Positions 1 through 64,000 of a stretch of 64,000 nt of DNA are shown piece by piece (within the stretch, counting starts at the first letter, position 1; the number at the start of each line of letters is the position of its first letter). The DNA is from a virus. Its lineage: Duplodnaviria; Caudoviricetes. The translations under genes were made by a program, and so were the position numbers. The stretch lies in the IMG/VR virus record IMGVR_UViG_3300017914_002346; one strand, given 5' to 3'. Under the pieces are notes generated by a model, which was not told where the DNA came from, ran no database searches, and was given only the letters and a program-made list of their open reading frames with translations.

Positions 1-20
1 TAAAACCCAATAAAAACAAA

Positions 21-45
21 AGGTTAGGATTTTTTTTCCTAACCT
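21..45. repeat. Inverted repeat/hairpin at the end of the glycan operon
   Basis: AGGTTAGGA-T7-TCCTAACCT perfect 9-bp stem; on the minus strand it is followed by a T-rich run, so it may be a terminator. Confidence 0.45.
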
Positions 46-106
46 ATTGAAAACATTGATAATAAAAATGAACTTTTTTTAACTTTTTTTCTCAATAATT
101 ACAACA

Positions 107-310
107 CTATACAAACTTTATATCTTTTTTCTGCAAATTGTGTGGATTAATATGAGGTAAATCTCTTTTTGCTTCTTCTACTGTAAGATATGGACCAACA
201 GACCCTAAGATTTTTTGTGAACCATCAACATTAGTTCTTACACACAATACTTCATATGCTTCTTCAATAGAGAATATTCGTACTATAGGATAACTAAGTT
301 CATACGACAT
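107..310 (-). CDS. Hypothetical protein
   Basis: 67-aa ORF overlapping the stop of the upstream gene by 11 bp, same strand as the operon. Confidence 0.6.
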   Translation of the reverse strand: MSYELSYPIVRIFSIEEAYEVLCVRTNVDGSQKILGSVGPYLTVEEAKRDLPHINPHNLQKKDIKFV

Positions 311-977
311 TTATCACAACATTGAACACCTGTCTATGCATATGTTCTGGGCAGTTAATCTGAGTTACGCTATGCCATCCGACAGGGTCATTTTTAAATA
401 ATAATGAATAGTTACCAGTAACAGGATAGGTAGTAAAACTTTCAAAATCTTCTGCTTCTGGATTCATTTTTTCAACTAGTTTATTCTTATAGAAGCAGGT
501 TGTTCCTCCATATTCTTCCTTCCAGCCTTCTGGCATAAAATAGAATAAATGAGACCCGTGTTTACCTGCACTATCTACATGAGGAGACACATCTAAACCG
601 TATTGTGTTCTATGAAAATCTAATCTCATAGAAAATTTTTTAATTTTAAGAGTGTCTTTAATCCAATCGCTATATTGTTTACCTCTAAGTATTTCTTCAG
701 CAAAAGTTCTCCATGTTCCTTCTAATGCTGATAAAGGTCTGTTATATTTGTCAAAATAACTAGGTTGTTTAACATCACTTATGACCATCATTCTTCTACA
801 ATGAGGTCTTTGATTAAGTTTTCTTTGTTCAGGAAACTCATCATCGAATAAATCATTACTAGGAAAATTATCTCTGAGATAGCTAAATGTAGTATCATCT
901 AAAAAACCTGAAATATGCTCATGAGGTGCCATTCCAGGTTTATTGTAAAACTCATTCAATGTACTTGTATTAAGCAT
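300..977 (-). CDS. 2-oxoglutarate/Fe(II)-dependent oxygenase (prolyl-hydroxylase-like)
   Basis: HxD (PHVDS), W-x4-GG, distal WHSV and terminal R (RQVFN) pattern of 2OG-Fe(II) oxygenases. Confidence 0.75.
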   Translation of the reverse strand: MLNTSTLNEFYNKPGMAPHEHISGFLDDTTFSYLRDNFPSNDLFDDEFPEQRKLNQRPHCRRMMVISDVKQPSYFDKYNRPLSALEGTWRTFAEEILRGKQYSDWIKDTLKIKKFSMRLDFHRTQYGLDVSPHVDSAGKHGSHLFYFMPEGWKEEYGGTTCFYKNKLVEKMNPEAEDFESFTTYPVTGNYSLLFKNDPVGWHSVTQINCPEHMHRQVFNVVINVV

Positions 978-1671
978 AGTGTTGTTTTACCCAATCCACT
1001 TCATTTATCACTTCTTCGGGGTTTGGGTTCCCGTGGAAAACACACACTCTGCCACCTTCGGGAATCCATCTACCAAACATTTGAGAACGATCTCCGGCGT
1101 GGGCGCCTCTTTTAACTCCTTTTTTATAACTCCACAACCATTCATCAGGAAAAGGGTTGTGAAAATCAGGGTAACTATTGAGATAGTGCGAAATAACGTT
1201 CTGGTCTCCAAAGAAATGTACTTGTTTAGTATAACTGTGCCATAGTTTCCTGTTATTTATATAGTGTGTGTAAATGCCAGCACTTTGTACATTATTAAAT
1301 CTTAGAACAGAGGAATTATATTCTTTTCCAGGGAGAATACCATTGTCAGGCCGGATAAAATCTCTAATAGCAGAAAAGGATGGCCAGTCAAAAAGCTCAT
1401 CAATATTATCAACAATAACAACATCAAGATCAAAATATAAATATTCACCATCTGGTAATACTCCCGGTTTAAACATTTGAAGTTTATTCCACCAACCCAC
1501 TTCATCTGTATTTAATTCGACAGTTTTATAGTTAGGATATCTATCTACTTGATCTGTTAAGACATAGAAGTCAAAGTTGCGATTAGTATTACGACGGACC
1601 ATATTGTAAAGTCTATGAGTGTAATCGGGTCCATATTTAGTTCCCCAGTTTACGCATACAACGTTAACCAT
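970..1671 (-). CDS. Glycosyltransferase, GT-A fold (GT8-like)
   Basis: VCVNWGTKY start, WWNKL, DxD motif YFDLDVV, NSSV, GDQ, C-terminal FHGNPNP. Confidence 0.8.
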   Translation of the reverse strand: MVNVVCVNWGTKYGPDYTHRLYNMVRRNTNRNFDFYVLTDQVDRYPNYKTVELNTDEVGWWNKLQMFKPGVLPDGEYLYFDLDVVIVDNIDELFDWPSFSAIRDFIRPDNGILPGKEYNSSVLRFNNVQSAGIYTHYINNRKLWHSYTKQVHFFGDQNVISHYLNSYPDFHNPFPDEWLWSYKKGVKRGAHAGDRSQMFGRWIPEGGRVCVFHGNPNPEEVINEVDWVKQHYA

Positions 1672-2026
1672 CTTTTTTCATTTGCTCTCTAATCTTAGTA
1701 GCTGAAATTGATGTAAACTCTTCTCCAAGTTCTTCTTTTTCAATCTTATAACCAACATCTCTACCATAAGTAATATGTACAATGTTAGGTACAGATAAGA
1801 TAGTGTAATCTTTAAGAGTTTCGAACCCTGCTTCTGTTAACTTTTCAGCTATCTGCATAACTCTTTCATCTACATCATAAGGATTATTTTCATCAATTTC
1901 AGTAGTACGCAGCATAATAGCTACTTGACCAGTTTTTGAATGTGCCCGTCTAAAAAGTTCTGTATGCCCTTCATGCCAGGGTTGAAATCTTCCAAGCATC
2001 TGTGTAGTTGGTTTTGTCCAATCCAT
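1664..2026 (-). CDS. HxGH nucleotidyltransferase (cytidylyltransferase-like)
   Basis: GRFQPWHEGH and C-terminal ISATKIR motifs. Confidence 0.8.
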   Translation of the reverse strand: MDWTKPTTQMLGRFQPWHEGHTELFRRAHSKTGQVAIMLRTTEIDENNPYDVDERVMQIAEKLTEAGFETLKDYTILSVPNIVHITYGRDVGYKIEKEELGEEFTSISATKIREQMKKDG

Positions 2027-2379
2027 TTTTCTATCCTTAAATCATATTTCATTGGAGGTTCAAATAATTTGTTAGTATCTTCGTATCTACCTTCGTTAAT
2101 AGTATCCATCCAAATAGTAAAGTTGGGGTTAGCTATTTTTCTTAGATATTCTGTAGGAGAAACAAAGTCTAATATACCCCAATAATTACTCATTCTTTGT
2201 GCTTGTCTTCTTCTTCCCGTAGGTGTAAAATCCCAATCATTGTAGAGCTCTCTTACAGTGTCTGCACAGTAATGAGGTATACAAAAGTGATATGCTAACT
2301 CTCTAGCTAACCAAGTTTTACCAGATCCGGGAAGCCCGCAAATAAGTATTTTTCTAAAAGCCATTGGCTCACCTATCAT
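1921..2379 (-). CDS. Adenylylsulfate-kinase-like P-loop kinase
   Basis: GLPGSGKT Walker A, ADTVR, DWDF..GR.RQA.RM, DFVSPT; likely start at MAFRK; 3' end overlaps the next gene by 106 bp. Confidence 0.7.
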   Translation of the reverse strand: MIGEPMAFRKILICGLPGSGKTWLARELAYHFCIPHYCADTVRELYNDWDFTPTGRRRQAQRMSNYWGILDFVSPTEYLRKIANPNFTIWMDTINEGRYEDTNKLFEPPMKYDLRIEKWIGQNQLHRCLEDFNPGMKGIQNFLDGHIQKLVK

Positions 2380-2719
2380 TATTAAAACCCACAGACTCTC
2401 TAACTATATCTTTTTCAGGAAACTCAGCCCAATACAATTCATAAGCAACTGCATCTTCTAAACACTCAAATTGGTGTTGTACACCAGGTTTTACTTTAGT
2501 GTATTCACCCGGACCTAAAACAGTTTCATCTACTAAATCATAATCGTTTTGCCATACACGAATAAGCAGTTTACCTGATTCTACAAAGAAACCATTCCAT
2601 TTAAACTCATGCAAGTGCTTTGAGCATACACCACCTGCTTTTGTTTCAATACGATGAAATTCTAATACACCGTTACGTTCTACTAATTCTGTAGTTCCCC
2701 ATACTTTACCTGCAATCAT
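2369..2719 (-). CDS. Cupin-domain protein (sugar isomerase/epimerase-like)
   Basis: KVWG start, CSKHLH, FFVESG, PGVQHQF cupin motifs. Confidence 0.7.
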   Translation of the reverse strand: MIAGKVWGTTELVERNGVLEFHRIETKAGGVCSKHLHEFKWNGFFVESGKLLIRVWQNDYDLVDETVLGPGEYTKVKPGVQHQFECLEDAVAYELYWAEFPEKDIVRESVGFNNDR

Positions 2720-3498
2720 TTTACTACTCTTTCTATCTCTAAAAGTTTTTGTATGATACCTACCATATCTTCTAATTTGACCATGTTTGGTCCGTCTGAT
2801 GGTGCGTCATCAGGGCTTGGGTGTGTTTCCATAAAGAACGACTGTACTCCAACTGCAGCTGCTGCTCTCGCAAGTGTTGGAACGTACGATCTATTTCCTC
2901 CCGACGACGTTCCGTTTCCACCAGGTTTTTGTACACTGTGCGTTGCATCGAAAACAATATCAACATCAGTATAATTATCAAGCATGTACTGGATGCCAGT
3001 GAAATCATTAATAAGAGTGTTGTATCCAAAACTAGTTCCTCTTTCTGTTATCCATACTTCTTTAGCATTTTCTGTCTTAGTTAAAATACCTGCAACATCC
3101 CATGGAGCTAAAAACTGACCTTTTTTAACATTAATAATAAAGTCGGTGTCACAAGCACTTTTAATTAGATCAGTTTGTCTACATAAGAAAGCAGGAATCT
3201 GTAATACATCTAAAGCGTTTCTATAATCTACAGAAGCACTATTTACTTGCCATATTTCATGAACATCAGTTAACGTCTTAAGACCTGGTATAGCTTCTTT
3301 AATGGCTAAAAAGTCTTCTAGCGTTTCATGAAACCCTAAACCTCTTTTTCCAGATAAAGATGTTCTATTAGCTTTATCGAATGATGCTTTGAAATAATAT
3401 TCAAAGTTTAACACTCTACTTAACTCATGAAGATGTGAAGCAATTTCTAGAGACTGCTCATATGATTCATGTTGACATGGACCTGCAATAATTCTCAT
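2716..3498 (-). CDS. kdsA: KDO 8-phosphate synthase
   Basis: IIAGPC, KASFDKANRTS, TDVHE, QIPAFLCRQTDL, KKGQFLAPWD, ERGTSFGY, DATHSVQ, SDGPN motifs. Confidence 0.95.
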   Translation of the reverse strand: MRIIAGPCQHESYEQSLEIASHLHELSRVLNFEYYFKASFDKANRTSLSGKRGLGFHETLEDFLAIKEAIPGLKTLTDVHEIWQVNSASVDYRNALDVLQIPAFLCRQTDLIKSACDTDFIINVKKGQFLAPWDVAGILTKTENAKEVWITERGTSFGYNTLINDFTGIQYMLDNYTDVDIVFDATHSVQKPGGNGTSSGGNRSYVPTLARAAAAVGVQSFFMETHPSPDDAPSDGPNMVKLEDMVGIIQKLLEIERVVK

Positions 3499-4250
3499 CT
3501 ACGTTCAATATCCAACTCTGTTAACTCATCACCAAACCAAGTTTCTATTACTTTAGCAGGTTCTTTACCTCTATTATAAGCTTTATGCCAAACTTGTTGC
3601 CCGATATCAAAACTTTGTGTCGGAATAATCATATCAGTTCTTTTTACGCCCATCCACTCTGTCTCAATAGTTACTTGACCTTGTACTACATGCCAATGTT
3701 CTGATCTATGACTATGTCTTTGATCAGATAAACTCTTATTAGGTAGAATAGTTAACTCTTTTACAGCCCAACCTTCGCCTTCATCTAGTACTCTATACCA
3801 ACCCCAAGGTCGTTCTGTTTTAGGTGCTTTCCAGTCTTCTAATATCCAAGAAGAGCTGTTCATTTTATTTTTACCACCCACACCAAACTTAAACTCTACA
3901 TCAAACTCAAAACTCATATCCATTTCAGGAATGTTTGATTTAGTTCTGTCTCCACCGTTCATAAAGATGAGTTGGCTATCTGGAAACATTGCTGCAGCTC
4001 TTTCAATAAGATCACTAGCAGAGTCATCTTCATCAGAAAAGTCTGTTGCGTAGTTTACATCATGTAGAGCTTTTAGAATGCGAACTCTTTCTTGAAAAGG
4101 CATGAAGAATCTACCTTTCTTTCTACATAACCAATCATCAGAGTTAACACCTACTAATAAAAAGTCACAAGCGTTTTTTGCAGCTTTAATGTAATTTATA
4201 TGCCCTGAATGTATAGGGTCAAAGCCTCCTGATATAATACCTATTTTCAT
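3495..4250 (-). CDS. Fusion of HxGH cytidylyltransferase and mannose-6-phosphate-isomerase-type cupin
   Basis: SGGFDPIHSGH, NSDDWL.RKKG, NGGDR; C-terminal RPWGWYRVL, LSDQRH.HRSEHW. Confidence 0.85.
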   Translation of the reverse strand: MKIGIISGGFDPIHSGHINYIKAAKNACDFLLVGVNSDDWLCRKKGRFFMPFQERVRILKALHDVNYATDFSDEDDSASDLIERAAAMFPDSQLIFMNGGDRTKSNIPEMDMSFEFDVEFKFGVGGKNKMNSSSWILEDWKAPKTERPWGWYRVLDEGEGWAVKELTILPNKSLSDQRHSHRSEHWHVVQGQVTIETEWMGVKRTDMIIPTQSFDIGQQVWHKAYNRGKEPAKVIETWFGDELTELDIERR

Positions 4251-4930
4251 TATTCAATTCCAAACATTTCTTTAATTTCATTTTTCCATAGTTCACCATG
4301 AGGACAGTTATGGTATTCTTTAAACCAAGGACCACCATCTGTATAGTGAATAAGAACTGGGTTTTCTTGTTCTATGTCATAGTAACCTGCTAAGAAATTA
4401 AACTTAGGTGGCAGTTTACCTATTCTTTCATCATTAGCCCACATCATTCTATGTAGATACATAGGCGTCTCTGTATTGACTACTTCTGGTGTTAGTGATG
4501 TGCAGTTCTTATTATTAAACAACATTACAGAGGACCAGTTCTTTCTAGGGTAAATGTGCTGCTCTCTTCCATCCATCTTAACCATTGACTTGGGATCATA
4601 GTCATGCTGCACACAATAAACATCTTTACCATAATCAGCAAACTCTAACACAAACTCTAAATCACTAAGACAAACCATATCACAGTCCATAAAAAGAGAA
4701 TAGCCTTCATAGTTACTAAGATGAGGAACTAAAAATCTACTAATAGTAAATTCTGTAGAACCTTTTTTATCATTATCTCTAGTATATAACCCCTGTTCTC
4801 TCAGCTCATATAACTTAAGAGGATATACTTCAATATTAGGATTATGTTTAAGAATAGAGTGTTTTGCAACTTCATACGCAATATCTTCTCTACTATCCCA
4901 ACCTATAAAGACTTTTAGATTATCTGACAT
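4250..4930 (-). CDS. Glycosyltransferase, GT-A fold
   Basis: VFIGWDSRE, STEFT.SRF, FMDCDM (DxD), YPRKNWSS, HYTDGGPWF. Confidence 0.8.
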   Translation of the reverse strand: MSDNLKVFIGWDSREDIAYEVAKHSILKHNPNIEVYPLKLYELREQGLYTRDNDKKGSTEFTISRFLVPHLSNYEGYSLFMDCDMVCLSDLEFVLEFADYGKDVYCVQHDYDPKSMVKMDGREQHIYPRKNWSSVMLFNNKNCTSLTPEVVNTETPMYLHRMMWANDERIGKLPPKFNFLAGYYDIEQENPVLIHYTDGGPWFKEYHNCPHGELWKNEIKEMFGIE

Positions 4931-5667
4931 TTACTATTCTCCATCATGACTTCCCAAGCGTCACCTAGTTCATTTCTTTCAAAAGAAGACCAAGTTAAGT
5001 TATCAAATACTTTCATTCTATCTGGTTCTTCTATCATTGCGTCTGTTTCTAACTGTTCTATATTCTTTGATGCACCTTTAGCTGGACACCAACCTAAAGA
5101 AATTGTTGGTGTACCAAGTCGCATTGCTTCTAATGCTGCAGCAGAACCCCAAGTAATCACACAATAGGCTTCTTTTATTTGCTGCTCTAAAGGTCTTGCT
5201 TTGCGACCTTTTGCAGGTTTACCTCTTACTATTATATCTTTATCTGTATATAAGTTCACATTATGTGCAATATAGTTTAAGAAGTTACGCAACCCGAACG
5301 TGTCCATATAAGGAGGAGATGGAGGAAGGACAAGTATTTTATCTCCTGTCCCTCCTCGCCACGGTAGTAGTTGCGTGCCGTGTTCGAATCTTCTACCTTC
5401 TCTCATAGTAGTTGGAGCGGTAGAATTAAGTAGTACTCTTTTATATTTACCTAAATAGCCATTATCCATACACACCCAAGGTATTTTTCTATCAATAGCT
5501 TGTTTAATTACTTCATCCATTCCTCTAAGTACACCGTGTACTACAACACAAGATGCATCATCTGGTACTATTGTACTAGGAAGTTCTATAAAGCTAGCTT
5601 CTTGATTTTGAACTAACTCTCTAACATTTGTAGCTTTAATATTTTTATCTAAGTACGCGTATATCAT
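4915..5667 (-). CDS. Putative glycosyltransferase, KpsS/KpsC-like C-terminal domain
   Basis: TDKDIIVRGKP...AYCVITWGSAAALEAMRLGTPTI pattern shared with three paralogs in the operon. Confidence 0.5.
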   Translation of the reverse strand: MIYAYLDKNIKATNVRELVQNQEASFIELPSTIVPDDASCVVVHGVLRGMDEVIKQAIDRKIPWVCMDNGYLGKYKRVLLNSTAPTTMREGRRFEHGTQLLPWRGGTGDKILVLPPSPPYMDTFGLRNFLNYIAHNVNLYTDKDIIVRGKPAKGRKARPLEQQIKEAYCVITWGSAAALEAMRLGTPTISLGWCPAKGASKNIEQLETDAMIEEPDRMKVFDNLTWSSFERNELGDAWEVMMENSKCQII

Positions 5668-6458
5668 GCTCTACGTTCTGGCGAGTAACCCTGATCTTTT
5701 CTTTTACCTTTAAGATGATCTAAATACTTCCCGAGAGGTCCAGTAACAAAAGGATGACGAGATGAGCCATCGCCGATATCAATAGATACATTACCATTGG
5801 CTTCTTTTTCAACATATTTTTCAGCTGCCCACCAAACATAGCTATCATGCCATTCTTCAAGTTGAAATAATGCTCCTTCATCATATAACCATTTCATTAG
5901 TTGAAAGTACCTATCATAGTACTTGTTTTGTGTATCCCATATCATGAAACCACACTCAGGGTATACATTAGGACGACCAATTCTAGTCCATAGTTTACCC
6001 TCTTCTACTAAACTATTAAGAAAGTCTATAGGTATATTTTTAGTTGCAACTACATCAGCATCACACCAAACAATATATCTTGCCTCTGAATTTTGTCTAA
6101 AATGATCAATAGCATAATACTTATGACTAAACCTAGTAGCTTCGAATAAGTATCTAGAACCAGTAGTTACAGGTCCTTCTCTATGTGATCTAGGATCTTC
6201 TCCATTAGGTCCTAATACTTTTTCTTCCCATGGCGCTGCAAGAATAGAAAAGTCATTATACCTTTCACCTATACTGTCTTCAAAACTTCTAAATGAAACG
6301 TTACCGTGTTGAGTTAAAGGTTCATCCATATCTTCATAGTAACAAGTTAAATGTACTTCAGATGGCCAAAACTCAGAAAAGGTTTCAACCATTCTGTCTC
6401 CATACTTATCGTATCCTGCTTTATGAAATGTAGTAACTACATCAAACTTATCTGCCAT
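5664..6458 (-). CDS. Putative GT-A glycosyltransferase
   Basis: VVTTF, RFSHK, WCDAD (DxD), ECGF, EWHDS, YLDHLKG; paralog of the next gene. Confidence 0.65.
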   Translation of the reverse strand: MADKFDVVTTFHKAGYDKYGDRMVETFSEFWPSEVHLTCYYEDMDEPLTQHGNVSFRSFEDSIGERYNDFSILAAPWEEKVLGPNGEDPRSHREGPVTTGSRYLFEATRFSHKYYAIDHFRQNSEARYIVWCDADVVATKNIPIDFLNSLVEEGKLWTRIGRPNVYPECGFMIWDTQNKYYDRYFQLMKWLYDEGALFQLEEWHDSYVWWAAEKYVEKEANGNVSIDIGDGSSRHPFVTGPLGKYLDHLKGKRKDQGYSPERRA

Positions 6459-7215
6459 GTGCTTGTACTCTTTCTTTAGAAAAACCTACGTGCTTTCTTC
6501 CACCTTTCATATGGTCGAAATACTTACCTAATGGACCTGCTACTAAAGGATGTCTAGAGTTAACACCATAACCTAGATCAGCAGTTGTAATTTTACCTTG
6601 CTCTTCTAATGTAAAGGTAGCATAATCAAAAGCATAACAATCATGAGACTCTTTAAACGTAAAAATTTTATCTTCTGTATAGCAGCTATCATAAAGATTA
6701 CACCACTCTTTATGCATTTCATGTTCTGTATCCCAGATCATCATACCAGTCTCAGTAAACTTCTTTCGCTGTCTTCTATCAGGAAAAGAGTTATAGTGAT
6801 TACCTTGTGTAAGATTGTCTAATAATTCAGTAGGTACATCTTGTAAGGTCATTAAGTCTGCATCTAAATAGATGACGTATCTAGTTCTAGGATTACGTAA
6901 CTCTTGTAATTGTGCATAGACTTTTTTACTAAACTTAACAGCCTGTCTTTTGCTAATATCACCACCTACCATATCATCAAAGATATCTTTATCTTTATTA
7001 CGTTCAGCAAAGTCTTTTGAACCTGTAATGTAATCATCAAAGTTTAGAATATGAACTCTACTAGAAGGTTCATATGGTATTTCTTGTTGTCCCTCCAAGT
7101 ATACATATGCATTAATATCAGAAGGCCAATGCTTATCAAAAGAAGGTACGCTATGTTTTCCATAAACGTCCCAATACTTAGTTGGAAAAGTCATAATGAC
7201 TGAATAGTTACTCAT
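6448..7215 (-). CDS. Putative GT-A glycosyltransferase
   Basis: KFSKK, YLDAD (DxD), ETGM, ESHDC, YFDHMKG; tandem paralog of 5664-6458. Confidence 0.65.
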   Translation of the reverse strand: MSNYSVIMTFPTKYWDVYGKHSVPSFDKHWPSDINAYVYLEGQQEIPYEPSSRVHILNFDDYITGSKDFAERNKDKDIFDDMVGGDISKRQAVKFSKKVYAQLQELRNPRTRYVIYLDADLMTLQDVPTELLDNLTQGNHYNSFPDRRQRKKFTETGMMIWDTEHEMHKEWCNLYDSCYTEDKIFTFKESHDCYAFDYATFTLEEQGKITTADLGYGVNSRHPLVAGPLGKYFDHMKGGRKHVGFSKERVQAHGR

Positions 7216-7742
7216 GTTAAGTCCTGCATTATATCTATAGTAAGAGACTTAATGTTAATCTCTCTTGGTTGGTTAATCATCCACACGACAGCATTAGCGA
7301 CATCTTCAGGTCTCATTTTAGGTGCATCAATATGTTCTACCATTTTAGTATTCATTCTACCTGGTTTGATAAGAGAAACTTTACATTTACTATTAACTAA
7401 TGCTAATTGTTGACAAGCTTTCTCTAATGCTGCTTTATGTACACAGTAAGGATGTACTTTCATTCTGTCACCATCACTAGCAACAGAACCTACATTTATT
7501 ATATGACAATATCTATCTTTGTTAGCTTCGACTAACTTATATAATATCTCTACTTGCGCAAACCCGTTGTGAGAACAATTTATATACACGTTAAAATCAT
7601 TCTTGATAAACTTGTAAAGACTAAAGTCCATATCATATTCAGGTCTATCTAAACAAGTAACTTCTAAAAGAGGTGTATCTCTTTCTAACTTTTGTTTAAT
7701 AGCAGAACCTAGTCCGCCTCTACTACCAGTTAAGTATATCAT
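7212..7742 (-). CDS. Short-chain dehydrogenase/reductase
   Basis: TGSRGGLG Rossmann motif, IINVGS, YxxxK (YCVHK), PG..NT. Confidence 0.8.
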   Translation of the reverse strand: MIYLTGSRGGLGSAIKQKLERDTPLLEVTCLDRPEYDMDFSLYKFIKNDFNVYINCSHNGFAQVEILYKLVEANKDRYCHIINVGSVASDGDRMKVHPYCVHKAALEKACQQLALVNSKCKVSLIKPGRMNTKMVEHIDAPKMRPEDVANAVVWMINQPREINIKSLTIDIMQDLT

Positions 7743-8713
7743 TAATTACTATGCCGCCATATATCTTTTCTTACCATATCTTTAATCATAGCCTCGAAAG
7801 TCCATTCGGGTTCCCAACCTAGTTCTTTTTTAGCCTTATCAGAACTTGCATGTAAAGATACTAAGTCATTAGGTCTAACAAATTCAGGATCAGATACTAC
7901 ATGCTTTTCCCAATTATCTATAGCCGCAGCATCGAAAGCTACTCTACAAAGATCTCTAATTGTCTTTTTAACACCTGTTGCAATAATATAATCTTTAGCT
8001 TCTTCTTGTTGCAACATTAACCATTGAGCTTTAACAAAGTCTTGGGCATGACCCCAATCACGTTCAGCATCTAAGTTGCCTAACTTAATAACATCCTTCT
8101 TTCCATGATAGATTTGTGCTACACCATCAGTTACTTTACGAGTTACAAATTCAATACCTCTTAAAGGTGATTCATGATTGAATAAAACACCTGAACAAGC
8201 AAACATATCATAACTTTCTCTAAAGTTACGAGTAATATGATAACCAAACAGCTTAGCTACACCGTAAGGTGATGCCGGCATGAAAGCTGTTTCTTCTGTT
8301 TGTACACCATTAGTACTATTATTACCAAACATTTCAGACGTACCTGCTTGATAAAACTTAATCTTAGGATTAATACGTTTAATAGCTTCTAAAAAATTAA
8401 GAGGACCTAACGCATCAACTTGAGATGTAGTATGTGCTAATCTCCATGAGCTACCTACATAGCTTTGTGCAGCTAGGTTATAAACCTCTGTAGGTTCAGA
8501 AGCTTCAACAGCATCAAATAGACTACCAATGTCAGTTACATCGGCTGTAAATAGTTTTAAACCTCTTTCTCTTAGATCTAAAAAATCTAAATTAGAGTAG
8601 TTAGGTACGGAATACCTTTTTATAATACCATATACTTCATAACCTTTATCTAGTAAAAGGTCAGCTAAGTAACATGCATCTTGACCTGGAAAGCCAGATA
8701 TTAATGCTCTCAT
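7742..8713 (-). CDS. gmd: GDP-mannose 4,6-dehydratase
   Basis: G..GQD..YLA, YNLAAQSYV, YQAGTSEMFG, SPYGVAK, FNHESPLRG.EFVTRK, LGNLDA.RDWGHA. Confidence 0.95.
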   Translation of the reverse strand: MRALISGFPGQDACYLADLLLDKGYEVYGIIKRYSVPNYSNLDFLDLRERGLKLFTADVTDIGSLFDAVEASEPTEVYNLAAQSYVGSSWRLAHTTSQVDALGPLNFLEAIKRINPKIKFYQAGTSEMFGNNSTNGVQTEETAFMPASPYGVAKLFGYHITRNFRESYDMFACSGVLFNHESPLRGIEFVTRKVTDGVAQIYHGKKDVIKLGNLDAERDWGHAQDFVKAQWLMLQQEEAKDYIIATGVKKTIRDLCRVAFDAAAIDNWEKHVVSDPEFVRPNDLVSLHASSDKAKKELGWEPEWTFEAMIKDMVRKDIWRHSN

Positions 8714-9885
8714 ACAACACTCCTAATTAATTTACTAACAGCTTTGATCTTATCAGTTAAATCGACACAATCATTACCAATAAAGAAACCGTTATCGTGA
8801 ATATAGTCGGCGTTAGGACAGTCTGTCTTAATATGATTGAGATGATCAATAACTGGGTTTCTCATAAAGTTACCAGCAACAATAGGTCTACATTCAACAC
8901 CTTGCGCTTGTAATGCATCAATAACTTCTCTTCTTCTACCTTCAAGGTTACCCATACAAGTTAAACCGAAACCGAACCAGCTGCTTTGTCCGATTTCGCT
9001 TTGTAAATGCATATGAGTAGAGTGTAACTCTTCTTGAGCAACAAGAGCGTTCTGTCTTCTCATCTTAAGCATCTCAGGCCATTTCTTCAATTGCTCTTGA
9101 CCTACAGCACCAGACATTTCCAATGGTCTAACTGTATAACCCGGAAGAACAAACTTAAAACTATCTTCAAAAGGGTCACCTGTTTTATCTAATAAACTAT
9201 TTTCATTAGGTAGATCTCTAATCCAACCATGCGCTCTCAGAGGAAGTAAATACTCATATAAGTCATCATCATCTGTAACTACCATACCACCTTCCATAGT
9301 CTGTAGATGATGACTAAAGAAGAAACTAAAGGTACCCATTCTACCAAACGTAGCACATTGTTGACCGTTAAGTTTAGCACCTAGACTCTCACAATTATCT
9401 TCTAGCAATACAAGGTCATGTTGATTACATAAAGCTCTTAAGTCTTCTAAAGGACATGGATTACCTAGAAGGTTAACAGCGAAAACACCCACTGTGTACT
9501 CATCAATATTTTTTTCCACTGTCTGTACATCTAGATTATAAGTAAAAGGATTTACATCAACAAACTTAAGATCAAAATCATTTTGATGCACAGGAAAATA
9601 AGTAGTAGACCAACTAACAGCAGGTACTATAATATTAGGTTTAGCCTTACCTCTTACTTCTGTATTAAACTTAGGATGTAATTTAAGTGCAGATAGCATA
9701 ATAAGATTAGCAGATGAACCACTATTAGTCATAACTGCATGTTTAGTGCCAAAGAAGTCGGCAAACTGTCTTTCATATTCTTTTACTTCAGGTCCCATTG
9801 TGTATCGGCCCGAATCAATAACTCTATGTAACGCAGCTATCTCAGCTGAGTCCCAAGTGTCGCTTGATAAACCATAATTAATCAT
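8710..9885 (-). CDS. colD: GDP-4-keto-6-deoxy-D-mannose 3-dehydratase (ColD-type PLP enzyme, DegT family)
   Basis: DegT-family motifs with His in place of the Schiff-base Lys (FSFFFSHHLQTMEGG), plus VPAVSWSTTY, EDNCES, RAHGW.R.LP, FKFVLPGY.VRPLEMSGA, ECRPIV.GNF as recalled for ColD. Confidence 0.85.
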   Translation of the reverse strand: MINYGLSSDTWDSAEIAALHRVIDSGRYTMGPEVKEYERQFADFFGTKHAVMTNSGSSANLIMLSALKLHPKFNTEVRGKAKPNIIVPAVSWSTTYFPVHQNDFDLKFVDVNPFTYNLDVQTVEKNIDEYTVGVFAVNLLGNPCPLEDLRALCNQHDLVLLEDNCESLGAKLNGQQCATFGRMGTFSFFFSHHLQTMEGGMVVTDDDDLYEYLLPLRAHGWIRDLPNENSLLDKTGDPFEDSFKFVLPGYTVRPLEMSGAVGQEQLKKWPEMLKMRRQNALVAQEELHSTHMHLQSEIGQSSWFGFGLTCMGNLEGRRREVIDALQAQGVECRPIVAGNFMRNPVIDHLNHIKTDCPNADYIHDNGFFIGNDCVDLTDKIKAVSKLIRSVV

Positions 9886-10504
9886 ATACTACCTCTATGC
9901 TATTCTTCACATCTCTATACTGGTTAATTTTTTTAATTAGATCAAAGTCAGGTTTAAACACTTTCATAATCTTCTCGATGGTTTTAACTTTAGGTTTTGC
10001 TTTTCTATTTCTAGAAGCGTTTACCCCTGTACTTTTTAATTTGACTTTAATAAGGTTATGCTCTTCACAAAACATATCTAAATCTTCTTGTAAATTTTCT
10101 ACTCTAAGCAAATTTTCTACAGGCAAATCTTTAACCCATTCAGATTGAGTAAGTACACCAAATCTTTGTACAAGTATATTATAACCTTTCCCTTCAATAA
10201 AGTCATCAAAGGTTTTAAACTTTTTTACAGATAGTTCTATCTTAGATCTTTGCGCATGAAAGCCAGCGAAGTAATAATAACTTTGCAGCCAGTCAATAGG
10301 ATTTCTTATTGTAGCAAAGAAGTAATCAAAATTATCTAAATTATAATCTTCTAAATGAAAATGAACTGTATTTTTAACACCTCTTTTTGGTCTTCCTCTA
10401 GATTTAGGAGGAATGTATAGCCCGTGATCAGATAAGGTGTTACGAATAGTTCTACCAGCAGTCTTAGGAATGTGAATAAAACCAACTCTATTAAAATTAT
10501 TCAA
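9878..10504 (-). CDS. Sulfotransferase family protein
   Basis: FIHIPKTAG 5'-PSB loop and IRNP.DW..SYY 3'-PB motif. Confidence 0.8.
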   Translation of the reverse strand: MNNFNRVGFIHIPKTAGRTIRNTLSDHGLYIPPKSRGRPKRGVKNTVHFHLEDYNLDNFDYFFATIRNPIDWLQSYYYFAGFHAQRSKIELSVKKFKTFDDFIEGKGYNILVQRFGVLTQSEWVKDLPVENLLRVENLQEDLDMFCEEHNLIKVKLKSTGVNASRNRKAKPKVKTIEKIMKVFKPDFDLIKKINQYRDVKNSIEVVYD

Positions 10505-11444
10505 GACCTGCTCTTTGTAAATAATAAATTAACCAGTTAGGATCAGCCATTTCATCGACTGTCCAACTAGTATATGCCCAATCGTTAAGGTATTGTTCTC
10601 TTTCATTCCAGTCTACAGTTTCTAGATAATTCAACTTACTAAAATCATGCATGCAAGCATCATAAACTACACATCTTTCATCTAGCGCAATTGTTGGAAT
10701 GCCTTCTGTTAGAGCTTCACATGCAGCAGATGAGCTATGTGTTACTACTACACCTGCATTCTTAATAGACTCAATTACTGACATTCTATTTTTATCAGCA
10801 CGTTCTATAACTATATCTTCATAACCATCAGCTATCATCTCTGTTGGATTTCTATCTAAGTTAGGATGAGCTCTTAATATAATTTTTCTATCAGTATTAG
10901 ACCTAATTTGTTTAACTATATTTCTAGCCCATGCATAGAAGGGAAGATGCTCATCATACTGCCACCCTCTCTCTGATTGCAACAAGAATAAAATAGGAGC
11001 TTTATTGTCTATCTTAGGTTCTTTTTCTGTAAAACCAAAAGCTTCTTTCATCCATTCATATCTTTGCGAGTCAGAATTCTTATTGAGAAAATCTCCGGTA
11101 CCTACACAATCACCATACCCCACTCTAAACATAAAAGTTTCTGAACTACTCATTGCATTTCTAATGTAAGTAGAGAACAATGCTGAGTCAAGAGAGAAGA
11201 TAGGTATACCTTTGTCTCTATGTCTTTGTATAGAAATAGCTCTTTCTGTATCCATTTTACGTTTAGTAATAGAACCAAACACAAATACAACATCCGGATC
11301 TTCGTGAACTATTTCATGACCTGCTCCTTCAATAGAAGCTTGTATAGCATGAAAAGCTGCTGTAATCGGATTAGAAAGAATGTGGCGTTTGCTAGCCTTT
11401 ATAGTTGAGAAATCGCATTGAATTTTCATAACATATACCTTCAC
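10497..11444 (-). CDS. Putative glycosyltransferase, KpsS/KpsC-like
   Basis: TDRKIILRAHP...VVTHSSSAACEALTEGIPTI...REQYLNDWAY; start may be 11429. Confidence 0.55.
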   Translation of the reverse strand: MKVYVMKIQCDFSTIKASKRHILSNPITAAFHAIQASIEGAGHEIVHEDPDVVFVFGSITKRKMDTERAISIQRHRDKGIPIFSLDSALFSTYIRNAMSSSETFMFRVGYGDCVGTGDFLNKNSDSQRYEWMKEAFGFTEKEPKIDNKAPILFLLQSERGWQYDEHLPFYAWARNIVKQIRSNTDRKIILRAHPNLDRNPTEMIADGYEDIVIERADKNRMSVIESIKNAGVVVTHSSSAACEALTEGIPTIALDERCVVYDACMHDFSKLNYLETVDWNEREQYLNDWAYTSWTVDEMADPNWLIYYLQRAGLE

Positions 11445-12213
11445 GCATTTCTTTTATAGAGTATTGTTTGTAAGCTAAATTATAAAAGAGATGCTCTCTA
11501 TCGTATTTATAAGGATTTTCTATATCGGAAAGATTCCAATTTGTACACCAGGCAGAAGGAGCATACTGAGAAGTACCAAAAACAGGAACACCATAGGCCA
11601 GCGCATCAACTGCACATAACGATCCGCTAACGACAACAGCATGACAGTTATCAAGATCGGACTCAAGAGAAGTATCAGCAACGCTAGGACCGCTAGTGCC
11701 GCGTTTTCTAGGCTTAAGACGGACTTTAATTGGCCTTTTTGTATATTTTTTAATTTCTGCAGATGTTTTCTTAACCCACTCATCTACGTTACCTCCATGC
11801 ATGTAGAAAGTCATAGTCTCTGAAGAAGGACATAATAGAATATGTTCACCGTCATTTTTCCATGGCTCAATTTTTCTATTCCAGTTTTCAAATCTATCAG
11901 CTGGTACATCAAGCTTTCTATTATCATGTAAAGACTGATAACACCATCTCCAATATGTATTATCCCAATCTACATTATTAGGATCATATCTTCCATTATA
12001 GGGCATATCACAAAAGATAAAATCACCTTGCATGTAAAGCATATTGTTGCCAATTAGGCCCCATAAAACATATCTATCAAAATCGTGAGAGTTAGTTGTT
12101 GCACCAGGCCAACCTTTTTCTAGTGCTGCGTATATTTTTTCCATCTTAGGAGATGGTCTTGGCATTATTAGACTTAATCTTTCAACCAAATTTTGCTGCA
12201 TAAGCTTCTTCAA
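11392..12213 (-). CDS. Putative glycosyltransferase, KpsS/KpsC-like
   Basis: TKRPIKVRLKP...CHAVVVSGSLCAVDALAYGVPVF...REHLFYNLAY; true start probably near 12165-12189. Confidence 0.5.
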   Translation of the reverse strand: MKKLMQQNLVERLSLIMPRPSPKMEKIYAALEKGWPGATTNSHDFDRYVLWGLIGNNMLYMQGDFIFCDMPYNGRYDPNNVDWDNTYWRWCYQSLHDNRKLDVPADRFENWNRKIEPWKNDGEHILLCPSSETMTFYMHGGNVDEWVKKTSAEIKKYTKRPIKVRLKPRKRGTSGPSVADTSLESDLDNCHAVVVSGSLCAVDALAYGVPVFGTSQYAPSAWCTNWNLSDIENPYKYDREHLFYNLAYKQYSIKEMREGICYENSMRFLNYKG

Positions 12214-12379
12214 AACCTTCTTCGTAGATATATGTTTCTTCGTTATACCAAGTACGTCTTACATAACCATCATAACATTGTTCTGCTATTTCATCAGTTG
12301 TAATATAACCTTTGACAATCCAGAACATTTTATGCATCTCTTTATGACTTACCAGAGATGTTTTTTTAGTCTCTGCCAT
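12182..12379 (-). CDS. Small hypothetical protein
   Basis: 65-aa ORF filling the gap between two transferase genes on the operon strand. Confidence 0.6.
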   Translation of the reverse strand: MAETKKTSLVSHKEMHKMFWIVKGYITTDEIAEQCYDGYVRRTWYNEETYIYEEGFEEAYAAKFG

Positions 12380-13203
12380 GGAATACCTTTAGCAATTTCA
12401 TCAGGCCACCATTCAATATGAACTAATTCTTTTAACCATTGTGTTCTGTCTTCTTGAGGTGGTGCAGTTAAGTCAGCCCAACTTCTCATAGACATAGGAT
12501 AAGCAAATGATTGTGTACCTGTAAACGTGTATACACCATTTATTGTAGCTTCTATAGCTGGATTGGAAGAATGATTAACTAGGCAATAACTTCTATCTAA
12601 GATGTCTTTAAAGTTAAAATTATCTTCTACACCGGTATGCCTGGGAGTGTCGAAGAACACATCCCTATTTTCTCTAGCAATTCTATGAAAGTCTGTAATT
12701 CTGTCTCTAGGATGGGGTCTGATGACGATGTCTTTATCGCTATATTCTCTAATATTTGTAATAGCGTTCTGTACATATGTTTCAACTGTTGGCATTGTAG
12801 ACCATTGATGAGAGTCTGGTCGTTGTGTAGCGATTGTAATAAATTGTCCATCTTCTATCCACGGTTTAAGTTTAATGCCAAACTTATCTACTCTATCTTC
12901 GATAAGATCTTCTTTATTTGCAAAATTGGCACCGTTGTTAATACCACCGATGCCAACACGCCAAGTTTCATTTCTTTTGAGAGCGCCTACTTCAATAACT
13001 ATTATAGGTTTGCCGCGGCTATTGTAATGTTCCCATACTTGTTTGTTGGGCGCCATTCTACCTGCGAATAGTATTGACCAGATGACTGCAACGTCTGCTT
13101 CCATGTCGTTCCATACGACATGTTCGTCACATCCTTCTGCGAAGGCGTCAAAGATTGGAGGAGAGTTAAGAGCTCCGTACTGACTAAAGAGTGATACACG
13201 CAT
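12349..13203 (-). CDS. Putative glycosyltransferase, KpsS/KpsC-like
   Basis: SDKDIVIRPHP...LVNHSSNPAIEATINGVYTF...RTQWLKEL. Confidence 0.55.
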   Translation of the reverse strand: MRVSLFSQYGALNSPPIFDAFAEGCDEHVVWNDMEADVAVIWSILFAGRMAPNKQVWEHYNSRGKPIIVIEVGALKRNETWRVGIGGINNGANFANKEDLIEDRVDKFGIKLKPWIEDGQFITIATQRPDSHQWSTMPTVETYVQNAITNIREYSDKDIVIRPHPRDRITDFHRIARENRDVFFDTPRHTGVEDNFNFKDILDRSYCLVNHSSNPAIEATINGVYTFTGTQSFAYPMSMRSWADLTAPPQEDRTQWLKELVHIEWWPDEIAKGIPWQRLKKHLW

Positions 13204-13217
13204 ACAGTCATTATAGA

Positions 13218-14528
13218 CTACTTAGGATAATTTTTCAGATTAACGATAGTTTTTCTTTGTTTATCTAAAGGATCAGATGCTAATTTAGCTCCACCTTTGC
13301 CATCTGATGCTGGGTCGCCTTTCTTAAGTTGACCTGATCTAGTAAAGTATGTACCTGGAGGTGCTTCTTTAGTCTCTTTTCGTAATGTAGGTCTATTATC
13401 ATCTTGCTTTTGCATTGCTGCGATACGTTCTTTTGATGCACCTGTTTTTACTTTACCACTATCAACAGCTTTTTTAGTAAAAGCGTCTTCATCTACATCA
13501 TCATTTATACTTTTACCTTTATAAAAATCATGTGTCATTCTCTTAACTTTAGGATTAGGAATTTTTAGATTTTTAAGTTTAGGGTCTTGAATAAACTTCT
13601 TCTTAGGAGTTTCTTCTATATCTTCTTTCATTGCATGCTGTTTTTCATGATTGCTCATAATTCTGTCTAATGAGTTTTGACCCAAGTGAGCGTTCTTCTT
13701 ATACACTTCTGCAGCTGCTTTAGCTTTTTCTTTTGAGTCATAATGTGCAGAACTCAAGTAAGAAGTTTTACTACCTTTTTTAAGATGTGCTCTATATGCA
13801 CCTTTCTTAAACTGGCTAGCTTCAGCACCTGCTTTGTATTCCATAAGCTCTTCTTCTGTCATTGAAAAGATATTAGTATCTAAAGTTTCATCAACTTTAT
13901 TTTTTGCCATATTGAGACGCTTAACTGTTTCTCTAAAAGACTTAGTACGGCCATCAATCTTATCTTCCTTGATACCTAGTCTCTTCATATACATAGTCTT
14001 TGTATGCTTAGGCATCCCTTGTAGTAAAAGTTTTACGTTATCTTCTTCACCTGTCTTCATCATATCTTTAAAAGTTTTAAGAACTTTTTGATCGATACCT
14101 TCGGCTACTTTTGAAATAGGAACATGTTTCTTTTCTTCATTAGCTTGTAGCTTTGCAGCAATAGCCATTTGACGTCTCTTAGCTTTTGACTTACCATCGA
14201 ACTGAGGTGCGTCTGACTTATAGAAGTCATCAATTACATCACCCATATCTGCTTTTTTCATATTCATCTTTTCTACTAAGAAAGGATTATCACCTGTAAG
14301 TACAGAAACTTCATCCATGTCTTCACTCCTTAACATATTCCATCTAGCGTGTTGCATATAGTTGTCACCAAACTCTGCTTCTGCATCTTGGTTTGAAATA
14401 GGAACAACTTCATCTACGTTACCATCACCAAACATTCTTTTAGCACGTTTACTAGCTTTTGATCTAGTATAATCGTGTAACAGAACACCTGGTTGGTCGT
14501 TATGCATACGTACGTAAAATAATTTCAT
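13218..14528 (-). CDS. Lys/Glu-rich late protein, possible internal head protein
   Basis: Late promoter 4 nt upstream; charged modular sequence with modules ending in xxE (e.g. DDFYKSDAPQFDGKSK..RRQMAIAA, KIDGRTKSFRE). Confidence 0.5.
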   Translation of the reverse strand: MKLFYVRMHNDQPGVLLHDYTRSKASKRAKRMFGDGNVDEVVPISNQDAEAEFGDNYMQHARWNMLRSEDMDEVSVLTGDNPFLVEKMNMKKADMGDVIDDFYKSDAPQFDGKSKAKRRQMAIAAKLQANEEKKHVPISKVAEGIDQKVLKTFKDMMKTGEEDNVKLLLQGMPKHTKTMYMKRLGIKEDKIDGRTKSFRETVKRLNMAKNKVDETLDTNIFSMTEEELMEYKAGAEASQFKKGAYRAHLKKGSKTSYLSSAHYDSKEKAKAAAEVYKKNAHLGQNSLDRIMSNHEKQHAMKEDIEETPKKKFIQDPKLKNLKIPNPKVKRMTHDFYKGKSINDDVDEDAFTKKAVDSGKVKTGASKERIAAMQKQDDNRPTLRKETKEAPPGTYFTRSGQLKKGDPASDGKGGAKLASDPLDKQRKTIVNLKNYPK

Positions 14529-14532
14529 ATGT

Positions 14533-14540
14533 TATTTATT
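14533..14540 (-). promoter_or_regulatory. T4-type late promoter
   Basis: AATAAATA, 1 mismatch to TATAAATA, 4 nt before the ATG. Confidence 0.6.
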
Positions 14541-16242
14541 ATTTTTTAGAGTCTTTTATTTTCGAGAAGTTGCCGTCTTTATAGAACTCAATTAGTGACT
14601 TGAATCGATCACCGTTTTGACTCTTATGAGAGATAACAAACACGTTAGTCTTATCTAACCCACCTAGAATATCCCATAACACATCCGTAGCTTCTGCATC
14701 AAGAGAACTATCACCTACTTCATCCATAATAAGTAGATTAGTATTGACACTATTCTTTAACTTAGCAATCTCGCGCCAAGTAAACATTAGCGCTAAGTCA
14801 ATACGCATCTTCTCACCTTCAGAAAACGAAGCATATGAGAAAGTATCTCTATATCTAGACTTAATAACTTCATTAAACGATTCATCTAGATGGAACGAAT
14901 AATTGGCACCCATACGATCTAAGTATTGATTAATCAATTGATTCATTACGGGTAGGTATTGTTTGATAATCTTAGCCTTAATACCATCATCTTTCAATAA
15001 GATCTTACAGATTTCATAGTAGTGTTTTAACTCTACTAACTCATGACCTTCTTTCTCAAGTGTCTTAAACTCTTTATCTAATACATCTAGTTCTTCTTGA
15101 GCTTGTTTAAGAGATTGTTCGTCTGATTCTTCAGTACGCGAGTTAAGATTACCATATAAAGTATACAAAGCTTTGCGTTGATTAACATGATCTTTTCTCA
15201 ACTCTATTAGAGAGTTATACTGTTCTTTAATATCATTAGCATGTGTAATCTTTTCTTCTAGTTTACTATACGCGTCTAGTACTATAGGTTTTAAACTTTC
15301 TAACTTATCTGCTTCTGTACGTAACGCAACTAATTGCTCTTCTTTAATAGAAGAGTCTATATCTTGTCTACATACATGACAGTTATCATTCGATTCATAG
15401 AACTCTATTCTACTATCTACGTTCTTTCTTTTTTCTTTTATCTCAAAGCCTTTAAACTTAGCAGCTGATAACTTATCATTTAACTCATCTGTATCAATAA
15501 GTTCAATCTGATTAATTTCACTATCTGTTTCTGCAATCTTAGACTCGATAAGACTAATCTGACCATCAATCTTATTCTTCTCTTGTAATATCTTTTCTTC
15601 TGATTCTTTAGATCTATTTACTAGGTTATTAATAAGACCTTTTTGACCTGATATCTTAGTCTTAGCTATCTCTTTCTGATACTCATTCTCTTTTATGTCG
15701 AGTTCAGTATTTTGCATCTTAGTTTTTAAGATAGTATTCATCTTAGAGAAAACAGTAATATCTAATATCTCTTCGATAATAACTCTACGGTCATTAGTAG
15801 TTAAGTCCATAAACGATTGATATCTAGCAGAACCTAGAATAACAATCTGTGTAAATGCTTTATAGTTAAGACCTATAATATCTTCTAGTTTCTTTTGATA
15901 GTCCTTGATAGCAGCATCATGAGGTATAAGTTTTTCATTTCTGTATATCTCAAACTTATTGGGTTTAACACCTCTAACTACTTTATAGTCTACTTCATTA
16001 ACCGTAAACTCGACTTGTACTTCTAAGCCTTTCTCGTTTACAGTATTCATAAGTTGTGGTTTACTAATGTTACGATAAGGTTTACCAAACACACCAAAAC
16101 ATAACGCATCTAAGATAGTAGATTTACCTGAACCATTTTGACCAGTAATAAGAACCGAAGGTACTCTATTCAATAGAATAACGTTCGGTGTGTTACCAGT
16201 AGAAAGAAAGTTCTTATAGGAGACTGTCTTAAAAGTAATCAT
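14539..16242 (-). CDS. gp46: Recombination endonuclease ATPase subunit (Rad50/SbcC-like)
   Basis: YKNFLSTGN, GQNGSGKST, CxxC hook (CHVC), FSEGEKMRIDL, LLIMDE. Confidence 0.95.
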   Translation of the reverse strand: MITFKTVSYKNFLSTGNTPNVILLNRVPSVLITGQNGSGKSTILDALCFGVFGKPYRNISKPQLMNTVNEKGLEVQVEFTVNEVDYKVVRGVKPNKFEIYRNEKLIPHDAAIKDYQKKLEDIIGLNYKAFTQIVILGSARYQSFMDLTTNDRRVIIEEILDITVFSKMNTILKTKMQNTELDIKENEYQKEIAKTKISGQKGLINNLVNRSKESEEKILQEKNKIDGQISLIESKIAETDSEINQIELIDTDELNDKLSAAKFKGFEIKEKRKNVDSRIEFYESNDNCHVCRQDIDSSIKEEQLVALRTEADKLESLKPIVLDAYSKLEEKITHANDIKEQYNSLIELRKDHVNQRKALYTLYGNLNSRTEESDEQSLKQAQEELDVLDKEFKTLEKEGHELVELKHYYEICKILLKDDGIKAKIIKQYLPVMNQLINQYLDRMGANYSFHLDESFNEVIKSRYRDTFSYASFSEGEKMRIDLALMFTWREIAKLKNSVNTNLLIMDEVGDSSLDAEATDVLWDILGGLDKTNVFVISHKSQNGDRFKSLIEFYKDGNFSKIKDSKK

Positions 16243-17273
16243 ACATCCATACTCATAGCTTCATCATATATTTCTATCATAAGCTTTTTTATTGATTCTT
16301 TATTATTTTGTGTAGCCACATCATCAATATAATCTTGTATAAGATCAGTAGTAGAGGAGACTGTAATAAGGTCTCTAACATTCTCTTGATTATATTCTTC
16401 GAATGATTCTACTATCTTAACTTCAAACGGTGCTTGAAAATTAACCTTATCTACAAAACGTTCAAAGTCTTCGAAGCTTGTCTTCTTCTTAATATTAATC
16501 TTAACATATGAATCGTTTAGTTGTTCTAGTGGATAGTCACAGCCGTCATTCCAAGTTAATCTATGGAAGTAACGATATGTATTCTCAATAAACTCCCAAG
16601 AACGATCCGTAGTGTCAAAGATCCAAAACCCTTGTTTAACTAGAGCATCAGTCCACATTAACTGATAAGGTATACCAATATAGTGTATATTTTCTATTTT
16701 ATTTTGTGCATGATAGTGACCGGATATAACTTCTTTCCAGTTCTTAAACTGAGTGGGTTTATAGCCATCGTCAGATAATCTACCAGGGAATAAAACTGCA
16801 CCTTGAGTCTCTAAATGACCCACTAATAAGTCCCCACCTTTGTTAATGACTTCTGTTATCTCTTCATAGTTCTCTTTACATACCCAAGGAATGAAAGTAA
16901 TATCAATACCATCAAAGTTAATTACCTTTGCTTCACTATAATAGTTCATATGAGGTTCAGTAAGTATCTGTTGAGGTGAGTTCATATTAAGTGAATGACG
17001 CAAAGGGATATCATGATTACCAATAATACCATGAACAGTAACACCTAACTCAGCAGCCACATCTACAAAAACTCTCTTTTGAAAAGACATCGTCTGTAGA
17101 TTAATCCATTTGCGGTTATCAAAATAATCACCAGTTTGTATTACTGTCTTAATATTATGTTCTTTAATATAAGGCCAGAATATTTTGTCTAAGAATAACT
17201 CTTGATGTCTTTGAATAACTTGATTAGAGTTACGACACCCGAAATGAGTGTCGCCTAAGAACGCAATTTTCAT
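16239..17273 (-). CDS. gp47: Recombination endonuclease nuclease subunit (Mre11/SbcD-like)
   Basis: DTHFG, GDYFDNRK, GNHD, GHLE, SGHYH phosphoesterase motifs; next to gp46. Confidence 0.95.
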   Translation of the reverse strand: MKIAFLGDTHFGCRNSNQVIQRHQELFLDKIFWPYIKEHNIKTVIQTGDYFDNRKWINLQTMSFQKRVFVDVAAELGVTVHGIIGNHDIPLRHSLNMNSPQQILTEPHMNYYSEAKVINFDGIDITFIPWVCKENYEEITEVINKGGDLLVGHLETQGAVLFPGRLSDDGYKPTQFKNWKEVISGHYHAQNKIENIHYIGIPYQLMWTDALVKQGFWIFDTTDRSWEFIENTYRYFHRLTWNDGCDYPLEQLNDSYVKINIKKKTSFEDFERFVDKVNFQAPFEVKIVESFEEYNQENVRDLITVSSTTDLIQDYIDDVATQNNKESIKKLMIEIYDEAMSMDV

Positions 17274-17869
17274 TTTTTACCTTTCTTTGGTCTTAGTGGT
17301 GTACCACCTTTGTATGCTTCTCTTGACTCTTTTGTATAACCTGTACGTAAAGAAAAACCACCTTTACCTTTTTCTACTTTCTGGTTTTGTAGTTCATCTA
17401 GTTTTTGATCTGCAATAGCTCTTGCATGCTCATTTGCTACGTCATGAAATTCATTACTATCGATAACATTTACTTCTGCTTCCTGAATAAGTCTAAGGTT
17501 AAGTTCATACTTCTTTTTCTCATTCTTAATAGTCTGAATCATATGACTGAATAGTATTTGTGTTACATATGCAAACCCGTTGTCAAAACGTTCTCCATCG
17601 AAGCGGTACATATATTTCATAGCACCTAGAATAGCATTTTGTACCATTTCATCTCTATACATATAACCCTTAAAGCGAGGTGTAAGAGATAATCTATTAG
17701 ACATTTTATATACACACTCACCTAAGTAACGAGACATAACAGGTCGTTCTTTACCCTCTGCTAATGCCTTCTTACATTGCTGAGCATACTCATCTAATGC
17801 TAAAGTAAAGTCATGATTATTAACATAATGCTCGTCACCGGGCTTTTGTCTAGTTCTTTTTTGTGTCAT
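17270..17869 (-). CDS. gp55: Late-transcription sigma factor
   Basis: HYVNN..F..AL, YLGEC..K, P.F.GYMYRDEMV, FAYVTQI; T4-like synteny. Confidence 0.92.
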   Translation of the reverse strand: MTQKRTRQKPGDEHYVNNHDFTLALDEYAQQCKKALAEGKERPVMSRYLGECVYKMSNRLSLTPRFKGYMYRDEMVQNAILGAMKYMYRFDGERFDNGFAYVTQILFSHMIQTIKNEKKKYELNLRLIQEAEVNVIDSNEFHDVANEHARAIADQKLDELQNQKVEKGKGGFSLRTGYTKESREAYKGGTPLRPKKGKK

Positions 17870-19329
17870 AGATCAATTGTATTGATTTTATAATCAAATT
17901 CCTCTGTGGTATAATACTTAAATCGTTCGTTAGAATGTCTTAGAGCAAAATTATCTCTTGATTTATATTTTAGATCATCTATAATATCAAATACAGTAGC
18001 TTGTTGACCGTTATCTGACTTACGTAAAATTCTACCTATAGATTGTAATACTTTAATCTTCGACTTAGTAGGATGAGCAAAGATTAGATTATGTAGGTTG
18101 CGTATGTTAACTCCTGTAGAGAACACACCAAGAGACGCAACAATAACTACATCGTTATTTTCTGCCATTTGTCTTACCGCTTCTCTACTTTCTTTATCTG
18201 TTTCGCCTGCGACATAATAAAGTTGTTTTTCTGTCTCTATGTTATCGAATAGATCTTTACCATGTTCTAGTCTTTGAAAAACAACTAACGTATTACCAGG
18301 TAAGGTTCCCGCCATCTTAGATATGAGTTTATTACGTTTATCATGACTTACAATAAACTCTACTTCGTCATTATAAGACATATCTTTTACTTTTTTACGA
18401 TCTTCATCTTGGTAACGTAGCTGTAATAATCTTATATTCATCTGTGATACTTGATCACGTTCCATAAGCTCTTTAGTTGTAATCATCTTATGTATGGAAC
18501 CGAAAAGACCTTTGAGTACTAATTCGTGGGTCTTAGTATCTTGCAATGTACCTGTAAGACCTACTCTATCAGGACATATAAGCATCTTATTCATAATAGA
18601 TTGTATAGACTTTGATTGTGCATGATGTACTTCATCTACTACAATAGAACCAAATTTTGCGAACCAAGAAGCAGGTTGTTTATAAACTGACTGCCAGGTT
18701 GATATGACAACTCTTTGATATGAGTCTTTAGGAGTACCACCTGTAACACCATGCATATCGTTGAACTTACCGTTAGAGTAGTCTAAGAAGTCTGTAAACA
18801 ATTGACCTACAAGTGATATTGTAGGTACAATTATAAGTATCTTTCTATCATGTGTCTCTAACCACCATCTTATCAATGCGTATATAATAAGAGACTTACC
18901 TGAAGCGGTTGGTGATAGAAGTAAACATCTTTGTTTATGTATTGCTGTCTTAAACGCTTCTATCTGATAATCTCTCATTTGAATTGGTTTGTTATTCGAA
19001 TGAGGGTTAAGTACTTTTAGAAACTCATCTAAAAAACTATCATCAGCTATTTGTTCTCTACCAGGAAAATCATACTTGCTACCTTCGAAGAAACATTCTA
19101 CATCCATGTCTTTTGCAAACTTAGTAATGTCACCAGTTAAGCCAGCATAGATAGTACTATCTCTAAGGTTAGCGAGTCTTATCTTACCATCCCAGAACTT
19201 ATTTCTAAACTGAGGTGTAAACTCTGCACCTGGTACTTTAAATGTAAAATAGTCACTTAACATTCTTAGGTCACTTTTGTCACCTTCGAACTCTAAGTAT
19301 ACATCATTCTTTTTACGAAATGTTATCAT
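17866..19329 (-). CDS. uvsW: SF2 DNA helicase
   Basis: WDGKIRL, RDYQ, SPTASGKS, DEVH, GLTGT, QSIGR.LR; start placed at the ATGA overlap with uvsY. Confidence 0.95.
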   Translation of the reverse strand: MITFRKKNDVYLEFEGDKSDLRMLSDYFTFKVPGAEFTPQFRNKFWDGKIRLANLRDSTIYAGLTGDITKFAKDMDVECFFEGSKYDFPGREQIADDSFLDEFLKVLNPHSNNKPIQMRDYQIEAFKTAIHKQRCLLLSPTASGKSLIIYALIRWWLETHDRKILIIVPTISLVGQLFTDFLDYSNGKFNDMHGVTGGTPKDSYQRVVISTWQSVYKQPASWFAKFGSIVVDEVHHAQSKSIQSIMNKMLICPDRVGLTGTLQDTKTHELVLKGLFGSIHKMITTKELMERDQVSQMNIRLLQLRYQDEDRKKVKDMSYNDEVEFIVSHDKRNKLISKMAGTLPGNTLVVFQRLEHGKDLFDNIETEKQLYYVAGETDKESREAVRQMAENNDVVIVASLGVFSTGVNIRNLHNLIFAHPTKSKIKVLQSIGRILRKSDNGQQATVFDIIDDLKYKSRDNFALRHSNERFKYYTTEEFDYKINTIDL

Positions 19330-19760
19330 AGACTGCCAGAAGTAAATCTTGCCCAATCAATAGCATTTTTTATTGATTGATTTCTCCACTTGATTTGTTC
19401 TAATATATGATTGAGACCTTCAAGTAGAATATTTATATACTCTATTCTCTGTTCTAGCTGTACAACTTCTGGATCAGTATTAACGTGTTTGTCAATGCCT
19501 GCTTTTGTCTTTAGTTTGAGATCGAAAGGTTTTTCTTTATAGACATCAGCAGTTGCTTGACCAGAGTAATAGAGTTCTTTCTCCTTCTTAAGATTTTCTA
19601 TCTTGTGAGAGAAAGCTATCTTTTTTGCTTTAAGATCCATAAGCATAGAAAGATATTTATGATGTAGTTTAGGAGCATCTGTAGCTGCAGTATCTAGCGC
19701 TGTCTTATCTATAGGTGCATCTTCTTCCCACATAGATAAAAGTTGCTCATGAGTCAACAT
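19326..19760 (-). CDS. uvsY: Recombination mediator protein
   Basis: W..DA.ID, PKLHHKY, YYSG, PFDLK, IKNAIDW..F. Confidence 0.9.
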   Translation of the reverse strand: MLTHEQLLSMWEEDAPIDKTALDTAATDAPKLHHKYLSMLMDLKAKKIAFSHKIENLKKEKELYYSGQATADVYKEKPFDLKLKTKAGIDKHVNTDPEVVQLEQRIEYINILLEGLNHILEQIKWRNQSIKNAIDWARFTSGSL

Positions 19761-19797
19761 AATTCTTAACCTTCCATACGAATCTCAACATGTCTAT

Positions 19798-19805
19798 TAT
19801 AAATA
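19798..19805 (+). promoter_or_regulatory. T4-type late promoter for phoH
   Basis: Perfect TATAAATA 92 nt upstream of the phoH ATG. Confidence 0.65.
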
Positions 19806-19841
19806 GTTTAATGGTAAAGTTCTTTACTATCCTTTCAAACC

Positions 19842-19879
19842 ACTCCCAGCCATTCTGGCTAAGGGAGTCTTTTTATTTT
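19842..19879 (+). promoter_or_regulatory. Terminator-like hairpin inside the phoH leader
   Basis: ACTCCC-AGCCA-TTC-TGGCT-AA-GGGAGT followed by CTTTTTATTTT, just before the AGGAG RBS. Confidence 0.5.
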
Positions 19880-19896
19880 CAACAGGAGAAAATTAC

Positions 19897-20583
19897 ATGG
19901 CACGTGCTAAAAAGAAAGACAGTTTCGTGAAAGAGATACAGTCTTCAGCAGCATTTCACATTCAACCTAAAAATCCAACTCAACAGTACTTACTAGATTG
20001 TATTGATCAATCTGTAATGACTATTTGTATTGGACCTGCAGGGACCGGCAAAACGTTCTGCTCTGGTATGAAGGCCGCACAGTTAATTTTAAAAGGAGGT
20101 TATGATAAGATTGTGCTCACTAGACCTAATGTATCTACAGGAAGATCATTAGGATATTTTCCAGGGTCAGTAGAAGAAAAAATGACCCCGTGGCTCAAAC
20201 CTATCATGAATGTCCTTCAAGAAGGATTAGGTAAAGGTAGATATGACTACATGGTATCCAAAAATCAAATAGTTGTACAACCTATAGAGACTATTAGAGG
20301 TAATTCATTTGAAGATTGTATTATCATTGTAGATGAATCTCAAAACCTTAATATGTCAGAGATTAAAGCTATTACTACTCGTATTGGTGAAAACTCTAAA
20401 CTTATTATGCTTGGCGATCCGGCTCAATCAGATGTACATGACGGAGAAGATCTAGACGATTTTGTTGAGATGTGTCATCACTATGGAATAGAAGCACCAA
20501 TTGTAAGGTTTACTACCGATCATATTGTTCGATCGGATATAGTTGCTCAATTAGTAAAGATGTTTGCTAGAAATAAGATATAA
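19897..20583 (+). CDS. phoH: PhoH-family ATPase
   Basis: GPAGTGKT, LGYFPG...EK..PW, RGNSF, VDESQN, TRIGENSK, GDPAQSD, IVRS. Confidence 0.95.
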   Translation: MARAKKKDSFVKEIQSSAAFHIQPKNPTQQYLLDCIDQSVMTICIGPAGTGKTFCSGMKAAQLILKGGYDKIVLTRPNVSTGRSLGYFPGSVEEKMTPWLKPIMNVLQEGLGKGRYDYMVSKNQIVVQPIETIRGNSFEDCIIIVDESQNLNMSEIKAITTRIGENSKLIMLGDPAQSDVHDGEDLDDFVEMCHHYGIEAPIVRFTTDHIVRSDIVAQLVKMFARNKI

Positions 20584-20584
20584 G

Positions 20585-20612
20585 AAAAAGGGGGCTTAAG
20601 CCCCCTTTTTTT
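20585..20612. terminator. Bidirectional intrinsic terminator
   Basis: AAAAAGGGGGCTTAAGCCCCCTTTTT palindrome between convergent genes. Confidence 0.9.
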
Positions 20613-21048
20613 AACCTGTTGTAAAGTCTTGTGCTATATTTCCGATATAATTTGTACCATCATAAACAATAGTTACTGCATCAATTGCATTTGCATCAGT
20701 GCTTAATGTTGGATCACCACCAGGGAATTTAACATTGTTTGAACCGTCTGTAAAAGTGCCTGTTCTTGAACCAGTAGCGTCTTGAGTAATAATAATTGTC
20801 ACAGAAGAACCTGTATCAAAACCACTCATTGTAAAAGTTGCGTTTGTGTCTAAAGTAACAGATTGAATTGATCCGTCTTTCGGATCAATTGTAATTGATG
20901 AAGCAGAAGTCTTAGCTTGTACTTTTTCTTTAATACCACCTCTGAAATCAACTACTTTATCAAACTGTGATGCGTTAGCAACAGCTGGGTTAGCTAAATA
21001 TGCTGCAAATTTTCTTGCTCTTGAAGTCCATGCGGTTCTAATTGCCAT
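20611..21048 (-). CDS. Putative virion structural protein (small beta-sandwich)
   Basis: AATAAATA at 21074-21081 and GGGAG RBS upstream; TQDATGSRT..F...VKFPGG.PTLST..AID pattern typical of phage fibre/decoration domains. Confidence 0.55.
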   Translation of the reverse strand: MAIRTAWTSRARKFAAYLANPAVANASQFDKVVDFRGGIKEKVQAKTSASSITIDPKDGSIQSVTLDTNATFTMSGFDTGSSVTIIITQDATGSRTGTFTDGSNNVKFPGGDPTLSTDANAIDAVTIVYDGTNYIGNIAQDFTTG

Positions 21049-21157
21049 GAGTGTTACTCCCTAATTTCTACTTTATTTATTATTTTTTAAAAATAGTCGT
21101 TACTTTTTCTTATAATCTGAACAGATGCCTGAGCTGTTCTAAGCCCCGGATACCATA

Positions 21158-21781
21158 TTAACTTTTAGCTTTCTTTCTTCTACCTTTACGCATATTTAAT
21201 AACCAATGAGCTAACTGTTTCTTGCGAGGTGATGCAGATGAACTAGATCGTATCTTCTTAAGAGAAGAATCAGAACCTTTAGTATTAATTCCATGACGTT
21301 TACTATCACCTTTGTCTTGTGGGTTCTTTCCATCCATAAAATTTTCACCTACTTTATTTCTAAGAGCTCTTAACTGTTCTCTCTTTTTATTAAAAGCAGT
21401 TTGTCCACCAACCATTTTTTTAGCTCTTATACCGGTAGAAGTCTTCTGTCTTTGAAAATCATTAGTTCTCATATTAGAAACACCTGTACCGGTACTACCA
21501 GTCATTATTGCTTCACTAACATCATTCATCATATAATCTCTAGCTGTATCAATATAATCACAGGCTTTAGTAATCTTATTTTGTACCCATTCAGCCATGT
21601 TAGTGTTATCTTCTAACATGTTAATCAAATCATTTGCGTTTCGAATAATACCTCTTAATTGAGTCTTAGCCATCTCACCTTCATAGTCATATTCTCTTTC
21701 GTTAGATTCTTTTGACTCAGATCTAAGTTTAATATATTCTCTTCTTTGAGCTATTTTTTTATCTCTCATATTACTTGGCAT
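21158..21781 (-). CDS. Conserved T4-like phage protein, possible internal head protein
   Basis: Modules EYDYEGEMAKTQL...EWVQNKITKA.DYI and ENFMDGKNPQDKG...LAHW..NM. Confidence 0.55.
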   Translation of the reverse strand: MPSNMRDKKIAQRREYIKLRSESKESNEREYDYEGEMAKTQLRGIIRNANDLINMLEDNTNMAEWVQNKITKACDYIDTARDYMMNDVSEAIMTGSTGTGVSNMRTNDFQRQKTSTGIRAKKMVGGQTAFNKKREQLRALRNKVGENFMDGKNPQDKGDSKRHGINTKGSDSSLKKIRSSSSASPRKKQLAHWLLNMRKGRRKKAKS

Positions 21782-21795
21782 AGCGACCCTTCTTT

Positions 21796-21845
21796 ATTAT
21801 ACTTATTATAAATTTACGAAATTATACTTATTATAAATTTACGAA
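21796..21845. repeat. Perfect 25-bp tandem duplication
   Basis: ATTATACTTATTATAAATTTACGAA at 21796-21820 and 21821-21845. Confidence 0.95.
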
Positions 21846-21866
21846 GCTTATTCTTAATAGCTTTAT

Positions 21867-22208
21867 TTACCATTGTTTACAGCTCCAGTAACGAGCCTTT
21901 GTTTTAGGTCCAGGGTTATCACAGTTATGCCTAGCTCTAAAAGACTTTCTACGAGCTGGATTGTCAGCTTTAATTTCCATATTAGGATCACCAAAGTTAA
22001 CTTTAACTACATTACCTTTTTCGTTCTTTACATACACTGAACGCTTTTTAGGTCCACCCGGAGTCAAAAATGGCTTGTTTAATTTTACATTTTTCTTTTT
22101 GCCACCATCTTCCTCATCAATGTATAAGGCATCTTCTTCAACTTCACCCCATTCATTAATTTGTGTCTTTACATTTTCGAATACATTATCACCGGTTAAG
22201 ATGCTCAT
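21867..22208 (-). CDS. Conserved phage protein with acidic N-terminus and basic C-terminal domain
   Basis: LNKPF...KKRSVYVKN..GNVVKVNFGD...RRKSFRARH.C...ARYWSC..W; GGAG RBS. Confidence 0.65.
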   Translation of the reverse strand: MSILTGDNVFENVKTQINEWGEVEEDALYIDEEDGGKKKNVKLNKPFLTPGGPKKRSVYVKNEKGNVVKVNFGDPNMEIKADNPARRKSFRARHNCDNPGPKTKARYWSCKQW

Positions 22209-22217
22209 AGTTTACTC

Positions 22218-22799
22218 CTATAGTAAGTTATTATTAAGTCTACCATTTGTGTAGGTTTGATTTTCAAAGTATAAGTATCTAAATGATGCTGTACTTTTTA
22301 CATATGTTATATCTTGATCAGCAGCATTGTATGTTGGTCCATCTAAACTAATAGGAAAACAATCAACAAAATTCCAATGTACTAAAGGTTTGTTACCAGC
22401 ATCACAACCAAATACAGTTATGTTAGAGGTAGTGTTTCTCCACCCTGTACTTCCAGTAGTATTAGTTGTATTAGTAAACTCATTATACTGTTCATGTTGT
22501 TCGGGATGATTAATAGCTTTTAACCATTCAAGTACCGTTCTATAATTAGTGAAGTCTTTATCCACTAAGAACTCAAAATCTAAAGATGAATAATCAACTC
22601 CATTACCAGGTAGAAAAGCTCTAACAGGGTTAAGTCTATTAGATAAAGGTACTTCACCTCCAGTTACGTTTGGTATGTTTACTGATTGTATATTAAAAAC
22701 TAGAGAAGGTAATGTCTCTGCAACAGCATAGAAATTTTGAGGAGCTACATATGAGAGCTCTGGTATTCTAGATGATACTGTACTATATGATACTGCCAT
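22218..22799 (-). CDS. gp3: Tail completion/sheath stabilizer protein
   Basis: QSVNIP, L.FEFLVDKDF.NY...EW, F.DCFPISL, A.FRY; located downstream of gp23. Confidence 0.8.
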   Translation of the reverse strand: MAVSYSTVSSRIPELSYVAPQNFYAVAETLPSLVFNIQSVNIPNVTGGEVPLSNRLNPVRAFLPGNGVDYSSLDFEFLVDKDFTNYRTVLEWLKAINHPEQHEQYNEFTNTTNTTGSTGWRNTTSNITVFGCDAGNKPLVHWNFVDCFPISLDGPTYNAADQDITYVKSTASFRYLYFENQTYTNGRLNNNLL

Positions 22800-22803
22800 A
22801 TTC

Positions 22804-22811
22804 TATTTATT
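22804..22811 (-). promoter_or_regulatory. T4-type late promoter
   Basis: AATAAATA 4 nt before the gp3 ATG. Confidence 0.6.
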
Positions 22812-22840
22812 AAAAAAAGAGGCAGCCGAAGCTGCCTCTT
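22812..22840 (-). terminator. Intrinsic terminator after gp23
   Basis: AGAGGCAGC-TTCG-GCTGCCTCT plus T tract; C(UUCG)G tetraloop. Confidence 0.92.
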
Positions 22841-22862
22841 TGTTATCGTTGTATCTAAACGT

Positions 22863-24353
22863 TTACACGTTGTCGATACGGAACTTACGATAGTAAACGT
22901 TAGTATTATGAGCTGCCAAGCCTTGTGACTGTACTGCTGCAGAACCCTGTGAGAATGGATTTGAAACCATACCGTAACGAGTCTTGAAGCCAATCTTTGG
23001 CTGGAATGTCTCTTGTGCAACTGCACGTACCATCTGTAGTGGTACGTATGGGCAGTAGAACATACCTGCGTCCATGTTGTTTGCACCCTTATAACCAACA
23101 ACAGCATAATCGCCATTAGTTGCATATGGGTCAACATACACTTTCATGCGTCCGTTCAATGTACCTGCAAATACACCTGATGTCACATCAACGTTTAAGT
23201 TGTCTGACAAGCCTGATGAATAGTCTAAAAGACCAGCCATTGTCAAGCTAGATGCTACGTTTGCAGAACAAAGTACGAAATTACCTTTACCGCGGCGTGT
23301 TTCGAAAGCAATTTTGTTTGCTTCTTTCTCAAGCTGCAACATAAGGCCTTTCTGACGCTCAACTGACCAACGGCCTTGACCATCTGCAATCAAGTCAAAG
23401 ATACCATCGTTTGTTAAACCGTCTGCACCATACTTAGCTTGGCTAATCATAGTACGTACTACTTCACGGTTAATTTCAGCAAGAATTTCTGTTGACAAAA
23501 TGTTTGACAATTCTGCTTCTGCATCCAAACCATGAACTGCTTTAAGGTCTTGAACCAATTCCATGGTGTATTCACTCTTGAGCGCACGTGTCTTTGCTTC
23601 AACAGCTGTACGTTCAATTGTGAATGACATTTCACGGAAGTTATCCCCTTCACCTTCTCTGGTTGTCATACCAAATGGTGTTGTGCCTGCTGAAGACATA
23701 CCTGATGGTACATAACCTGTGTTAAGTGCTGGGTCAGCTGTTACTGTGTCAACGAATGGATCGTTAACAGGTGTAACTGAGTTGTCTGTGTAAGCTTCTG
23801 ATTCAGCTGCTGTTGAACCGTCTGACTTTGAACGTGATGGTGAGAATGGATTCCCTGAAGTATCTTCATTGGTACCTGCAGCATGTGTTCCTGGCTGACC
23901 AGTGTTAAATGCTGTACCAGAGAAGTTCGGGAATACTTCATCATAGAATGCTTCTAATCCGAGATCACCTGCACCTGGTTCGTTGTTGTTATTGTAACGT
24001 GCACGTAATGCGAAGATCAAACCTGTCGGAGCTGACATTGGCTGAACACCACATAAATCGAATGCCATCATCTGTGGCATTGCACGGCGGACCAATGAGA
24101 TAATGATTGGATCATAACCTGCACGGCCTGTAGCATTGATGGTTGCGTTTGTACCTGCGCCTGAGAATGCGCCACCGAATGCTGCACCAGAAACTGATGC
24201 TTCATCGATAATACCTGCCTCTTCCTTCAATGCCTTTTCTGTGTTTTCGAGGACCTGAGCAACAACCGCTTTACGATCACGATCCTGAATTGGATCTAGA
24301 TCTTCATGGCTGATTACTGGTGCCCATTTTTCCATAAGGACATCGGTTGACAT
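22863..24353 (-). CDS. gp23: Major capsid protein
   Basis: EKWAP, YDP..ISLVRRAMP, GVQPM..PTGLIFA, RALKSEYTMEL.QDLKAVHGLDAE.EL, YCPYVPL, FQPKIGFKTRYG. Confidence 0.98.
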   Translation of the reverse strand: MSTDVLMEKWAPVISHEDLDPIQDRDRKAVVAQVLENTEKALKEEAGIIDEASVSGAAFGGAFSGAGTNATINATGRAGYDPIIISLVRRAMPQMMAFDLCGVQPMSAPTGLIFALRARYNNNNEPGAGDLGLEAFYDEVFPNFSGTAFNTGQPGTHAAGTNEDTSGNPFSPSRSKSDGSTAAESEAYTDNSVTPVNDPFVDTVTADPALNTGYVPSGMSSAGTTPFGMTTREGEGDNFREMSFTIERTAVEAKTRALKSEYTMELVQDLKAVHGLDAEAELSNILSTEILAEINREVVRTMISQAKYGADGLTNDGIFDLIADGQGRWSVERQKGLMLQLEKEANKIAFETRRGKGNFVLCSANVASSLTMAGLLDYSSGLSDNLNVDVTSGVFAGTLNGRMKVYVDPYATNGDYAVVGYKGANNMDAGMFYCPYVPLQMVRAVAQETFQPKIGFKTRYGMVSNPFSQGSAAVQSQGLAAHNTNVYYRKFRIDNV

Positions 24354-24400
24354 TGTATTTCTCCTTCAAAAAATTTTAATAATGTCTAATTTTTCTTAAT

Positions 24401-24408
24401 TATTTAAT
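24401..24408 (-). promoter_or_regulatory. Late-promoter-like site for gp23
   Basis: ATTAAATA upstream of an AAGGAG RBS. Confidence 0.45.
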
Positions 24409-24422
24409 ACTCTTCAATTTTC

Positions 24423-26402
24423 TTAATTATTCACAGTCTTTGAAAGGAACTTCGCATACTGCGATACAGTACTGTCATCTTCTTCGATAACTGTACCACC
24501 GAATACTTCCTCACTCAATGAGCTAAGAAGTGGTTGCTCAGATGATTCGTTGAAATAGCCCTCTTTAAGCTGCTCTACTTTATATCTGAACTCTTCGATG
24601 TCATCTGCTTCAACATTTTCAGACAAGTTTTCTAAGCGGATCTTTTGTGTCTGAGTTAAGTCGTTGCTGACTTCATCTACGATTTCTTTTCTTTTGATTT
24701 CCAAAAGTTCTCTCTTAGCTGACTCAAGCTCACCTGCTTGCTCATCTAACTGCTCTTTATATGATTCAACTGCTTCAGTTAACTCATCAACAACAGATAC
24801 TTCTTCTTCTGGAATATCAATAAAGTTAGATTCAAATACTGTCTTCATTTCGCGAATAAAGTTTTCAGCAATTTCAGTTCTTAATGAGTATTTGATCTCT
24901 AACTGATTTTCTTCTAACCATTCATTAACTACATAGTCAACATACTGGTCAACTTTTTCGTTAATCTTTTTAACTTCTTCTTCTAATTCATCAGCGTATT
25001 TAGCTTCAATTTCTTCAGCTAACTTATTAGCCTTTTCATTGACTGCTGTTTCAAAGATAACAGAAGCTTTTTCTTTAAAGTCTTCATCAAGATCTTCCAT
25101 TAACTCATCCGCATCTTCCTTAACAGGGCCTTTTGGATTAGCTTTAGTTGGAGTATCAATAGGATCTTTAGCTTGATCATGAGCACCTTCACCAGGATTA
25201 CCACCTTTAGAAGTAGGCTCATTTTTACCTTTCTCTTCTTTAGGACGTTTGTCTTCATTTTCAGCAGAAGATGGTGCAGCTTCTAACTTTTCACCAGTTG
25301 CTTCTTCTACTTCTTCTTCTGACTCTTCTTTAGCCATAGCTTTCTTAATAGCTTTGTCTTTATTGTCCATATACTCTTTATCATCTGGCTCATCTACACC
25401 ATCACCATCCATGTCACCTTTATCTTTTGCTTCAGTGACTTCTTGATAATGAGCTTCGATTTCTGCTTGCTCTTCTTCAGTCAAGTTAGAATAGAAATCA
25501 TGGAACTCTTCTTCTGTAAGACCTTCGATCTTATCCCAGTCCCATTCCATTTCTTCTTCTACAGATTCTTTAGCTTCTTCTTCATCATCGTCGTCATCGT
25601 CATCATCTTTTTCGTGATCATCTTTAGAAGCCTCTTCTACTGACTCATCAGTTTCTTCTTTATCATCGTCTTCATCATCGTCATCAGAATCATCTTCTTC
25701 TTTCATGTTCTTCATTGACTCTTTTTCATCGTCTGGAATATGATCATCATTAGCATTCTTTTTTACAGTTGTGTCTTGTGCTTCTTCGATCTCGTCTTCT
25801 TCCACTACAACAGAATCATAACGCTCTTTAAACTCAGCTAACTCTTCTTCTGTTAACGAATCAACTAACTCCTGGAAATCATCTTCAGAAAGGTTATCAA
25901 TCTTATCCCAATCCCATTCCATTGTTTCTGCATCTTCGTCCATAGCTTGATTATGAGGACCTTTGTTAGCTTCAACTTCAGCTGAAGCGTCAGAAGGTAA
26001 TGCATTCTTACCATCTTTCTTAGGACCTACATCTTTATCACCACCACCATCGATAGCAGCACCTTTTTCTGAACCTAAAACTTCTTTAGAATTATCTGAT
26101 GCGCTAGAAGCAATCTTACCTTTGTTCATATCACCGACGTCTTTATCACCGCCTGCGTCAATAGCAGCACCTTTTTCAGAACCAATAACCTCAGATGAAT
26201 TATCACCTTCTTGATCTGACTTAGGCTTAGCTGTATCAGTAAGTTTATTAGCTGCAAGAGACTTATCAGTCTTGTCCTGCGCTTCGTCTACCTGATCTTC
26301 TTCACTCATTTTGTTTTGAGGGTTTCTAACTTTTTTAGGTGCAGTCATATCCGCTTCTAAAAGCTCCTCAATAACATCAATTAAACCGTTATTCTTTTCC
26401 AT
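24423..26402 (-). CDS. gp22: Prohead core scaffold protein with long acidic N-terminal extension
   Basis: C-terminal FKEKASVIFETAV, YVDYVVNEW..EN, EIAENF...K.VF..NFIDIPEE; between gp21 and gp23; start set at the ATG after GGAG. Confidence 0.9.
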   Translation of the reverse strand: MEKNNGLIDVIEELLEADMTAPKKVRNPQNKMSEEDQVDEAQDKTDKSLAANKLTDTAKPKSDQEGDNSSEVIGSEKGAAIDAGGDKDVGDMNKGKIASSASDNSKEVLGSEKGAAIDGGGDKDVGPKKDGKNALPSDASAEVEANKGPHNQAMDEDAETMEWDWDKIDNLSEDDFQELVDSLTEEELAEFKERYDSVVVEEDEIEEAQDTTVKKNANDDHIPDDEKESMKNMKEEDDSDDDDEDDDKEETDESVEEASKDDHEKDDDDDDDDEEEAKESVEEEMEWDWDKIEGLTEEEFHDFYSNLTEEEQAEIEAHYQEVTEAKDKGDMDGDGVDEPDDKEYMDNKDKAIKKAMAKEESEEEVEEATGEKLEAAPSSAENEDKRPKEEKGKNEPTSKGGNPGEGAHDQAKDPIDTPTKANPKGPVKEDADELMEDLDEDFKEKASVIFETAVNEKANKLAEEIEAKYADELEEEVKKINEKVDQYVDYVVNEWLEENQLEIKYSLRTEIAENFIREMKTVFESNFIDIPEEEVSVVDELTEAVESYKEQLDEQAGELESAKRELLEIKRKEIVDEVSNDLTQTQKIRLENLSENVEADDIEEFRYKVEQLKEGYFNESSEQPLLSSLSEEVFGGTVIEEDDSTVSQYAKFLSKTVNN

Positions 26403-26423
26403 TGTATTAAACTCCAATTAATT

Positions 26424-26431
26424 TATTTATA
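26424..26431 (-). promoter_or_regulatory. T4-type late promoter
   Basis: Perfect TATAAATA upstream of gp22. Confidence 0.75.
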
Positions 26432-27097
26432 TTAAAGCGTCTTTAAGAAGCTCTCAAATACTTCTAACTTAACTTCATTAAGTTCTTTTAATTTAGCTCT
26501 CTTTAATTTCTCTCTCTGAAATTCTAAATCTACTTGTTTCCAAATTCCAGATTCGTAAATCCATTCAGCTTGTTCCATTACACCTTCAACAAAAGATGAT
26601 TGTGCAGATGGATCAAACACAACATCAGCGGCAGTAGTAAGTACAAAATCATTACCTACTAAATTATAACCTTCTCTTTGAGGAATAAGACTACCTAAAC
26701 CTCTAGAAGATACACCAATCTTTACACCATCAGATAAAAGATTCTCTACTATCTTACCCATTGGTGTTGATAAAACCTTAGCTTTACCCATATAGTAAAC
26801 AGCGTCGTCAGCCCTTTCTTTAGTCAACTTAGTTGTCATAATAGCTGCGCGCTCAGGATTTACAATAGGTTCAGCTGGATGGTTCAATTCCCCCAAAGCT
26901 CTTTTTTGTGAAATATAATCTTCGTTATACTTTTCAACTGCAGCATCCATAACTTCTTCTGTATAGATTCTGCCATTTTTATTTTTCTTTTCAGCTTGAA
27001 GAAAAGGACCATTAATATACATTCTTTTCTCTGAACCTTTACCTTCAGAGATGACATCTAGATCATTAAAAGTGATATCTTCTTTAATAAGTTTCAT
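26432..27097 (-). CDS. gp21: Prohead protease
   Basis: GPFLQAE..NKNGRIY, RALGELNHP, TPMGKIV, GVSSRGLGSL, ADVV.DPSA. Confidence 0.95.
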   Translation of the reverse strand: MKLIKEDITFNDLDVISEGKGSEKRMYINGPFLQAEKKNKNGRIYTEEVMDAAVEKYNEDYISQKRALGELNHPAEPIVNPERAAIMTTKLTKERADDAVYYMGKAKVLSTPMGKIVENLLSDGVKIGVSSRGLGSLIPQREGYNLVGNDFVLTTAADVVFDPSAQSSFVEGVMEQAEWIYESGIWKQVDLEFQREKLKRAKLKELNEVKLEVFESFLKTL

Positions 27098-27099
27098 AA

Positions 27100-27420
27100 T
27101 TATGTCCTAAACTCAATAACAACATTACCCTGTGATGCGGTTGTAAAAGTAATTGCACACGCAGCAGGTGCAGCTAAATTAATACCACCGTGTAATGATA
27201 ATTCCCATCTGCCGGTTTCAAAATCTTTACCGTCAATTGTTACAGCAGACTGTCCCATGTTAGTAACTGATTCAATCTTTCTTACTCGTACATAGTTACC
27301 ATTTACAGTAAAGTCATCTGAATCTAATGTATGATCTGCATCATAGACATGATAGACAATTCTGTTACCAGGTGTTGAACCATTTACTTGTACCGCTTTT
27401 GCTACAATTTCTGCTGCCAT
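27100..27420 (-). CDS. Hypothetical protein in the head-assembly module
   Basis: 106-aa beta-rich ORF between gp68 and gp21. Confidence 0.65.
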   Translation of the reverse strand: MAAEIVAKAVQVNGSTPGNRIVYHVYDADHTLDSDDFTVNGNYVRVRKIESVTNMGQSAVTIDGKDFETGRWELSLHGGINLAAPAACAITFTTASQGNVVIEFRT

Positions 27421-27431
27421 TTTCTATACCC

Positions 27432-28139
27432 TTAATTTAATGTATTAGCAATTGATCTAGATCTACCTTTAACTCTACGTTTGGTAATCTTTGTCTTAAT
27501 TGCTGCTTTCTTCTTTGCACCTTTACCCATTGCTTTTTTAGCTCTCTTGAGCTTAATACCAACGCGGCGCATCTTTGCTTTTTGTGTTCCAGTTTGAGGT
27601 AAACATCTATTGCCTGCTAATCTCATTCCTGGACCGCAGATCTTTTTCTTTTTAATCTCACCCTTAGCTCTTTTAAAGATAACTTTTGCTCTTTGAGCTT
27701 TACCTTTATACTTCTTACCACCTGGAGGATTTTTTTCTGCTTCTTCTAATTCTTCTTCTGTATCTTCAATGATTTCCATTTCATAGTCTTCAGCAAACAA
27801 CATCTCTTTAAGTGCTAACATACTGTTTACTGAAGGATCTACTTCATTAAGATCAAACTCAAATACTAAGTCCATTACTGAACCGTCTTGATTAGGAGCA
27901 AAGTCAAACACTTCTTGAACTTCATAATGGTTTTCAATAAGTTCGATATCTAAATCCAACTCACCATCGAACTCAACAGTTTCTTCAAACTGTTCAATTT
28001 CAACTTCTTGTCTCATCTCATCTAATTCACTCTCAGTAAATAAGAAATGAGTGTTATGAGAAACTCCGTTGAGCATCTGTTTCTTTAACTCTTCTCTAAA
28101 AGTCTGAGTCTGATATTTTTTCCATTCAAGAAGATTCAT
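27432..28139 (-). CDS. gp68: Prohead core protein (gp68-like)
   Basis: Acidic N-terminal half and very basic C-terminus with C.PG.R..GNRC motif; position before gp21; start uncertain (28139-28148). Confidence 0.65.
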   Translation of the reverse strand: MNLLEWKKYQTQTFREELKKQMLNGVSHNTHFLFTESELDEMRQEVEIEQFEETVEFDGELDLDIELIENHYEVQEVFDFAPNQDGSVMDLVFEFDLNEVDPSVNSMLALKEMLFAEDYEMEIIEDTEEELEEAEKNPPGGKKYKGKAQRAKVIFKRAKGEIKKKKICGPGMRLAGNRCLPQTGTQKAKMRRVGIKLKRAKKAMGKGAKKKAAIKTKITKRRVKGRSRSIANTLN

Positions 28140-28290
28140 TTTCATCACTCTTTAAATAATCTTTGGCCATTTCTTTTTTGATTCCATCTAATCTAGTTAA
28201 CACTCTAGTTGTGATTTCATCTTTAAATGACTTGGTAAAATCCTTCTCTGACTCTTCATTTGAGTTTAAATAATCATAAAAGTCTATCAT
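28126..28290 (-). CDS. gp67: Prohead core protein (gp67-like), 54 aa, not in the ORF track
   Basis: MIDFYDYLNSNEESEKDFTKSFKDEITTRVLTRLDGIKKEMAKDYLKSDENESS; late promoter directly upstream; canonical position before gp68. Confidence 0.7.
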   Translation of the reverse strand: MIDFYDYLNSNEESEKDFTKSFKDEITTRVLTRLDGIKKEMAKDYLKSDENESS

Positions 28291-28294
28291 AATT

Positions 28295-28302
28295 TATTTA
28301 TT
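28295..28302 (-). promoter_or_regulatory. T4-type late promoter
   Basis: AATAAATA 4 nt before the ATG at 28290. Confidence 0.6.
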
Positions 28303-28307
28303 CCTTT

Positions 28308-29792
28308 TTAACCCCAGAGAATAGAGTCCATCTCAAGAGTTGAGTTCTTCAACTCCTCTTCAAGCTCTTGTTTCTCTGCATTCGCTTCATCCCAAAGTCC
28401 TTGACCATCGAGTTGTACACCACCAGGAAGTTCAGTATTTTGATATTTCTTTAAATTAGAACCCCACTGTTGCTTTGCTAACACCGTAGCATATCTTTTT
28501 AACCATGTGTTTTTATAAACCTCACCTGTTAGTTCTGGATCTGCTTGTTCATATACTTCACATAAAAGATAAAAATCTCCTCTACTTTTACCTGTCTTAA
28601 TTCTATTCCAATCTACGTCTAAATATAATCTACTTCTATATTGATTAAATCTTATTGCAGGAGCTGTGTTTAATAAAAAGTCAATATGTTCTACATTTAA
28701 CTTTTGTGTGTAGTAGTTTGATAAACCAGTACCTACAGCATTACCATAGAACATATCAAAGTTATTAAGGAAGTACTGATATTCAAAATTGTACATACCT
28801 GCATGAGTGAAAGAATCTACTTTAGCAACCTTAGTAACAGATACAATACTATCTGGAACTTTAATACCAATCTGTCCTGTAGATGTAACTGTAATGTTTT
28901 CATCTTCTAATACTTTTAATTCTTCTTTAAAGTATTTGCTAAAGCCATTATGAGCTGTTCGTTTACCAAATCTTCTAGGTCTTGTAGATGTAGGGCTAAA
29001 ACGTTGACTTCTTAGAACATCTCTTTGTGTATATCTAGTAGCTCTTTCTATAATTACCAATTTAAATCTTTGATCTGAATCTGTATCTAAATCACTATCA
29101 AACAATCTAAAAGTAGTACCATCGGAATCTTGTACGTATGCACCAACTTCGTCACTATCATATCTATTAGAGTAATCTAAATCTGAGTCAAGTAGTCTAT
29201 AAGTAACACCGTCAGAGTCTAAAATATATGCTCCGCTATTATCAGAATCATATACTTGGTAATAATCTAAATCAGAATCAATAGCTCTAAATTCAGAACC
29301 ATCAGAATCTAAAATATGAGAACCGTATTGTTCAGAGTCATAAAATTTAGCTGTTTCAGAAATGTCTAAATCACTATCAAATACTCTTATATTACCATCT
29401 GAATCTCTTACAAAGGCACCATTAGTATCTGAATCATAAAAGATATTAGTTGACTCTGAATCAGTCTTAATAAAGATTCTATTTCCTCTAGTATTATCAA
29501 CTTTAACCATAACTCTATCACCAATGCGATAGTCGTTTAGCTTATCTGAGTCAAATTTTTCTGCTGTAAGATCTTGGTGAATTCTATTATTACGGTTAAG
29601 TAAATTTGAATCTACTTTAATTGTTCTCCAAGATCTAGTTACACCATCATAGTGATAGTTGTAAAAGAATTGCACGGCTTCGTCAATACAATCTTCCAAT
29701 TGTACATCAGCGATTTCTACGTTAATGACTGGCGCGCCTAGTCTACGTAAAACCCAATCTGCTAACTCTTGTTTAGTCGCTGGTAATGGCAT
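28308..29792 (-). CDS. gp13: Neck protein with internal DSD-repeat insertion
   Basis: L.DW.LRRLGAPVINVEI...QLEDCIDEAVQFF..YHYDG and WLKRYAT.L.KQQWG.NL.KY....LPGGV.LDG ends. Confidence 0.9.
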   Translation of the reverse strand: MPLPATKQELADWVLRRLGAPVINVEIADVQLEDCIDEAVQFFYNYHYDGVTRSWRTIKVDSNLLNRNNRIHQDLTAEKFDSDKLNDYRIGDRVMVKVDNTRGNRIFIKTDSESTNIFYDSDTNGAFVRDSDGNIRVFDSDLDISETAKFYDSEQYGSHILDSDGSEFRAIDSDLDYYQVYDSDNSGAYILDSDGVTYRLLDSDLDYSNRYDSDEVGAYVQDSDGTTFRLFDSDLDTDSDQRFKLVIIERATRYTQRDVLRSQRFSPTSTRPRRFGKRTAHNGFSKYFKEELKVLEDENITVTSTGQIGIKVPDSIVSVTKVAKVDSFTHAGMYNFEYQYFLNNFDMFYGNAVGTGLSNYYTQKLNVEHIDFLLNTAPAIRFNQYRSRLYLDVDWNRIKTGKSRGDFYLLCEVYEQADPELTGEVYKNTWLKRYATVLAKQQWGSNLKKYQNTELPGGVQLDGQGLWDEANAEKQELEEELKNSTLEMDSILWG

Positions 29793-31371
29793 CGTGCTCT
29801 ACTATTTCCGTTTCAGTATTTATTGTAAGAACATCTTTCTCTCCTGATAGAGTAACATCTCTAACTTGTACACTTTCAAAACCAAAAGGTTCTGGTGGCA
29901 TATCAGGATCTTTAATTTGTTCTTTTTCCATCTCGTTCATAATCTCTGTATCAATACGTGCAATATCTTCTTCTGTATGACCAAGAATAACTTTGCGTAC
30001 ATATTCGATAGAGAAATATTTACCTACATATTCATTAGCATCTCTAAGTACTGCTAACTGATCGTTAAGTAATTCTACCTGCTTAAGTTTATCAAAGTGC
30101 ATATCTTTGAGATAGTCATAACTGATATACTGTCTCATTTCTTCGAACTCAGCTTGAGTACAAACACCTTTAAGTACTAACTGAACTCTTAACACTTCGT
30201 TAAACAATTCAGCAAACTGTTTTCTAATACGTTTAATAAACTTACTAAATTTTATTTCATCTCTTGAGATGTCTGATGCTCTTCCGAGTTGAAAGTTGTT
30301 GTCTTGGTTGATTCTTGAGATTGGGACATTGAGCGATTGATATAATTTCTCCTTGAAGTAATTGACATCGTCAAGATCTCCAAGATTTTGTCCTCCAGGG
30401 AGTGTACTAATCTCCGTACCTCTTGACCCTTCTCTTCTAGGGAGCCAGAAGTCCTCCAACAACGACATAAATTTTCTCGAATCACGAATCTCTCCTGTAT
30501 TTGGATTGTAGTCAATTTTATTTCTATAACGATTCATCATATCTCTAAGATAAGTCTCAGCTTTAATCTTAGGTAATGAACCCACATCAACATAAAAAAT
30601 TCTTCTTTCAGGTGCTCTAGCAATACGATAAACAATAAGAGCATCTTCCATAGAACGAAGATTGTTAAAAGGTTTAATTGCTTTGTCTAAGTAACCAACA
30701 ATACTACCTTTATTTCTATCTACCAATCCTGATGGACAAAAGATAACAGAGTCTTTGGATAACTTTACACCATTATTACCACCATCAGGAGAATATTCAA
30801 AGTACTCATCTACTTTAACTAATACAGGAACACCTGTTCTAGGGTCTTTATCATATTTAGGTTTAACATGTCTTTTAATCTTAAGAGCGTCGATAGGTCT
30901 TAATTCTTTAATACCATTCTTAAGATTTTCTTGATCTACAATAACTTGGTAGTGTAGTCTACTATCTACATACCATTGTCTAAAGATGTCATATGAACGT
31001 CTTTGAAACTTAAGAAGATGAAGAGTTGTCTTAAACTCTTCTCTAATTATTTCTTTAATTCTATCATCAATGTTAAGAAGATCTAATCTAATAGATACTG
31101 AAGGTCTTTCATGTTCTGTAGTGAAAGCTTCGTTTACAATATCATCAATAGCAGCATCAGCTTCTGGATAGAAAGAAATGTCTCTATACTGAGCAATTAA
31201 TGCATGTTCGCTTCTTGCTTTACTATATTGTTCGTAAGTATAACCAATCCTACCACCAACAGGTAAGTCAGTACCATCATCCATTGGTTTAGGAACGGGT
31301 GATGGTACTGGTTGATCATTCTTGTTTTGAACTAATTCGAACCCGAATAGTTCTTCTTTCTGTAAAGCCAT
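29773..31371 (-). CDS. gp20: Portal vertex protein
   Basis: ELFGF, YR.....PE.D.AIDDIVNEA, YLDKAIKP.N.LR.MEDALIVYRIARAPERRIFYVDVG, EDFWLPRREG.RGTEI.TLPGG. Confidence 0.97.
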   Translation of the reverse strand: MALQKEELFGFELVQNKNDQPVPSPVPKPMDDGTDLPVGGRIGYTYEQYSKARSEHALIAQYRDISFYPEADAAIDDIVNEAFTTEHERPSVSIRLDLLNIDDRIKEIIREEFKTTLHLLKFQRRSYDIFRQWYVDSRLHYQVIVDQENLKNGIKELRPIDALKIKRHVKPKYDKDPRTGVPVLVKVDEYFEYSPDGGNNGVKLSKDSVIFCPSGLVDRNKGSIVGYLDKAIKPFNNLRSMEDALIVYRIARAPERRIFYVDVGSLPKIKAETYLRDMMNRYRNKIDYNPNTGEIRDSRKFMSLLEDFWLPRREGSRGTEISTLPGGQNLGDLDDVNYFKEKLYQSLNVPISRINQDNNFQLGRASDISRDEIKFSKFIKRIRKQFAELFNEVLRVQLVLKGVCTQAEFEEMRQYISYDYLKDMHFDKLKQVELLNDQLAVLRDANEYVGKYFSIEYVRKVILGHTEEDIARIDTEIMNEMEKEQIKDPDMPPEPFGFESVQVRDVTLSGEKDVLTINTETEIVEHDAITSD

Positions 31372-31398
31372 AAGGACTCCTCATTATAAAATGAAGAG

Positions 31399-32025
31399 TT
31401 AGCCAGTTACTGGCTGTTCAGCGACATCAGCTGTAGTTCTAGCTGAAGTAGGAACTGAAGTTGTATTTGATTCCCACCACTGATATGCAAAAGTAACTGC
31501 AAACTCTTCGATTGTATCTGCACTGTCGTAAGAAACATCAATTGTATCTACAACAGTAGGCCACGCACCTACAATAACATATCTCTTAATCACTGCACCT
31601 GTTCTACTTAGTTGTTCAATTTCTAAGTTAGCAACATATGAGTCAAATGAAGCGGCATCAACACCTCTTCCAGATACGTTTGTAGCTGCGCCGTTAATCG
31701 CATCTTGCCATCTTTCGAAAGCATTTCTTACAGCAAAGTTATTGTCATTAACTACACTTACTGTCCAAGCATCGTAAACAGTATCACCTGATACTTTTAA
31801 TTGTCTACCTCTAAATGGTACAATAATTTCACCAATAGATCTAGCTGGCATTGCTGCAGTTTTAATCATAAAAGAGCTCAATGCTTCTGTCTCACCGGAA
31901 CCGAAAGCTGTATTAGCTAGACCTTCAATGTTCCCGTTTGGCCAGTTACAGTTTACTCTAAATAGATTGGCTCTTGCACCGCCGCCAGTTAAAGCTGTTT
32001 TAAAATCGTCAATACGTACTGTCAT
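31399..32025 (-). CDS. gp19: Tail tube protein
   Basis: GGGARANLF, VPFRGRQLK..GD, W...V.ND..F.VRNAFERW, IEEF.VTFAYQWW. Confidence 0.95.
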   Translation of the reverse strand: MTVRIDDFKTALTGGGARANLFRVNCNWPNGNIEGLANTAFGSGETEALSSFMIKTAAMPARSIGEIIVPFRGRQLKVSGDTVYDAWTVSVVNDNNFAVRNAFERWQDAINGAATNVSGRGVDAASFDSYVANLEIEQLSRTGAVIKRYVIVGAWPTVVDTIDVSYDSADTIEEFAVTFAYQWWESNTTSVPTSARTTADVAEQPVTG

Positions 32026-32026
32026 C

Positions 32027-34132
32027 TTAAGCTCCTGCTACCTCACTAAATGATACTCCAGTTCTCACAGCAACAAAGTTCAGTGTAATGAAGTTAATTG
32101 AGCGAGCTGGCTTCAGGTAGATATCAGCTACGAATTGATTAGAGTCGATAACCTGACCTGTGTTATTAGATGTATCACAAACAACCTTAAAGTCAGTTAA
32201 ACCTCTTCTTGCTTGTACTTCAGCAAGAAATGGCTCAATAGCATTAACGAATGTTCTTCTTGTCAAGTCATCGTTAAACTCGAACAATTGGAACTTAGCA
32301 GCTGTTGCAATTGCTTTTTCAAGAACAATGAACAATCTACGTACGTTAATTCTATCAAACGCAGAAGGCCTAGACAATGCTGTCTTATCACCGTATAACA
32401 GAGTACCCTGACCTCTAAAGGTTACGATAGGGTTAATTCTGTTAGGATAGAGCTGATCTCTATCTGTTTGATTTGGATTGAATGATAATTTAACAACGTT
32501 CTGGATAAACCCTCTGTTTAAACCAGCAGGTGAATACCAAGCTTCGTTAGTAAATTCTGTTCTTGCTGTTAAACCTGCTGTATCAGGGTTAATTGGCATC
32601 CAGAAATACTCGTCGTTATATCTATCATACTGTCTCTTCCAGCTTGAATCGAATACAGCATATGAAGTAGAGTTAATGTCTGAGAAATAGTCAATAACTT
32701 TAGTTGCTGTTGGATTGTTTACAGCTGCAGAATAGCTAGGTGATAAGAACGCTATAGCATCTTTCCTTTTCTCTGCAATTGTTATAACATGTTTTTGTAC
32801 TGTTTTCGATCTTTCACCAGTAATAAGTAGATTTACATCAATAACCTGATCATCGTTTAATAGGTCATAAGCAGTTGTATAGTTACCATCAGTAATAGAT
32901 GAACCATCATTACCACCACCTAATGTATATCTTCTTAAACCAGTTAAGCTTACATTTGTTAACAAATACTTAAATCTATTTGATGTAGCTAAGTTTGTTA
33001 ATGTATCACCAATTGAACTTAAAGCAGTACCACCTGAACCATCAGAGTCAATAGTAGATGATTGTGCTTTGGTTTCTTCATTAAGAAGATAAACCCAATT
33101 AGAAGCATCATTAACTGCATCTACATAGAAGTTACCTGCACCGTCTGCTGTTTTACTATTTTTAGCTTTAGATAAGTATGCATATGTTTCTAATGTTTCA
33201 TTTGCTGTACCGGTAATCTTTGTATCTGTAGTATAGATAACAACATGAACTTCATCGAATAATGTGTTCGTGTAATTACCCGCCCATGTTGATGTACCTG
33301 GTCTTGTATCGAACAAATCAGCGCCTGTAGTGTTACCATATAGCTTATAATTCTTAAAGTCAGAATCGTTTATAGAAGCATCCATGATATAGATACCAAT
33401 ACTATTTCCTAACTCACCAGGGAATCTAGCATATACTGAACCGTTAACAAGTGTTGATTTTTCTACTTCAAAGTCATCAAAGTTATTAATTTGAGCTGAA
33501 GTAATTCTAGTTGTTGTACTTGCACTTGTATTTGACAAGAATGTAAATGTTACGCCGTTTACTGTCTGTGCAGCTGGTAAGGTAATACCTGTTGCAGAAT
33601 ATTTTAATGTGGGGTCTACAATACCTGCAATACCATCTGAGTCAGCAGTAACTGATGAGAAACCATCACTATCCATTGCTTCTCTCATTGCATCAAGTAC
33701 TGAATCTAATGTTAATGCATCAGCACTAAATGAAACTTCTGTTGTTCCGTCTACCTTTACATCAAATCCTGATGCAGAAGGTGTACCTGATAATACAACT
33801 GAAATTGTTGAAGAAGAACCAACAACCGGCTCTGATGCACTATTTCTTGCACCATCAGAGATTGCTCTAACTACTTGTAATTGATTTGCATAACCAAGGA
33901 AGTTAGCTGCTGCGTACCAATCATCTCTTGTACTTGAGGCCGCGTTTGTTGAAACTTTTGGGTATCCAAATTTAGCGAGAAGATCTTTCTCTGAAGATAC
34001 CGTTGTTACTTCTAACGCTGGACCCCATTCGAAAATACCAGCAAAGCCACCAATAGACGTTGCTACTGCTGGAATAATGTTGGTAAGATCTTTCTCTACG
34101 ATTTGTACACCTGGACTAACTAAAAATGCCAT
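32027..34132 (-). CDS. gp18: Tail sheath protein
   Basis: SPGVQIVEKDLT, F.WGP, AANFL.Y, W.SPAGLNRG, LYGDKT, FDRINVRRLF, FVADIYLKPARSINFITLNFVA. Confidence 0.97.
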   Translation of the reverse strand: MAFLVSPGVQIVEKDLTNIIPAVATSIGGFAGIFEWGPALEVTTVSSEKDLLAKFGYPKVSTNAASSTRDDWYAAANFLGYANQLQVVRAISDGARNSASEPVVGSSSTISVVLSGTPSASGFDVKVDGTTEVSFSADALTLDSVLDAMREAMDSDGFSSVTADSDGIAGIVDPTLKYSATGITLPAAQTVNGVTFTFLSNTSASTTTRITSAQINNFDDFEVEKSTLVNGSVYARFPGELGNSIGIYIMDASINDSDFKNYKLYGNTTGADLFDTRPGTSTWAGNYTNTLFDEVHVVIYTTDTKITGTANETLETYAYLSKAKNSKTADGAGNFYVDAVNDASNWVYLLNEETKAQSSTIDSDGSGGTALSSIGDTLTNLATSNRFKYLLTNVSLTGLRRYTLGGGNDGSSITDGNYTTAYDLLNDDQVIDVNLLITGERSKTVQKHVITIAEKRKDAIAFLSPSYSAAVNNPTATKVIDYFSDINSTSYAVFDSSWKRQYDRYNDEYFWMPINPDTAGLTARTEFTNEAWYSPAGLNRGFIQNVVKLSFNPNQTDRDQLYPNRINPIVTFRGQGTLLYGDKTALSRPSAFDRINVRRLFIVLEKAIATAAKFQLFEFNDDLTRRTFVNAIEPFLAEVQARRGLTDFKVVCDTSNNTGQVIDSNQFVADIYLKPARSINFITLNFVAVRTGVSFSEVAGA

Positions 34133-34159
34133 TGTGAACTCCTGTATAAACTCTTTCTT

Positions 34160-34167
34160 TATTTATT
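34160..34167 (-). promoter_or_regulatory. T4-type late promoter
   Basis: AATAAATA upstream of the gp18 AGGAG RBS. Confidence 0.55.
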
Positions 34168-34172
34168 TTTTC

Positions 34173-35495
34173 CTAAACCCTTCTGATGATGAAGCTACCA
34201 GCATCAAAGGTCTCTATAACTTCCGCATTAAATGTCATATCTGTAAAGTCATCTTTAAATCTAAAATGTATTGAATCATCAGATGCTAATCCTGAATCTA
34301 AATCAATATACATCTTATCAATATATTGCATTGCAAGTGAGTTGCTGTTTACTGAATATATAATAAATCTTATTACGTTTTCAAATGCTGTGCCTTCAGC
34401 AACAACAAACTCTTGACTTACAATTTCTCCGCCACCTAAACCACTAATAGCCCACTTAAATGTAGTTTCTTCTGATAAAGTAGCACCTGTCTGTACATAA
34501 TCTACTGCAATAATATCTGAATCAGATGTAACAACTGCAGCAGGCGGGTTAATAGTATTTGATGAACCTACTCCTAATAATTTTTCTAGTGCTGCAATTC
34601 TTGTTAAATGTGAATCAGTTTCTTTTGTAATTGAAGTGTGTAGTGAATCACTATCTAAGTCAGATCCACCTATTCTGTTTAGATTAATAGTTCTAACAAT
34701 TCTATCTGAATCAAAGTGATCTGAATCTTCTAGTCTAGTTAATCTAGTTCTAATAATTGTAATTCTGTCTCTTGTATAACCTTCTTCTGAATCAAAGTCA
34801 TCTTCAACTACATTTAATCTTCCGCTAATATGTTGTAGTTTCTCTTCATCAGAATCTAGTCTTCTGTAAATATCTGTTAAATCAAGATTTTCAGAATCAA
34901 TATCAGATCTCAAAGCTCTAACTTCTAATGATTCTGAATCCATATCAGATCTAAGTTTTGCTATATCTTCTTCGTTCTGAGTAACTTTTTCTAATAATCT
35001 TCCATCACTATCTAAAGTAGATACAATATTTCTAATTCTTTCTGCATCTGAATCTGCATTACGTTTAAGATGCTCAATAGCAATCATATCACTATCAAGA
35101 CGTCTAATAATATCTAACAATTCTGTCTGATCAGAATCAAGTAAGGTTTGTAATTCGTCTATTCTCTTTTGTAAATGTTGAATGACAGTAGAGTCGGAAT
35201 CTCTATCTGACATTAATTGATCTACATCATTTCTAAGAGTTGAAACTACTGCTAAATCAGAATCAGTAAAGAGACTATTCTCTCTAACCATACTTCTAAT
35301 TTGATCAGAATCAAATCCTGAACCTCCACTTCCAGCAGAATGTTCATTAATAAGATCAACAATGTAATCCGAGTCTATATTGACTCGAAATACACCTTCG
35401 TAATCACTATTCTCATTATAATCAACAATGATTCCAGGGCCGGCTTCGACCCTGACCATCATGGGATAAAAATCTGAATCAAAATTGTAAGCCAT
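34173..35495 (-). CDS. Coiled-coil virion protein rich in DSD motifs (fibritin/whisker-like)
   Basis: Heptad repeats with about 14 DSD and 3 DSE; late promoter upstream. Confidence 0.6.
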   Translation of the reverse strand: MAYNFDSDFYPMMVRVEAGPGIIVDYNENSDYEGVFRVNIDSDYIVDLINEHSAGSGGSGFDSDQIRSMVRENSLFTDSDLAVVSTLRNDVDQLMSDRDSDSTVIQHLQKRIDELQTLLDSDQTELLDIIRRLDSDMIAIEHLKRNADSDAERIRNIVSTLDSDGRLLEKVTQNEEDIAKLRSDMDSESLEVRALRSDIDSENLDLTDIYRRLDSDEEKLQHISGRLNVVEDDFDSEEGYTRDRITIIRTRLTRLEDSDHFDSDRIVRTINLNRIGGSDLDSDSLHTSITKETDSHLTRIAALEKLLGVGSSNTINPPAAVVTSDSDIIAVDYVQTGATLSEETTFKWAISGLGGGEIVSQEFVVAEGTAFENVIRFIIYSVNSNSLAMQYIDKMYIDLDSGLASDDSIHFRFKDDFTDMTFNAEVIETFDAGSFIIRRV

Positions 35496-35516
35496 ATATA
35501 CTACTCAACTTTAATA

Positions 35517-35524
35517 TATTTATA
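35517..35524 (-). promoter_or_regulatory. T4-type late promoter
   Basis: Perfect TATAAATA. Confidence 0.7.
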
Positions 35525-35535
35525 TAAAGTTGAGA

Positions 35536-38073
35536 CTAGAGTTCATACTCTGCAGTTGGTGGTGTAAAGTTAGCAGTGTATCTTGCAAGACCTCTAGTAA
35601 ATCTTAAATCTTGTATGTATCCATGGAATTGATTGTTAGATAAATTATATCCGTTAGCACCTATGACAGGCGCGGCAACTCCATGATTATAACCATTTGT
35701 ATCTGAATACGTACCATCACTTACACCATCAGTATACAAAGTTGTTGTTCCATTATTTCTAACTAATGCAATATGATACCAAGTATCTACAGATAAGACA
35801 CTACCGGTAATTCTATTAGCTTGCTGAGCATATAATTTTATTCCAGCGCTAGAGTCATGAGTAATAGTTATATATGCACCGTTAGTGTTTCTAGGTCTAG
35901 TATCAAATATTGTCATACTATGATCAACTGCATTTAAGCGCATCCAAAATTCTATAGTAAAGTCATCTATTCCTCCTACACCAACTATACCTTTATTGTT
36001 ATTAGTATTAGTTTCATTTTCCCCAATAATATAATCACCATTTCCATCAAAATAAATTGCAGAAGACGTTGTAAATTTTCTTTCTGTAGTTGAAGCTATA
36101 ACATTACCAACAGTTCTAAAAGTGATACTACCGGTAGCATCATAGATATTAGTATCACTTTTATTGTTCATAATAAAAACAGTATTAGTATCAAAAGTAA
36201 CAGGTTCTGTAGGAACATCAATATAATCTCCTACTGTGTAAAGAGCTGTACCTTTAGTAATCTTTACATCAGCTATATAACCGTCAACATAGTTATTAAC
36301 ACCTCTATTAACTCCTATTTGTATATTGTCATCTGTAGAATAGTTTACTGTATCTGCAATATCACTTACCGCTCTAATACCATTGACCCACATTTGTGAC
36401 ACTGATGATTTTCTCTGTACTACAACATGATGCCATGCATCTCTTACGCCTAGTCCAGTAGTAGAATCTTGATTTCCTGTCCCTCTAGCATATCTAAATT
36501 TATCACTAGAGTAATAAATTTGCCACGTATTTCCTGATGAACCTGCATCAGTGGAGCTTATAAAAGGATCGTTGGCAGCACTAGGATTTGTTTCTGGTCT
36601 CCACCATAATTCAACAGTAAAGTCTCCAGTACCAAAATTGCCTATACCTGTGCCTGCAGCTGTTTTTACATAGTCTCCGTCACCATCCATGTATAAAGAA
36701 CCACCGTTAGTGCCCGGTATCCAAGGTTCATAATTATATGGCCCAAACGGGTATGTATTAGGAAAACTATTATTTGCTAGGGCAATTCTATTTGTTGATT
36801 TATCAATGTGACATGGTGCACCACATCCTAAAAATTGAGTATTAGTTATTGCTGTTAATGGTTCTGTTGGAGGGGTAAATGCACCAGTATATACAGCTGA
36901 GCCTATGACTACTCTTAAATCTCGTATGTAGCCTGTGTAGTATGCACCGTTACCTCCACCATTTCTAAAACCATAACCAATTCTCAATCTCGGGTTAGCA
37001 TCAGTATAACCACCACTAATAGCGAGACTTGATTGCTCGACCCCATCTACATATGATTTTAATGTACCTCCATTTCTTACAATGGCAATGTGATACCATG
37101 TTCTATTACTTACGGATGATACTAAAGTTTCCGCTGATTCTAAATTCCAAGTTGAATTATCTGATGATGAATAGAAAGTAAGGTTACCGCTAGCAACGTA
37201 AATTAGTAACGGACCTCTTAATACATCAGATGGAGCAAGTTCCAGTACAGTGCTTGTATTATACCAGTTTGTAGAGTATACCCAACACTCAACTGTCCAA
37301 TCATCGCTTCCAAACTTTAAGTTAGCATTATTATCTGTTTCTAATCTATCATCTGTACCATCAAACCATGTACTATAACCACCTGAACGATATGGTGATA
37401 AGGATGAAGATTGCGTTGAGCCGGCTCTTGTAAATAGTATCCCATCTGAATTTTCAGAATCTAGATAGACTAGGTCACCGTTGGCTATATTATTACCTGT
37501 AGCTCTCATTAACATAGTAGTGTAAGCAGAATTATCTATTATATTACTAAATGATAATGTGAATGATGAAACCGCATCTGTTTGATTAACACCATCTGAA
37601 GCTCTAAATGTAACACTACCCGTATTGGATGCTGATGGCACTCCGTTTTCACTGTCAGGTGTTACAGTAAAAATTCTACCATTATCAGAATCTTTTGTTA
37701 TTGTTGCAAAAGTGTCAAAATCACTATCTGTAATAGCGGTGAATGTTATTGGCAATCCTTCAGAATCAACTGCATTAATAGTAATAGTTGTAGCAGTACC
37801 ATCATTATTAAGTTCATATGAACCTGCAGGTGAAGTTGTGTAATAAGGTGAAGTGTTAATAAGAGCAATATTATACCAACCAGAACCTGACCATAGGTAT
37901 AATCTATTAGTTGCTGTTACGTAGCCTTGGTCTCCTTGGGTGTTACCGCTTACAGGTAGATCATCTGTACTTGACACCACAATCATTTCTGTTAGATCAG
38001 CAGTCACGTAATTTTTATTGATTGTATTATTATCGTTAATACTTCTAGATAAAGCTCTGGATTTACTTGTCAT
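35536..38073 (-). CDS. Putative fibre/receptor-binding protein with three LamG (ConA-like) domains
   Basis: Three (D/N)(F/W)T(V/I)E.W...W.H(I/V)..(V/Q)R...G(Y)I.D.R modules; N-terminal module shared with the two neighbouring genes. Confidence 0.75.
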   Translation of the reverse strand: MTSKSRALSRSINDNNTINKNYVTADLTEMIVVSSTDDLPVSGNTQGDQGYVTATNRLYLWSGSGWYNIALINTSPYYTTSPAGSYELNNDGTATTITINAVDSEGLPITFTAITDSDFDTFATITKDSDNGRIFTVTPDSENGVPSASNTGSVTFRASDGVNQTDAVSSFTLSFSNIIDNSAYTTMLMRATGNNIANGDLVYLDSENSDGILFTRAGSTQSSSLSPYRSGGYSTWFDGTDDRLETDNNANLKFGSDDWTVECWVYSTNWYNTSTVLELAPSDVLRGPLLIYVASGNLTFYSSSDNSTWNLESAETLVSSVSNRTWYHIAIVRNGGTLKSYVDGVEQSSLAISGGYTDANPRLRIGYGFRNGGGNGAYYTGYIRDLRVVIGSAVYTGAFTPPTEPLTAITNTQFLGCGAPCHIDKSTNRIALANNSFPNTYPFGPYNYEPWIPGTNGGSLYMDGDGDYVKTAAGTGIGNFGTGDFTVELWWRPETNPSAANDPFISSTDAGSSGNTWQIYYSSDKFRYARGTGNQDSTTGLGVRDAWHHVVVQRKSSVSQMWVNGIRAVSDIADTVNYSTDDNIQIGVNRGVNNYVDGYIADVKITKGTALYTVGDYIDVPTEPVTFDTNTVFIMNNKSDTNIYDATGSITFRTVGNVIASTTERKFTTSSAIYFDGNGDYIIGENETNTNNNKGIVGVGGIDDFTIEFWMRLNAVDHSMTIFDTRPRNTNGAYITITHDSSAGIKLYAQQANRITGSVLSVDTWYHIALVRNNGTTTLYTDGVSDGTYSDTNGYNHGVAAPVIGANGYNLSNNQFHGYIQDLRFTRGLARYTANFTPPTAEYEL

Positions 38074-40601
38074 AGTTCGAACTCTGCTGCTGGTGGTGTA
38101 AAGTTTTCAGTGTATCTTGCCAATCCATTAGTAATCATGAAATCTTGTATGTATCCATTTAAATCATATATATATGATCCACTTTTACCTAAAGCACCAA
38201 TATTTAAGTCGTCAGATGGAAACTGTACTGCAGACGAAGAGGTACCCATAGATGTTCCTGTGCCATTTATATAAGAACTAAAATCAGTTCCGTTTCTTAC
38301 TAAAGCAATATGATTCCACTGATCGTCAATTAAAGTAGTAGTTGTGTTTGTTACATTATTAAGTATATCCCAAGAACTACCGTTGCTTGTTGCTGCAGCA
38401 ACAAGCTGTCTTGATGCATTTACATATACCGCCAACCATTTGAATTCACTACCAGTATCATTTCTTTTTGCAAATAGTCCATTATTAGCAACATTAGCAC
38501 TCCAATCATCACTCCAAACCCACATTTCAATAGTAAAATCATTAGTTGCTAAATCCATTGCTTGCGAAGATGGAACATCTATTCTATCTCCAGTGCCATC
38601 AAAGTAAACCGCTGATGATGTAGTAAACTTTCTTTGTGTAGTAGATGATGTAGTATTTGCTTGTAATATAAATGTATTTGCTCCGGATGCATCATAAACA
38701 TTTACATCTGATTTGTTTTGCATTAACACTTCTGTATTTGTAATATGACTTAATGGTGCAGTTGGTGGAGTAAAATTCGCTGTATATACAACACTTCCTG
38801 GAGTGTATCTAAAGTCTGCAACGTAAGCTTTTAAATCATAATTATTAGTATTGTATGCACCTATACGGACTCTATTAGACGCTGCAGGTGTATATGTATG
38901 CGAACCGGCAAGTCTTCCATTTATATACCCTTTGGTTGTTGTACTGCTTCTTGTGACCGCAACATGATTCCAAGTATTAAGAGTAAGAGCTTCCTCTGTA
39001 AATGAAGCTTGTGCTTGCGCACCGTTATCGACTCTTATATTTGATCCTGATGCACCTCCGTACCAAATGTTTGTACCTTGTGTTGAACCACTATTAAAGT
39101 GCACTATTGTTTGTTGATCTGTAAGATTATCCCATGGTCTTACCCAAAATTCTACAGTATAATTTCCAACGACAGTAGTTAAATTACTAGCAGAAACAAT
39201 GCTTGTGTTATCGCCATCAAAGTAAACAGAACCAATATCACTATCTGCCCATGTAGAGAAATCATATGGGCCAAATGGATATGTAGCTGGTGTATTAGTA
39301 ACCGTAATACCAAACCCATTAGTAGAACCGTCTATAAAGTTTGGAGCATGACACACTAAAAGCTTGGTATTTGCTACTGGTACTAATGCTTCTGTTGGAG
39401 GTGTGAAGGCCGCGGTATATACTGCAGTTCCTACTGTATATCTTAAATCTCTAATATATCCATTATAGTAACGACCATAATATCCATCTCTACCAATTGT
39501 GTATGCACCGTTAATGTCAGCACAAGTTGCTGATGAAGTACCAGTTCCTCTACTTACTCCATCAACATAGATAGTAAATGCACTACTATTTCTAACAAGA
39601 GCAATATGATGCCATTGACCATCACAAACATCAACTCCAGAAGTATTGACTAAAGGAGTTGATGTGCTATAATTTGCAAAGTAAAATGCAACGTCACCTG
39701 CAGAAGCACTTGCTCTGTTGAGCATCAATGTCCACATTCCAGAAGCAAAAGAATTAGGAGTTCTTGCTATTAAAGTATCATATCTATCTTCGTTTGTGGT
39801 ATTAATCCACATTTCAATGGTGAAATTACTGTTACCTAATTCAAATGCTGAGTTATCACCAACAGAGAGATAACCCGAGCCATCAAAGTAAGTACTGTAT
39901 CCTCCAGCTCGATAAGGTGTAAATGTGGATGCTTCTGGACCACCACCTTCTGTAAATCCTGTAGACACATCAGATGAGTTCTGGTAAGTGATAGCATAAT
40001 TAGTTGCACTATTACCTGCTGCTTTCATTAGTAATACAGTTTCAGCTGAGTTATCCACTATGTTACTAATTGCAAACGCTACTGTAAAGGTAGCTTCTGT
40101 CACTGCAATATTAACTCCGTCTGAAGCTTTGAATACAACTTCTCCGCTGCCACTGGTTTCATTAACAATAGCGTCACTATCAGTTTTGATAATAAATGTT
40201 CTTCCATTATCACTATCTTTAGTTATAGATGCAATGTTTGTAAAATCTGAATCAGGAACAGCTGTATAGGTTAAAGGTACATCGTCACTATCAATTGCGT
40301 AAACTGTTATTCTTATTTCAGAATCAGCTACTTGAAGTAAAGTATAATCACTATCAGGAGCTGTAACCCAGTGAGGACTAAAAGTGTTTATAAGCGCTAT
40401 CTTATACCAACCAGAACCAGACCAGTTGTAAAGCAAGTCTGTACCAGTAACGTAAGCCTTATCTCCAGTAGAGTTACCTGTTGTAGGTAAATCATCTGTT
40501 GAGTTATAAACAGTAACTGAAGGACCTATATTGATAAACGTACCCTTAATAGCCGTTTTATTTGCATCCATTAATCTTGAAATTACTCTTGCTTTTGTCA
40601 T
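38070..40601 (-). CDS. Putative fibre/receptor-binding protein with three LamG domains
   Basis: Full-length paralog of 35536-38073 with the same architecture and ending (ARYT.NFTPP.AE.EL). Confidence 0.75.
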   Translation of the reverse strand: MTKARVISRLMDANKTAIKGTFINIGPSVTVYNSTDDLPTTGNSTGDKAYVTGTDLLYNWSGSGWYKIALINTFSPHWVTAPDSDYTLLQVADSEIRITVYAIDSDDVPLTYTAVPDSDFTNIASITKDSDNGRTFIIKTDSDAIVNETSGSGEVVFKASDGVNIAVTEATFTVAFAISNIVDNSAETVLLMKAAGNSATNYAITYQNSSDVSTGFTEGGGPEASTFTPYRAGGYSTYFDGSGYLSVGDNSAFELGNSNFTIEMWINTTNEDRYDTLIARTPNSFASGMWTLMLNRASASAGDVAFYFANYSTSTPLVNTSGVDVCDGQWHHIALVRNSSAFTIYVDGVSRGTGTSSATCADINGAYTIGRDGYYGRYYNGYIRDLRYTVGTAVYTAAFTPPTEALVPVANTKLLVCHAPNFIDGSTNGFGITVTNTPATYPFGPYDFSTWADSDIGSVYFDGDNTSIVSASNLTTVVGNYTVEFWVRPWDNLTDQQTIVHFNSGSTQGTNIWYGGASGSNIRVDNGAQAQASFTEEALTLNTWNHVAVTRSSTTTKGYINGRLAGSHTYTPAASNRVRIGAYNTNNYDLKAYVADFRYTPGSVVYTANFTPPTAPLSHITNTEVLMQNKSDVNVYDASGANTFILQANTTSSTTQRKFTTSSAVYFDGTGDRIDVPSSQAMDLATNDFTIEMWVWSDDWSANVANNGLFAKRNDTGSEFKWLAVYVNASRQLVAAATSNGSSWDILNNVTNTTTTLIDDQWNHIALVRNGTDFSSYINGTGTSMGTSSSAVQFPSDDLNIGALGKSGSYIYDLNGYIQDFMITNGLARYTENFTPPAAEFEL

Positions 40602-40603
40602 AA

Positions 40604-41749
40604 TTATTTAAACCATATTGCGTGTACACCTGAAATACCATTTGCTTCGTGTATTCTAAAGAACGGCGCTGATCCTGAATAAGAATCACTGTATGAATAA
40701 GTCATAGTAGTCTCTGCTGATTCCATACTTGAAGGCGTTCCAAGGGAACCTTGAATTTGCACATATCCCCCTGAAGCATTAAGTGTGGTTGCACCTGGTC
40801 CGGCTACTACTTTAATTTCAGAAACACCGCTAATGTCTATATTATTTGCATCTGTATCTGGAGACCAATCAATAGTTGCGGTATCGCTTGAACCATTAAA
40901 AAATGCAAAATATCCGTCTTTAGGTACATAACTTCCAAAAGCACCACTAGTGGTACCGTCATGATAATGATCAACGCCGCTTAATGAAAACCCGTTACTA
41001 GCAGCATTTGTAATAATATATGAATTTTTAATTAGGGATTGTTTCCATGCTGGGTATGTGCTTGCTGGTGATAAGGAACCGCCTGTACCAAAAGATGCAT
41101 AAAGAGCATGACTTCCATCGAAGTAGACTGACTTTGTAACTCCGCCCATCGAAATAGAATATATACCAGCAGGTTCACCGGCATCTACAAGATCTTGTAC
41201 AGATCTTTCAACAATATATGTTACAGTAGAAGTTTTATTTAAAATGTTAATGCCATCAGTTACGCTAAACACCACCTGTCCTGTTTGACCATCTTCACTA
41301 TCAAATACATCTTTTAAAGACACGGTGAATGTTCTACCATTATCTGAATCTTTTGTAACTGTAGCAAACTGATTAAAATCAGAATCAGTTGTTGTGGTAT
41401 AAGTTAAAATAGTAGTACCATCTGAATCAGCTGCTTCAATTACAATTACTATTTCAGAATCTAAATTATTATCACCTTTATCAAAAACATAATCACTATC
41501 TGGTTCTGTTACCCAGTAAGGAGTTTGGTTTATTAAAGCTATTGTATACCACCCAGCCCCTGACCACAAATAAAGTCTATTAGTGTTAGAAACATATGCT
41601 TGATCACCTGCATCATTTCCTGATACTGGTAAGTCATCTACAGTCGCGTATACGGTAGTCTCTACTTGATCTGGTTGTAGAGCTTCTTTAATTTCATTAT
41701 TTTCATTTAATAGAGAAGCTATTGCTCTTCCTCTAGAACTAAATGACAT
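40604..41749 (-). CDS. Putative fibre/receptor-binding protein with shared N-terminal module and different tip domain
   Basis: DDLPVSGN..GDQAYV..TNRLYLWSG.GWY.IALIN and TKDSDNGRTF shared with the two LamG proteins; start 41749 or 41755. Confidence 0.65.
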   Translation of the reverse strand: MSFSSRGRAIASLLNENNEIKEALQPDQVETTVYATVDDLPVSGNDAGDQAYVSNTNRLYLWSGAGWYTIALINQTPYWVTEPDSDYVFDKGDNNLDSEIVIVIEAADSDGTTILTYTTTTDSDFNQFATVTKDSDNGRTFTVSLKDVFDSEDGQTGQVVFSVTDGINILNKTSTVTYIVERSVQDLVDAGEPAGIYSISMGGVTKSVYFDGSHALYASFGTGGSLSPASTYPAWKQSLIKNSYIITNAASNGFSLSGVDHYHDGTTSGAFGSYVPKDGYFAFFNGSSDTATIDWSPDTDANNIDISGVSEIKVVAGPGATTLNASGGYVQIQGSLGTPSSMESAETTMTYSYSDSYSGSAPFFRIHEANGISGVHAIWFK

Positions 41750-44700
41750 TACCAACTAACCTCTACTGCTGATCTAATCCAAGTATCTGTTGCAACACAT
41801 ACATATAAATAATCACTATCATGTACAACTTGACCCTTAGTTCCTGTTGATGTGGGTGTAAGATCTGAACCTTCAACTAATGTCAGTGCATCTTGAGGTC
41901 TCTGAACTGTACCCATATATTTAATTACAGATAATACATCATCACTATCAGCGCCTGTTACAAGATTAACAGAAGTACCATTTGTAGCTGTATAGTCAAG
42001 AGCGTCTTTCAGTAGAATACCGTTAATATAAACTTGTACTTTACCTGCGGTATAGTTTAAGTAATTGCTGTTATCATCATTACCAGAAAAGACTGTCTGG
42101 CTTGCAGTAGCAGTAAAGTCGTATCTTTCAATATCTAGATTTTCTTTTATTCCGGAATAAGAATAAACCGATACTACATCTTCACTATCAGTGGCTACAC
42201 TTAATGTAACAGATGTGCCATTGTTAGCTGTAAAGTCTTCTGTAGGTTGAAGTAATACACCGTTAACGTAAACTTGTACAAACCCTGCTGTGTAGCTTAA
42301 AATATTACCACTAATATCAGAATCAGATAATATAGTTGTTCCTGGAGACGGCTCGTAGATGTATTCATTTAAGAATGTATCAGTTGTGTTTTCACTAATA
42401 ATTGTAACAACTTGATCTGAATCAAAACCAGCATTTACACCTTCAACTGATAATACAAAATCCGAATCAACACTAGTAGCATTTTCGTTTACAATAGCAA
42501 CTACTTGATCTGAGTCAAATCCGATCTGTGTATTACCAAGATACTTAATTACAGAAAGTCTATCATCACTATCAGCACCTGTATCTAGTCTAATAGTTAC
42601 ACCATCACTATCATAATAATCATCATTCTGAAGTAATAAAATACCGTTAAGATATACTTGAACCTTACCTGTAGAGTATCTTAAAGTGGTGCCATTGAGA
42701 TCTGCACCGCTAAACGAAGTTTGATCTTGTGTAGCTTTAAACTCGAATCTATCTATAGTTAATACATCAGACTGTACACCTAAGTATCCTACAACAGATA
42801 ATACATCATCTGAGTCAGGAGCTGTATCTAATGTAATAGTAGAACCATCAGTTGCTGTATAGTCAGTACCATCAGTTAACAATACTCCGTTTAAGAAAAC
42901 TTGTACTTTATTAACAGCATATGATAAAGTATTACCATTATCATCTGCACCTGTAAAGTCAGAGTCTAAACTACCAGTAGCTGTAAAGGTAAACACATTA
43001 ACTGCAATTGCTTGTTCACCAGGATTTTCTTGAATAATAGCTACTACCTGATCACTATCAAAACCGGCACCTCCTCCACCTGAAGGATTTTCATTAATGA
43101 TAGCTACAATTTGATCAGAATCGAAACCAGCGCCGCCACCTTGGCCTCCAGAGTTAGCACTGTCAGAATCTTGTTCTGTTCTCAATTGATTTACTGTTTC
43201 TTGAAGAGCCTGAATCTTTAAACTATCAGAGTCTACATCATTACGTAAATCTGCTATTGCTTTAAGATCAGAGTCTGTAATACCTGAACCAGCATTTTCT
43301 AATATCATAGAAGCAATTTGTTCAGAATCAAAACCTTTTTTACTTACTAAGATATTACCAACCATAGATCCATGATTAGTACACTGATAAACTAACTTAT
43401 CTGGAGCATCCATAGGTACTGTAAATACAACTCTACCGACGGCTGCTGCGTTATTTGTCACACCGTCACTATACGCACTACCACCATTTGATAATCTAAT
43501 TTCGAAAGGATGACCAGATGCGTTTACATTAAAATGATAAGTATGACCTCTCTGCAAATATAAGGTAGGATTATCAGATGAAGAAGGAAAACCATCTCCG
43601 GTAAATGAGTAAGCTGATGCTCCGTTATTACCCACTGTAAATTGAGTGTCTGTAACTCTAGCTACACTCTCACTATCTAGATGAGTTACATTTTGTAAAG
43701 TATCTACATCACCTCTTAATGTCTGTATAACTAAACTATCTGAGTCAACATCATCTCTTAATCTAGCCATTACAGTAAGATCAGAGTCAACTAATACATT
43801 AAGAGCTTCTATTTCAGTAGCAATAGCTTGAATTCTTGTTGAGTCAGAATCAGCATCTCTACGTAGCGCAGCAATCGCAACAGTATCAGAGTCTGCAGAT
43901 ATAGCATCTACCCAATCAAAACCATTTGTAGAATCATTCCATCTTAAATATTGCCCATCATTTGCATCAGCTGTATCTAAAGTAAGACCTGAAATAACAA
44001 GTCTAGTAATTTCAGAATCACCTAATGAGATTAAGTTCGAACTATCACTATCAGGTACAAAGGCTTTTCTACCTATAGCAACAATATTGCTACCATGTAC
44101 TGTTCCTTTATTTTGGAAATCAGCAGCATCTTTACCAATTAAGACATTTTCGTTACCTTTAAAGTTTAACCCTTGACCAACTCTAGCTTGTCCTACATCT
44201 CTACCTATAAGAACATTATCTGTATTAGTTGCAATACCTCTACCAGCTTGTCTACCAAGAGCAATATTATCTGTACCGGTAGCTGTAGGCCAACCCAAAC
44301 CAACACCAGGTGCCATCGCATTCTGACCTATTGCAATATTATCAGATCCGTTTACGTTATCACCAGTACTTTCACCAATAAAAGTGTTTCTTGTTCCTGA
44401 AGTAGAAGAAGTACCTGCACTTGCGCCAATATGAATATTACTTGTACCAGTTAAACCTGCTCCACTTTTACCAGCAGTCGCTCTACCAATACCAATATTA
44501 CTACTACCAGATATTCCTTCACCAGCTTCAGCACCTATTAAAATACTGTAGTTGTTGTTATTCATAGAGTGATTATTAGCAGCATCATAACCTATCTTTA
44601 CAGCTTGATTTGTTAATGGTCCTGCATTAATCTTACTATTAATAGTTGCTATTTCAGAGTCATGATCAGCAATATCAGAGTCTACATCTCTTCTAAGCTC

Positions 44701-46293
44701 ACTTATCTCTCCTGATTCAGAATCTAGATCAGATCTTAATGATTCAATATCAGAAGTGTTAGACTGAATTACTGTACTGTCAGAATCTACATCTGATCTT
44801 AATACATCTATATCACCTTGTAGAGATTGTATTACTGTTGAATCTGAATCAACATCTCTTCGTAATGCTGCTACTGCTGCAACATCTGAATCGACAGAAC
44901 CTGAAACTACATTTTCGTTAATAATAGCAACAACTTGATCACTATCAAAACCCGCCTGTACAGTTCCTAAGAATTTAACAACAGATAATATATCATCAGA
45001 GTCAGGAGCGCTTATTAAAGATATACTAGAACCATCTGTAGCTGTGTAGTCTGTATCTTCTGTTAATAGAATTCCGTTAAGATATACTTGAATCTTACCT
45101 GTGGTGTAGGATAGTGTAGAACCGTTATCATCAGTACCGCTAAATTCTGAATCGTTGTTAGGTGCTGTAAAAGTAAATACTGTAGTTTCAATTGTTTGTG
45201 AACCTGGATTCTCTCCAATTATAGCTACAATCTGATCACTATCAAAACCAGTATCATCAGTTGCGCTTTCTAATGTATTAATTCTAGTATTGAAAGCTGC
45301 AAAATCAGAATCTAGATCAGTTCTTATAGATGCTATTACAGATAAGTCTGAGTCAAGACCACTGTTTAGATCATCTACTATTAGTTGAATTGCTTGAATC
45401 TTAATACTATCAGAGTCAATATCATTTCTTAAATCTGCTACTACTTGTAAATCAGAATCAGTTAAACCTGTGGTGTTATTGTTAATTATATCGATAACGT
45501 TATCACTATCAAGAATAGTGTTTACTACTTGACCGTTAATAGTTGTCTGACCACTAATAATAAAGTTACCTTGATTCTTAGCAGTTCTAAGAGTCATATC
45601 ACTATCATCATAACCAGAGTCAACACTTAACTGTTCACTGTTATCAGAATCAATAACTGTAACGTTATCAAGTAGGTCACTAGATCTAGGAATAATTTCT
45701 AAATCAACAGTAACGTTACCATAAATTGTAGCTAAAGTTCTAAATGCAAACACAAACTCTGCTGGGCTTGTCTGCTTAGTCCATAATTGTGGTACTATAT
45801 ATTTTCCGTTATTATATTCTTCATCATAGAAAATAGACCAAGTTAAATTAGGAAGAGTGACAGATCTTAACGCTGCACTAAAATAAACAGTGTGTACTTC
45901 TGATGCGTTTTGAGCTGTCATTCTACCTGAAACTTGATAATTTTGAGAATTACCGTCTGGAACAATTACAGCTACTTTTTGATAGTCACCGTTTTCGAAA
46001 TAAGTACCATGATTACCACCATAGTAAACTTGGTTAAATTTCATCATATTAGAATTGTTAAATCTAATTTGAGTGAAGTAAGGGCTGTCAGAATCGACAC
46101 CGAAGATTGGACCGTTTAAAGTAGCAGTGTTTAAAGTAACATTATCTAGAGAACTACCTTCAATAGTACTTAATACTTCATCACTATCTAATACTCTAGA
46201 TACAGTATTACCACCAAGAGTTAAATCACCCTCGATGGTTACGTTTTCAGACACGGTTAGTCCGTGTCTTACTTTAAAATCTTTCGATGCCAT
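41749..46293 (-). CDS. Long modular fibre protein (coiled coils, YadA-head-like repeats, cupredoxin-like domain, five V.LNG...DY repeats)
   Basis: N(I/T)xIGxxA repeats, GHPF...CTNHGSM, five QV(Y/F).NG.LL...DY modules, C-terminal YLYVCVATDTWIRS; about 36 DSD. Confidence 0.75.
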   Translation of the reverse strand: MASKDFKVRHGLTVSENVTIEGDLTLGGNTVSRVLDSDEVLSTIEGSSLDNVTLNTATLNGPIFGVDSDSPYFTQIRFNNSNMMKFNQVYYGGNHGTYFENGDYQKVAVIVPDGNSQNYQVSGRMTAQNASEVHTVYFSAALRSVTLPNLTWSIFYDEEYNNGKYIVPQLWTKQTSPAEFVFAFRTLATIYGNVTVDLEIIPRSSDLLDNVTVIDSDNSEQLSVDSGYDDSDMTLRTAKNQGNFIISGQTTINGQVVNTILDSDNVIDIINNNTTGLTDSDLQVVADLRNDIDSDSIKIQAIQLIVDDLNSGLDSDLSVIASIRTDLDSDFAAFNTRINTLESATDDTGFDSDQIVAIIGENPGSQTIETTVFTFTAPNNDSEFSGTDDNGSTLSYTTGKIQVYLNGILLTEDTDYTATDGSSISLISAPDSDDILSVVKFLGTVQAGFDSDQVVAIINENVVSGSVDSDVAAVAALRRDVDSDSTVIQSLQGDIDVLRSDVDSDSTVIQSNTSDIESLRSDLDSESGEISELRRDVDSDIADHDSEIATINSKINAGPLTNQAVKIGYDAANNHSMNNNNYSILIGAEAGEGISGSSNIGIGRATAGKSGAGLTGTSNIHIGASAGTSSTSGTRNTFIGESTGDNVNGSDNIAIGQNAMAPGVGLGWPTATGTDNIALGRQAGRGIATNTDNVLIGRDVGQARVGQGLNFKGNENVLIGKDAADFQNKGTVHGSNIVAIGRKAFVPDSDSSNLISLGDSEITRLVISGLTLDTADANDGQYLRWNDSTNGFDWVDAISADSDTVAIAALRRDADSDSTRIQAIATEIEALNVLVDSDLTVMARLRDDVDSDSLVIQTLRGDVDTLQNVTHLDSESVARVTDTQFTVGNNGASAYSFTGDGFPSSSDNPTLYLQRGHTYHFNVNASGHPFEIRLSNGGSAYSDGVTNNAAAVGRVVFTVPMDAPDKLVYQCTNHGSMVGNILVSKKGFDSEQIASMILENAGSGITDSDLKAIADLRNDVDSDSLKIQALQETVNQLRTEQDSDSANSGGQGGGAGFDSDQIVAIINENPSGGGGAGFDSDQVVAIIQENPGEQAIAVNVFTFTATGSLDSDFTGADDNGNTLSYAVNKVQVFLNGVLLTDGTDYTATDGSTITLDTAPDSDDVLSVVGYLGVQSDVLTIDRFEFKATQDQTSFSGADLNGTTLRYSTGKVQVYLNGILLLQNDDYYDSDGVTIRLDTGADSDDRLSVIKYLGNTQIGFDSDQVVAIVNENATSVDSDFVLSVEGVNAGFDSDQVVTIISENTTDTFLNEYIYEPSPGTTILSDSDISGNILSYTAGFVQVYVNGVLLQPTEDFTANNGTSVTLSVATDSEDVVSVYSYSGIKENLDIERYDFTATASQTVFSGNDDNSNYLNYTAGKVQVYINGILLKDALDYTATNGTSVNLVTGADSDDVLSVIKYMGTVQRPQDALTLVEGSDLTPTSTGTKGQVVHDSDYLYVCVATDTWIRSAVEVSW

Positions 46294-46322
46294 CTAGTTC
46301 ACTTTCCCTGTTTGGCGGATGT

Positions 46323-46345
46323 AGGGAGGAGATTAACTCCTCCCT
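46323..46345. other. Intergenic hairpin
   Basis: AGGGAGGAG-ATTAA-CTCCTCCCT perfect 9-bp stem; T-rich tail only on the plus strand. Confidence 0.6.
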
Positions 46346-46353
46346 TTAATTAT

Positions 46354-48369
46354 TTATGTGTGGTTAATATGCTGTCTAATCGCTTTTACGTTACCAGCAC
46401 CATTGGTAGGTGTCGCTCTTAGACGTACATTACCACCGCTAATGTCTGCATCAAGAGTAATAAACTCACTATCATGTGTAGACACTGTACCGTATTCTGT
46501 AATGTATGCGTTAGTATCATCATGAATAACAATTACTTCAGTTGCCATGTAAGATGAATCATTAGAGTCAGCGGAAATAAAGTATTTTACTGACCTGTAA
46601 TCACCTGTAGCAAATTCGTCTAATGTAAATGTAGCTTGTGAAGAGTAATCAGTATTTACATCATCAATTTTGCCTTCAATGTCAGTTCTTAACGCTTGAA
46701 TTGCTAACTCATCAGAGTCAAGTCTTGCTTCTACATCAGCACTTGTATTTTCTCCAATAATAGCTACAACTTGATCTGAGTCAAAACCAGCTTGAACTGT
46801 ACCTAAGTATTTTACAATACTAATGACATCATCAGAATCAGGTGGATCAACAAAAGTTACTGTAGAACCGTCCGTAGCTGTATAATCAGTTCCTGATGTT
46901 TGTAAGATACCGTTTAAGTAAACATGAATCTTATTAACTACATAGCTTAATGTTTGGCCATTATCATCAGCACCTGAGAAGTCAGAATCTTCATTATTAG
47001 CCGCAGTAAATGTAAATACACTTACTTGAATAGAAGTGTTACCACCTAAGTTATCAATTCTTGTATTAATAGTCTGTAACTGAGTTTCATCAGAGTCTAG
47101 TCTAGTCTGAATTGTTTCAATATCAGTACCTAAAGATTGAATCTTTGTTTCATCTGAGTCTGCTCTATTTTGTAGAGTAGTAATGTCACTAGAAAATGAT
47201 TCCTGCAATGCTTGGATAGCAGTGCTATCTGAGTCAGCATCAGCTCTTAATCTAGCAATTTCACTTGCATCACTATCTGCATCTCTTCTTAAATGACCAA
47301 TCTCGATAACATCAGAGTCAGCATTTGTTTCTAAGATATCGATACGACCTGCTAATGATTGAATAACTGCACTATCAGAATCAACATCTTCTCTTAAACC
47401 ATGTACTACAGCAAGATCAGAATCAGCCATTCCAGTGACGTTATTATTAATAAGATCAATAACATTATCAGAGTCTAATGTATTTTGAGTTACATACTTT
47501 ACAGTAACAAGATCTGAATCATTTGTTGGGTTATAATCTGCATAACCAACTGAGATTCTAGTAAAACCTGTAGAGTCACTATTACCACCTAATACAAGTT
47601 GATTAGGTTGTGTAGCTCTTGCACCATAACCTATAACACCTGAATAATCTAAGTCAGAGTCTACATCAGCGTCTCTACCAATTGCAATGTTACCTGTACT
47701 TAAACCAGCTGAACCTTGACCAATTGCAACAGACCATTGACCGGTTTTTGCGGAATCACCAATTGCCACTGATCTAGTATCAGATTGAGCGTTATTACCT
47801 AAGCTTACACTTGATACTTTACCTTGTGAATATCTACCAATAGCTATTGTATTACTATTATTAGCTACTGAGTTAGCACCAATTGCAATTGCACCAGAAG
47901 ATGTTGCTTTAGCCCGGGCTCCTGTACCATTATACTGGAAGAAACCATTACTTATACCCGAAGCACTTAAATCAGAATCGATATTATCTACTCTATTATC
48001 TAATAATTGAATAGCCGTTTCGTCTGAATCAAGAATATTATTAATTGTTTGGATGTCTGTAGTATGGCCACTTACTGTCTGGTTTAATGTGTCATGATCA
48101 GTTCTTAACTGCTGGATAATGGTTGAATCTGAGTCAGCATCTGATCTTAAAATGTCAATTTCACCCTGTAAAGACTGAATTACGGAACTATCACTATCAA
48201 TATCTTCTCTAAGAGCGGCAACAACAGCGAGATCAGAGTCGTTATTACCTACTTCTTTAACAATATTAATTACCGATTCTGAATCGAATACGGTAATGGT
48301 ACCACCTTTGTAGGTAATATCTCCGCCTACTTCTAGGCCGTTACGTACTTTAAAATCTCTAGTTGCCAT
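46354..48369 (-). CDS. Modular fibre protein (coiled coil, YadA-like head repeats)
   Basis: MATRDFKVRNGL start like 41749-46293, AIAIG repeats, about 19 DSD, C-terminal domain shared with 48402-49613. Confidence 0.7.
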   Translation of the reverse strand: MATRDFKVRNGLEVGGDITYKGGTITVFDSESVINIVKEVGNNDSDLAVVAALREDIDSDSSVIQSLQGEIDILRSDADSDSTIIQQLRTDHDTLNQTVSGHTTDIQTINNILDSDETAIQLLDNRVDNIDSDLSASGISNGFFQYNGTGARAKATSSGAIAIGANSVANNSNTIAIGRYSQGKVSSVSLGNNAQSDTRSVAIGDSAKTGQWSVAIGQGSAGLSTGNIAIGRDADVDSDLDYSGVIGYGARATQPNQLVLGGNSDSTGFTRISVGYADYNPTNDSDLVTVKYVTQNTLDSDNVIDLINNNVTGMADSDLAVVHGLREDVDSDSAVIQSLAGRIDILETNADSDVIEIGHLRRDADSDASEIARLRADADSDSTAIQALQESFSSDITTLQNRADSDETKIQSLGTDIETIQTRLDSDETQLQTINTRIDNLGGNTSIQVSVFTFTAANNEDSDFSGADDNGQTLSYVVNKIHVYLNGILQTSGTDYTATDGSTVTFVDPPDSDDVISIVKYLGTVQAGFDSDQVVAIIGENTSADVEARLDSDELAIQALRTDIEGKIDDVNTDYSSQATFTLDEFATGDYRSVKYFISADSNDSSYMATEVIVIHDDTNAYITEYGTVSTHDSEFITLDADISGGNVRLRATPTNGAGNVKAIRQHINHT

Positions 48370-48392
48370 TTTTAAACTCCAAAATTATACTT

Positions 48393-48400
48393 TATTTATT
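48393..48400 (-). promoter_or_regulatory. T4-type late promoter
   Basis: AATAAATA upstream of a GGAG RBS. Confidence 0.55.
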
Positions 48401-48401
48401 A

Positions 48402-49613
48402 TTAGTCAATTTGAGTCCTAATGAAGGACACATTTATATTAGCAAATTCAGGTGTTATAAGAAGTCTAACTTCTTCACCTGAAACATCTGCGTCAATAGT
48501 AAACAGATCACCACTTCCGGAATCTATTATTGAATATTCTGTAGCATATGCTACACTAGTATCATGATTAAGTAGAACTTCGCTCGACTGCCAGTCCGAA
48601 TCTTTTCTAGCAGATATCATATACTTTATAGTCTTATGTTCGTTTCTATCAAAAGTATCTAATACTTGATCTTCTGTTGTAGTAGTGAACGTAGCATCAT
48701 TAAGTCTGAAAGGTGTTCTGTTAATAACATAATCAGAATCTATATCATTCATCTCAGCTCTTAATTGAGCTATAGCTGCAGCATCACTATCCGCGGCTCT
48801 TTTGAGATCAGCAATAGCTACTGCATCGCTGTCTGCATCTTTTCTTAAATTAGCAATTTCAACTACATCTGAGTCTGCATTAGTAAGTAACAATTGTATA
48901 CGTACAGTTTCTGAATCTAGATCTAATCTAAGCTTATCTACTAGCTCTTGAATGTTTTGAATTTTAATTGAATCAGAATCAACGTCATTTCTAAGATCTG
49001 CAACTATTTGCAAATCTGAATCAGTCATTCCTGTACCAGAATTTTCGTTAATTATAGCAACAATCTGATCTGAATCAAAACCGCTAGAAGAACTTAAACC
49101 AAAGTTACCTACATACGTGTAGGCTGCAATATAAACTGAATTACCAGATATACCAGAAGGTAAATTATTACCAATAAAGTTTAGTACACCTGCTTGATAA
49201 TCAAAATACCATTCGTCATTGTTTCCAGAACCAGCAGCAAAAACTTGGTTTGATATATCAGCTGCATTGTCACTATCATTAGAAGTATGAATATAAACTT
49301 TAGCTTGATATGTTGAACCAAATTCAGGCGGTATCCAATCAGTTTTATTAGCTAACCAAGTTCTATTAGTAGTAGCTGTAGCATCCGCTTCTAGTTCCAA
49401 AACATTATAGTATCTAACTACACCAGTAGTTGAACCAGGAGCTGTTGCAGGAATATCAGCTGATTGTGCCCATAAAGTATCTGATCTTATTAAAAGAGGA
49501 GAGGCTATAGCTTCGTTTGTAGGACCTTTTTGATCACTAGTATCTGTTTTCGTAGCACCGAAAGCTAGTTTCTTAAACAGGAGGTCAATTTTTTGTGCGT
49601 CAGTAATAGCCAT
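48402..49613 (-). CDS. Virion structural protein with DSD coiled coil
   Basis: N-terminal globular domain (WIPPEFGSTY, WYFDYQAGVLNF), 14-aa DSD repeats, C-terminal KY.IS...SEV...HD...AY.TEY domain. Confidence 0.65.
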   Translation of the reverse strand: MAITDAQKIDLLFKKLAFGATKTDTSDQKGPTNEAIASPLLIRSDTLWAQSADIPATAPGSTTGVVRYYNVLELEADATATTNRTWLANKTDWIPPEFGSTYQAKVYIHTSNDSDNAADISNQVFAAGSGNNDEWYFDYQAGVLNFIGNNLPSGISGNSVYIAAYTYVGNFGLSSSSGFDSDQIVAIINENSGTGMTDSDLQIVADLRNDVDSDSIKIQNIQELVDKLRLDLDSETVRIQLLLTNADSDVVEIANLRKDADSDAVAIADLKRAADSDAAAIAQLRAEMNDIDSDYVINRTPFRLNDATFTTTTEDQVLDTFDRNEHKTIKYMISARKDSDWQSSEVLLNHDTSVAYATEYSIIDSGSGDLFTIDADVSGEEVRLLITPEFANINVSFIRTQID

Positions 49614-49614
49614 T

Positions 49615-52600
49615 TTATGTAATACTCAACCCTGTTATTGTATCTCCGGAATCTAAACCAATTCTAACTAAGATAATATTATTAGTAGCATTTGAAGATG
49701 AAATAGTTCCAAGTGTCATAGTTTTAGCTCCACTCAAAGCACCTGAACCTATTACATCACTACCTGTAGAAGCACAACCATCTGATCCATTACCACCATT
49801 ACCTGTATCGGAGCCTGGGACACCTGCACCTGCATACTGTGCTCCACAATTTAACCAACCATTTAACCCTGAAGCAGAATCAATAGTTGTTCCTGGTACT
49901 GCTATCCAAACACCAGCTACACCAGTACTAGATGTTATATTTAAGTTAAAATTACTTACTTGTGTTCTTCTAAAAGCAAAGGTAAAATACTGTGTACCTG
50001 TTAATCCTGATCTATCTGGTCCTTTAGGTAAGTAACCTGATGTAAAATCAGTTACATCATGTTTTAATGTACCCATTCTAATAATAGCTTCTTGACCTTC
50101 AGAATCTATATCCGCTGCTTGAGTTGATTCAGAATACACATTATTAGTGTAATGATTTATAGAGCTATTTACAGGAGGGTTATCTGAATCTGCTACATAG
50201 TCTAAAATTCTTACAGCATCGTCATCATAACCTGCGCCTAAACTATCACTTACTGCTACAGCTATCTCTGATATACCATATTGTGAAGACGTGTGCACTG
50301 CTATTTTATGTGAAGTAATATTAGTATAAGAACCAGAACCGTTTACATTAGTACCTCTAATTCTTAGATTGTCAACAACTCTAACATTAGAAGTGGTAAT
50401 AGGAACTGTTAAATCTCCTATTGCATATGCACTTGAAACACCAGTATCGGCTAATGGAATACCTCCAGATAAGAATGTGGTACTTCCATCAATGTTTGAA
50501 TATGTATAATCTCTATTAGAGATCGCATTACCAGAACCTTCTGCAGGAGAACCTGATTCAACTTCAATAGGATCTGAAATATTAGCGTAGGTTTGTCCAC
50601 TTATATTACTTACAGTAGTTCCGGATAATGTTAACTGTGGAGATCCTGAATTATAATAAGGAATACCAGAAATATATCTATAAGTACCAGCTGTTGATTC
50701 TGATAATGTACCTGTACTTGAAATTGATGGTGTTGAAGTCACATCATCATGAATAAAGTGCACAGTGTTAGTATCACCGGTTGCATCATGAGATAATTGA
50801 TAAGAATGTGAACCTGCACTTAAGCTAGACTTTGAAACTCTAGCTTTGAATACTTCATACTTATTAGGAGCATAAATGGACGAAGCAAACGATACAGTAG
50901 AACCAGAAGCGTTTATAGTATTAGCATCAATGTCTTCAGTAACTACTAATGATGTATAAGTACCTGAATCGTTTCCTGTAGTAAATGCTTTGGAACCATC
51001 AGTACTACCATCAACTTTCGCACTTAAAGTACCAGAAGCAGCATCGTGAGCATACGTTGATATTGTACTAGATGAAATTGTACCTGAACCTATTGTTCTA
51101 GTTACACTATCACCAGCATTAATTGTTGTACCACCTGATACGTTGTCTGTAAACCCTGAAGCAGCTCTTGGTGAAGTACCTGTTGAAGAAGGAGCGCTTA
51201 TAGTCTTAGTACTTAATCCATTAGGAGCAGCTATTTCAGAATCATACACTTTAATTAAAGAAGATGTACTTAAAGGAATAACTGATGGATTAGCAGTGCC
51301 ATGTGTTTGTAGAGTTAATTGTATAGTATGTCTTCCTGTGCCAGAATCAGTAGTGTAGGTATGAGATATTCTGTTACCATCTACACCACCATCTTCTGAA
51401 TTAGAAACTGAATCAGAATCACCATCACCCCATTCTATTTCAAACGTTGCAGTTTGACCTGTAGTATTTGTTGTAGTATTTTCAAACCAAATAGTCTGTT
51501 CTGTCTCTACACCAGTAGTTCCTAAATTAATAGAACTACCTCCTGATTCTTGTAAATAAATTGCAAATGAAGCAACAGGATCAGCACCGTATAATACAAT
51601 GTAATCGTTTCTTAAAGATTCAGCAAAAGAACCTGCTCCTCTGCCATTATTATTTCTTGCTACAACTCTTACACTAAATGGTGTGTTTGTATTATCATTA
51701 TACGTATGAGAAGGAGTTGAATCAGAAGTATCTGAATCTATAGTTTCACCTTCACCCCAATAGACATCGTATCTGTTAGGGTTCCCATCAGCATTAATAG
51801 TAAGAGTTACGTTCATACCTTCACCACCAGAAGTTTGGTTAGCGGTAAAACTTACATTAGTAACAGCTGTACTATTAAGTACATTATGCATAGCTTCGTT
51901 TAACTGATCAATAGCTGAAGTAACAGATGTATCAGAATCAAAAGTCTCAACAATGGCTCTAGGAGACTGGTATTCTGAATCATAGGCTTCTGTACCTAAA
52001 TAAATCTCTCTTGCATTAGTAGATCCTTCAGTAGTGTTTTCGTTTATAATAGCTACAATTTGATCTGAATCGAACCCTGTATTATCTGAGACATTTTCAT
52101 TAATAATATTTACAATACCATCAGAATCAAAACCTGTTGATCTGTTTGCAAAATCAGAGTCTAAATCTCTTCTAAGTATTCTAATCTGAGCTGATTCTGA
52201 ATCCAGATCATTACGTAATATAGATACAGTAGTTAAATCAGAATCTTCTAAGCCATTAAATAGAGCTATTTTATTATTGAATAATGCATAATCAGAGTCT
52301 ACAGATTCTCTTATAGCTTGTATTGTTACACTATCACTATCAGCATCTCTTCTTAACTCAGCAATTGCTGAAGCATCAGAATCAGCACCTGCTTCTAATA
52401 TACCTACTCTAGTAGATAAGTCTTGTATCTTAGTTTCATCTGAATCAAGTCTAATATTTGTAATATAGTTGTTTGCTTGAATAGCAGTTTCATCTGAGTC
52501 TAATCTATTAGTTAATGTTTGAATATCAAACTTTTGAGTTTGTAGATTGTTTTGAATTGCTTGTCCATCAGAATCTACATCAATTCTAAGAACAGTAATA

Positions 52601-54189
52601 GCAGATGCGTCAGAATCTAATCTTGTTAAGATGTCTTGAATTCTTAAAGTTTCACTATCTAGATCTCTACGTAATGCAGCAGTTGCAGCAACATCTGAAT
52701 CCATAGAAGACTGGTTTTCATTTATTATTGCAACAATTTGATCAGAATCAAAACCTTGAGCAGCACCGGAATCTGAATCAACATCGGCTCTAAGTGCTCT
52801 TATTTCAGCAATTTCAGAATCTAGATCAGAACGTAACTTTCTAATTTCAGTTGACTCAGAATCAATAGATGCTCTTAAGGCTGAAATAGCAAGTGAATCA
52901 GAATCACTAGCAGCTAACAATGTTTGAATTCTTAAAGTTTCAGAGTCAATATTAGAGAATAGTTTATTAATATTGGAACTTTGTACACCATTAGTTTGAA
53001 CTACTTGATCTATTCTTGTTCTTAAATCTTGTATAACTATTTCATCTGAATCTAATCTTGCATTTAAAGTACTGGCATCACCTAGCTCAACTTGAACAAC
53101 TCTATTATATAAATTTTTAATATCAGAATCATGTTTTTGAATTACTACAGAATCAGAATCTACATCAGCTCTTAGAGCTCTTATTTCAATAGACTCAGAA
53201 TCTAATCTATCAAATAACACTTCAATAGATGTTTCATCAGAATCTAATTCTGCTCTTAACAATCCTATCAAATTTGCATCATATTCAGCATTAGTTTTAC
53301 TATCCTGAATAGCTAAACTGTCGCTATCAGCATCTCTTCTTAACTGAGCAATTGCAATAGCATCAGAATCAGCATTTGATTCTAGTAACTGAATCCTATC
53401 TTCATGATCTCTAATAACTGTAGATTCTGAATCTAGATCATTTCTTAAAATGCTTAATGTTTCGTAATCAGAATCAGCTAGTTTAGCTCCGACAGCTTCT
53501 ATAGCATCAATCTGTGTTTGTAAACTTTGTAATTTTTGACCATCAGAATCAACTCTAGTGTTAAGAGCATTTATAGATTTTAATGTTGATTTAACTTTAA
53601 TACTATCAGATTCATGATCATTTCTTAAAATACTTAAAGTATTATAATCTGAATCTCTAAGCGGACCTGGGTTTTCATTTATTATAGTTACTATTTGATC
53701 TGAATCAAAACCTGCAACAGGAGCGTTTTCATCTATTATAGCAACGATTTGATCTGAATCAAAACCGGTATTATCTATCTGGTTTTCTAATACCATTGAT
53801 CTTATCTGATCAGAATCAAAACCAGTATTTTCATTTTCTCTAATGATAGTAACAATCTGATCACTATCAAAACCTGTATCATCTGTTAATCTATTTTCTT
53901 CTATTATAGATACAATTTGATCTGAGTCAAAAGAATTGACACCAGTACCAGAATTTTCATTAATAATATTAACAATTTGATCGCTATCAAAACCAGCGCT
54001 GCCCAAACTCTTTCTAACAGTATCAGTTACAGAATCTGAATCATAAATTCTGTCTTTTGCATTATTCGTATTGTTTGAGATATAATTTACAATATACTCT
54101 TCAACAGAAACTTGTGGGTCACCTACTTTTAATGAAGTGATACCGCTCAGTTCTCCTGTTCGGGCATTGTATCTAAATCTTTGTGGCAT
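49615..54189 (-). CDS. Large virion protein: DSD coiled coil, PKD-like domains, Ser/Thr/Gly-rich beta region
   Basis: Six tandem FDSDQI...EN repeats, ~500-aa heptad region, W(G)EG/WGDG...SHTY PKD motifs; about 35 DSD and 10 DSE. Confidence 0.7.
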   Translation of the reverse strand: MPQRFRYNARTGELSGITSLKVGDPQVSVEEYIVNYISNNTNNAKDRIYDSDSVTDTVRKSLGSAGFDSDQIVNIINENSGTGVNSFDSDQIVSIIEENRLTDDTGFDSDQIVTIIRENENTGFDSDQIRSMVLENQIDNTGFDSDQIVAIIDENAPVAGFDSDQIVTIINENPGPLRDSDYNTLSILRNDHESDSIKVKSTLKSINALNTRVDSDGQKLQSLQTQIDAIEAVGAKLADSDYETLSILRNDLDSESTVIRDHEDRIQLLESNADSDAIAIAQLRRDADSDSLAIQDSKTNAEYDANLIGLLRAELDSDETSIEVLFDRLDSESIEIRALRADVDSDSVVIQKHDSDIKNLYNRVVQVELGDASTLNARLDSDEIVIQDLRTRIDQVVQTNGVQSSNINKLFSNIDSETLRIQTLLAASDSDSLAISALRASIDSESTEIRKLRSDLDSEIAEIRALRADVDSDSGAAQGFDSDQIVAIINENQSSMDSDVAATAALRRDLDSETLRIQDILTRLDSDASAITVLRIDVDSDGQAIQNNLQTQKFDIQTLTNRLDSDETAIQANNYITNIRLDSDETKIQDLSTRVGILEAGADSDASAIAELRRDADSDSVTIQAIRESVDSDYALFNNKIALFNGLEDSDLTTVSILRNDLDSESAQIRILRRDLDSDFANRSTGFDSDGIVNIINENVSDNTGFDSDQIVAIINENTTEGSTNAREIYLGTEAYDSEYQSPRAIVETFDSDTSVTSAIDQLNEAMHNVLNSTAVTNVSFTANQTSGGEGMNVTLTINADGNPNRYDVYWGEGETIDSDTSDSTPSHTYNDNTNTPFSVRVVARNNNGRGAGSFAESLRNDYIVLYGADPVASFAIYLQESGGSSINLGTTGVETEQTIWFENTTTNTTGQTATFEIEWGDGDSDSVSNSEDGGVDGNRISHTYTTDSGTGRHTIQLTLQTHGTANPSVIPLSTSSLIKVYDSEIAAPNGLSTKTISAPSSTGTSPRAASGFTDNVSGGTTINAGDSVTRTIGSGTISSSTISTYAHDAASGTLSAKVDGSTDGSKAFTTGNDSGTYTSLVVTEDIDANTINASGSTVSFASSIYAPNKYEVFKARVSKSSLSAGSHSYQLSHDATGDTNTVHFIHDDVTSTPSISSTGTLSESTAGTYRYISGIPYYNSGSPQLTLSGTTVSNISGQTYANISDPIEVESGSPAEGSGNAISNRDYTYSNIDGSTTFLSGGIPLADTGVSSAYAIGDLTVPITTSNVRVVDNLRIRGTNVNGSGSYTNITSHKIAVHTSSQYGISEIAVAVSDSLGAGYDDDAVRILDYVADSDNPPVNSSINHYTNNVYSESTQAADIDSEGQEAIIRMGTLKHDVTDFTSGYLPKGPDRSGLTGTQYFTFAFRRTQVSNFNLNITSSTGVAGVWIAVPGTTIDSASGLNGWLNCGAQYAGAGVPGSDTGNGGNGSDGCASTGSDVIGSGALSGAKTMTLGTISSSNATNNIILVRIGLDSGDTITGLSIT

Positions 54190-54208
54190 GCATGACCTCT
54201 AGTTTTAG

Positions 54209-54216
54209 TATTTATT
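54209..54216 (-). promoter_or_regulatory. T4-type late promoter
   Basis: AATAAATA upstream of a GAGG RBS. Confidence 0.55.
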
Positions 54217-54217
54217 G

Positions 54218-56071
54218 TTATAAATTATCAACTCTGTAAACATCATCATACCAATTAGGAAGTTCTGGCTCTCTGTCATCAACCGGAACCCACATATCAC
54301 CTGAGTTATCAAATAGCCTTTCATTCATGATATCTATTGATTGAAAACCTAGAGGCATATCATCATCTTTTTCTTCTACCGCTTCTTGGTAGATTACTTT
54401 AGATGGATCTGTCTCTGTCATTTCCTTCCAATAATCAGAACCAACACACCAACCAAATAATACCATACACATTACTAAGTCATCATTTGTGCCGGGTTCA
54501 GCTGCAAAAGCTGAATTAACATTATCATTTTTTCTAGTAAACGTAGTCATTTCTACGTATATTTCATAATCTTCTGTTAGGAGTTTATCTGTTTCAATTA
54601 ACGATTTAAAATTTGAACAACCTTTAGTCTTAACTGAAGCACTAGTTGTTACACCTAATTTAGAACCCTGTCCTTCACCTAACACAAAACCTGCTCTACC
54701 CTTACTTACAGTCTTAAGAACATTATCATATTCCATATCAGCGAATAAACTATTAACTACTTGACCACCTACATCATTAGTTTCAACTAATATATGTGCG
54801 TTATTAAAATAAGCACCAATGTTAGATAAAAACTGAGGATAGATCATAGGTGTAACAGTATTAGATCTATACTTTGCTACTACTTTATATGGCATAGTAG
54901 TTACATCAAATACTATAAAAGCAGAGTAATCTAATCTTAAACCTCTCGCACAATCAACTGTTATAAGGTATCTATGATCTGCTTTTGGTTCTTCATAAAA
55001 ATCAACTTCATCTTTCTTTCTAATAGGGTTGATAAAAGACATATTAGATAGTTTAGATGGTGAAATTAACGTAGAAGCAGATCCTATAAACTGAGTTTCG
55101 AATTCTTGTCTAAATTGATCTTCAGATGTATTAGCAATTTGTTGTTGTTTCCAGTCATCATCTCTACCTGGAACATCCCACCAGTTAATCTCAATAGGTT
55201 TAAAATTAGATCTACCTTCTTGTGCTTCCATCCACATTTTATAAAAATGATTCATACCTTTAGGAGTAGACACTACAATCATTTTTGTATCTGCGCCAGA
55301 TGAAATTGTAGGATAAACTGATCTAAAAAAGTCTTCAGCATCATGAGGCGGAACAAATGCAAACTCATCTAGAAAGATTAGAGAGAAAGACATGCCTCGA
55401 GCAGCTGACCCTGAACTTGATGTAGCAATAACTCTGCTTGCATTTTCTAAACTAATAGACCTTTTATTATATGTGTCAACACCTTGCTGTAACCAAAACG
55501 GTAAACTCTCATATGCTAATTGTAATCGTCCTAATAACTCTTGAGCAAGTTCACCTTTGTTAGCTAGAATACCTACATTCTTACCTGGGTTAAAAAGTAT
55601 ATACCAAAGAATAAAAGCAACACTAGTAGTAGATTTACCACACTGTCTTGGTAACTTGCAAATACTAAATCTATTATCTTTGAAACTATTAACCATTCCT
55701 TTTTGAAAATCATATAAGGTGAAAGGAATAGTACCAAAATCAACTGACATAATTCTTACATATGTCTCAGCAAAGTATATTGGATCTTCCATACACTTTT
55801 TATATTCTCTTAATTGTTCAGGTGTATACTCTAAGTTAGCATGTGGTGCTTTTACATTAGGATTGCCTAAGTAGTGAGGAGCATTTGTCGGATTAAGTTC
55901 AAATAATTCAGGGTGAGTTAATTCTGTAGGAGCATCTTGATAAGTTCTTTGTTCAGATAACCAACCTAGTAAGTCTTTCTTAGACTTAACTAATACATCA
56001 CCAAAGCTCTTCCAATTCTGATGTGTATTAGAATTATAATCTTTTTTTAAAACTACGTTATATTCGCTCAT
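54218..56071 (-). CDS. gp17: Terminase large subunit
   Basis: YLGNPN, LPRQCGKSTT, ILANK, FLDEFAFVP, STPKGMNHFY, F.QEF, DYSAF, DDLVM. Confidence 0.97.
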   Translation of the reverse strand: MSEYNVVLKKDYNSNTHQNWKSFGDVLVKSKKDLLGWLSEQRTYQDAPTELTHPELFELNPTNAPHYLGNPNVKAPHANLEYTPEQLREYKKCMEDPIYFAETYVRIMSVDFGTIPFTLYDFQKGMVNSFKDNRFSICKLPRQCGKSTTSVAFILWYILFNPGKNVGILANKGELAQELLGRLQLAYESLPFWLQQGVDTYNKRSISLENASRVIATSSSGSAARGMSFSLIFLDEFAFVPPHDAEDFFRSVYPTISSGADTKMIVVSTPKGMNHFYKMWMEAQEGRSNFKPIEINWWDVPGRDDDWKQQQIANTSEDQFRQEFETQFIGSASTLISPSKLSNMSFINPIRKKDEVDFYEEPKADHRYLITVDCARGLRLDYSAFIVFDVTTMPYKVVAKYRSNTVTPMIYPQFLSNIGAYFNNAHILVETNDVGGQVVNSLFADMEYDNVLKTVSKGRAGFVLGEGQGSKLGVTTSASVKTKGCSNFKSLIETDKLLTEDYEIYVEMTTFTRKNDNVNSAFAAEPGTNDDLVMCMVLFGWCVGSDYWKEMTETDPSKVIYQEAVEEKDDDMPLGFQSIDIMNERLFDNSGDMWVPVDDREPELPNWYDDVYRVDNL

Positions 56072-56424
56072 TCTTTACCTAATAATTCTAACAAGTCCTT
56101 AGTATTTAACTTAACATTCAAGTTATTAGTTGTAGATACTTTTTCCTTATTAGGATTATTAAGCTTCTCAGTTCTTAGCTGATGTTCCATCATCTTTTGG
56201 GCTATGTCACTTAAGGTAGCAGCAGTGTTAGTTGCTACTTCAATAGCTCTAGGGTGTTCTGACTCTTGTGCTAATTGTACTGCTGAATCTAATATATCTT
56301 GCAACCTTTCAGCAGATGCGTATAATAACTCTCTTGAGTACGTATAATCATCTTGTCTATTTTCAAGTACCTTTTTTAAATCTTTTTCAATAACAGATAC
56401 TTCTTGAGTAATAGTATCGCTCAT
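56068..56424 (-). CDS. gp16: Terminase small subunit
   Basis: DDY.YSRE.LY, LAQESEHPRAIEV, TNN...T.DL..LL; adjacent to gp17; start after GGAGG. Confidence 0.85.
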   Translation of the reverse strand: MSDTITQEVSVIEKDLKKVLENRQDDYTYSRELLYASAERLQDILDSAVQLAQESEHPRAIEVATNTAATLSDIAQKMMEHQLRTEKLNNPNKEKVSTTNNLNVKLNTKDLLELLGKE

Positions 56425-56496
56425 AAAAACCTCCAATAATAATTTATAATGTATTGTTAGAAGCCTGTTTTACGAACGAGAAGCTACTCTCTAAGT

Positions 56497-56511
56497 TATT
56501 TATATTAAATA
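56497..56511. promoter_or_regulatory. Back-to-back late promoters
   Basis: TATAAATA on minus (56497-56504) toward gp16; ATTAAATA on plus (56504-56511) 5 nt before the radical SAM ATG. Confidence 0.55.
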
Positions 56512-56516
56512 TTAAT

Positions 56517-57590
56517 ATGTATATTATTGACACTTTAGATACTGAAATTACTAATAGATGTAACGCGGCATGCCCTCTTTGTCCTAGGACAGGTACCTTT
56601 AATGGTTTAGCAGAGTTTATGGATCGCTCAGGTCCGTTAGATGTAGATCCTAAAATATTTGATAAAATATTTACCTCAGAGAAAGGTAAAAATATTAAGA
56701 GAGTTACTTATTGTGGTAACTATGGCGACCCTTGTGTGCATCCACAAGCAATGGAAATATTTAAAAAATGTGAGTCGTATGGTGTTACTTTACAAAAAAT
56801 AGATAGCAACGCTAGTATGAGAAACCCATCTTGGTGGGCAGAGCTTGGTAGTATAAAAGGTATGGAAGTAAATTTTGCTATTGATGGATTAGAAGATACT
56901 AACCATCTATATAGAGTAAACACTAAGTGGGATAAGATAATGGCTAACGCAGAAGCATTTATAAAAGCTGGAGGTATAGCCCACTGGGTCTTTATTGTGT
57001 TTAAACATAATGAACATCAAGTTGAACAAGCTAGAGAACTTTCTAGAAAAATGGGATTTAAAAGATTTGCATCAAAAGAAACAGTTAGACAATACTTACC
57101 AGATGTACCTTTAGAAAATCAAGGTCATTATGACTTAGCAGGTAACCTTTATAAGAAAAGTAGTAAACACGAAGAAAAAAGAACTATATATTCTTTACCA
57201 GAAAGTAAAAGATATCAACCTGAAATGTTAAGATACGGTTATAAAGAATCACCTATTGTATGTAGATCAGAAGATAAGAAGCAAATGTTCTTAACTAGTG
57301 ATGAAAGGATTATTCCATGCTGTCATGTACAAGAGTTTTTTACTATTAAAGATTATCACCCTGAAAGAATAAATCAAGAACCTAAATATCAAGGATATGA
57401 AATAGATGTTTTTTATAAACAATTTGGTGTCCTTTCTGATTTAAACAAAAATACATTTGATGAAATAGTAGATAGTTATATGGAAGCTTACCCTTATCTA
57501 GAGTATATGTGGCAAGAAAGAAAAATGGCTAGATGTAATAAAAAATGTGGAAGTAATTTTAGAAATGGTTCACGATATCAAGAAAATTAA
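56517..57590 (+). CDS. Radical SAM protein with C-terminal SPASM/twitch-like Cys cluster
   Basis: CNAACPLC, GNYGDP, IDGLEDTNHLYR, C...IIPCC...C...C. Confidence 0.85.
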   Translation: MYIIDTLDTEITNRCNAACPLCPRTGTFNGLAEFMDRSGPLDVDPKIFDKIFTSEKGKNIKRVTYCGNYGDPCVHPQAMEIFKKCESYGVTLQKIDSNASMRNPSWWAELGSIKGMEVNFAIDGLEDTNHLYRVNTKWDKIMANAEAFIKAGGIAHWVFIVFKHNEHQVEQARELSRKMGFKRFASKETVRQYLPDVPLENQGHYDLAGNLYKKSSKHEEKRTIYSLPESKRYQPEMLRYGYKESPIVCRSEDKKQMFLTSDERIIPCCHVQEFFTIKDYHPERINQEPKYQGYEIDVFYKQFGVLSDLNKNTFDEIVDSYMEAYPYLEYMWQERKMARCNKKCGSNFRNGSRYQEN

Positions 57591-58017
57591 AACTGAGTTA
57601 GACACTTTACCTGAATATGATAATCAGATATACTTGCAAGGTTTTTATGCAGGTCAGAATCCAACAGAACTGACTCAAGGACAAACTTATAAGTATGTTG
57701 ATGAAAATGAGTTATCTTGTTCTGTACCTCTTTTTAATTTGCCAGTTATTAATTCAATTATAGATCACTACAACTTAGTTCGAACTAGAGTCATGAAGAT
57801 GAAACCAAAGACCTGCTACTATTGGCATAAAGATGTAACAAAGAGATTGCATATACCTGTAGTGACTCATGAACATTGTTTTCTAATTGTAGATGGTGAA
57901 CAGATACATTTACCAGCAACTGGTGATGATTATATTATTGATACTACCAAAATGCATACAGCTATGAATTGTTCTAAGATAGATAGAATTCATATTGTAG
58001 GAGCCTTTCGTGTATGA
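57565..58017 (+). CDS. Aspartyl/asparaginyl beta-hydroxylase-like 2OG-Fe(II) enzyme
   Basis: R.RVM.M.P...WHKD...RLHIPV.T...DTTKMHTAMN.S..DRIHIV. Confidence 0.7.
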   Translation: MVHDIKKIKTELDTLPEYDNQIYLQGFYAGQNPTELTQGQTYKYVDENELSCSVPLFNLPVINSIIDHYNLVRTRVMKMKPKTCYYWHKDVTKRLHIPVVTHEHCFLIVDGEQIHLPATGDDYIIDTTKMHTAMNCSKIDRIHIVGAFRV

Positions 58018-59188
58018 TATTTTATTACTATCATTACCTGAAATGGATAAAGATAAACCGTCTCCAGGTCCTGCATATCTAAAAGGTTTTTTACAACCAG
58101 AGTTTAAAGTAAAAGTTATTGACGGTAATCAGATAGGTGATATAGATCATATATTACTTACTGTTGAGCAATACCAATTTAAGTGGTTAGGTATATCTGT
58201 ATTCTCATATGAACAAGTAAATATTGCTTTAGAGATAGGATCAAATTTTAATAAAGTAGTTTACGGTGGTTCTGGAGTACATAAAGATTGGCCTACGGAT
58301 TATTTCATAGTTGGTGAAGGTGAGTATGCTCTAAGAGAATTTTTACGAGGTAACGAATATAAAAATTTTAAGCAAATTGAAGATCTTAATATGCTTCCTA
58401 TTCCAGATTATACTGATCAACTACATCCTAATATTAACGAATTAGTAATGACAGGTTCTAGAGGGTGTGTGCGTAATTGTTCTTTTTGTGATGTAGCTAG
58501 CATCTGGTCAAAGTATAGATGGGTTGATGGGAAAAAGCTTGCAGATAATATGCATGCTGTTTGTGAGCAAACTGGTATCTATAAGATATCATTTTCAGAT
58601 AGCTTAGTAAACGGATCTATGAAACACTTTCGCGAATTGGTAAAGGAGTTATCTTCTAGACCAAAAAAGATACGCTGGAATGGACAATTTATAGCTCGTA
58701 AACAAAATAGTTTTTCACAAGAAGATTTTGATAACTTACTTAATTCAGGTTGTACAGGTTTAACTATTGGAATTGAATCTGGATCTGAATCAGTTAGAAA
58801 TCATATGGGTAAAAAATTTGATAATAACGATTTAGATTATTTTATAACTAATCTAGGTGAACGTGGAATTAAAATGAAGTTTTTATTGATAGCTGGTTAT
58901 CCGACAGAAACAGAAAGCGACTTTAAAGAAACTATAGAGATGCTACATCGATATAAAAAATATTCTGCTAAGGTAGAAATATCACCTCATATGATGTTAG
59001 TTGATAAAAACACACCGTTGGATTATCACCATAGAGATCTATTTGATATATTTGGATTTGAATGGAAAAATGAAAACTCTGATTACAAAGAACGATATAA
59101 AAGATTTTTAGAAATATTTAAAGTAGGACAAGAACTTGGTTATGGATTTAAACAACATGCACTTGATAAGATAGAGAAGTTTGCATGA
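58010..59188 (+). CDS. B12-binding-domain radical SAM protein
   Basis: N-terminal B12-binding-like domain (GGSG, GEGE), GSRGCVRNCSFC, GIESGS..VR..MGK, GYPTET. Confidence 0.85.
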   Translation: MYDILLLSLPEMDKDKPSPGPAYLKGFLQPEFKVKVIDGNQIGDIDHILLTVEQYQFKWLGISVFSYEQVNIALEIGSNFNKVVYGGSGVHKDWPTDYFIVGEGEYALREFLRGNEYKNFKQIEDLNMLPIPDYTDQLHPNINELVMTGSRGCVRNCSFCDVASIWSKYRWVDGKKLADNMHAVCEQTGIYKISFSDSLVNGSMKHFRELVKELSSRPKKIRWNGQFIARKQNSFSQEDFDNLLNSGCTGLTIGIESGSESVRNHMGKKFDNNDLDYFITNLGERGIKMKFLLIAGYPTETESDFKETIEMLHRYKKYSAKVEISPHMMLVDKNTPLDYHHRDLFDIFGFEWKNENSDYKERYKRFLEIFKVGQELGYGFKQHALDKIEKFA

Positions 59189-60498
59189 TTATAGGATACT
59201 CTAACGGCTTTCATGATGCGGGCATGTCTGTTATTTCCTATAGTGGAGATATAGTATATGCAGGTCATGCAGAAAGATACTCAAGAGTAAAAGGTGATAA
59301 AAACCATTGTGGACGTATGCCTGTTTATAATGGTACAACTGTTTTCTATGAAGACCCTAAACTTAAAAATGAGAGATTAATATTTGCAGGACAAGAAAAA
59401 ATATATAGACCTGAATATGATCATTATTGTGAACATCATTGGTCACATGCTGCGGCTAGTTACTATACAAGACCATACGAAGAAGAGCCTGTATGTGTTG
59501 TTATAGACGCAATAGGAGAATGGGATACTTGCTCTATATGGTATAAGAAAAAGAAAGTATGGTCTCAAGAGTATCCTTACTCATTAGGTTTATTTTATTC
59601 TGCTATTACTCAACGCTGTGGTCTAAAACCAATGGAAGATGAGTATATTACAATGGGAATGGCAGCTTATGGTAAACCTATTTTTAATTTGGAATACTTA
59701 TTAGAAATGAACTTACATAAAGGTTGTGGTAATATAATACCTAATGCAAAGCGTAGCGATTTAGCAGCATCAGCACAACATTTATTAGAAACTAAAATTA
59801 TTGAGATAATGAATAAAGCTAAAGAGTACTCTAATTTTTTGTGCTATGGGGGTGGTGTAGCTCTTAATTGTGTAGCTAATTCTAAAATATATGACATGTT
59901 TAATAAAGTGTGGATATTTCCTAATCCTGGTGATGCTGGCTCTTCTTTAGGAGCTGCTGCTTCATATTTAGATAAAAAGGTTAAGTGGAAAGATTGTTTC
60001 TTAGGTAATGATATTAATCAAGAACTTGATATTAAAGGTATTGTACAAGAACTACTTAAGAACAAAGTTGCAGGTGTTGCTAATGGTAAGGCTGAGTTTG
60101 GTCCAAGAGCTTTGGGTAATCGTAGTTTGTTAGGTGATCCTAGATATAACATAAAAGACAAAATAAATGATATAAAGCAAAGACAAAGATATAGACCATT
60201 CTCTCCTGCTGTGTTATCGGAGTATGCTTCTGAGTTCTTCGATGGTCCTATGAATGAATATATGCAATATGTAGCAGTAGCTAAACATGATTACAACTCT
60301 GTAATACATGTTGACGGTACATCTAGAGTGCAAAAAGTGTATAAGGGTAACCTTAGAAAGATACTAGAAGAGTGGTATGAACAAACTGGCTGTCCTATGT
60401 TATTAAACACTTCATTAAACATTAAAGGTCAACCTATAGTAAACAGCTGGCATGACGCAGAAGATTTTATGAAAAAGTATAAAGTAAAATGTTTTTAG
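59185..60498 (+). CDS. Carbamoyltransferase (NodU/CmcH family)
   Basis: FHDAG, HHWSHAA, GGVALNCVAN, GDAGSSLGAA, EFGPRALGNRS, RPFSP, HVDGTSR, LLNTSLN. Confidence 0.92.
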   Translation: MIIGYSNGFHDAGMSVISYSGDIVYAGHAERYSRVKGDKNHCGRMPVYNGTTVFYEDPKLKNERLIFAGQEKIYRPEYDHYCEHHWSHAAASYYTRPYEEEPVCVVIDAIGEWDTCSIWYKKKKVWSQEYPYSLGLFYSAITQRCGLKPMEDEYITMGMAAYGKPIFNLEYLLEMNLHKGCGNIIPNAKRSDLAASAQHLLETKIIEIMNKAKEYSNFLCYGGGVALNCVANSKIYDMFNKVWIFPNPGDAGSSLGAAASYLDKKVKWKDCFLGNDINQELDIKGIVQELLKNKVAGVANGKAEFGPRALGNRSLLGDPRYNIKDKINDIKQRQRYRPFSPAVLSEYASEFFDGPMNEYMQYVAVAKHDYNSVIHVDGTSRVQKVYKGNLRKILEEWYEQTGCPMLLNTSLNIKGQPIVNSWHDAEDFMKKYKVKCF

Positions 60499-61208
60499 TT
60501 AGTGGTTGTTCTTTTACATCAGATAAACAATATGTAGATGGCTCAGGTAAAAACTGGGCTAAACAACTATCTGAAATGTTAAATGAAGATTATGAAAATG
60601 TTGCTCTAGGTGGTTATTGCAATAATAATATTTTTAATTCTGTATATGACAAATTAGTATTAAGTAATAATAATTTCTCAAAAGTGATAGTAATGTGGAC
60701 AGGGTTTGAGAGACTTAAAATATTTCAACAATCAGTAGATCCTATTGCTTGGGAAAGAAACTATAAGTTGTTTGGACACCCTCATAACCCTAACAATACA
60801 GTTAATCCTCCTACAGGGTTAAAAACGAACAAACTTAAACATGCAATTAATTATTACAATTTTGAAAAGGTGATAGATGATAACTTAAGATACCAATACA
60901 TCTTACAACAAGAATGTTTTTTAAGAGGTATAGATTTATATTATTGTCAGGGAGTAAAAGAGATATCTAATTTGAGACAAATTAGTCATTTATTTGATTC
61001 TGATACAATAACAAAACATGATAATTTTTATAAACATATTAAAGAATCTAAATTTTATAAACTAATAGATAGAAAAAATACGTTAGAGAAAAATTATAGA
61101 ATGAGATATGGAAATACACCAAAACTAATTATACCTAAAGATAATCATCCCTCAGAATATGGACATAGTTTAGTAGCTAATGATCTGTTTAATATTATTC
61201 GTAAATAA
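60489..61208 (+). CDS. SGNH/GDSL-hydrolase-like protein
   Basis: GCSFT block I, N.A.GG..N, D.HP...GH terminal motif. Confidence 0.6.
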   Translation: MFLVSGCSFTSDKQYVDGSGKNWAKQLSEMLNEDYENVALGGYCNNNIFNSVYDKLVLSNNNFSKVIVMWTGFERLKIFQQSVDPIAWERNYKLFGHPHNPNNTVNPPTGLKTNKLKHAINYYNFEKVIDDNLRYQYILQQECFLRGIDLYYCQGVKEISNLRQISHLFDSDTITKHDNFYKHIKESKFYKLIDRKNTLEKNYRMRYGNTPKLIIPKDNHPSEYGHSLVANDLFNIIRK

Positions 61209-61974
61209 AATTATCATCTAATTCATAATCTGAATACCAATAATCAAATACCCAATTATCATCTGAATTATGAATTAAGTTGTCTGCATTAGAAAAATGA
61301 ACCATCTTTATAGTATCACAAAAATCACCACCCATCATAAATGGTTCTTCTGAGTTAACAAACTCATTCCAGTTTTTCTGTATTTTAAGATAATCAATAT
61401 CATGATACTTTGCAAACCATTCCATAGGCAACCAATGTTTATTATTAACATGGTTATCAATAAAATTTTGTTCCCCGTTTACTGGACCTTCACATTGACC
61501 TGTTTCAATGTAATATTGTTGCCAATGTTCAGGATCTTCAATAAATTTTTTCCACAGGTAGTTTGTTTCTCCCATTCTATACATTTGAAAACCACCGTTC
61601 AATTTACAAAAATGTCTTAGATTTGACCACCATCTTTCAAAGCAACCAAAAGTATTTTCAGGTAAATTATAGTTTAGAATATCATCTAGATTGTTTATTA
61701 TAATCCAGTCTATATCTAATATAATACATGTGCTACCTTCTTTAATATCTGCAAAGCCGTTCTTATGAAAAATTAATTTATGCCATTGTAATTTAAACTC
61801 ATTAGGATCTTTTATATCTACTGTTTTAATATCAGATACTAAACCACTACTATCTTCTGTATAACAATAAAAATTAAAATCTACTGTAGAGTTTCTTTTC
61901 ATACTAAAGAAAAGATTATTAACATATTGAGAAGAATACTTATCACCAACTTTAAGAGTTAAAATATTAATCAT
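61195..61974 (-). CDS. Glycosyltransferase, GT-A fold
   Basis: LKVGDKYS..YVN.L, WHKL, LDID, GEQNF, VHF; related to 970-1671. Confidence 0.7.
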   Translation of the reverse strand: MINILTLKVGDKYSSQYVNNLFFSMKRNSTVDFNFYCYTEDSSGLVSDIKTVDIKDPNEFKLQWHKLIFHKNGFADIKEGSTCIILDIDWIIINNLDDILNYNLPENTFGCFERWWSNLRHFCKLNGGFQMYRMGETNYLWKKFIEDPEHWQQYYIETGQCEGPVNGEQNFIDNHVNNKHWLPMEWFAKYHDIDYLKIQKNWNEFVNSEEPFMMGGDFCDTIKMVHFSNADNLIHNSDDNWVFDYWYSDYELDDNFIYE

Positions 61975-63005
61975 GTTACTACTCTATCAGAACCTGCAGA
62001 TCTCTGACCACACACTCTTTGACAAGTACCTGGTCCGTTATACTGCCATTCATTTTTCACTTCGTTGAAAAAATCATTATTAAATGCATATTTTAAAATA
62101 GCGCCTGATTCTACTTCTAAAAGATTAACAGCTGGATTCATTTTCTCCATTAAAACTATTTCAGTAGCATTTTTATATCTATCAGGAGATGATTTATAGT
62201 TTTGAAATTGTTTATATAGATCAGAAGCTAAATGACAACAAGGCCATAAAGTACCATCACAATGAATAAAAGTATTTTTATGTTTTAAATAACTGCAGCT
62301 TATATTCTTAATTTCTTTATCTTGTTTTCTACTTACTCCTGAGCCTACAAAAGAATCACTAGGTGGTTCTAGAACTCTTTTTTCTCCTTCAGGTGTTACA
62401 TAACTAATACCATCAACATCTTTACCCCAACCTCTATTAGATTTTCTTAAAATAAACTCTTTAAAACCTAACTCTTTGGACAAAGATTTTGCTTCTTCTA
62501 CTTGATGTTCATTATGTTTAAAAGGAATAAACTCCCATACTGCGTTACCACCACTTTGTATAAAGGATTTAGCGTTATTAATAATTTTATTAAAGTCTGT
62601 TTTTTGTCTATATAAATGATTAGTATCCTCTAAGCCGTCAATATGAAAAAAAACTGTAGATGAGTTGCTATTCATACAGCTACCCATCTCACTCCACCAT
62701 TTTTCATTTCGTAAGCTGCCGTTAGTTTCTAATAATATAGTTACAGGATAATTACTCAGGTACTTAACTATAGGTAAACAGTCCTTAGCAGCAATAGGGT
62801 CACCTACATTACCACATAAGCTTACTTCATCTATAGTATAAAGAACATCTTCGTTCATTATGTGCTTAAAATCATTTACTAATAATTCTCTTTTCCTACT
62901 TACATATTCTGTAGGCAGTGAAAAATTATACCTATTAGTTCTCATACAGAGAGGACAAGCAGCATTACATTTTTCAGATAATTCAAAAGTAACTTTTTTA
63001 ATCAA
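61971..63005 (-). CDS. Radical SAM protein (paralog of 56517-57590)
   Basis: CNAACPLC, GNVGDP, IDGLEDTNHLYR, FKHNEHQVE.A, WPCC. Confidence 0.85.
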   Translation of the reverse strand: MIKKVTFELSEKCNAACPLCMRTNRYNFSLPTEYVSRKRELLVNDFKHIMNEDVLYTIDEVSLCGNVGDPIAAKDCLPIVKYLSNYPVTILLETNGSLRNEKWWSEMGSCMNSNSSTVFFHIDGLEDTNHLYRQKTDFNKIINNAKSFIQSGGNAVWEFIPFKHNEHQVEEAKSLSKELGFKEFILRKSNRGWGKDVDGISYVTPEGEKRVLEPPSDSFVGSGVSRKQDKEIKNISCSYLKHKNTFIHCDGTLWPCCHLASDLYKQFQNYKSSPDRYKNATEIVLMEKMNPAVNLLEVESGAILKYAFNNDFFNEVKNEWQYNGPGTCQRVCGQRSAGSDRVVT

Positions 63006-63711
63006 CTACACCACCATCGTAAGAACCAAAACCCCATTTCTTTTCCAAACACCAATAACATATTTGACAGGGAGTTATACCACCGTTTCTTAATCTAGTA
63101 CAACTTACTGTATATGGATATAAACTTTCTAATAAGTCAAATTGTTTATAAATTTTAAACAGATAAGATTTGTCAACAGTTTTAAAAGGTTCTCTATTTT
63201 TTTTCAGGTTATTAACTTGCTTTATACTATAATCTCTTTCTTTAAGTGCGGGGGTTTCACTAACTAATTTATCTAAGGCTTCTATTTGTCCTTCCGGTGG
63301 TTTTCTAGTTGTACCTAGTAGTATTACATCTAAGTCAAAATCTAATTTAAACTGATCTCTTGTTTTTCTTAGTAAAAGTTTTTTTTCTTGTTTATAAGCT
63401 ACAAAATAATCATAAAAATGTAACCCTTCAAATTGTATTTCTGGAAACATATTTACTAAAATATCATAACATTTTTGAGCAGGTTTTATACTATAATTTT
63501 CATTTTCATATCTAGTGTTATTAGCATTAAAACAATAAACTTTAATTTGTGATTGCATATTTTTACGCATTATAGATTCACATAATACATAAGTTAAAAG
63601 ACTGGAATCTACACCACCCGTAAAAGATACAGCTATTTTATTATTATAAATTTCACCTTTTAATAATCTATCAAAATAGTCTATTTTAATATTGTCTGCT
63701 TCTAGTATCAT
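62998..63711 (-). CDS. QueC-like PP-loop ATPase
   Basis: SFTGGVDSSLL PP-loop and T.SC...PC..C.WC.EKKW.FG Zn-binding-like tail. Confidence 0.6.
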   Translation of the reverse strand: MILEADNIKIDYFDRLLKGEIYNNKIAVSFTGGVDSSLLTYVLCESIMRKNMQSQIKVYCFNANNTRYENENYSIKPAQKCYDILVNMFPEIQFEGLHFYDYFVAYKQEKKLLLRKTRDQFKLDFDLDVILLGTTRKPPEGQIEALDKLVSETPALKERDYSIKQVNNLKKNREPFKTVDKSYLFKIYKQFDLLESLYPYTVSCTRLRNGGITPCQICYWCLEKKWGFGSYDGGVVD

Positions 63712-63998
63712 TTTATACCACCATCATACATACCGAAAGCCCATTTCTTTTCTCTACACCACCAACACTCTTTACATGGTTCTGAAAAAAAACTAGTTGA
63801 CTCGGAATACTCGACACAACTTGCAGTAATAGGAAAAAGCTCATCCATTAAATTAAATTTTTTATATTGTTCAGATACAAATCTTTTATCTAAAAACTCC
63901 ATTGGACAATAAAAAGGCTTATCATGATTTTCATGATAAGGTTGCCTTAAGTTACCGTGTTGATCTCTTCTCTCTTCTCTTTTATGTAGAAGATTATT
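63708..63998 (-). CDS. QueC-like protein, C-terminal part (5' end outside the window)
   Basis: Frame stays open to the window edge; DK......YK.F.L...LFP.T.SC...PCKECWWCREKKWAFG matches the neighbouring gene. Confidence 0.6.
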   Translation of the reverse strand, partial: NNLLHKREERRDQHGNLRQPYHENHDKPFYCPMEFLDKRFVSEQYKKFNLMDELFPITASCVEYSESTSFFSEPCKECWWCREKKWAFGMYDGGIK

Positions 63999-64000
63999 CT

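What the first reader, a model, noticed from the sequence alone, without database searches (positions are those of the whole stretch)
28308..54189. A DSD tripeptide written across the outer virion proteome: candidate phage-specific modification sequon
Seen: about 140 Asp-Ser-Asp and about 30 Asp-Ser-Glu (manual count) in ten proteins: gp13 (~13), gp18 (4) and all eight genes between gp17 and gp18 (about 14, 2, 6, 4, 36, 19, 9, 35). I found none in gp23, gp20, gp19, gp3, gp21, gp17, gp46, gp47, UvsW or PhoH, and only single copies in gp22, 27100-27420 and 60489-61208. The motif occurs in unrelated contexts: coiled coils, loops of VYLNG repeats (APDSDD), PKD domains and the fibre tip (VHDSDYLYVC), so one repeat expansion cannot explain it. 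It uses both Ser codon boxes (GATTCTGAT, GATTCAGAT, GACTCTGAT, GATAGTGAT), pointing to protein-level selection. Established: Ser-Asp repeats of staphylococcal Sdr/Clf adhesins are O-glycosylated by SdgA/SdgB, and Bacteroidota O-glycosylate D-(S/T)-hydrophobic motifs. Inference: D-S-(D/E) is a sequon recognised by phage enzymes encoded in this window, giving a densely modified virion surface. An alternative is a repeated cation-binding patch.
Basis: partly seen in the sequence, partly recalled or inferred. Interest (0 to 1): 0.92.

Follow-up and report, generated by a model that had tools for sequence, protein, structure and literature searches.

The report
Asp-Ser-Asp tag on phage tail proteins
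One uncultured clade of marine T4-like phages writes the tripeptide Asp-Ser-Asp/Glu about 17 times more often than chance into the outer proteins of its tail, neck and fibres and almost nowhere else; this looks like a tag read by some unknown factor, but no enzyme that reads it could be tied to it.

Summary
Ten proteins carry 142 DSD and 31 DSE, against about 8.6 and 3.3 expected. The other 46 ORFs carry 3 DSD.

- **Order- and Ser-specific:** DDS 2, SDD 10, DTD 3; DxD with any other middle residue is not enriched (61 observed, 71 expected).
- **Protein-level:** Ser codon use in DSD matches the background.
- **Clade trait:** relatives with at least 59% sheath identity have it (G001: 139 observed, 14 expected). 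Pelagibacter phage Mosig (9 vs 13.5) and G002 (5 vs 8.5) do not.
- **Site evolution:** sites are gained independently in variable loops. Ser in the motif is conserved 86% against 61% for other Ser.
- **Structural contexts:** the b-c-d register of trimeric coiled coils (second Asp in the core, Ser outside), helix starts and beta loops.

The sequon reading is plausible, since SdgB glycosylates a minimal DSD peptide, but it is unproven. The proposed writers are not supported. Homologues of the window's glycosyltransferases, radical SAM enzymes, hydroxylase and carbamoyltransferase occur in DSD-free Mosig, and a close DSD-rich relative has other genes at the cluster's position. An intrinsic cation-binding or structural role is the main rival.

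The scan found this motif before on other DNA of the same clade, with the same outcome.

The parts
28308..29792 (-). gp13-like neck protein (494 aa) with 13 DSD and 2 DSE, nearly all in an insertion at aa 81-240 (about 29073-29552). The insertion has about 30-aa units with three DSD each.
   Evidence: and 4 counts. PHROG head-tail adaptor Ad2. Homologues carry PF26809 Phage_T4_gp13. The insertion is absent in L003 and L005. Other relatives have larger arrays with up to 32 DS[D/E] at 9-10 residue spacing. The AF2 model of the insertion is unreliable (pLDDT about 25-30).
32027..34132 (-). Tail sheath gp18 (701 aa) with 4 DSD at aa 154, 164, 256 and 362, all in variable outer loops or insertions.
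   Evidence: Pfam sheath domains. Alignment with 10 relatives shows sites in clade-specific loops that are gained and lost independently. DSD-negative homologues have STS, NAT, STG or gaps there.
34173..35495 (-). 440-aa coiled-coil protein with 14 DSD and 3 DSE, mostly at 14- or 21-residue spacing.
   Evidence: Orthologues in L001-L003 and L088 at 55-78% identity keep most sites.
35536..41755 (-). Three paralogues (845, 843 and 383 aa; two with LamG/ConA-like domains). DSD and DSE cluster in their shared N-terminal region (TKDSDNGRTF, AIDSDDVPLTYT).
   Evidence: The 845-aa protein alone is not significant (2 DSD; 42 of 500 shuffles reach it).
41749..46293 (-). 1514-aa fibre protein with 36 DSD and 7 DSE, in coiled-coil repeats, GFDSDQ[IV]V helices, APDSDD loops and the C-terminal VHDSDYLYVC.
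46354..48369 (-). 671-aa fibre or baseplate-attached protein with 19 DSD and 2 DSE. This is the protein that was modelled.
   Evidence: AF2 model: helices 45-136 and 318-441 with pLDDT up to about 90. Heptad register D(b) S(c) D(d). Trimer model of aa 40-140. Its C-terminal part resembles T4 gp9 and tailspike adaptor domains. Of 68 metagenomic homologues, 63 carry 3 or more DSD and 50 carry 10-36.
48402..49613 (-). 403-aa protein with 9 DSD and 1 DSE. Its N-terminal domain (phrog_9417) is shared with Caulobacter, Brevundimonas and Salicola phages.
49615..54189 (-). 1524-aa fibre protein with 35 DSD and 10 DSE: seven GFDSDQIV units, long coiled-coil repeats and PKD domains.
   Evidence: PKD PF00801.
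300..12213 (-). Sugar-nucleotide and glycosyltransferase cluster. It holds a KdsA-like enzyme, cytidylyltransferase-cupin, GDP-mannose 4,6-dehydratase, DegT aminotransferase, an SDR and about five weak or putative glycosyltransferases.
   Evidence: Pfam and PHROG hits. Several have homologues in DSD-free Mosig or G002.
56454..63998 (.). Start of the tailoring-enzyme cluster next to gp16/gp17: three radical SAM proteins, an Asp/Asn beta-hydroxylase-like protein, a NodU-type carbamoyltransferase, a GT-like 259-aa protein and PP-loop proteins. No DSD enrichment. Not tied to the motif.
   Evidence: Pfam. It continues beyond the window in L111. Homologues occur in DSD-free Mosig. Different genes lie at this position in L088.

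Best explanation
hydrophobic-Asp-Ser-Asp/Glu is a lineage-specific short linear motif that selection has placed, and keeps placing, on the solvent-facing parts of the tail-side virion proteins: sheath, neck, baseplate-attached proteins and fibres. The most likely reason is that a factor recognises it, and the best candidate is an enzyme that modifies the serine hydroxyl. O-glycosylation is the leading guess, by analogy with SdgB acting on DSD. In the coiled coils the second Asp ends up in the trimer core, so recognition would have to occur on the unassembled chain, before or during fibre folding. Shown here: enrichment, order and Ser specificity, protein-level selection, clade restriction, independent gains, extra conservation of the Ser, Ser outside the trimer interface in a model, and restriction to tail-side proteins. 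Inferred: that there is a reader, that it is an enzyme, and the chemistry. The writer is unidentified; it may lie in unseen parts of the genome or be a host enzyme.
For: 142 DSD and 31 DSE against 8.6 and 3.3 expected; DDS 2, SDD 10, DTD 3, ESD 1. DxD with a residue other than Ser is not enriched (61 vs 71.2 expected), so Ser itself is selected. Ser codons follow the background. A hydrophobic residue precedes the motif in 74% of sites against a 38% background. The trait is found only in the clade with at least 59% sheath identity: L001-L004, L006, L007 and L059 are 4-14 fold enriched in ORFs of 100 aa or more from all six frames. L005, which lacks the fibre genes, is 1.9 fold, and about 70 loci at 40-45% identity scatter around 1. 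G001 has 139 vs 14.2. Mosig has 9 vs 13.5 and G002 5 vs 8.5. Of 68 metagenomic fibre homologues, 63 carry 3 or more DSD and 50 carry 10-36, with at most one DTD each. Sheath sites lie in variable loops and differ between relatives. DSD-negative homologues have ordinary loop residues at aligned positions, not DxD. Ser in DS[D/E] is conserved at 63/73 positions against 292/480 for other Ser (Fisher p 1.1e-5), while Asp shows no difference. The motif occurs mid-helix, at helix starts and in beta loops. In the trimer model the second Asp of each DSD is in the interface, and the Ser and first Asp are not named. Precedent: SdgB O-GlcNAcylates the minimal DSD peptide (PMC8561734). The phage carries a large glycan-synthesis capacity.
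Against: No enzyme co-varies with the trait. Every enzyme family shared by the two DSD-rich genomes and plausibly a transferase is also present in DSD-free Mosig. No SdgB-type GT4 (PF00534) or Maf-type (PF01973) enzyme was detected in the 61%-complete G001 record; these two searches did not cover the window, where Pfam scans of its ORFs at E up to 0.001-5 listed neither family (6, 9, 10, 13, 50, 57). In coiled coils the motif is in fixed register with its second Asp at core position d. A pure tag could have used the fully exposed e-f-g positions, so at least there the motif has a structural role. The major capsid protein, which is also exposed, has none. Non-structural proteins show no clear avoidance of DSD (3 vs 4.3 expected). 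No chemical evidence of any modification exists.
Confidence: 0.4

Rival explanations
1. The motif is an intrinsic cation-binding or structural word that needs no writer. DSD gives polar core layers in trimeric coiled coils (Asp at d, perhaps holding Ca2+ or Mg2+) and acidic turn or loop sites elsewhere. These would stabilise long external fibres in sea water or bridge to anionic host surfaces through divalent cations.
For: Heptad register D(b) S(c) D(d), with Asp replacing the usual Leu every 14 or 21 residues. The trimer model scores 0.84 against a best control of 0.26, a mark reached by 20 of 30 proteins solved as pairs of one chain and 1 of 23 solved as single chains; runs agree in at least 98% of contacts and partner pLDDT is at least 92. 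The second Asp is in the interface. A pass may reflect likeness to solved trimeric coiled coils. The profile matches P22 tail needle gp26 (E 2e-4), Lpp, the langerin neck and a TAA fragment, all trimeric coiled coils. gp26 has a polar core motif that binds Ca2+, and RxD is a known interchain motif (PMC13580157); the repeat here reads L-R-x-D-hydrophobic-D-S-D. The gp13 units read D-S-D-x-N-G-x-F, like the start of an EF-hand loop (my reading).
Against: There is no general DxD enrichment, and Thr, Gly, Asn and Ala are nearly excluded at the middle position. Known DxD-type calcium sites tolerate many residues there (my knowledge). The Ser is outside the modelled interface, yet it is the residue with extra conservation. 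Only about a third of sites (56 of 173) fit the coiled-coil register. Aligned loops in DSD-free homologues carry no acidic motif.
Confidence: 0.33
2. The motif is a binding determinant for a non-enzymatic partner: another virion component, an assembly chaperone or a host surface structure. The many copies would act as a multivalent patch.
For: The same specificity, exposure and tail-side restriction as for the sequon reading. No writer was found.
Against: No candidate partner is known. Copies in very different geometries are hard to reconcile with one binding mode. The second Asp is buried in coiled coils.
Confidence: 0.12
3. The excess is only inherited: a few DSD-bearing repeat modules were amplified and shuffled among fibre genes.
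For: Spacings of 14 (37 times), 21 (17) and 10 (13) dominate. GFDSDQ[IV]V and coiled-coil units recur in several fibre genes. The eight genes between gp17 and gp18 are an insertion relative to G001 and Mosig.
Against: Sites also occur in sheath, gp13, gp14, gp15 and the gp9/10-like protein. They are gained independently in orthologous loops. Synonymous codons vary, including both Ser codon boxes. The excess persists across a clade down to 59% sheath identity.
Confidence: 0.05

Closest known systems
Staphylococcal Ser-Asp repeat O-GlcNAcylation by SdgB/SdgA (PMC8561734; PMC3794999)
   Same: The minimal acceptor is the same tripeptide: SdgB modifies the peptide DSD. The target is a Ser flanked by acidic residues on surface-exposed adhesive proteins.
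   Different: There the substrate is a long disordered (SD)n tract; here isolated DSD sit in folded helices, turns and loops. No GT-B/GT4 homologue of SdgB was found in the window or in G001. No modification has been shown here.
Polar-core trimeric coiled coils of phage needles and trimeric autotransporter adhesins (P22 gp26 Ca2+-binding NxxQD motif, N@d layers, RxD motif; PMC13580157)
   Same: Heptad repeats have a polar residue at a core position at regular intervals. An R-x-D element precedes the motif. There is profile similarity to gp26, and the trimer model passes.
   Different: The core residue is Asp at d, preceded by an exposed and conserved Ser. That motif was not mentioned in the one paper I searched by terms. 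The same tripeptide also occurs outside coiled coils.
Bacteroidota general O-glycosylation sequon D-(S/T)-(A/I/L/V/M/T)
   Same: A three-residue Asp-Ser-x motif that marks many surface proteins.
   Different: The third residue here is Asp or Glu (173 sites) and rarely hydrophobic (A 4, I 6, L 6, V 6, T 10). Thr is not accepted at the centre. That system acts in the periplasm, whereas phage proteins fold in the cytoplasm (my knowledge).
Mycobacteriophage virion glycosylation by phage-encoded glycosyltransferases (Freeman et al. 2023, from my knowledge; PMC12363180 and PMC11256854 hold the phrase 'virion glycosylation', but were not opened)
   Same: A phage decorating its own virion proteins with sugars, using its own transferases.
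   Different: As I recall it, the targets there are Ser/Thr-rich C-terminal tails of capsid and tail-tube proteins, not a dispersed tripeptide. Here the capsid is unmarked and no writer is known.
Host recognition cluster of pelagimyophages (PMC7029224)
   Same: Fibre genes are intermixed with glycosyltransferase and radical SAM genes in a hypervariable region of marine T4-like phages.
   Different: That paper interprets the transferases as host LPS modifiers. A search of its text for six terms (tmRNA, glycosyl, tail fiber, radical SAM, hydroxylase, host recognition) showed no mention of such a motif, but DSD was not among the terms. The cultured pelagimyophage Mosig has no DSD excess.

Membership tests
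SdgB/SdgA-type SD-repeat glycosylation | Acceptor Ser in an Asp-Ser-Asp context | tested here: met
   142 DSD, Ser-specific. SdgB acts on the minimal DSD peptide.
SdgB/SdgA-type SD-repeat glycosylation | GT-B (GT4, Glycos_transf_1) transferase related to SdgB encoded with the substrates | tested here: not met
   No PF00534 hit among the window ORFs scanned. None in DSD-rich G001, while DSD-free G002 has one. The genome is only partly visible.
SdgB/SdgA-type SD-repeat glycosylation | Long disordered tandem (Ser-Asp)n tract as substrate | tested here: not met
   Sites are isolated tripeptides at spacings of 10, 14 or 21 residues in helices, turns and loops.
SdgB/SdgA-type SD-repeat glycosylation | GlcNAc found on the Ser | not testable with these tools
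   Needs mass spectrometry of virions.
Bacteroidota O-glycosylation sequon | D-(S/T)-(A/I/L/V/M/T): hydrophobic or Thr third residue, with Thr accepted at the centre | tested here: not met
   DSx: D 142, E 31, T 10, I 6, V 6, L 6, A 4. DTD 3.
Maf-type (PF01973) flagellin-like O-glycosylation (lead from earlier notes on another lineage) | MptE/Maf-like transferase present in phages that carry the tag | tested here: not met
   PF01973 absent at E up to 0.1 in G001, G003, G002, G004 and Mosig. No such hit in window ORFs, even at E up to 5 for ten unannotated enzymes. Divergent forms and unseen genome parts are not excluded.
Polar-core trimeric coiled coil (gp26 / TAA type) | Heptad register with a polar residue at a core position, and trimer formation | tested here: met
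   Register. The trimer model scores 0.84 against a best control of 0.26, a mark reached by 20 of 30 solved same-chain pairs and 1 of 23 single chains; at least 98% contact agreement and pLDDT at least 92. The pass may reflect likeness to solved coiled coils. gp26 profile hit at E 2e-4.
Polar-core trimeric coiled coil (gp26 / TAA type) | Ion coordinated by the polar layer | not testable with these tools
   Needs a structure or metal analysis.
DxD / DxDxDG calcium-binding loops | Acidic DxD pattern with a variable middle residue enriched as a class | tested here: not met
   Non-Ser DxD 61 observed vs 71.2 expected.
Helix N-cap / Asx-turn motif | Motif consistently at helix starts or turn starts | tested here: not met
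   In the 671-aa model about 5 of 21 sites start a helix, 11 lie inside long helices, 3 are in beta loops and 2 are in unmodelled regions.

The most novel reading that the evidence does not exclude
A phage lineage has evolved its own three-residue sequon, hydrophobic-Asp-Ser-Asp/Glu. This window and the 10 kb beyond its right edge hold about 200 copies, and earlier unchecked notes count some 88 more elsewhere in the genome. They lie on the outer tail, neck, baseplate and fibre proteins. An as yet unidentified phage or host enzyme reads the sequon on unassembled chains and attaches a glycan or other group to the serine. The result would be a chemically coated tail apparatus, the bacteriophage counterpart of the N-x-S/T code of eukaryotic viruses.
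Probability: 0.35. Interest if true: 0.9.

Novelty: new variant of a known kind. Interest (0 to 1): 0.7.

Why it matters
Short linear motifs that mark a whole set of virion proteins are not an established feature of phage biology. If the serine is modified, this would be the first dispersed sequon described for a phage particle. It would give function to some of the many glycosyltransferase and tailoring genes that marine T4-like phages carry among their fibre genes, which are currently read as host LPS modifiers. It would also matter for host recognition, particle stability and metaproteomic identification of abundant ocean viruses. If instead it is an Asp-at-d ion layer with an obligatory surface Ser, it is a new coiled-coil design rule. 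Either way the motif is a simple sequence marker for one uncultured clade and for its outer virion proteome.

Tried and rejected
- **DNA-level motif or recombination signal:** rejected, because the nine-base words vary and both Ser codon boxes are used in background proportion.
- **Composition bias:** rejected by shuffles and by DDS and SDD counts.
- **Single repeat expansion:** rejected.
- **Window enzymes as writers by co-occurrence:** the small GT family (970-1671, 61195-61974, L111 6672-7391), the 194-aa protein, radical SAMs, the hydroxylase-like protein and the carbamoyltransferase all have homologues in DSD-free Mosig.
- **Genes shared only by the window and G001:** PhoH, head proteins, a 436-aa unknown (no informative Atlas hit) and a small APS/shikimate-kinase-like P-loop kinase. 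The kinase also occurs in Xylella, Xanthomonas and Stenotrophomonas phages, so it is not trait-specific.
- **Maf-like lead from earlier notes:** PF01973 was not found.
- **SdgB-like GT4:** not found.
- **An alternative tag in DSD-free phages:** Mosig has none, and G002's enriched tripeptides come from one tandem repeat.
- **The window's own contig in IMG/VR:** no exact match, and no whole genome is held.
- **DSD modules in 185,579 cellular genomes:** none. One pattern hit is a chance match in an unrelated 134-aa ORF.
- **tblastn of the 440-aa protein against cultured phages:** no match.
- **AF2 model of gp13:** too poor to use (pLDDT 44, insertion about 25-30).
- **Cupredoxin-like signature in the 1514-aa fibre:** no Pfam or PDB sequence support.

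Full report
**What the window is.** It is a 64-kb stretch of a T4-like phage with about 35% G+C.

- Its major capsid protein is only about 50% identical to those of cyanomyophages.
- The nearest cultured sheath is that of Pelagibacter phage Mosig, at about 50% identity.
- Gene order on the minus strand, by Pfam and PHROG:
  - a sugar-nucleotide and glycosyltransferase cluster (300-12213);
  - gp46 and gp47 (14539-17273), UvsW, UvsY and PhoH (plus strand);
  - gp23 (22863-24353), gp22 and gp21;
  - gp13-like (28308-29792), gp20, gp19 and gp18 (32027-34132);
  - eight fibre-like genes (34173-54189);
  - gp17 (54218-56071);
  - a tailoring-enzyme cluster (56454 onwards).
- No whole genome is held.

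**The observation.**

The other 46 ORFs hold 3 DSD against 4.3 expected.
- The excess is specific to residue order. DDS occurs 2 times and SDD 10 times, each with the same expectation of 8.6.
- It is specific to Ser. DTD occurs 3 times, DGD 4, DAD 10 and DND 0. DxD with any residue other than Ser is at expectation (61 vs 71.2).
- The first position is Asp (ESD 1, NSD 3). The third is Asp or Glu.
- The residue before the motif is hydrophobic in 74% of sites, against a 38% background.
- Ser codons in the motif are TCT 60, TCA 43, AGT 31, TCG 3, AGC 3 and TCC 2, as in the rest of the same proteins. Selection is therefore on the protein, not on a DNA word.

**A clade trait.** I fetched 80 loci around sheath homologues from IMG/VR.

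- Of the eight loci with at least 59% sheath identity, seven (L001-L004, L006, L007, L059) show a 4-14 fold excess. L005, which carries no fibre genes, shows 1.9 fold. About 70 loci at 40-45% identity scatter around 1. These counts use ORFs of 100 aa or more from all six frames.
- The 109-kb contig behind L059 (G001) has 139 DSD against 14.2 expected. They are concentrated in baseplate, fibre, neck and sheath genes, and DSD is its most enriched tripeptide genome-wide.
- Mosig has 9 against 13.5 expected and none in its annotated fibres, sheath or neck. The 131-kb contig G002 has 5 against 8.5.
- Of 68 metagenomic homologues of the 671-aa fibre, 63 carry 3 or more DSD and 50 carry 10-36, with at most one DTD each.
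- A further relative on long ENA contigs, L088 (82% sheath identity), repeats the pattern, with 47 DSD in one 1730-aa fibre.
- Beyond the window's right edge, the same phage's gp14, gp15, gp9/10-like protein and two further structural proteins carry 25 DSD and 6 DSE. The ten enzyme genes downstream of them carry none.

**Evidence that the motif itself is selected.**

- The four sheath sites lie in variable outer loops and insertions. Relatives share some sites, lack others and have sites of their own: L059 has YDSDL and FDSDL where this phage has other residues.
- At aligned positions, DSD-free homologues (sheath, LamG proteins, the 403- and 1524-aa proteins) have ordinary loop residues or gaps, not DxD.
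- In orthologues of 55-88% identity, Ser inside DS[D/E] is kept at 63 of 73 positions, against 292 of 480 for other Ser of the same proteins (p 1.1e-5). Asp is kept equally inside and outside the motif.
- The gp13 insertion is absent in L003 and L005. Other gp13 homologues hold larger arrays, with up to 32 DS[D/E] at 9-10 residue spacing.

**Structural contexts.**

- The AF2 model of the 671-aa protein has mean pLDDT 64, but the helices reach about 90. It places the 14- and 21-residue repeats in long continuous helices at 45-136 and 318-441.
- Written in heptads, the motif is always D(b) S(c) D(d). The second Asp replaces the Leu found at d in the other heptads, and R-x-D precedes it.
- A three-copy model of residues 40-140:
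  - It scored 0.84, against 0.26 for the best of three controls.
  - That mark was reached by 20 of 30 proteins solved as pairs of one chain and by 1 of 23 solved as single chains.
  - The runs agree in at least 98% of contacts, and the partner pLDDT is at least 92.
  - The pass may owe something to the many solved trimeric coiled coils.
  - Its interface lists residues 46, 60, 81 and 116, the second Asp of each DSD. It does not list the Ser or the first Asp.
- A profile of the family matches P22 tail needle gp26 (E 2e-4) and other trimeric coiled coils.
- gp26 is known to hold a Ca2+ in a polar core motif, and RxD is a known interchain motif (PMC13580157).
- Other sites start short helices (GF-DSD-QIVAIINEN) or lie in loops between strands. 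About a third of all sites (56 of 173) fit the coiled-coil register.
- The gp13 model is too poor to use.

**The proposed writers.** The window does encode much glycan chemistry:

- a KdsA-like enzyme, GDP-mannose dehydratase, a DegT aminotransferase and cytidylyltransferase-like proteins;
- about five weak or putative glycosyltransferases;
- three radical SAM proteins, an Asp/Asn hydroxylase-like protein and a carbamoyltransferase.

Comparison does not link any of this to the motif.

- DSD-free Mosig has homologues of both small glycosyltransferase-like proteins (36% and 31% identity by tblastn; 41% for the first), two radical SAMs, the hydroxylase-like protein, the carbamoyltransferase (33% over 365 aa) and several sugar-cluster proteins.
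- A syntenic trio (239-aa transferase, 194-aa protein, 259-aa transferase-like protein) is shared by this phage, G001 and Mosig.
- In L088 the genes next to gp16/gp17 are unrelated to the cluster found here.
- In G001, gp17 abuts gp18, and the enzyme region holds a different set: PF05118-like oxygenases, an SDR, a desaturase-like protein, an AurF-like protein and a GNAT-like protein.
- G001 has no detectable carbamoyltransferase, though it is only 61% complete.
- Genes found only in the two DSD-rich genomes are PhoH, head proteins, an unknown 436-aa protein and a small kinase that also occurs in unrelated cultured phages.
- Neither an SdgB-type GT4 nor a Maf-type enzyme was found in G001, and Pfam scans of the window's ORFs listed neither family.

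**Weighing the readings.**

- *For a reader of the motif:* strict Ser, strict order, a hydrophobic residue in front, many structural contexts, new gains in exposed loops, extra conservation of the exposed Ser, restriction to tail-side proteins and a sharp clade boundary. SdgB shows that DSD alone can be an O-glycosylation acceptor (PMC8561734).
- *Against it:* no writer is known. The fixed b-c-d register buries the second Asp, so recognition would have to precede trimer assembly, and this gives the motif a structural part in the coiled coils. The capsid carries none.
- *The cation-binding or structural reading* explains the coiled-coil register. It does not explain the Ser specificity, the lack of general DxD excess or the loop sites.
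- I put a modification sequon at about 0.4, an intrinsic cation-binding or structural word at about 0.33, a non-enzymatic binding determinant at about 0.12 and pure repeat inheritance at about 0.05.

**Earlier notes of this scan.**

- Other readers noted the same motif elsewhere in this genome.
- Follow-up agents on other genomes of the same clade reached the same outcome: confirmed, no writer found.
- Notes on a different lineage with a D-S-(A/D) tag link it to a Maf-like enzyme. I could not find that enzyme here.

Noticed in passing
window 43318-43662 (aa 878-992 of the 1514-aa protein 41749-46293); also P0002-P0029: A conserved segment inside DSD-rich fibre proteins carries a His ... Cys-x2-His-x2-Met pattern (GHPFEIR ... 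YQCTNHGSM), like the ligand set of a type-1 copper (cupredoxin) site. It is present in 25 of 68 metagenomic homologues. No Pfam or PDB sequence match supports it.
   Followed up: partly
window 34173-54189: The eight fibre-like genes between gp17 and gp18 are an insertion of this sub-lineage. In G001 and in Mosig the terminase gene directly abuts the sheath gene. L088 has a shorter set of six genes there.
   Followed up: partly
window 300-12213: A large sugar-nucleotide cluster: a KdsA-like enzyme, two cytidylyltransferase-like proteins, cupins, GDP-mannose 4,6-dehydratase and a DegT aminotransferase (a perosamine-type route is possible), an SDR, a 2OG oxygenase and about five weak glycosyltransferase-like proteins. 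The acceptor is unknown.
   Followed up: partly
window 1921-2379: A small APS-kinase or shikimate-kinase-like P-loop kinase, 59% identical to a G001 protein. It is absent from Mosig and G002 but 40-44% identical to kinases of Xylella, Xanthomonas and Stenotrophomonas phages.
   Followed up: yes
window 24423-26417: The gp22 scaffold homologue is very acidic (13% Asp, 19% Glu) and long (664 aa), yet it has only one DSD.
   Followed up: no
P0070-P0072 (gp13 homologues of relatives): The neck protein gp13 carries insertions of very different length (proteins of 330 to 834 aa). They are built of about 10-residue units such as VDSDGTFVQYDSDKH, with up to 32 DS[D/E].
   Followed up: partly
G002 (L104-L110): This DSD-free T4-like contig has fibre proteins dominated by one tandem repeat rich in LYY, ARV, YYT and ANV (63-115 copies each). 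This shows what a plain repeat expansion looks like, by contrast.
   Followed up: no
window 48402-49613, aa 1-210: The N-terminal domain (phrog_9417) is shared at 33-38% identity with giant Caulobacter and Brevundimonas phages and with Salicola phage SCTP-2. It is probably a conserved attachment domain for fibres.
   Followed up: no
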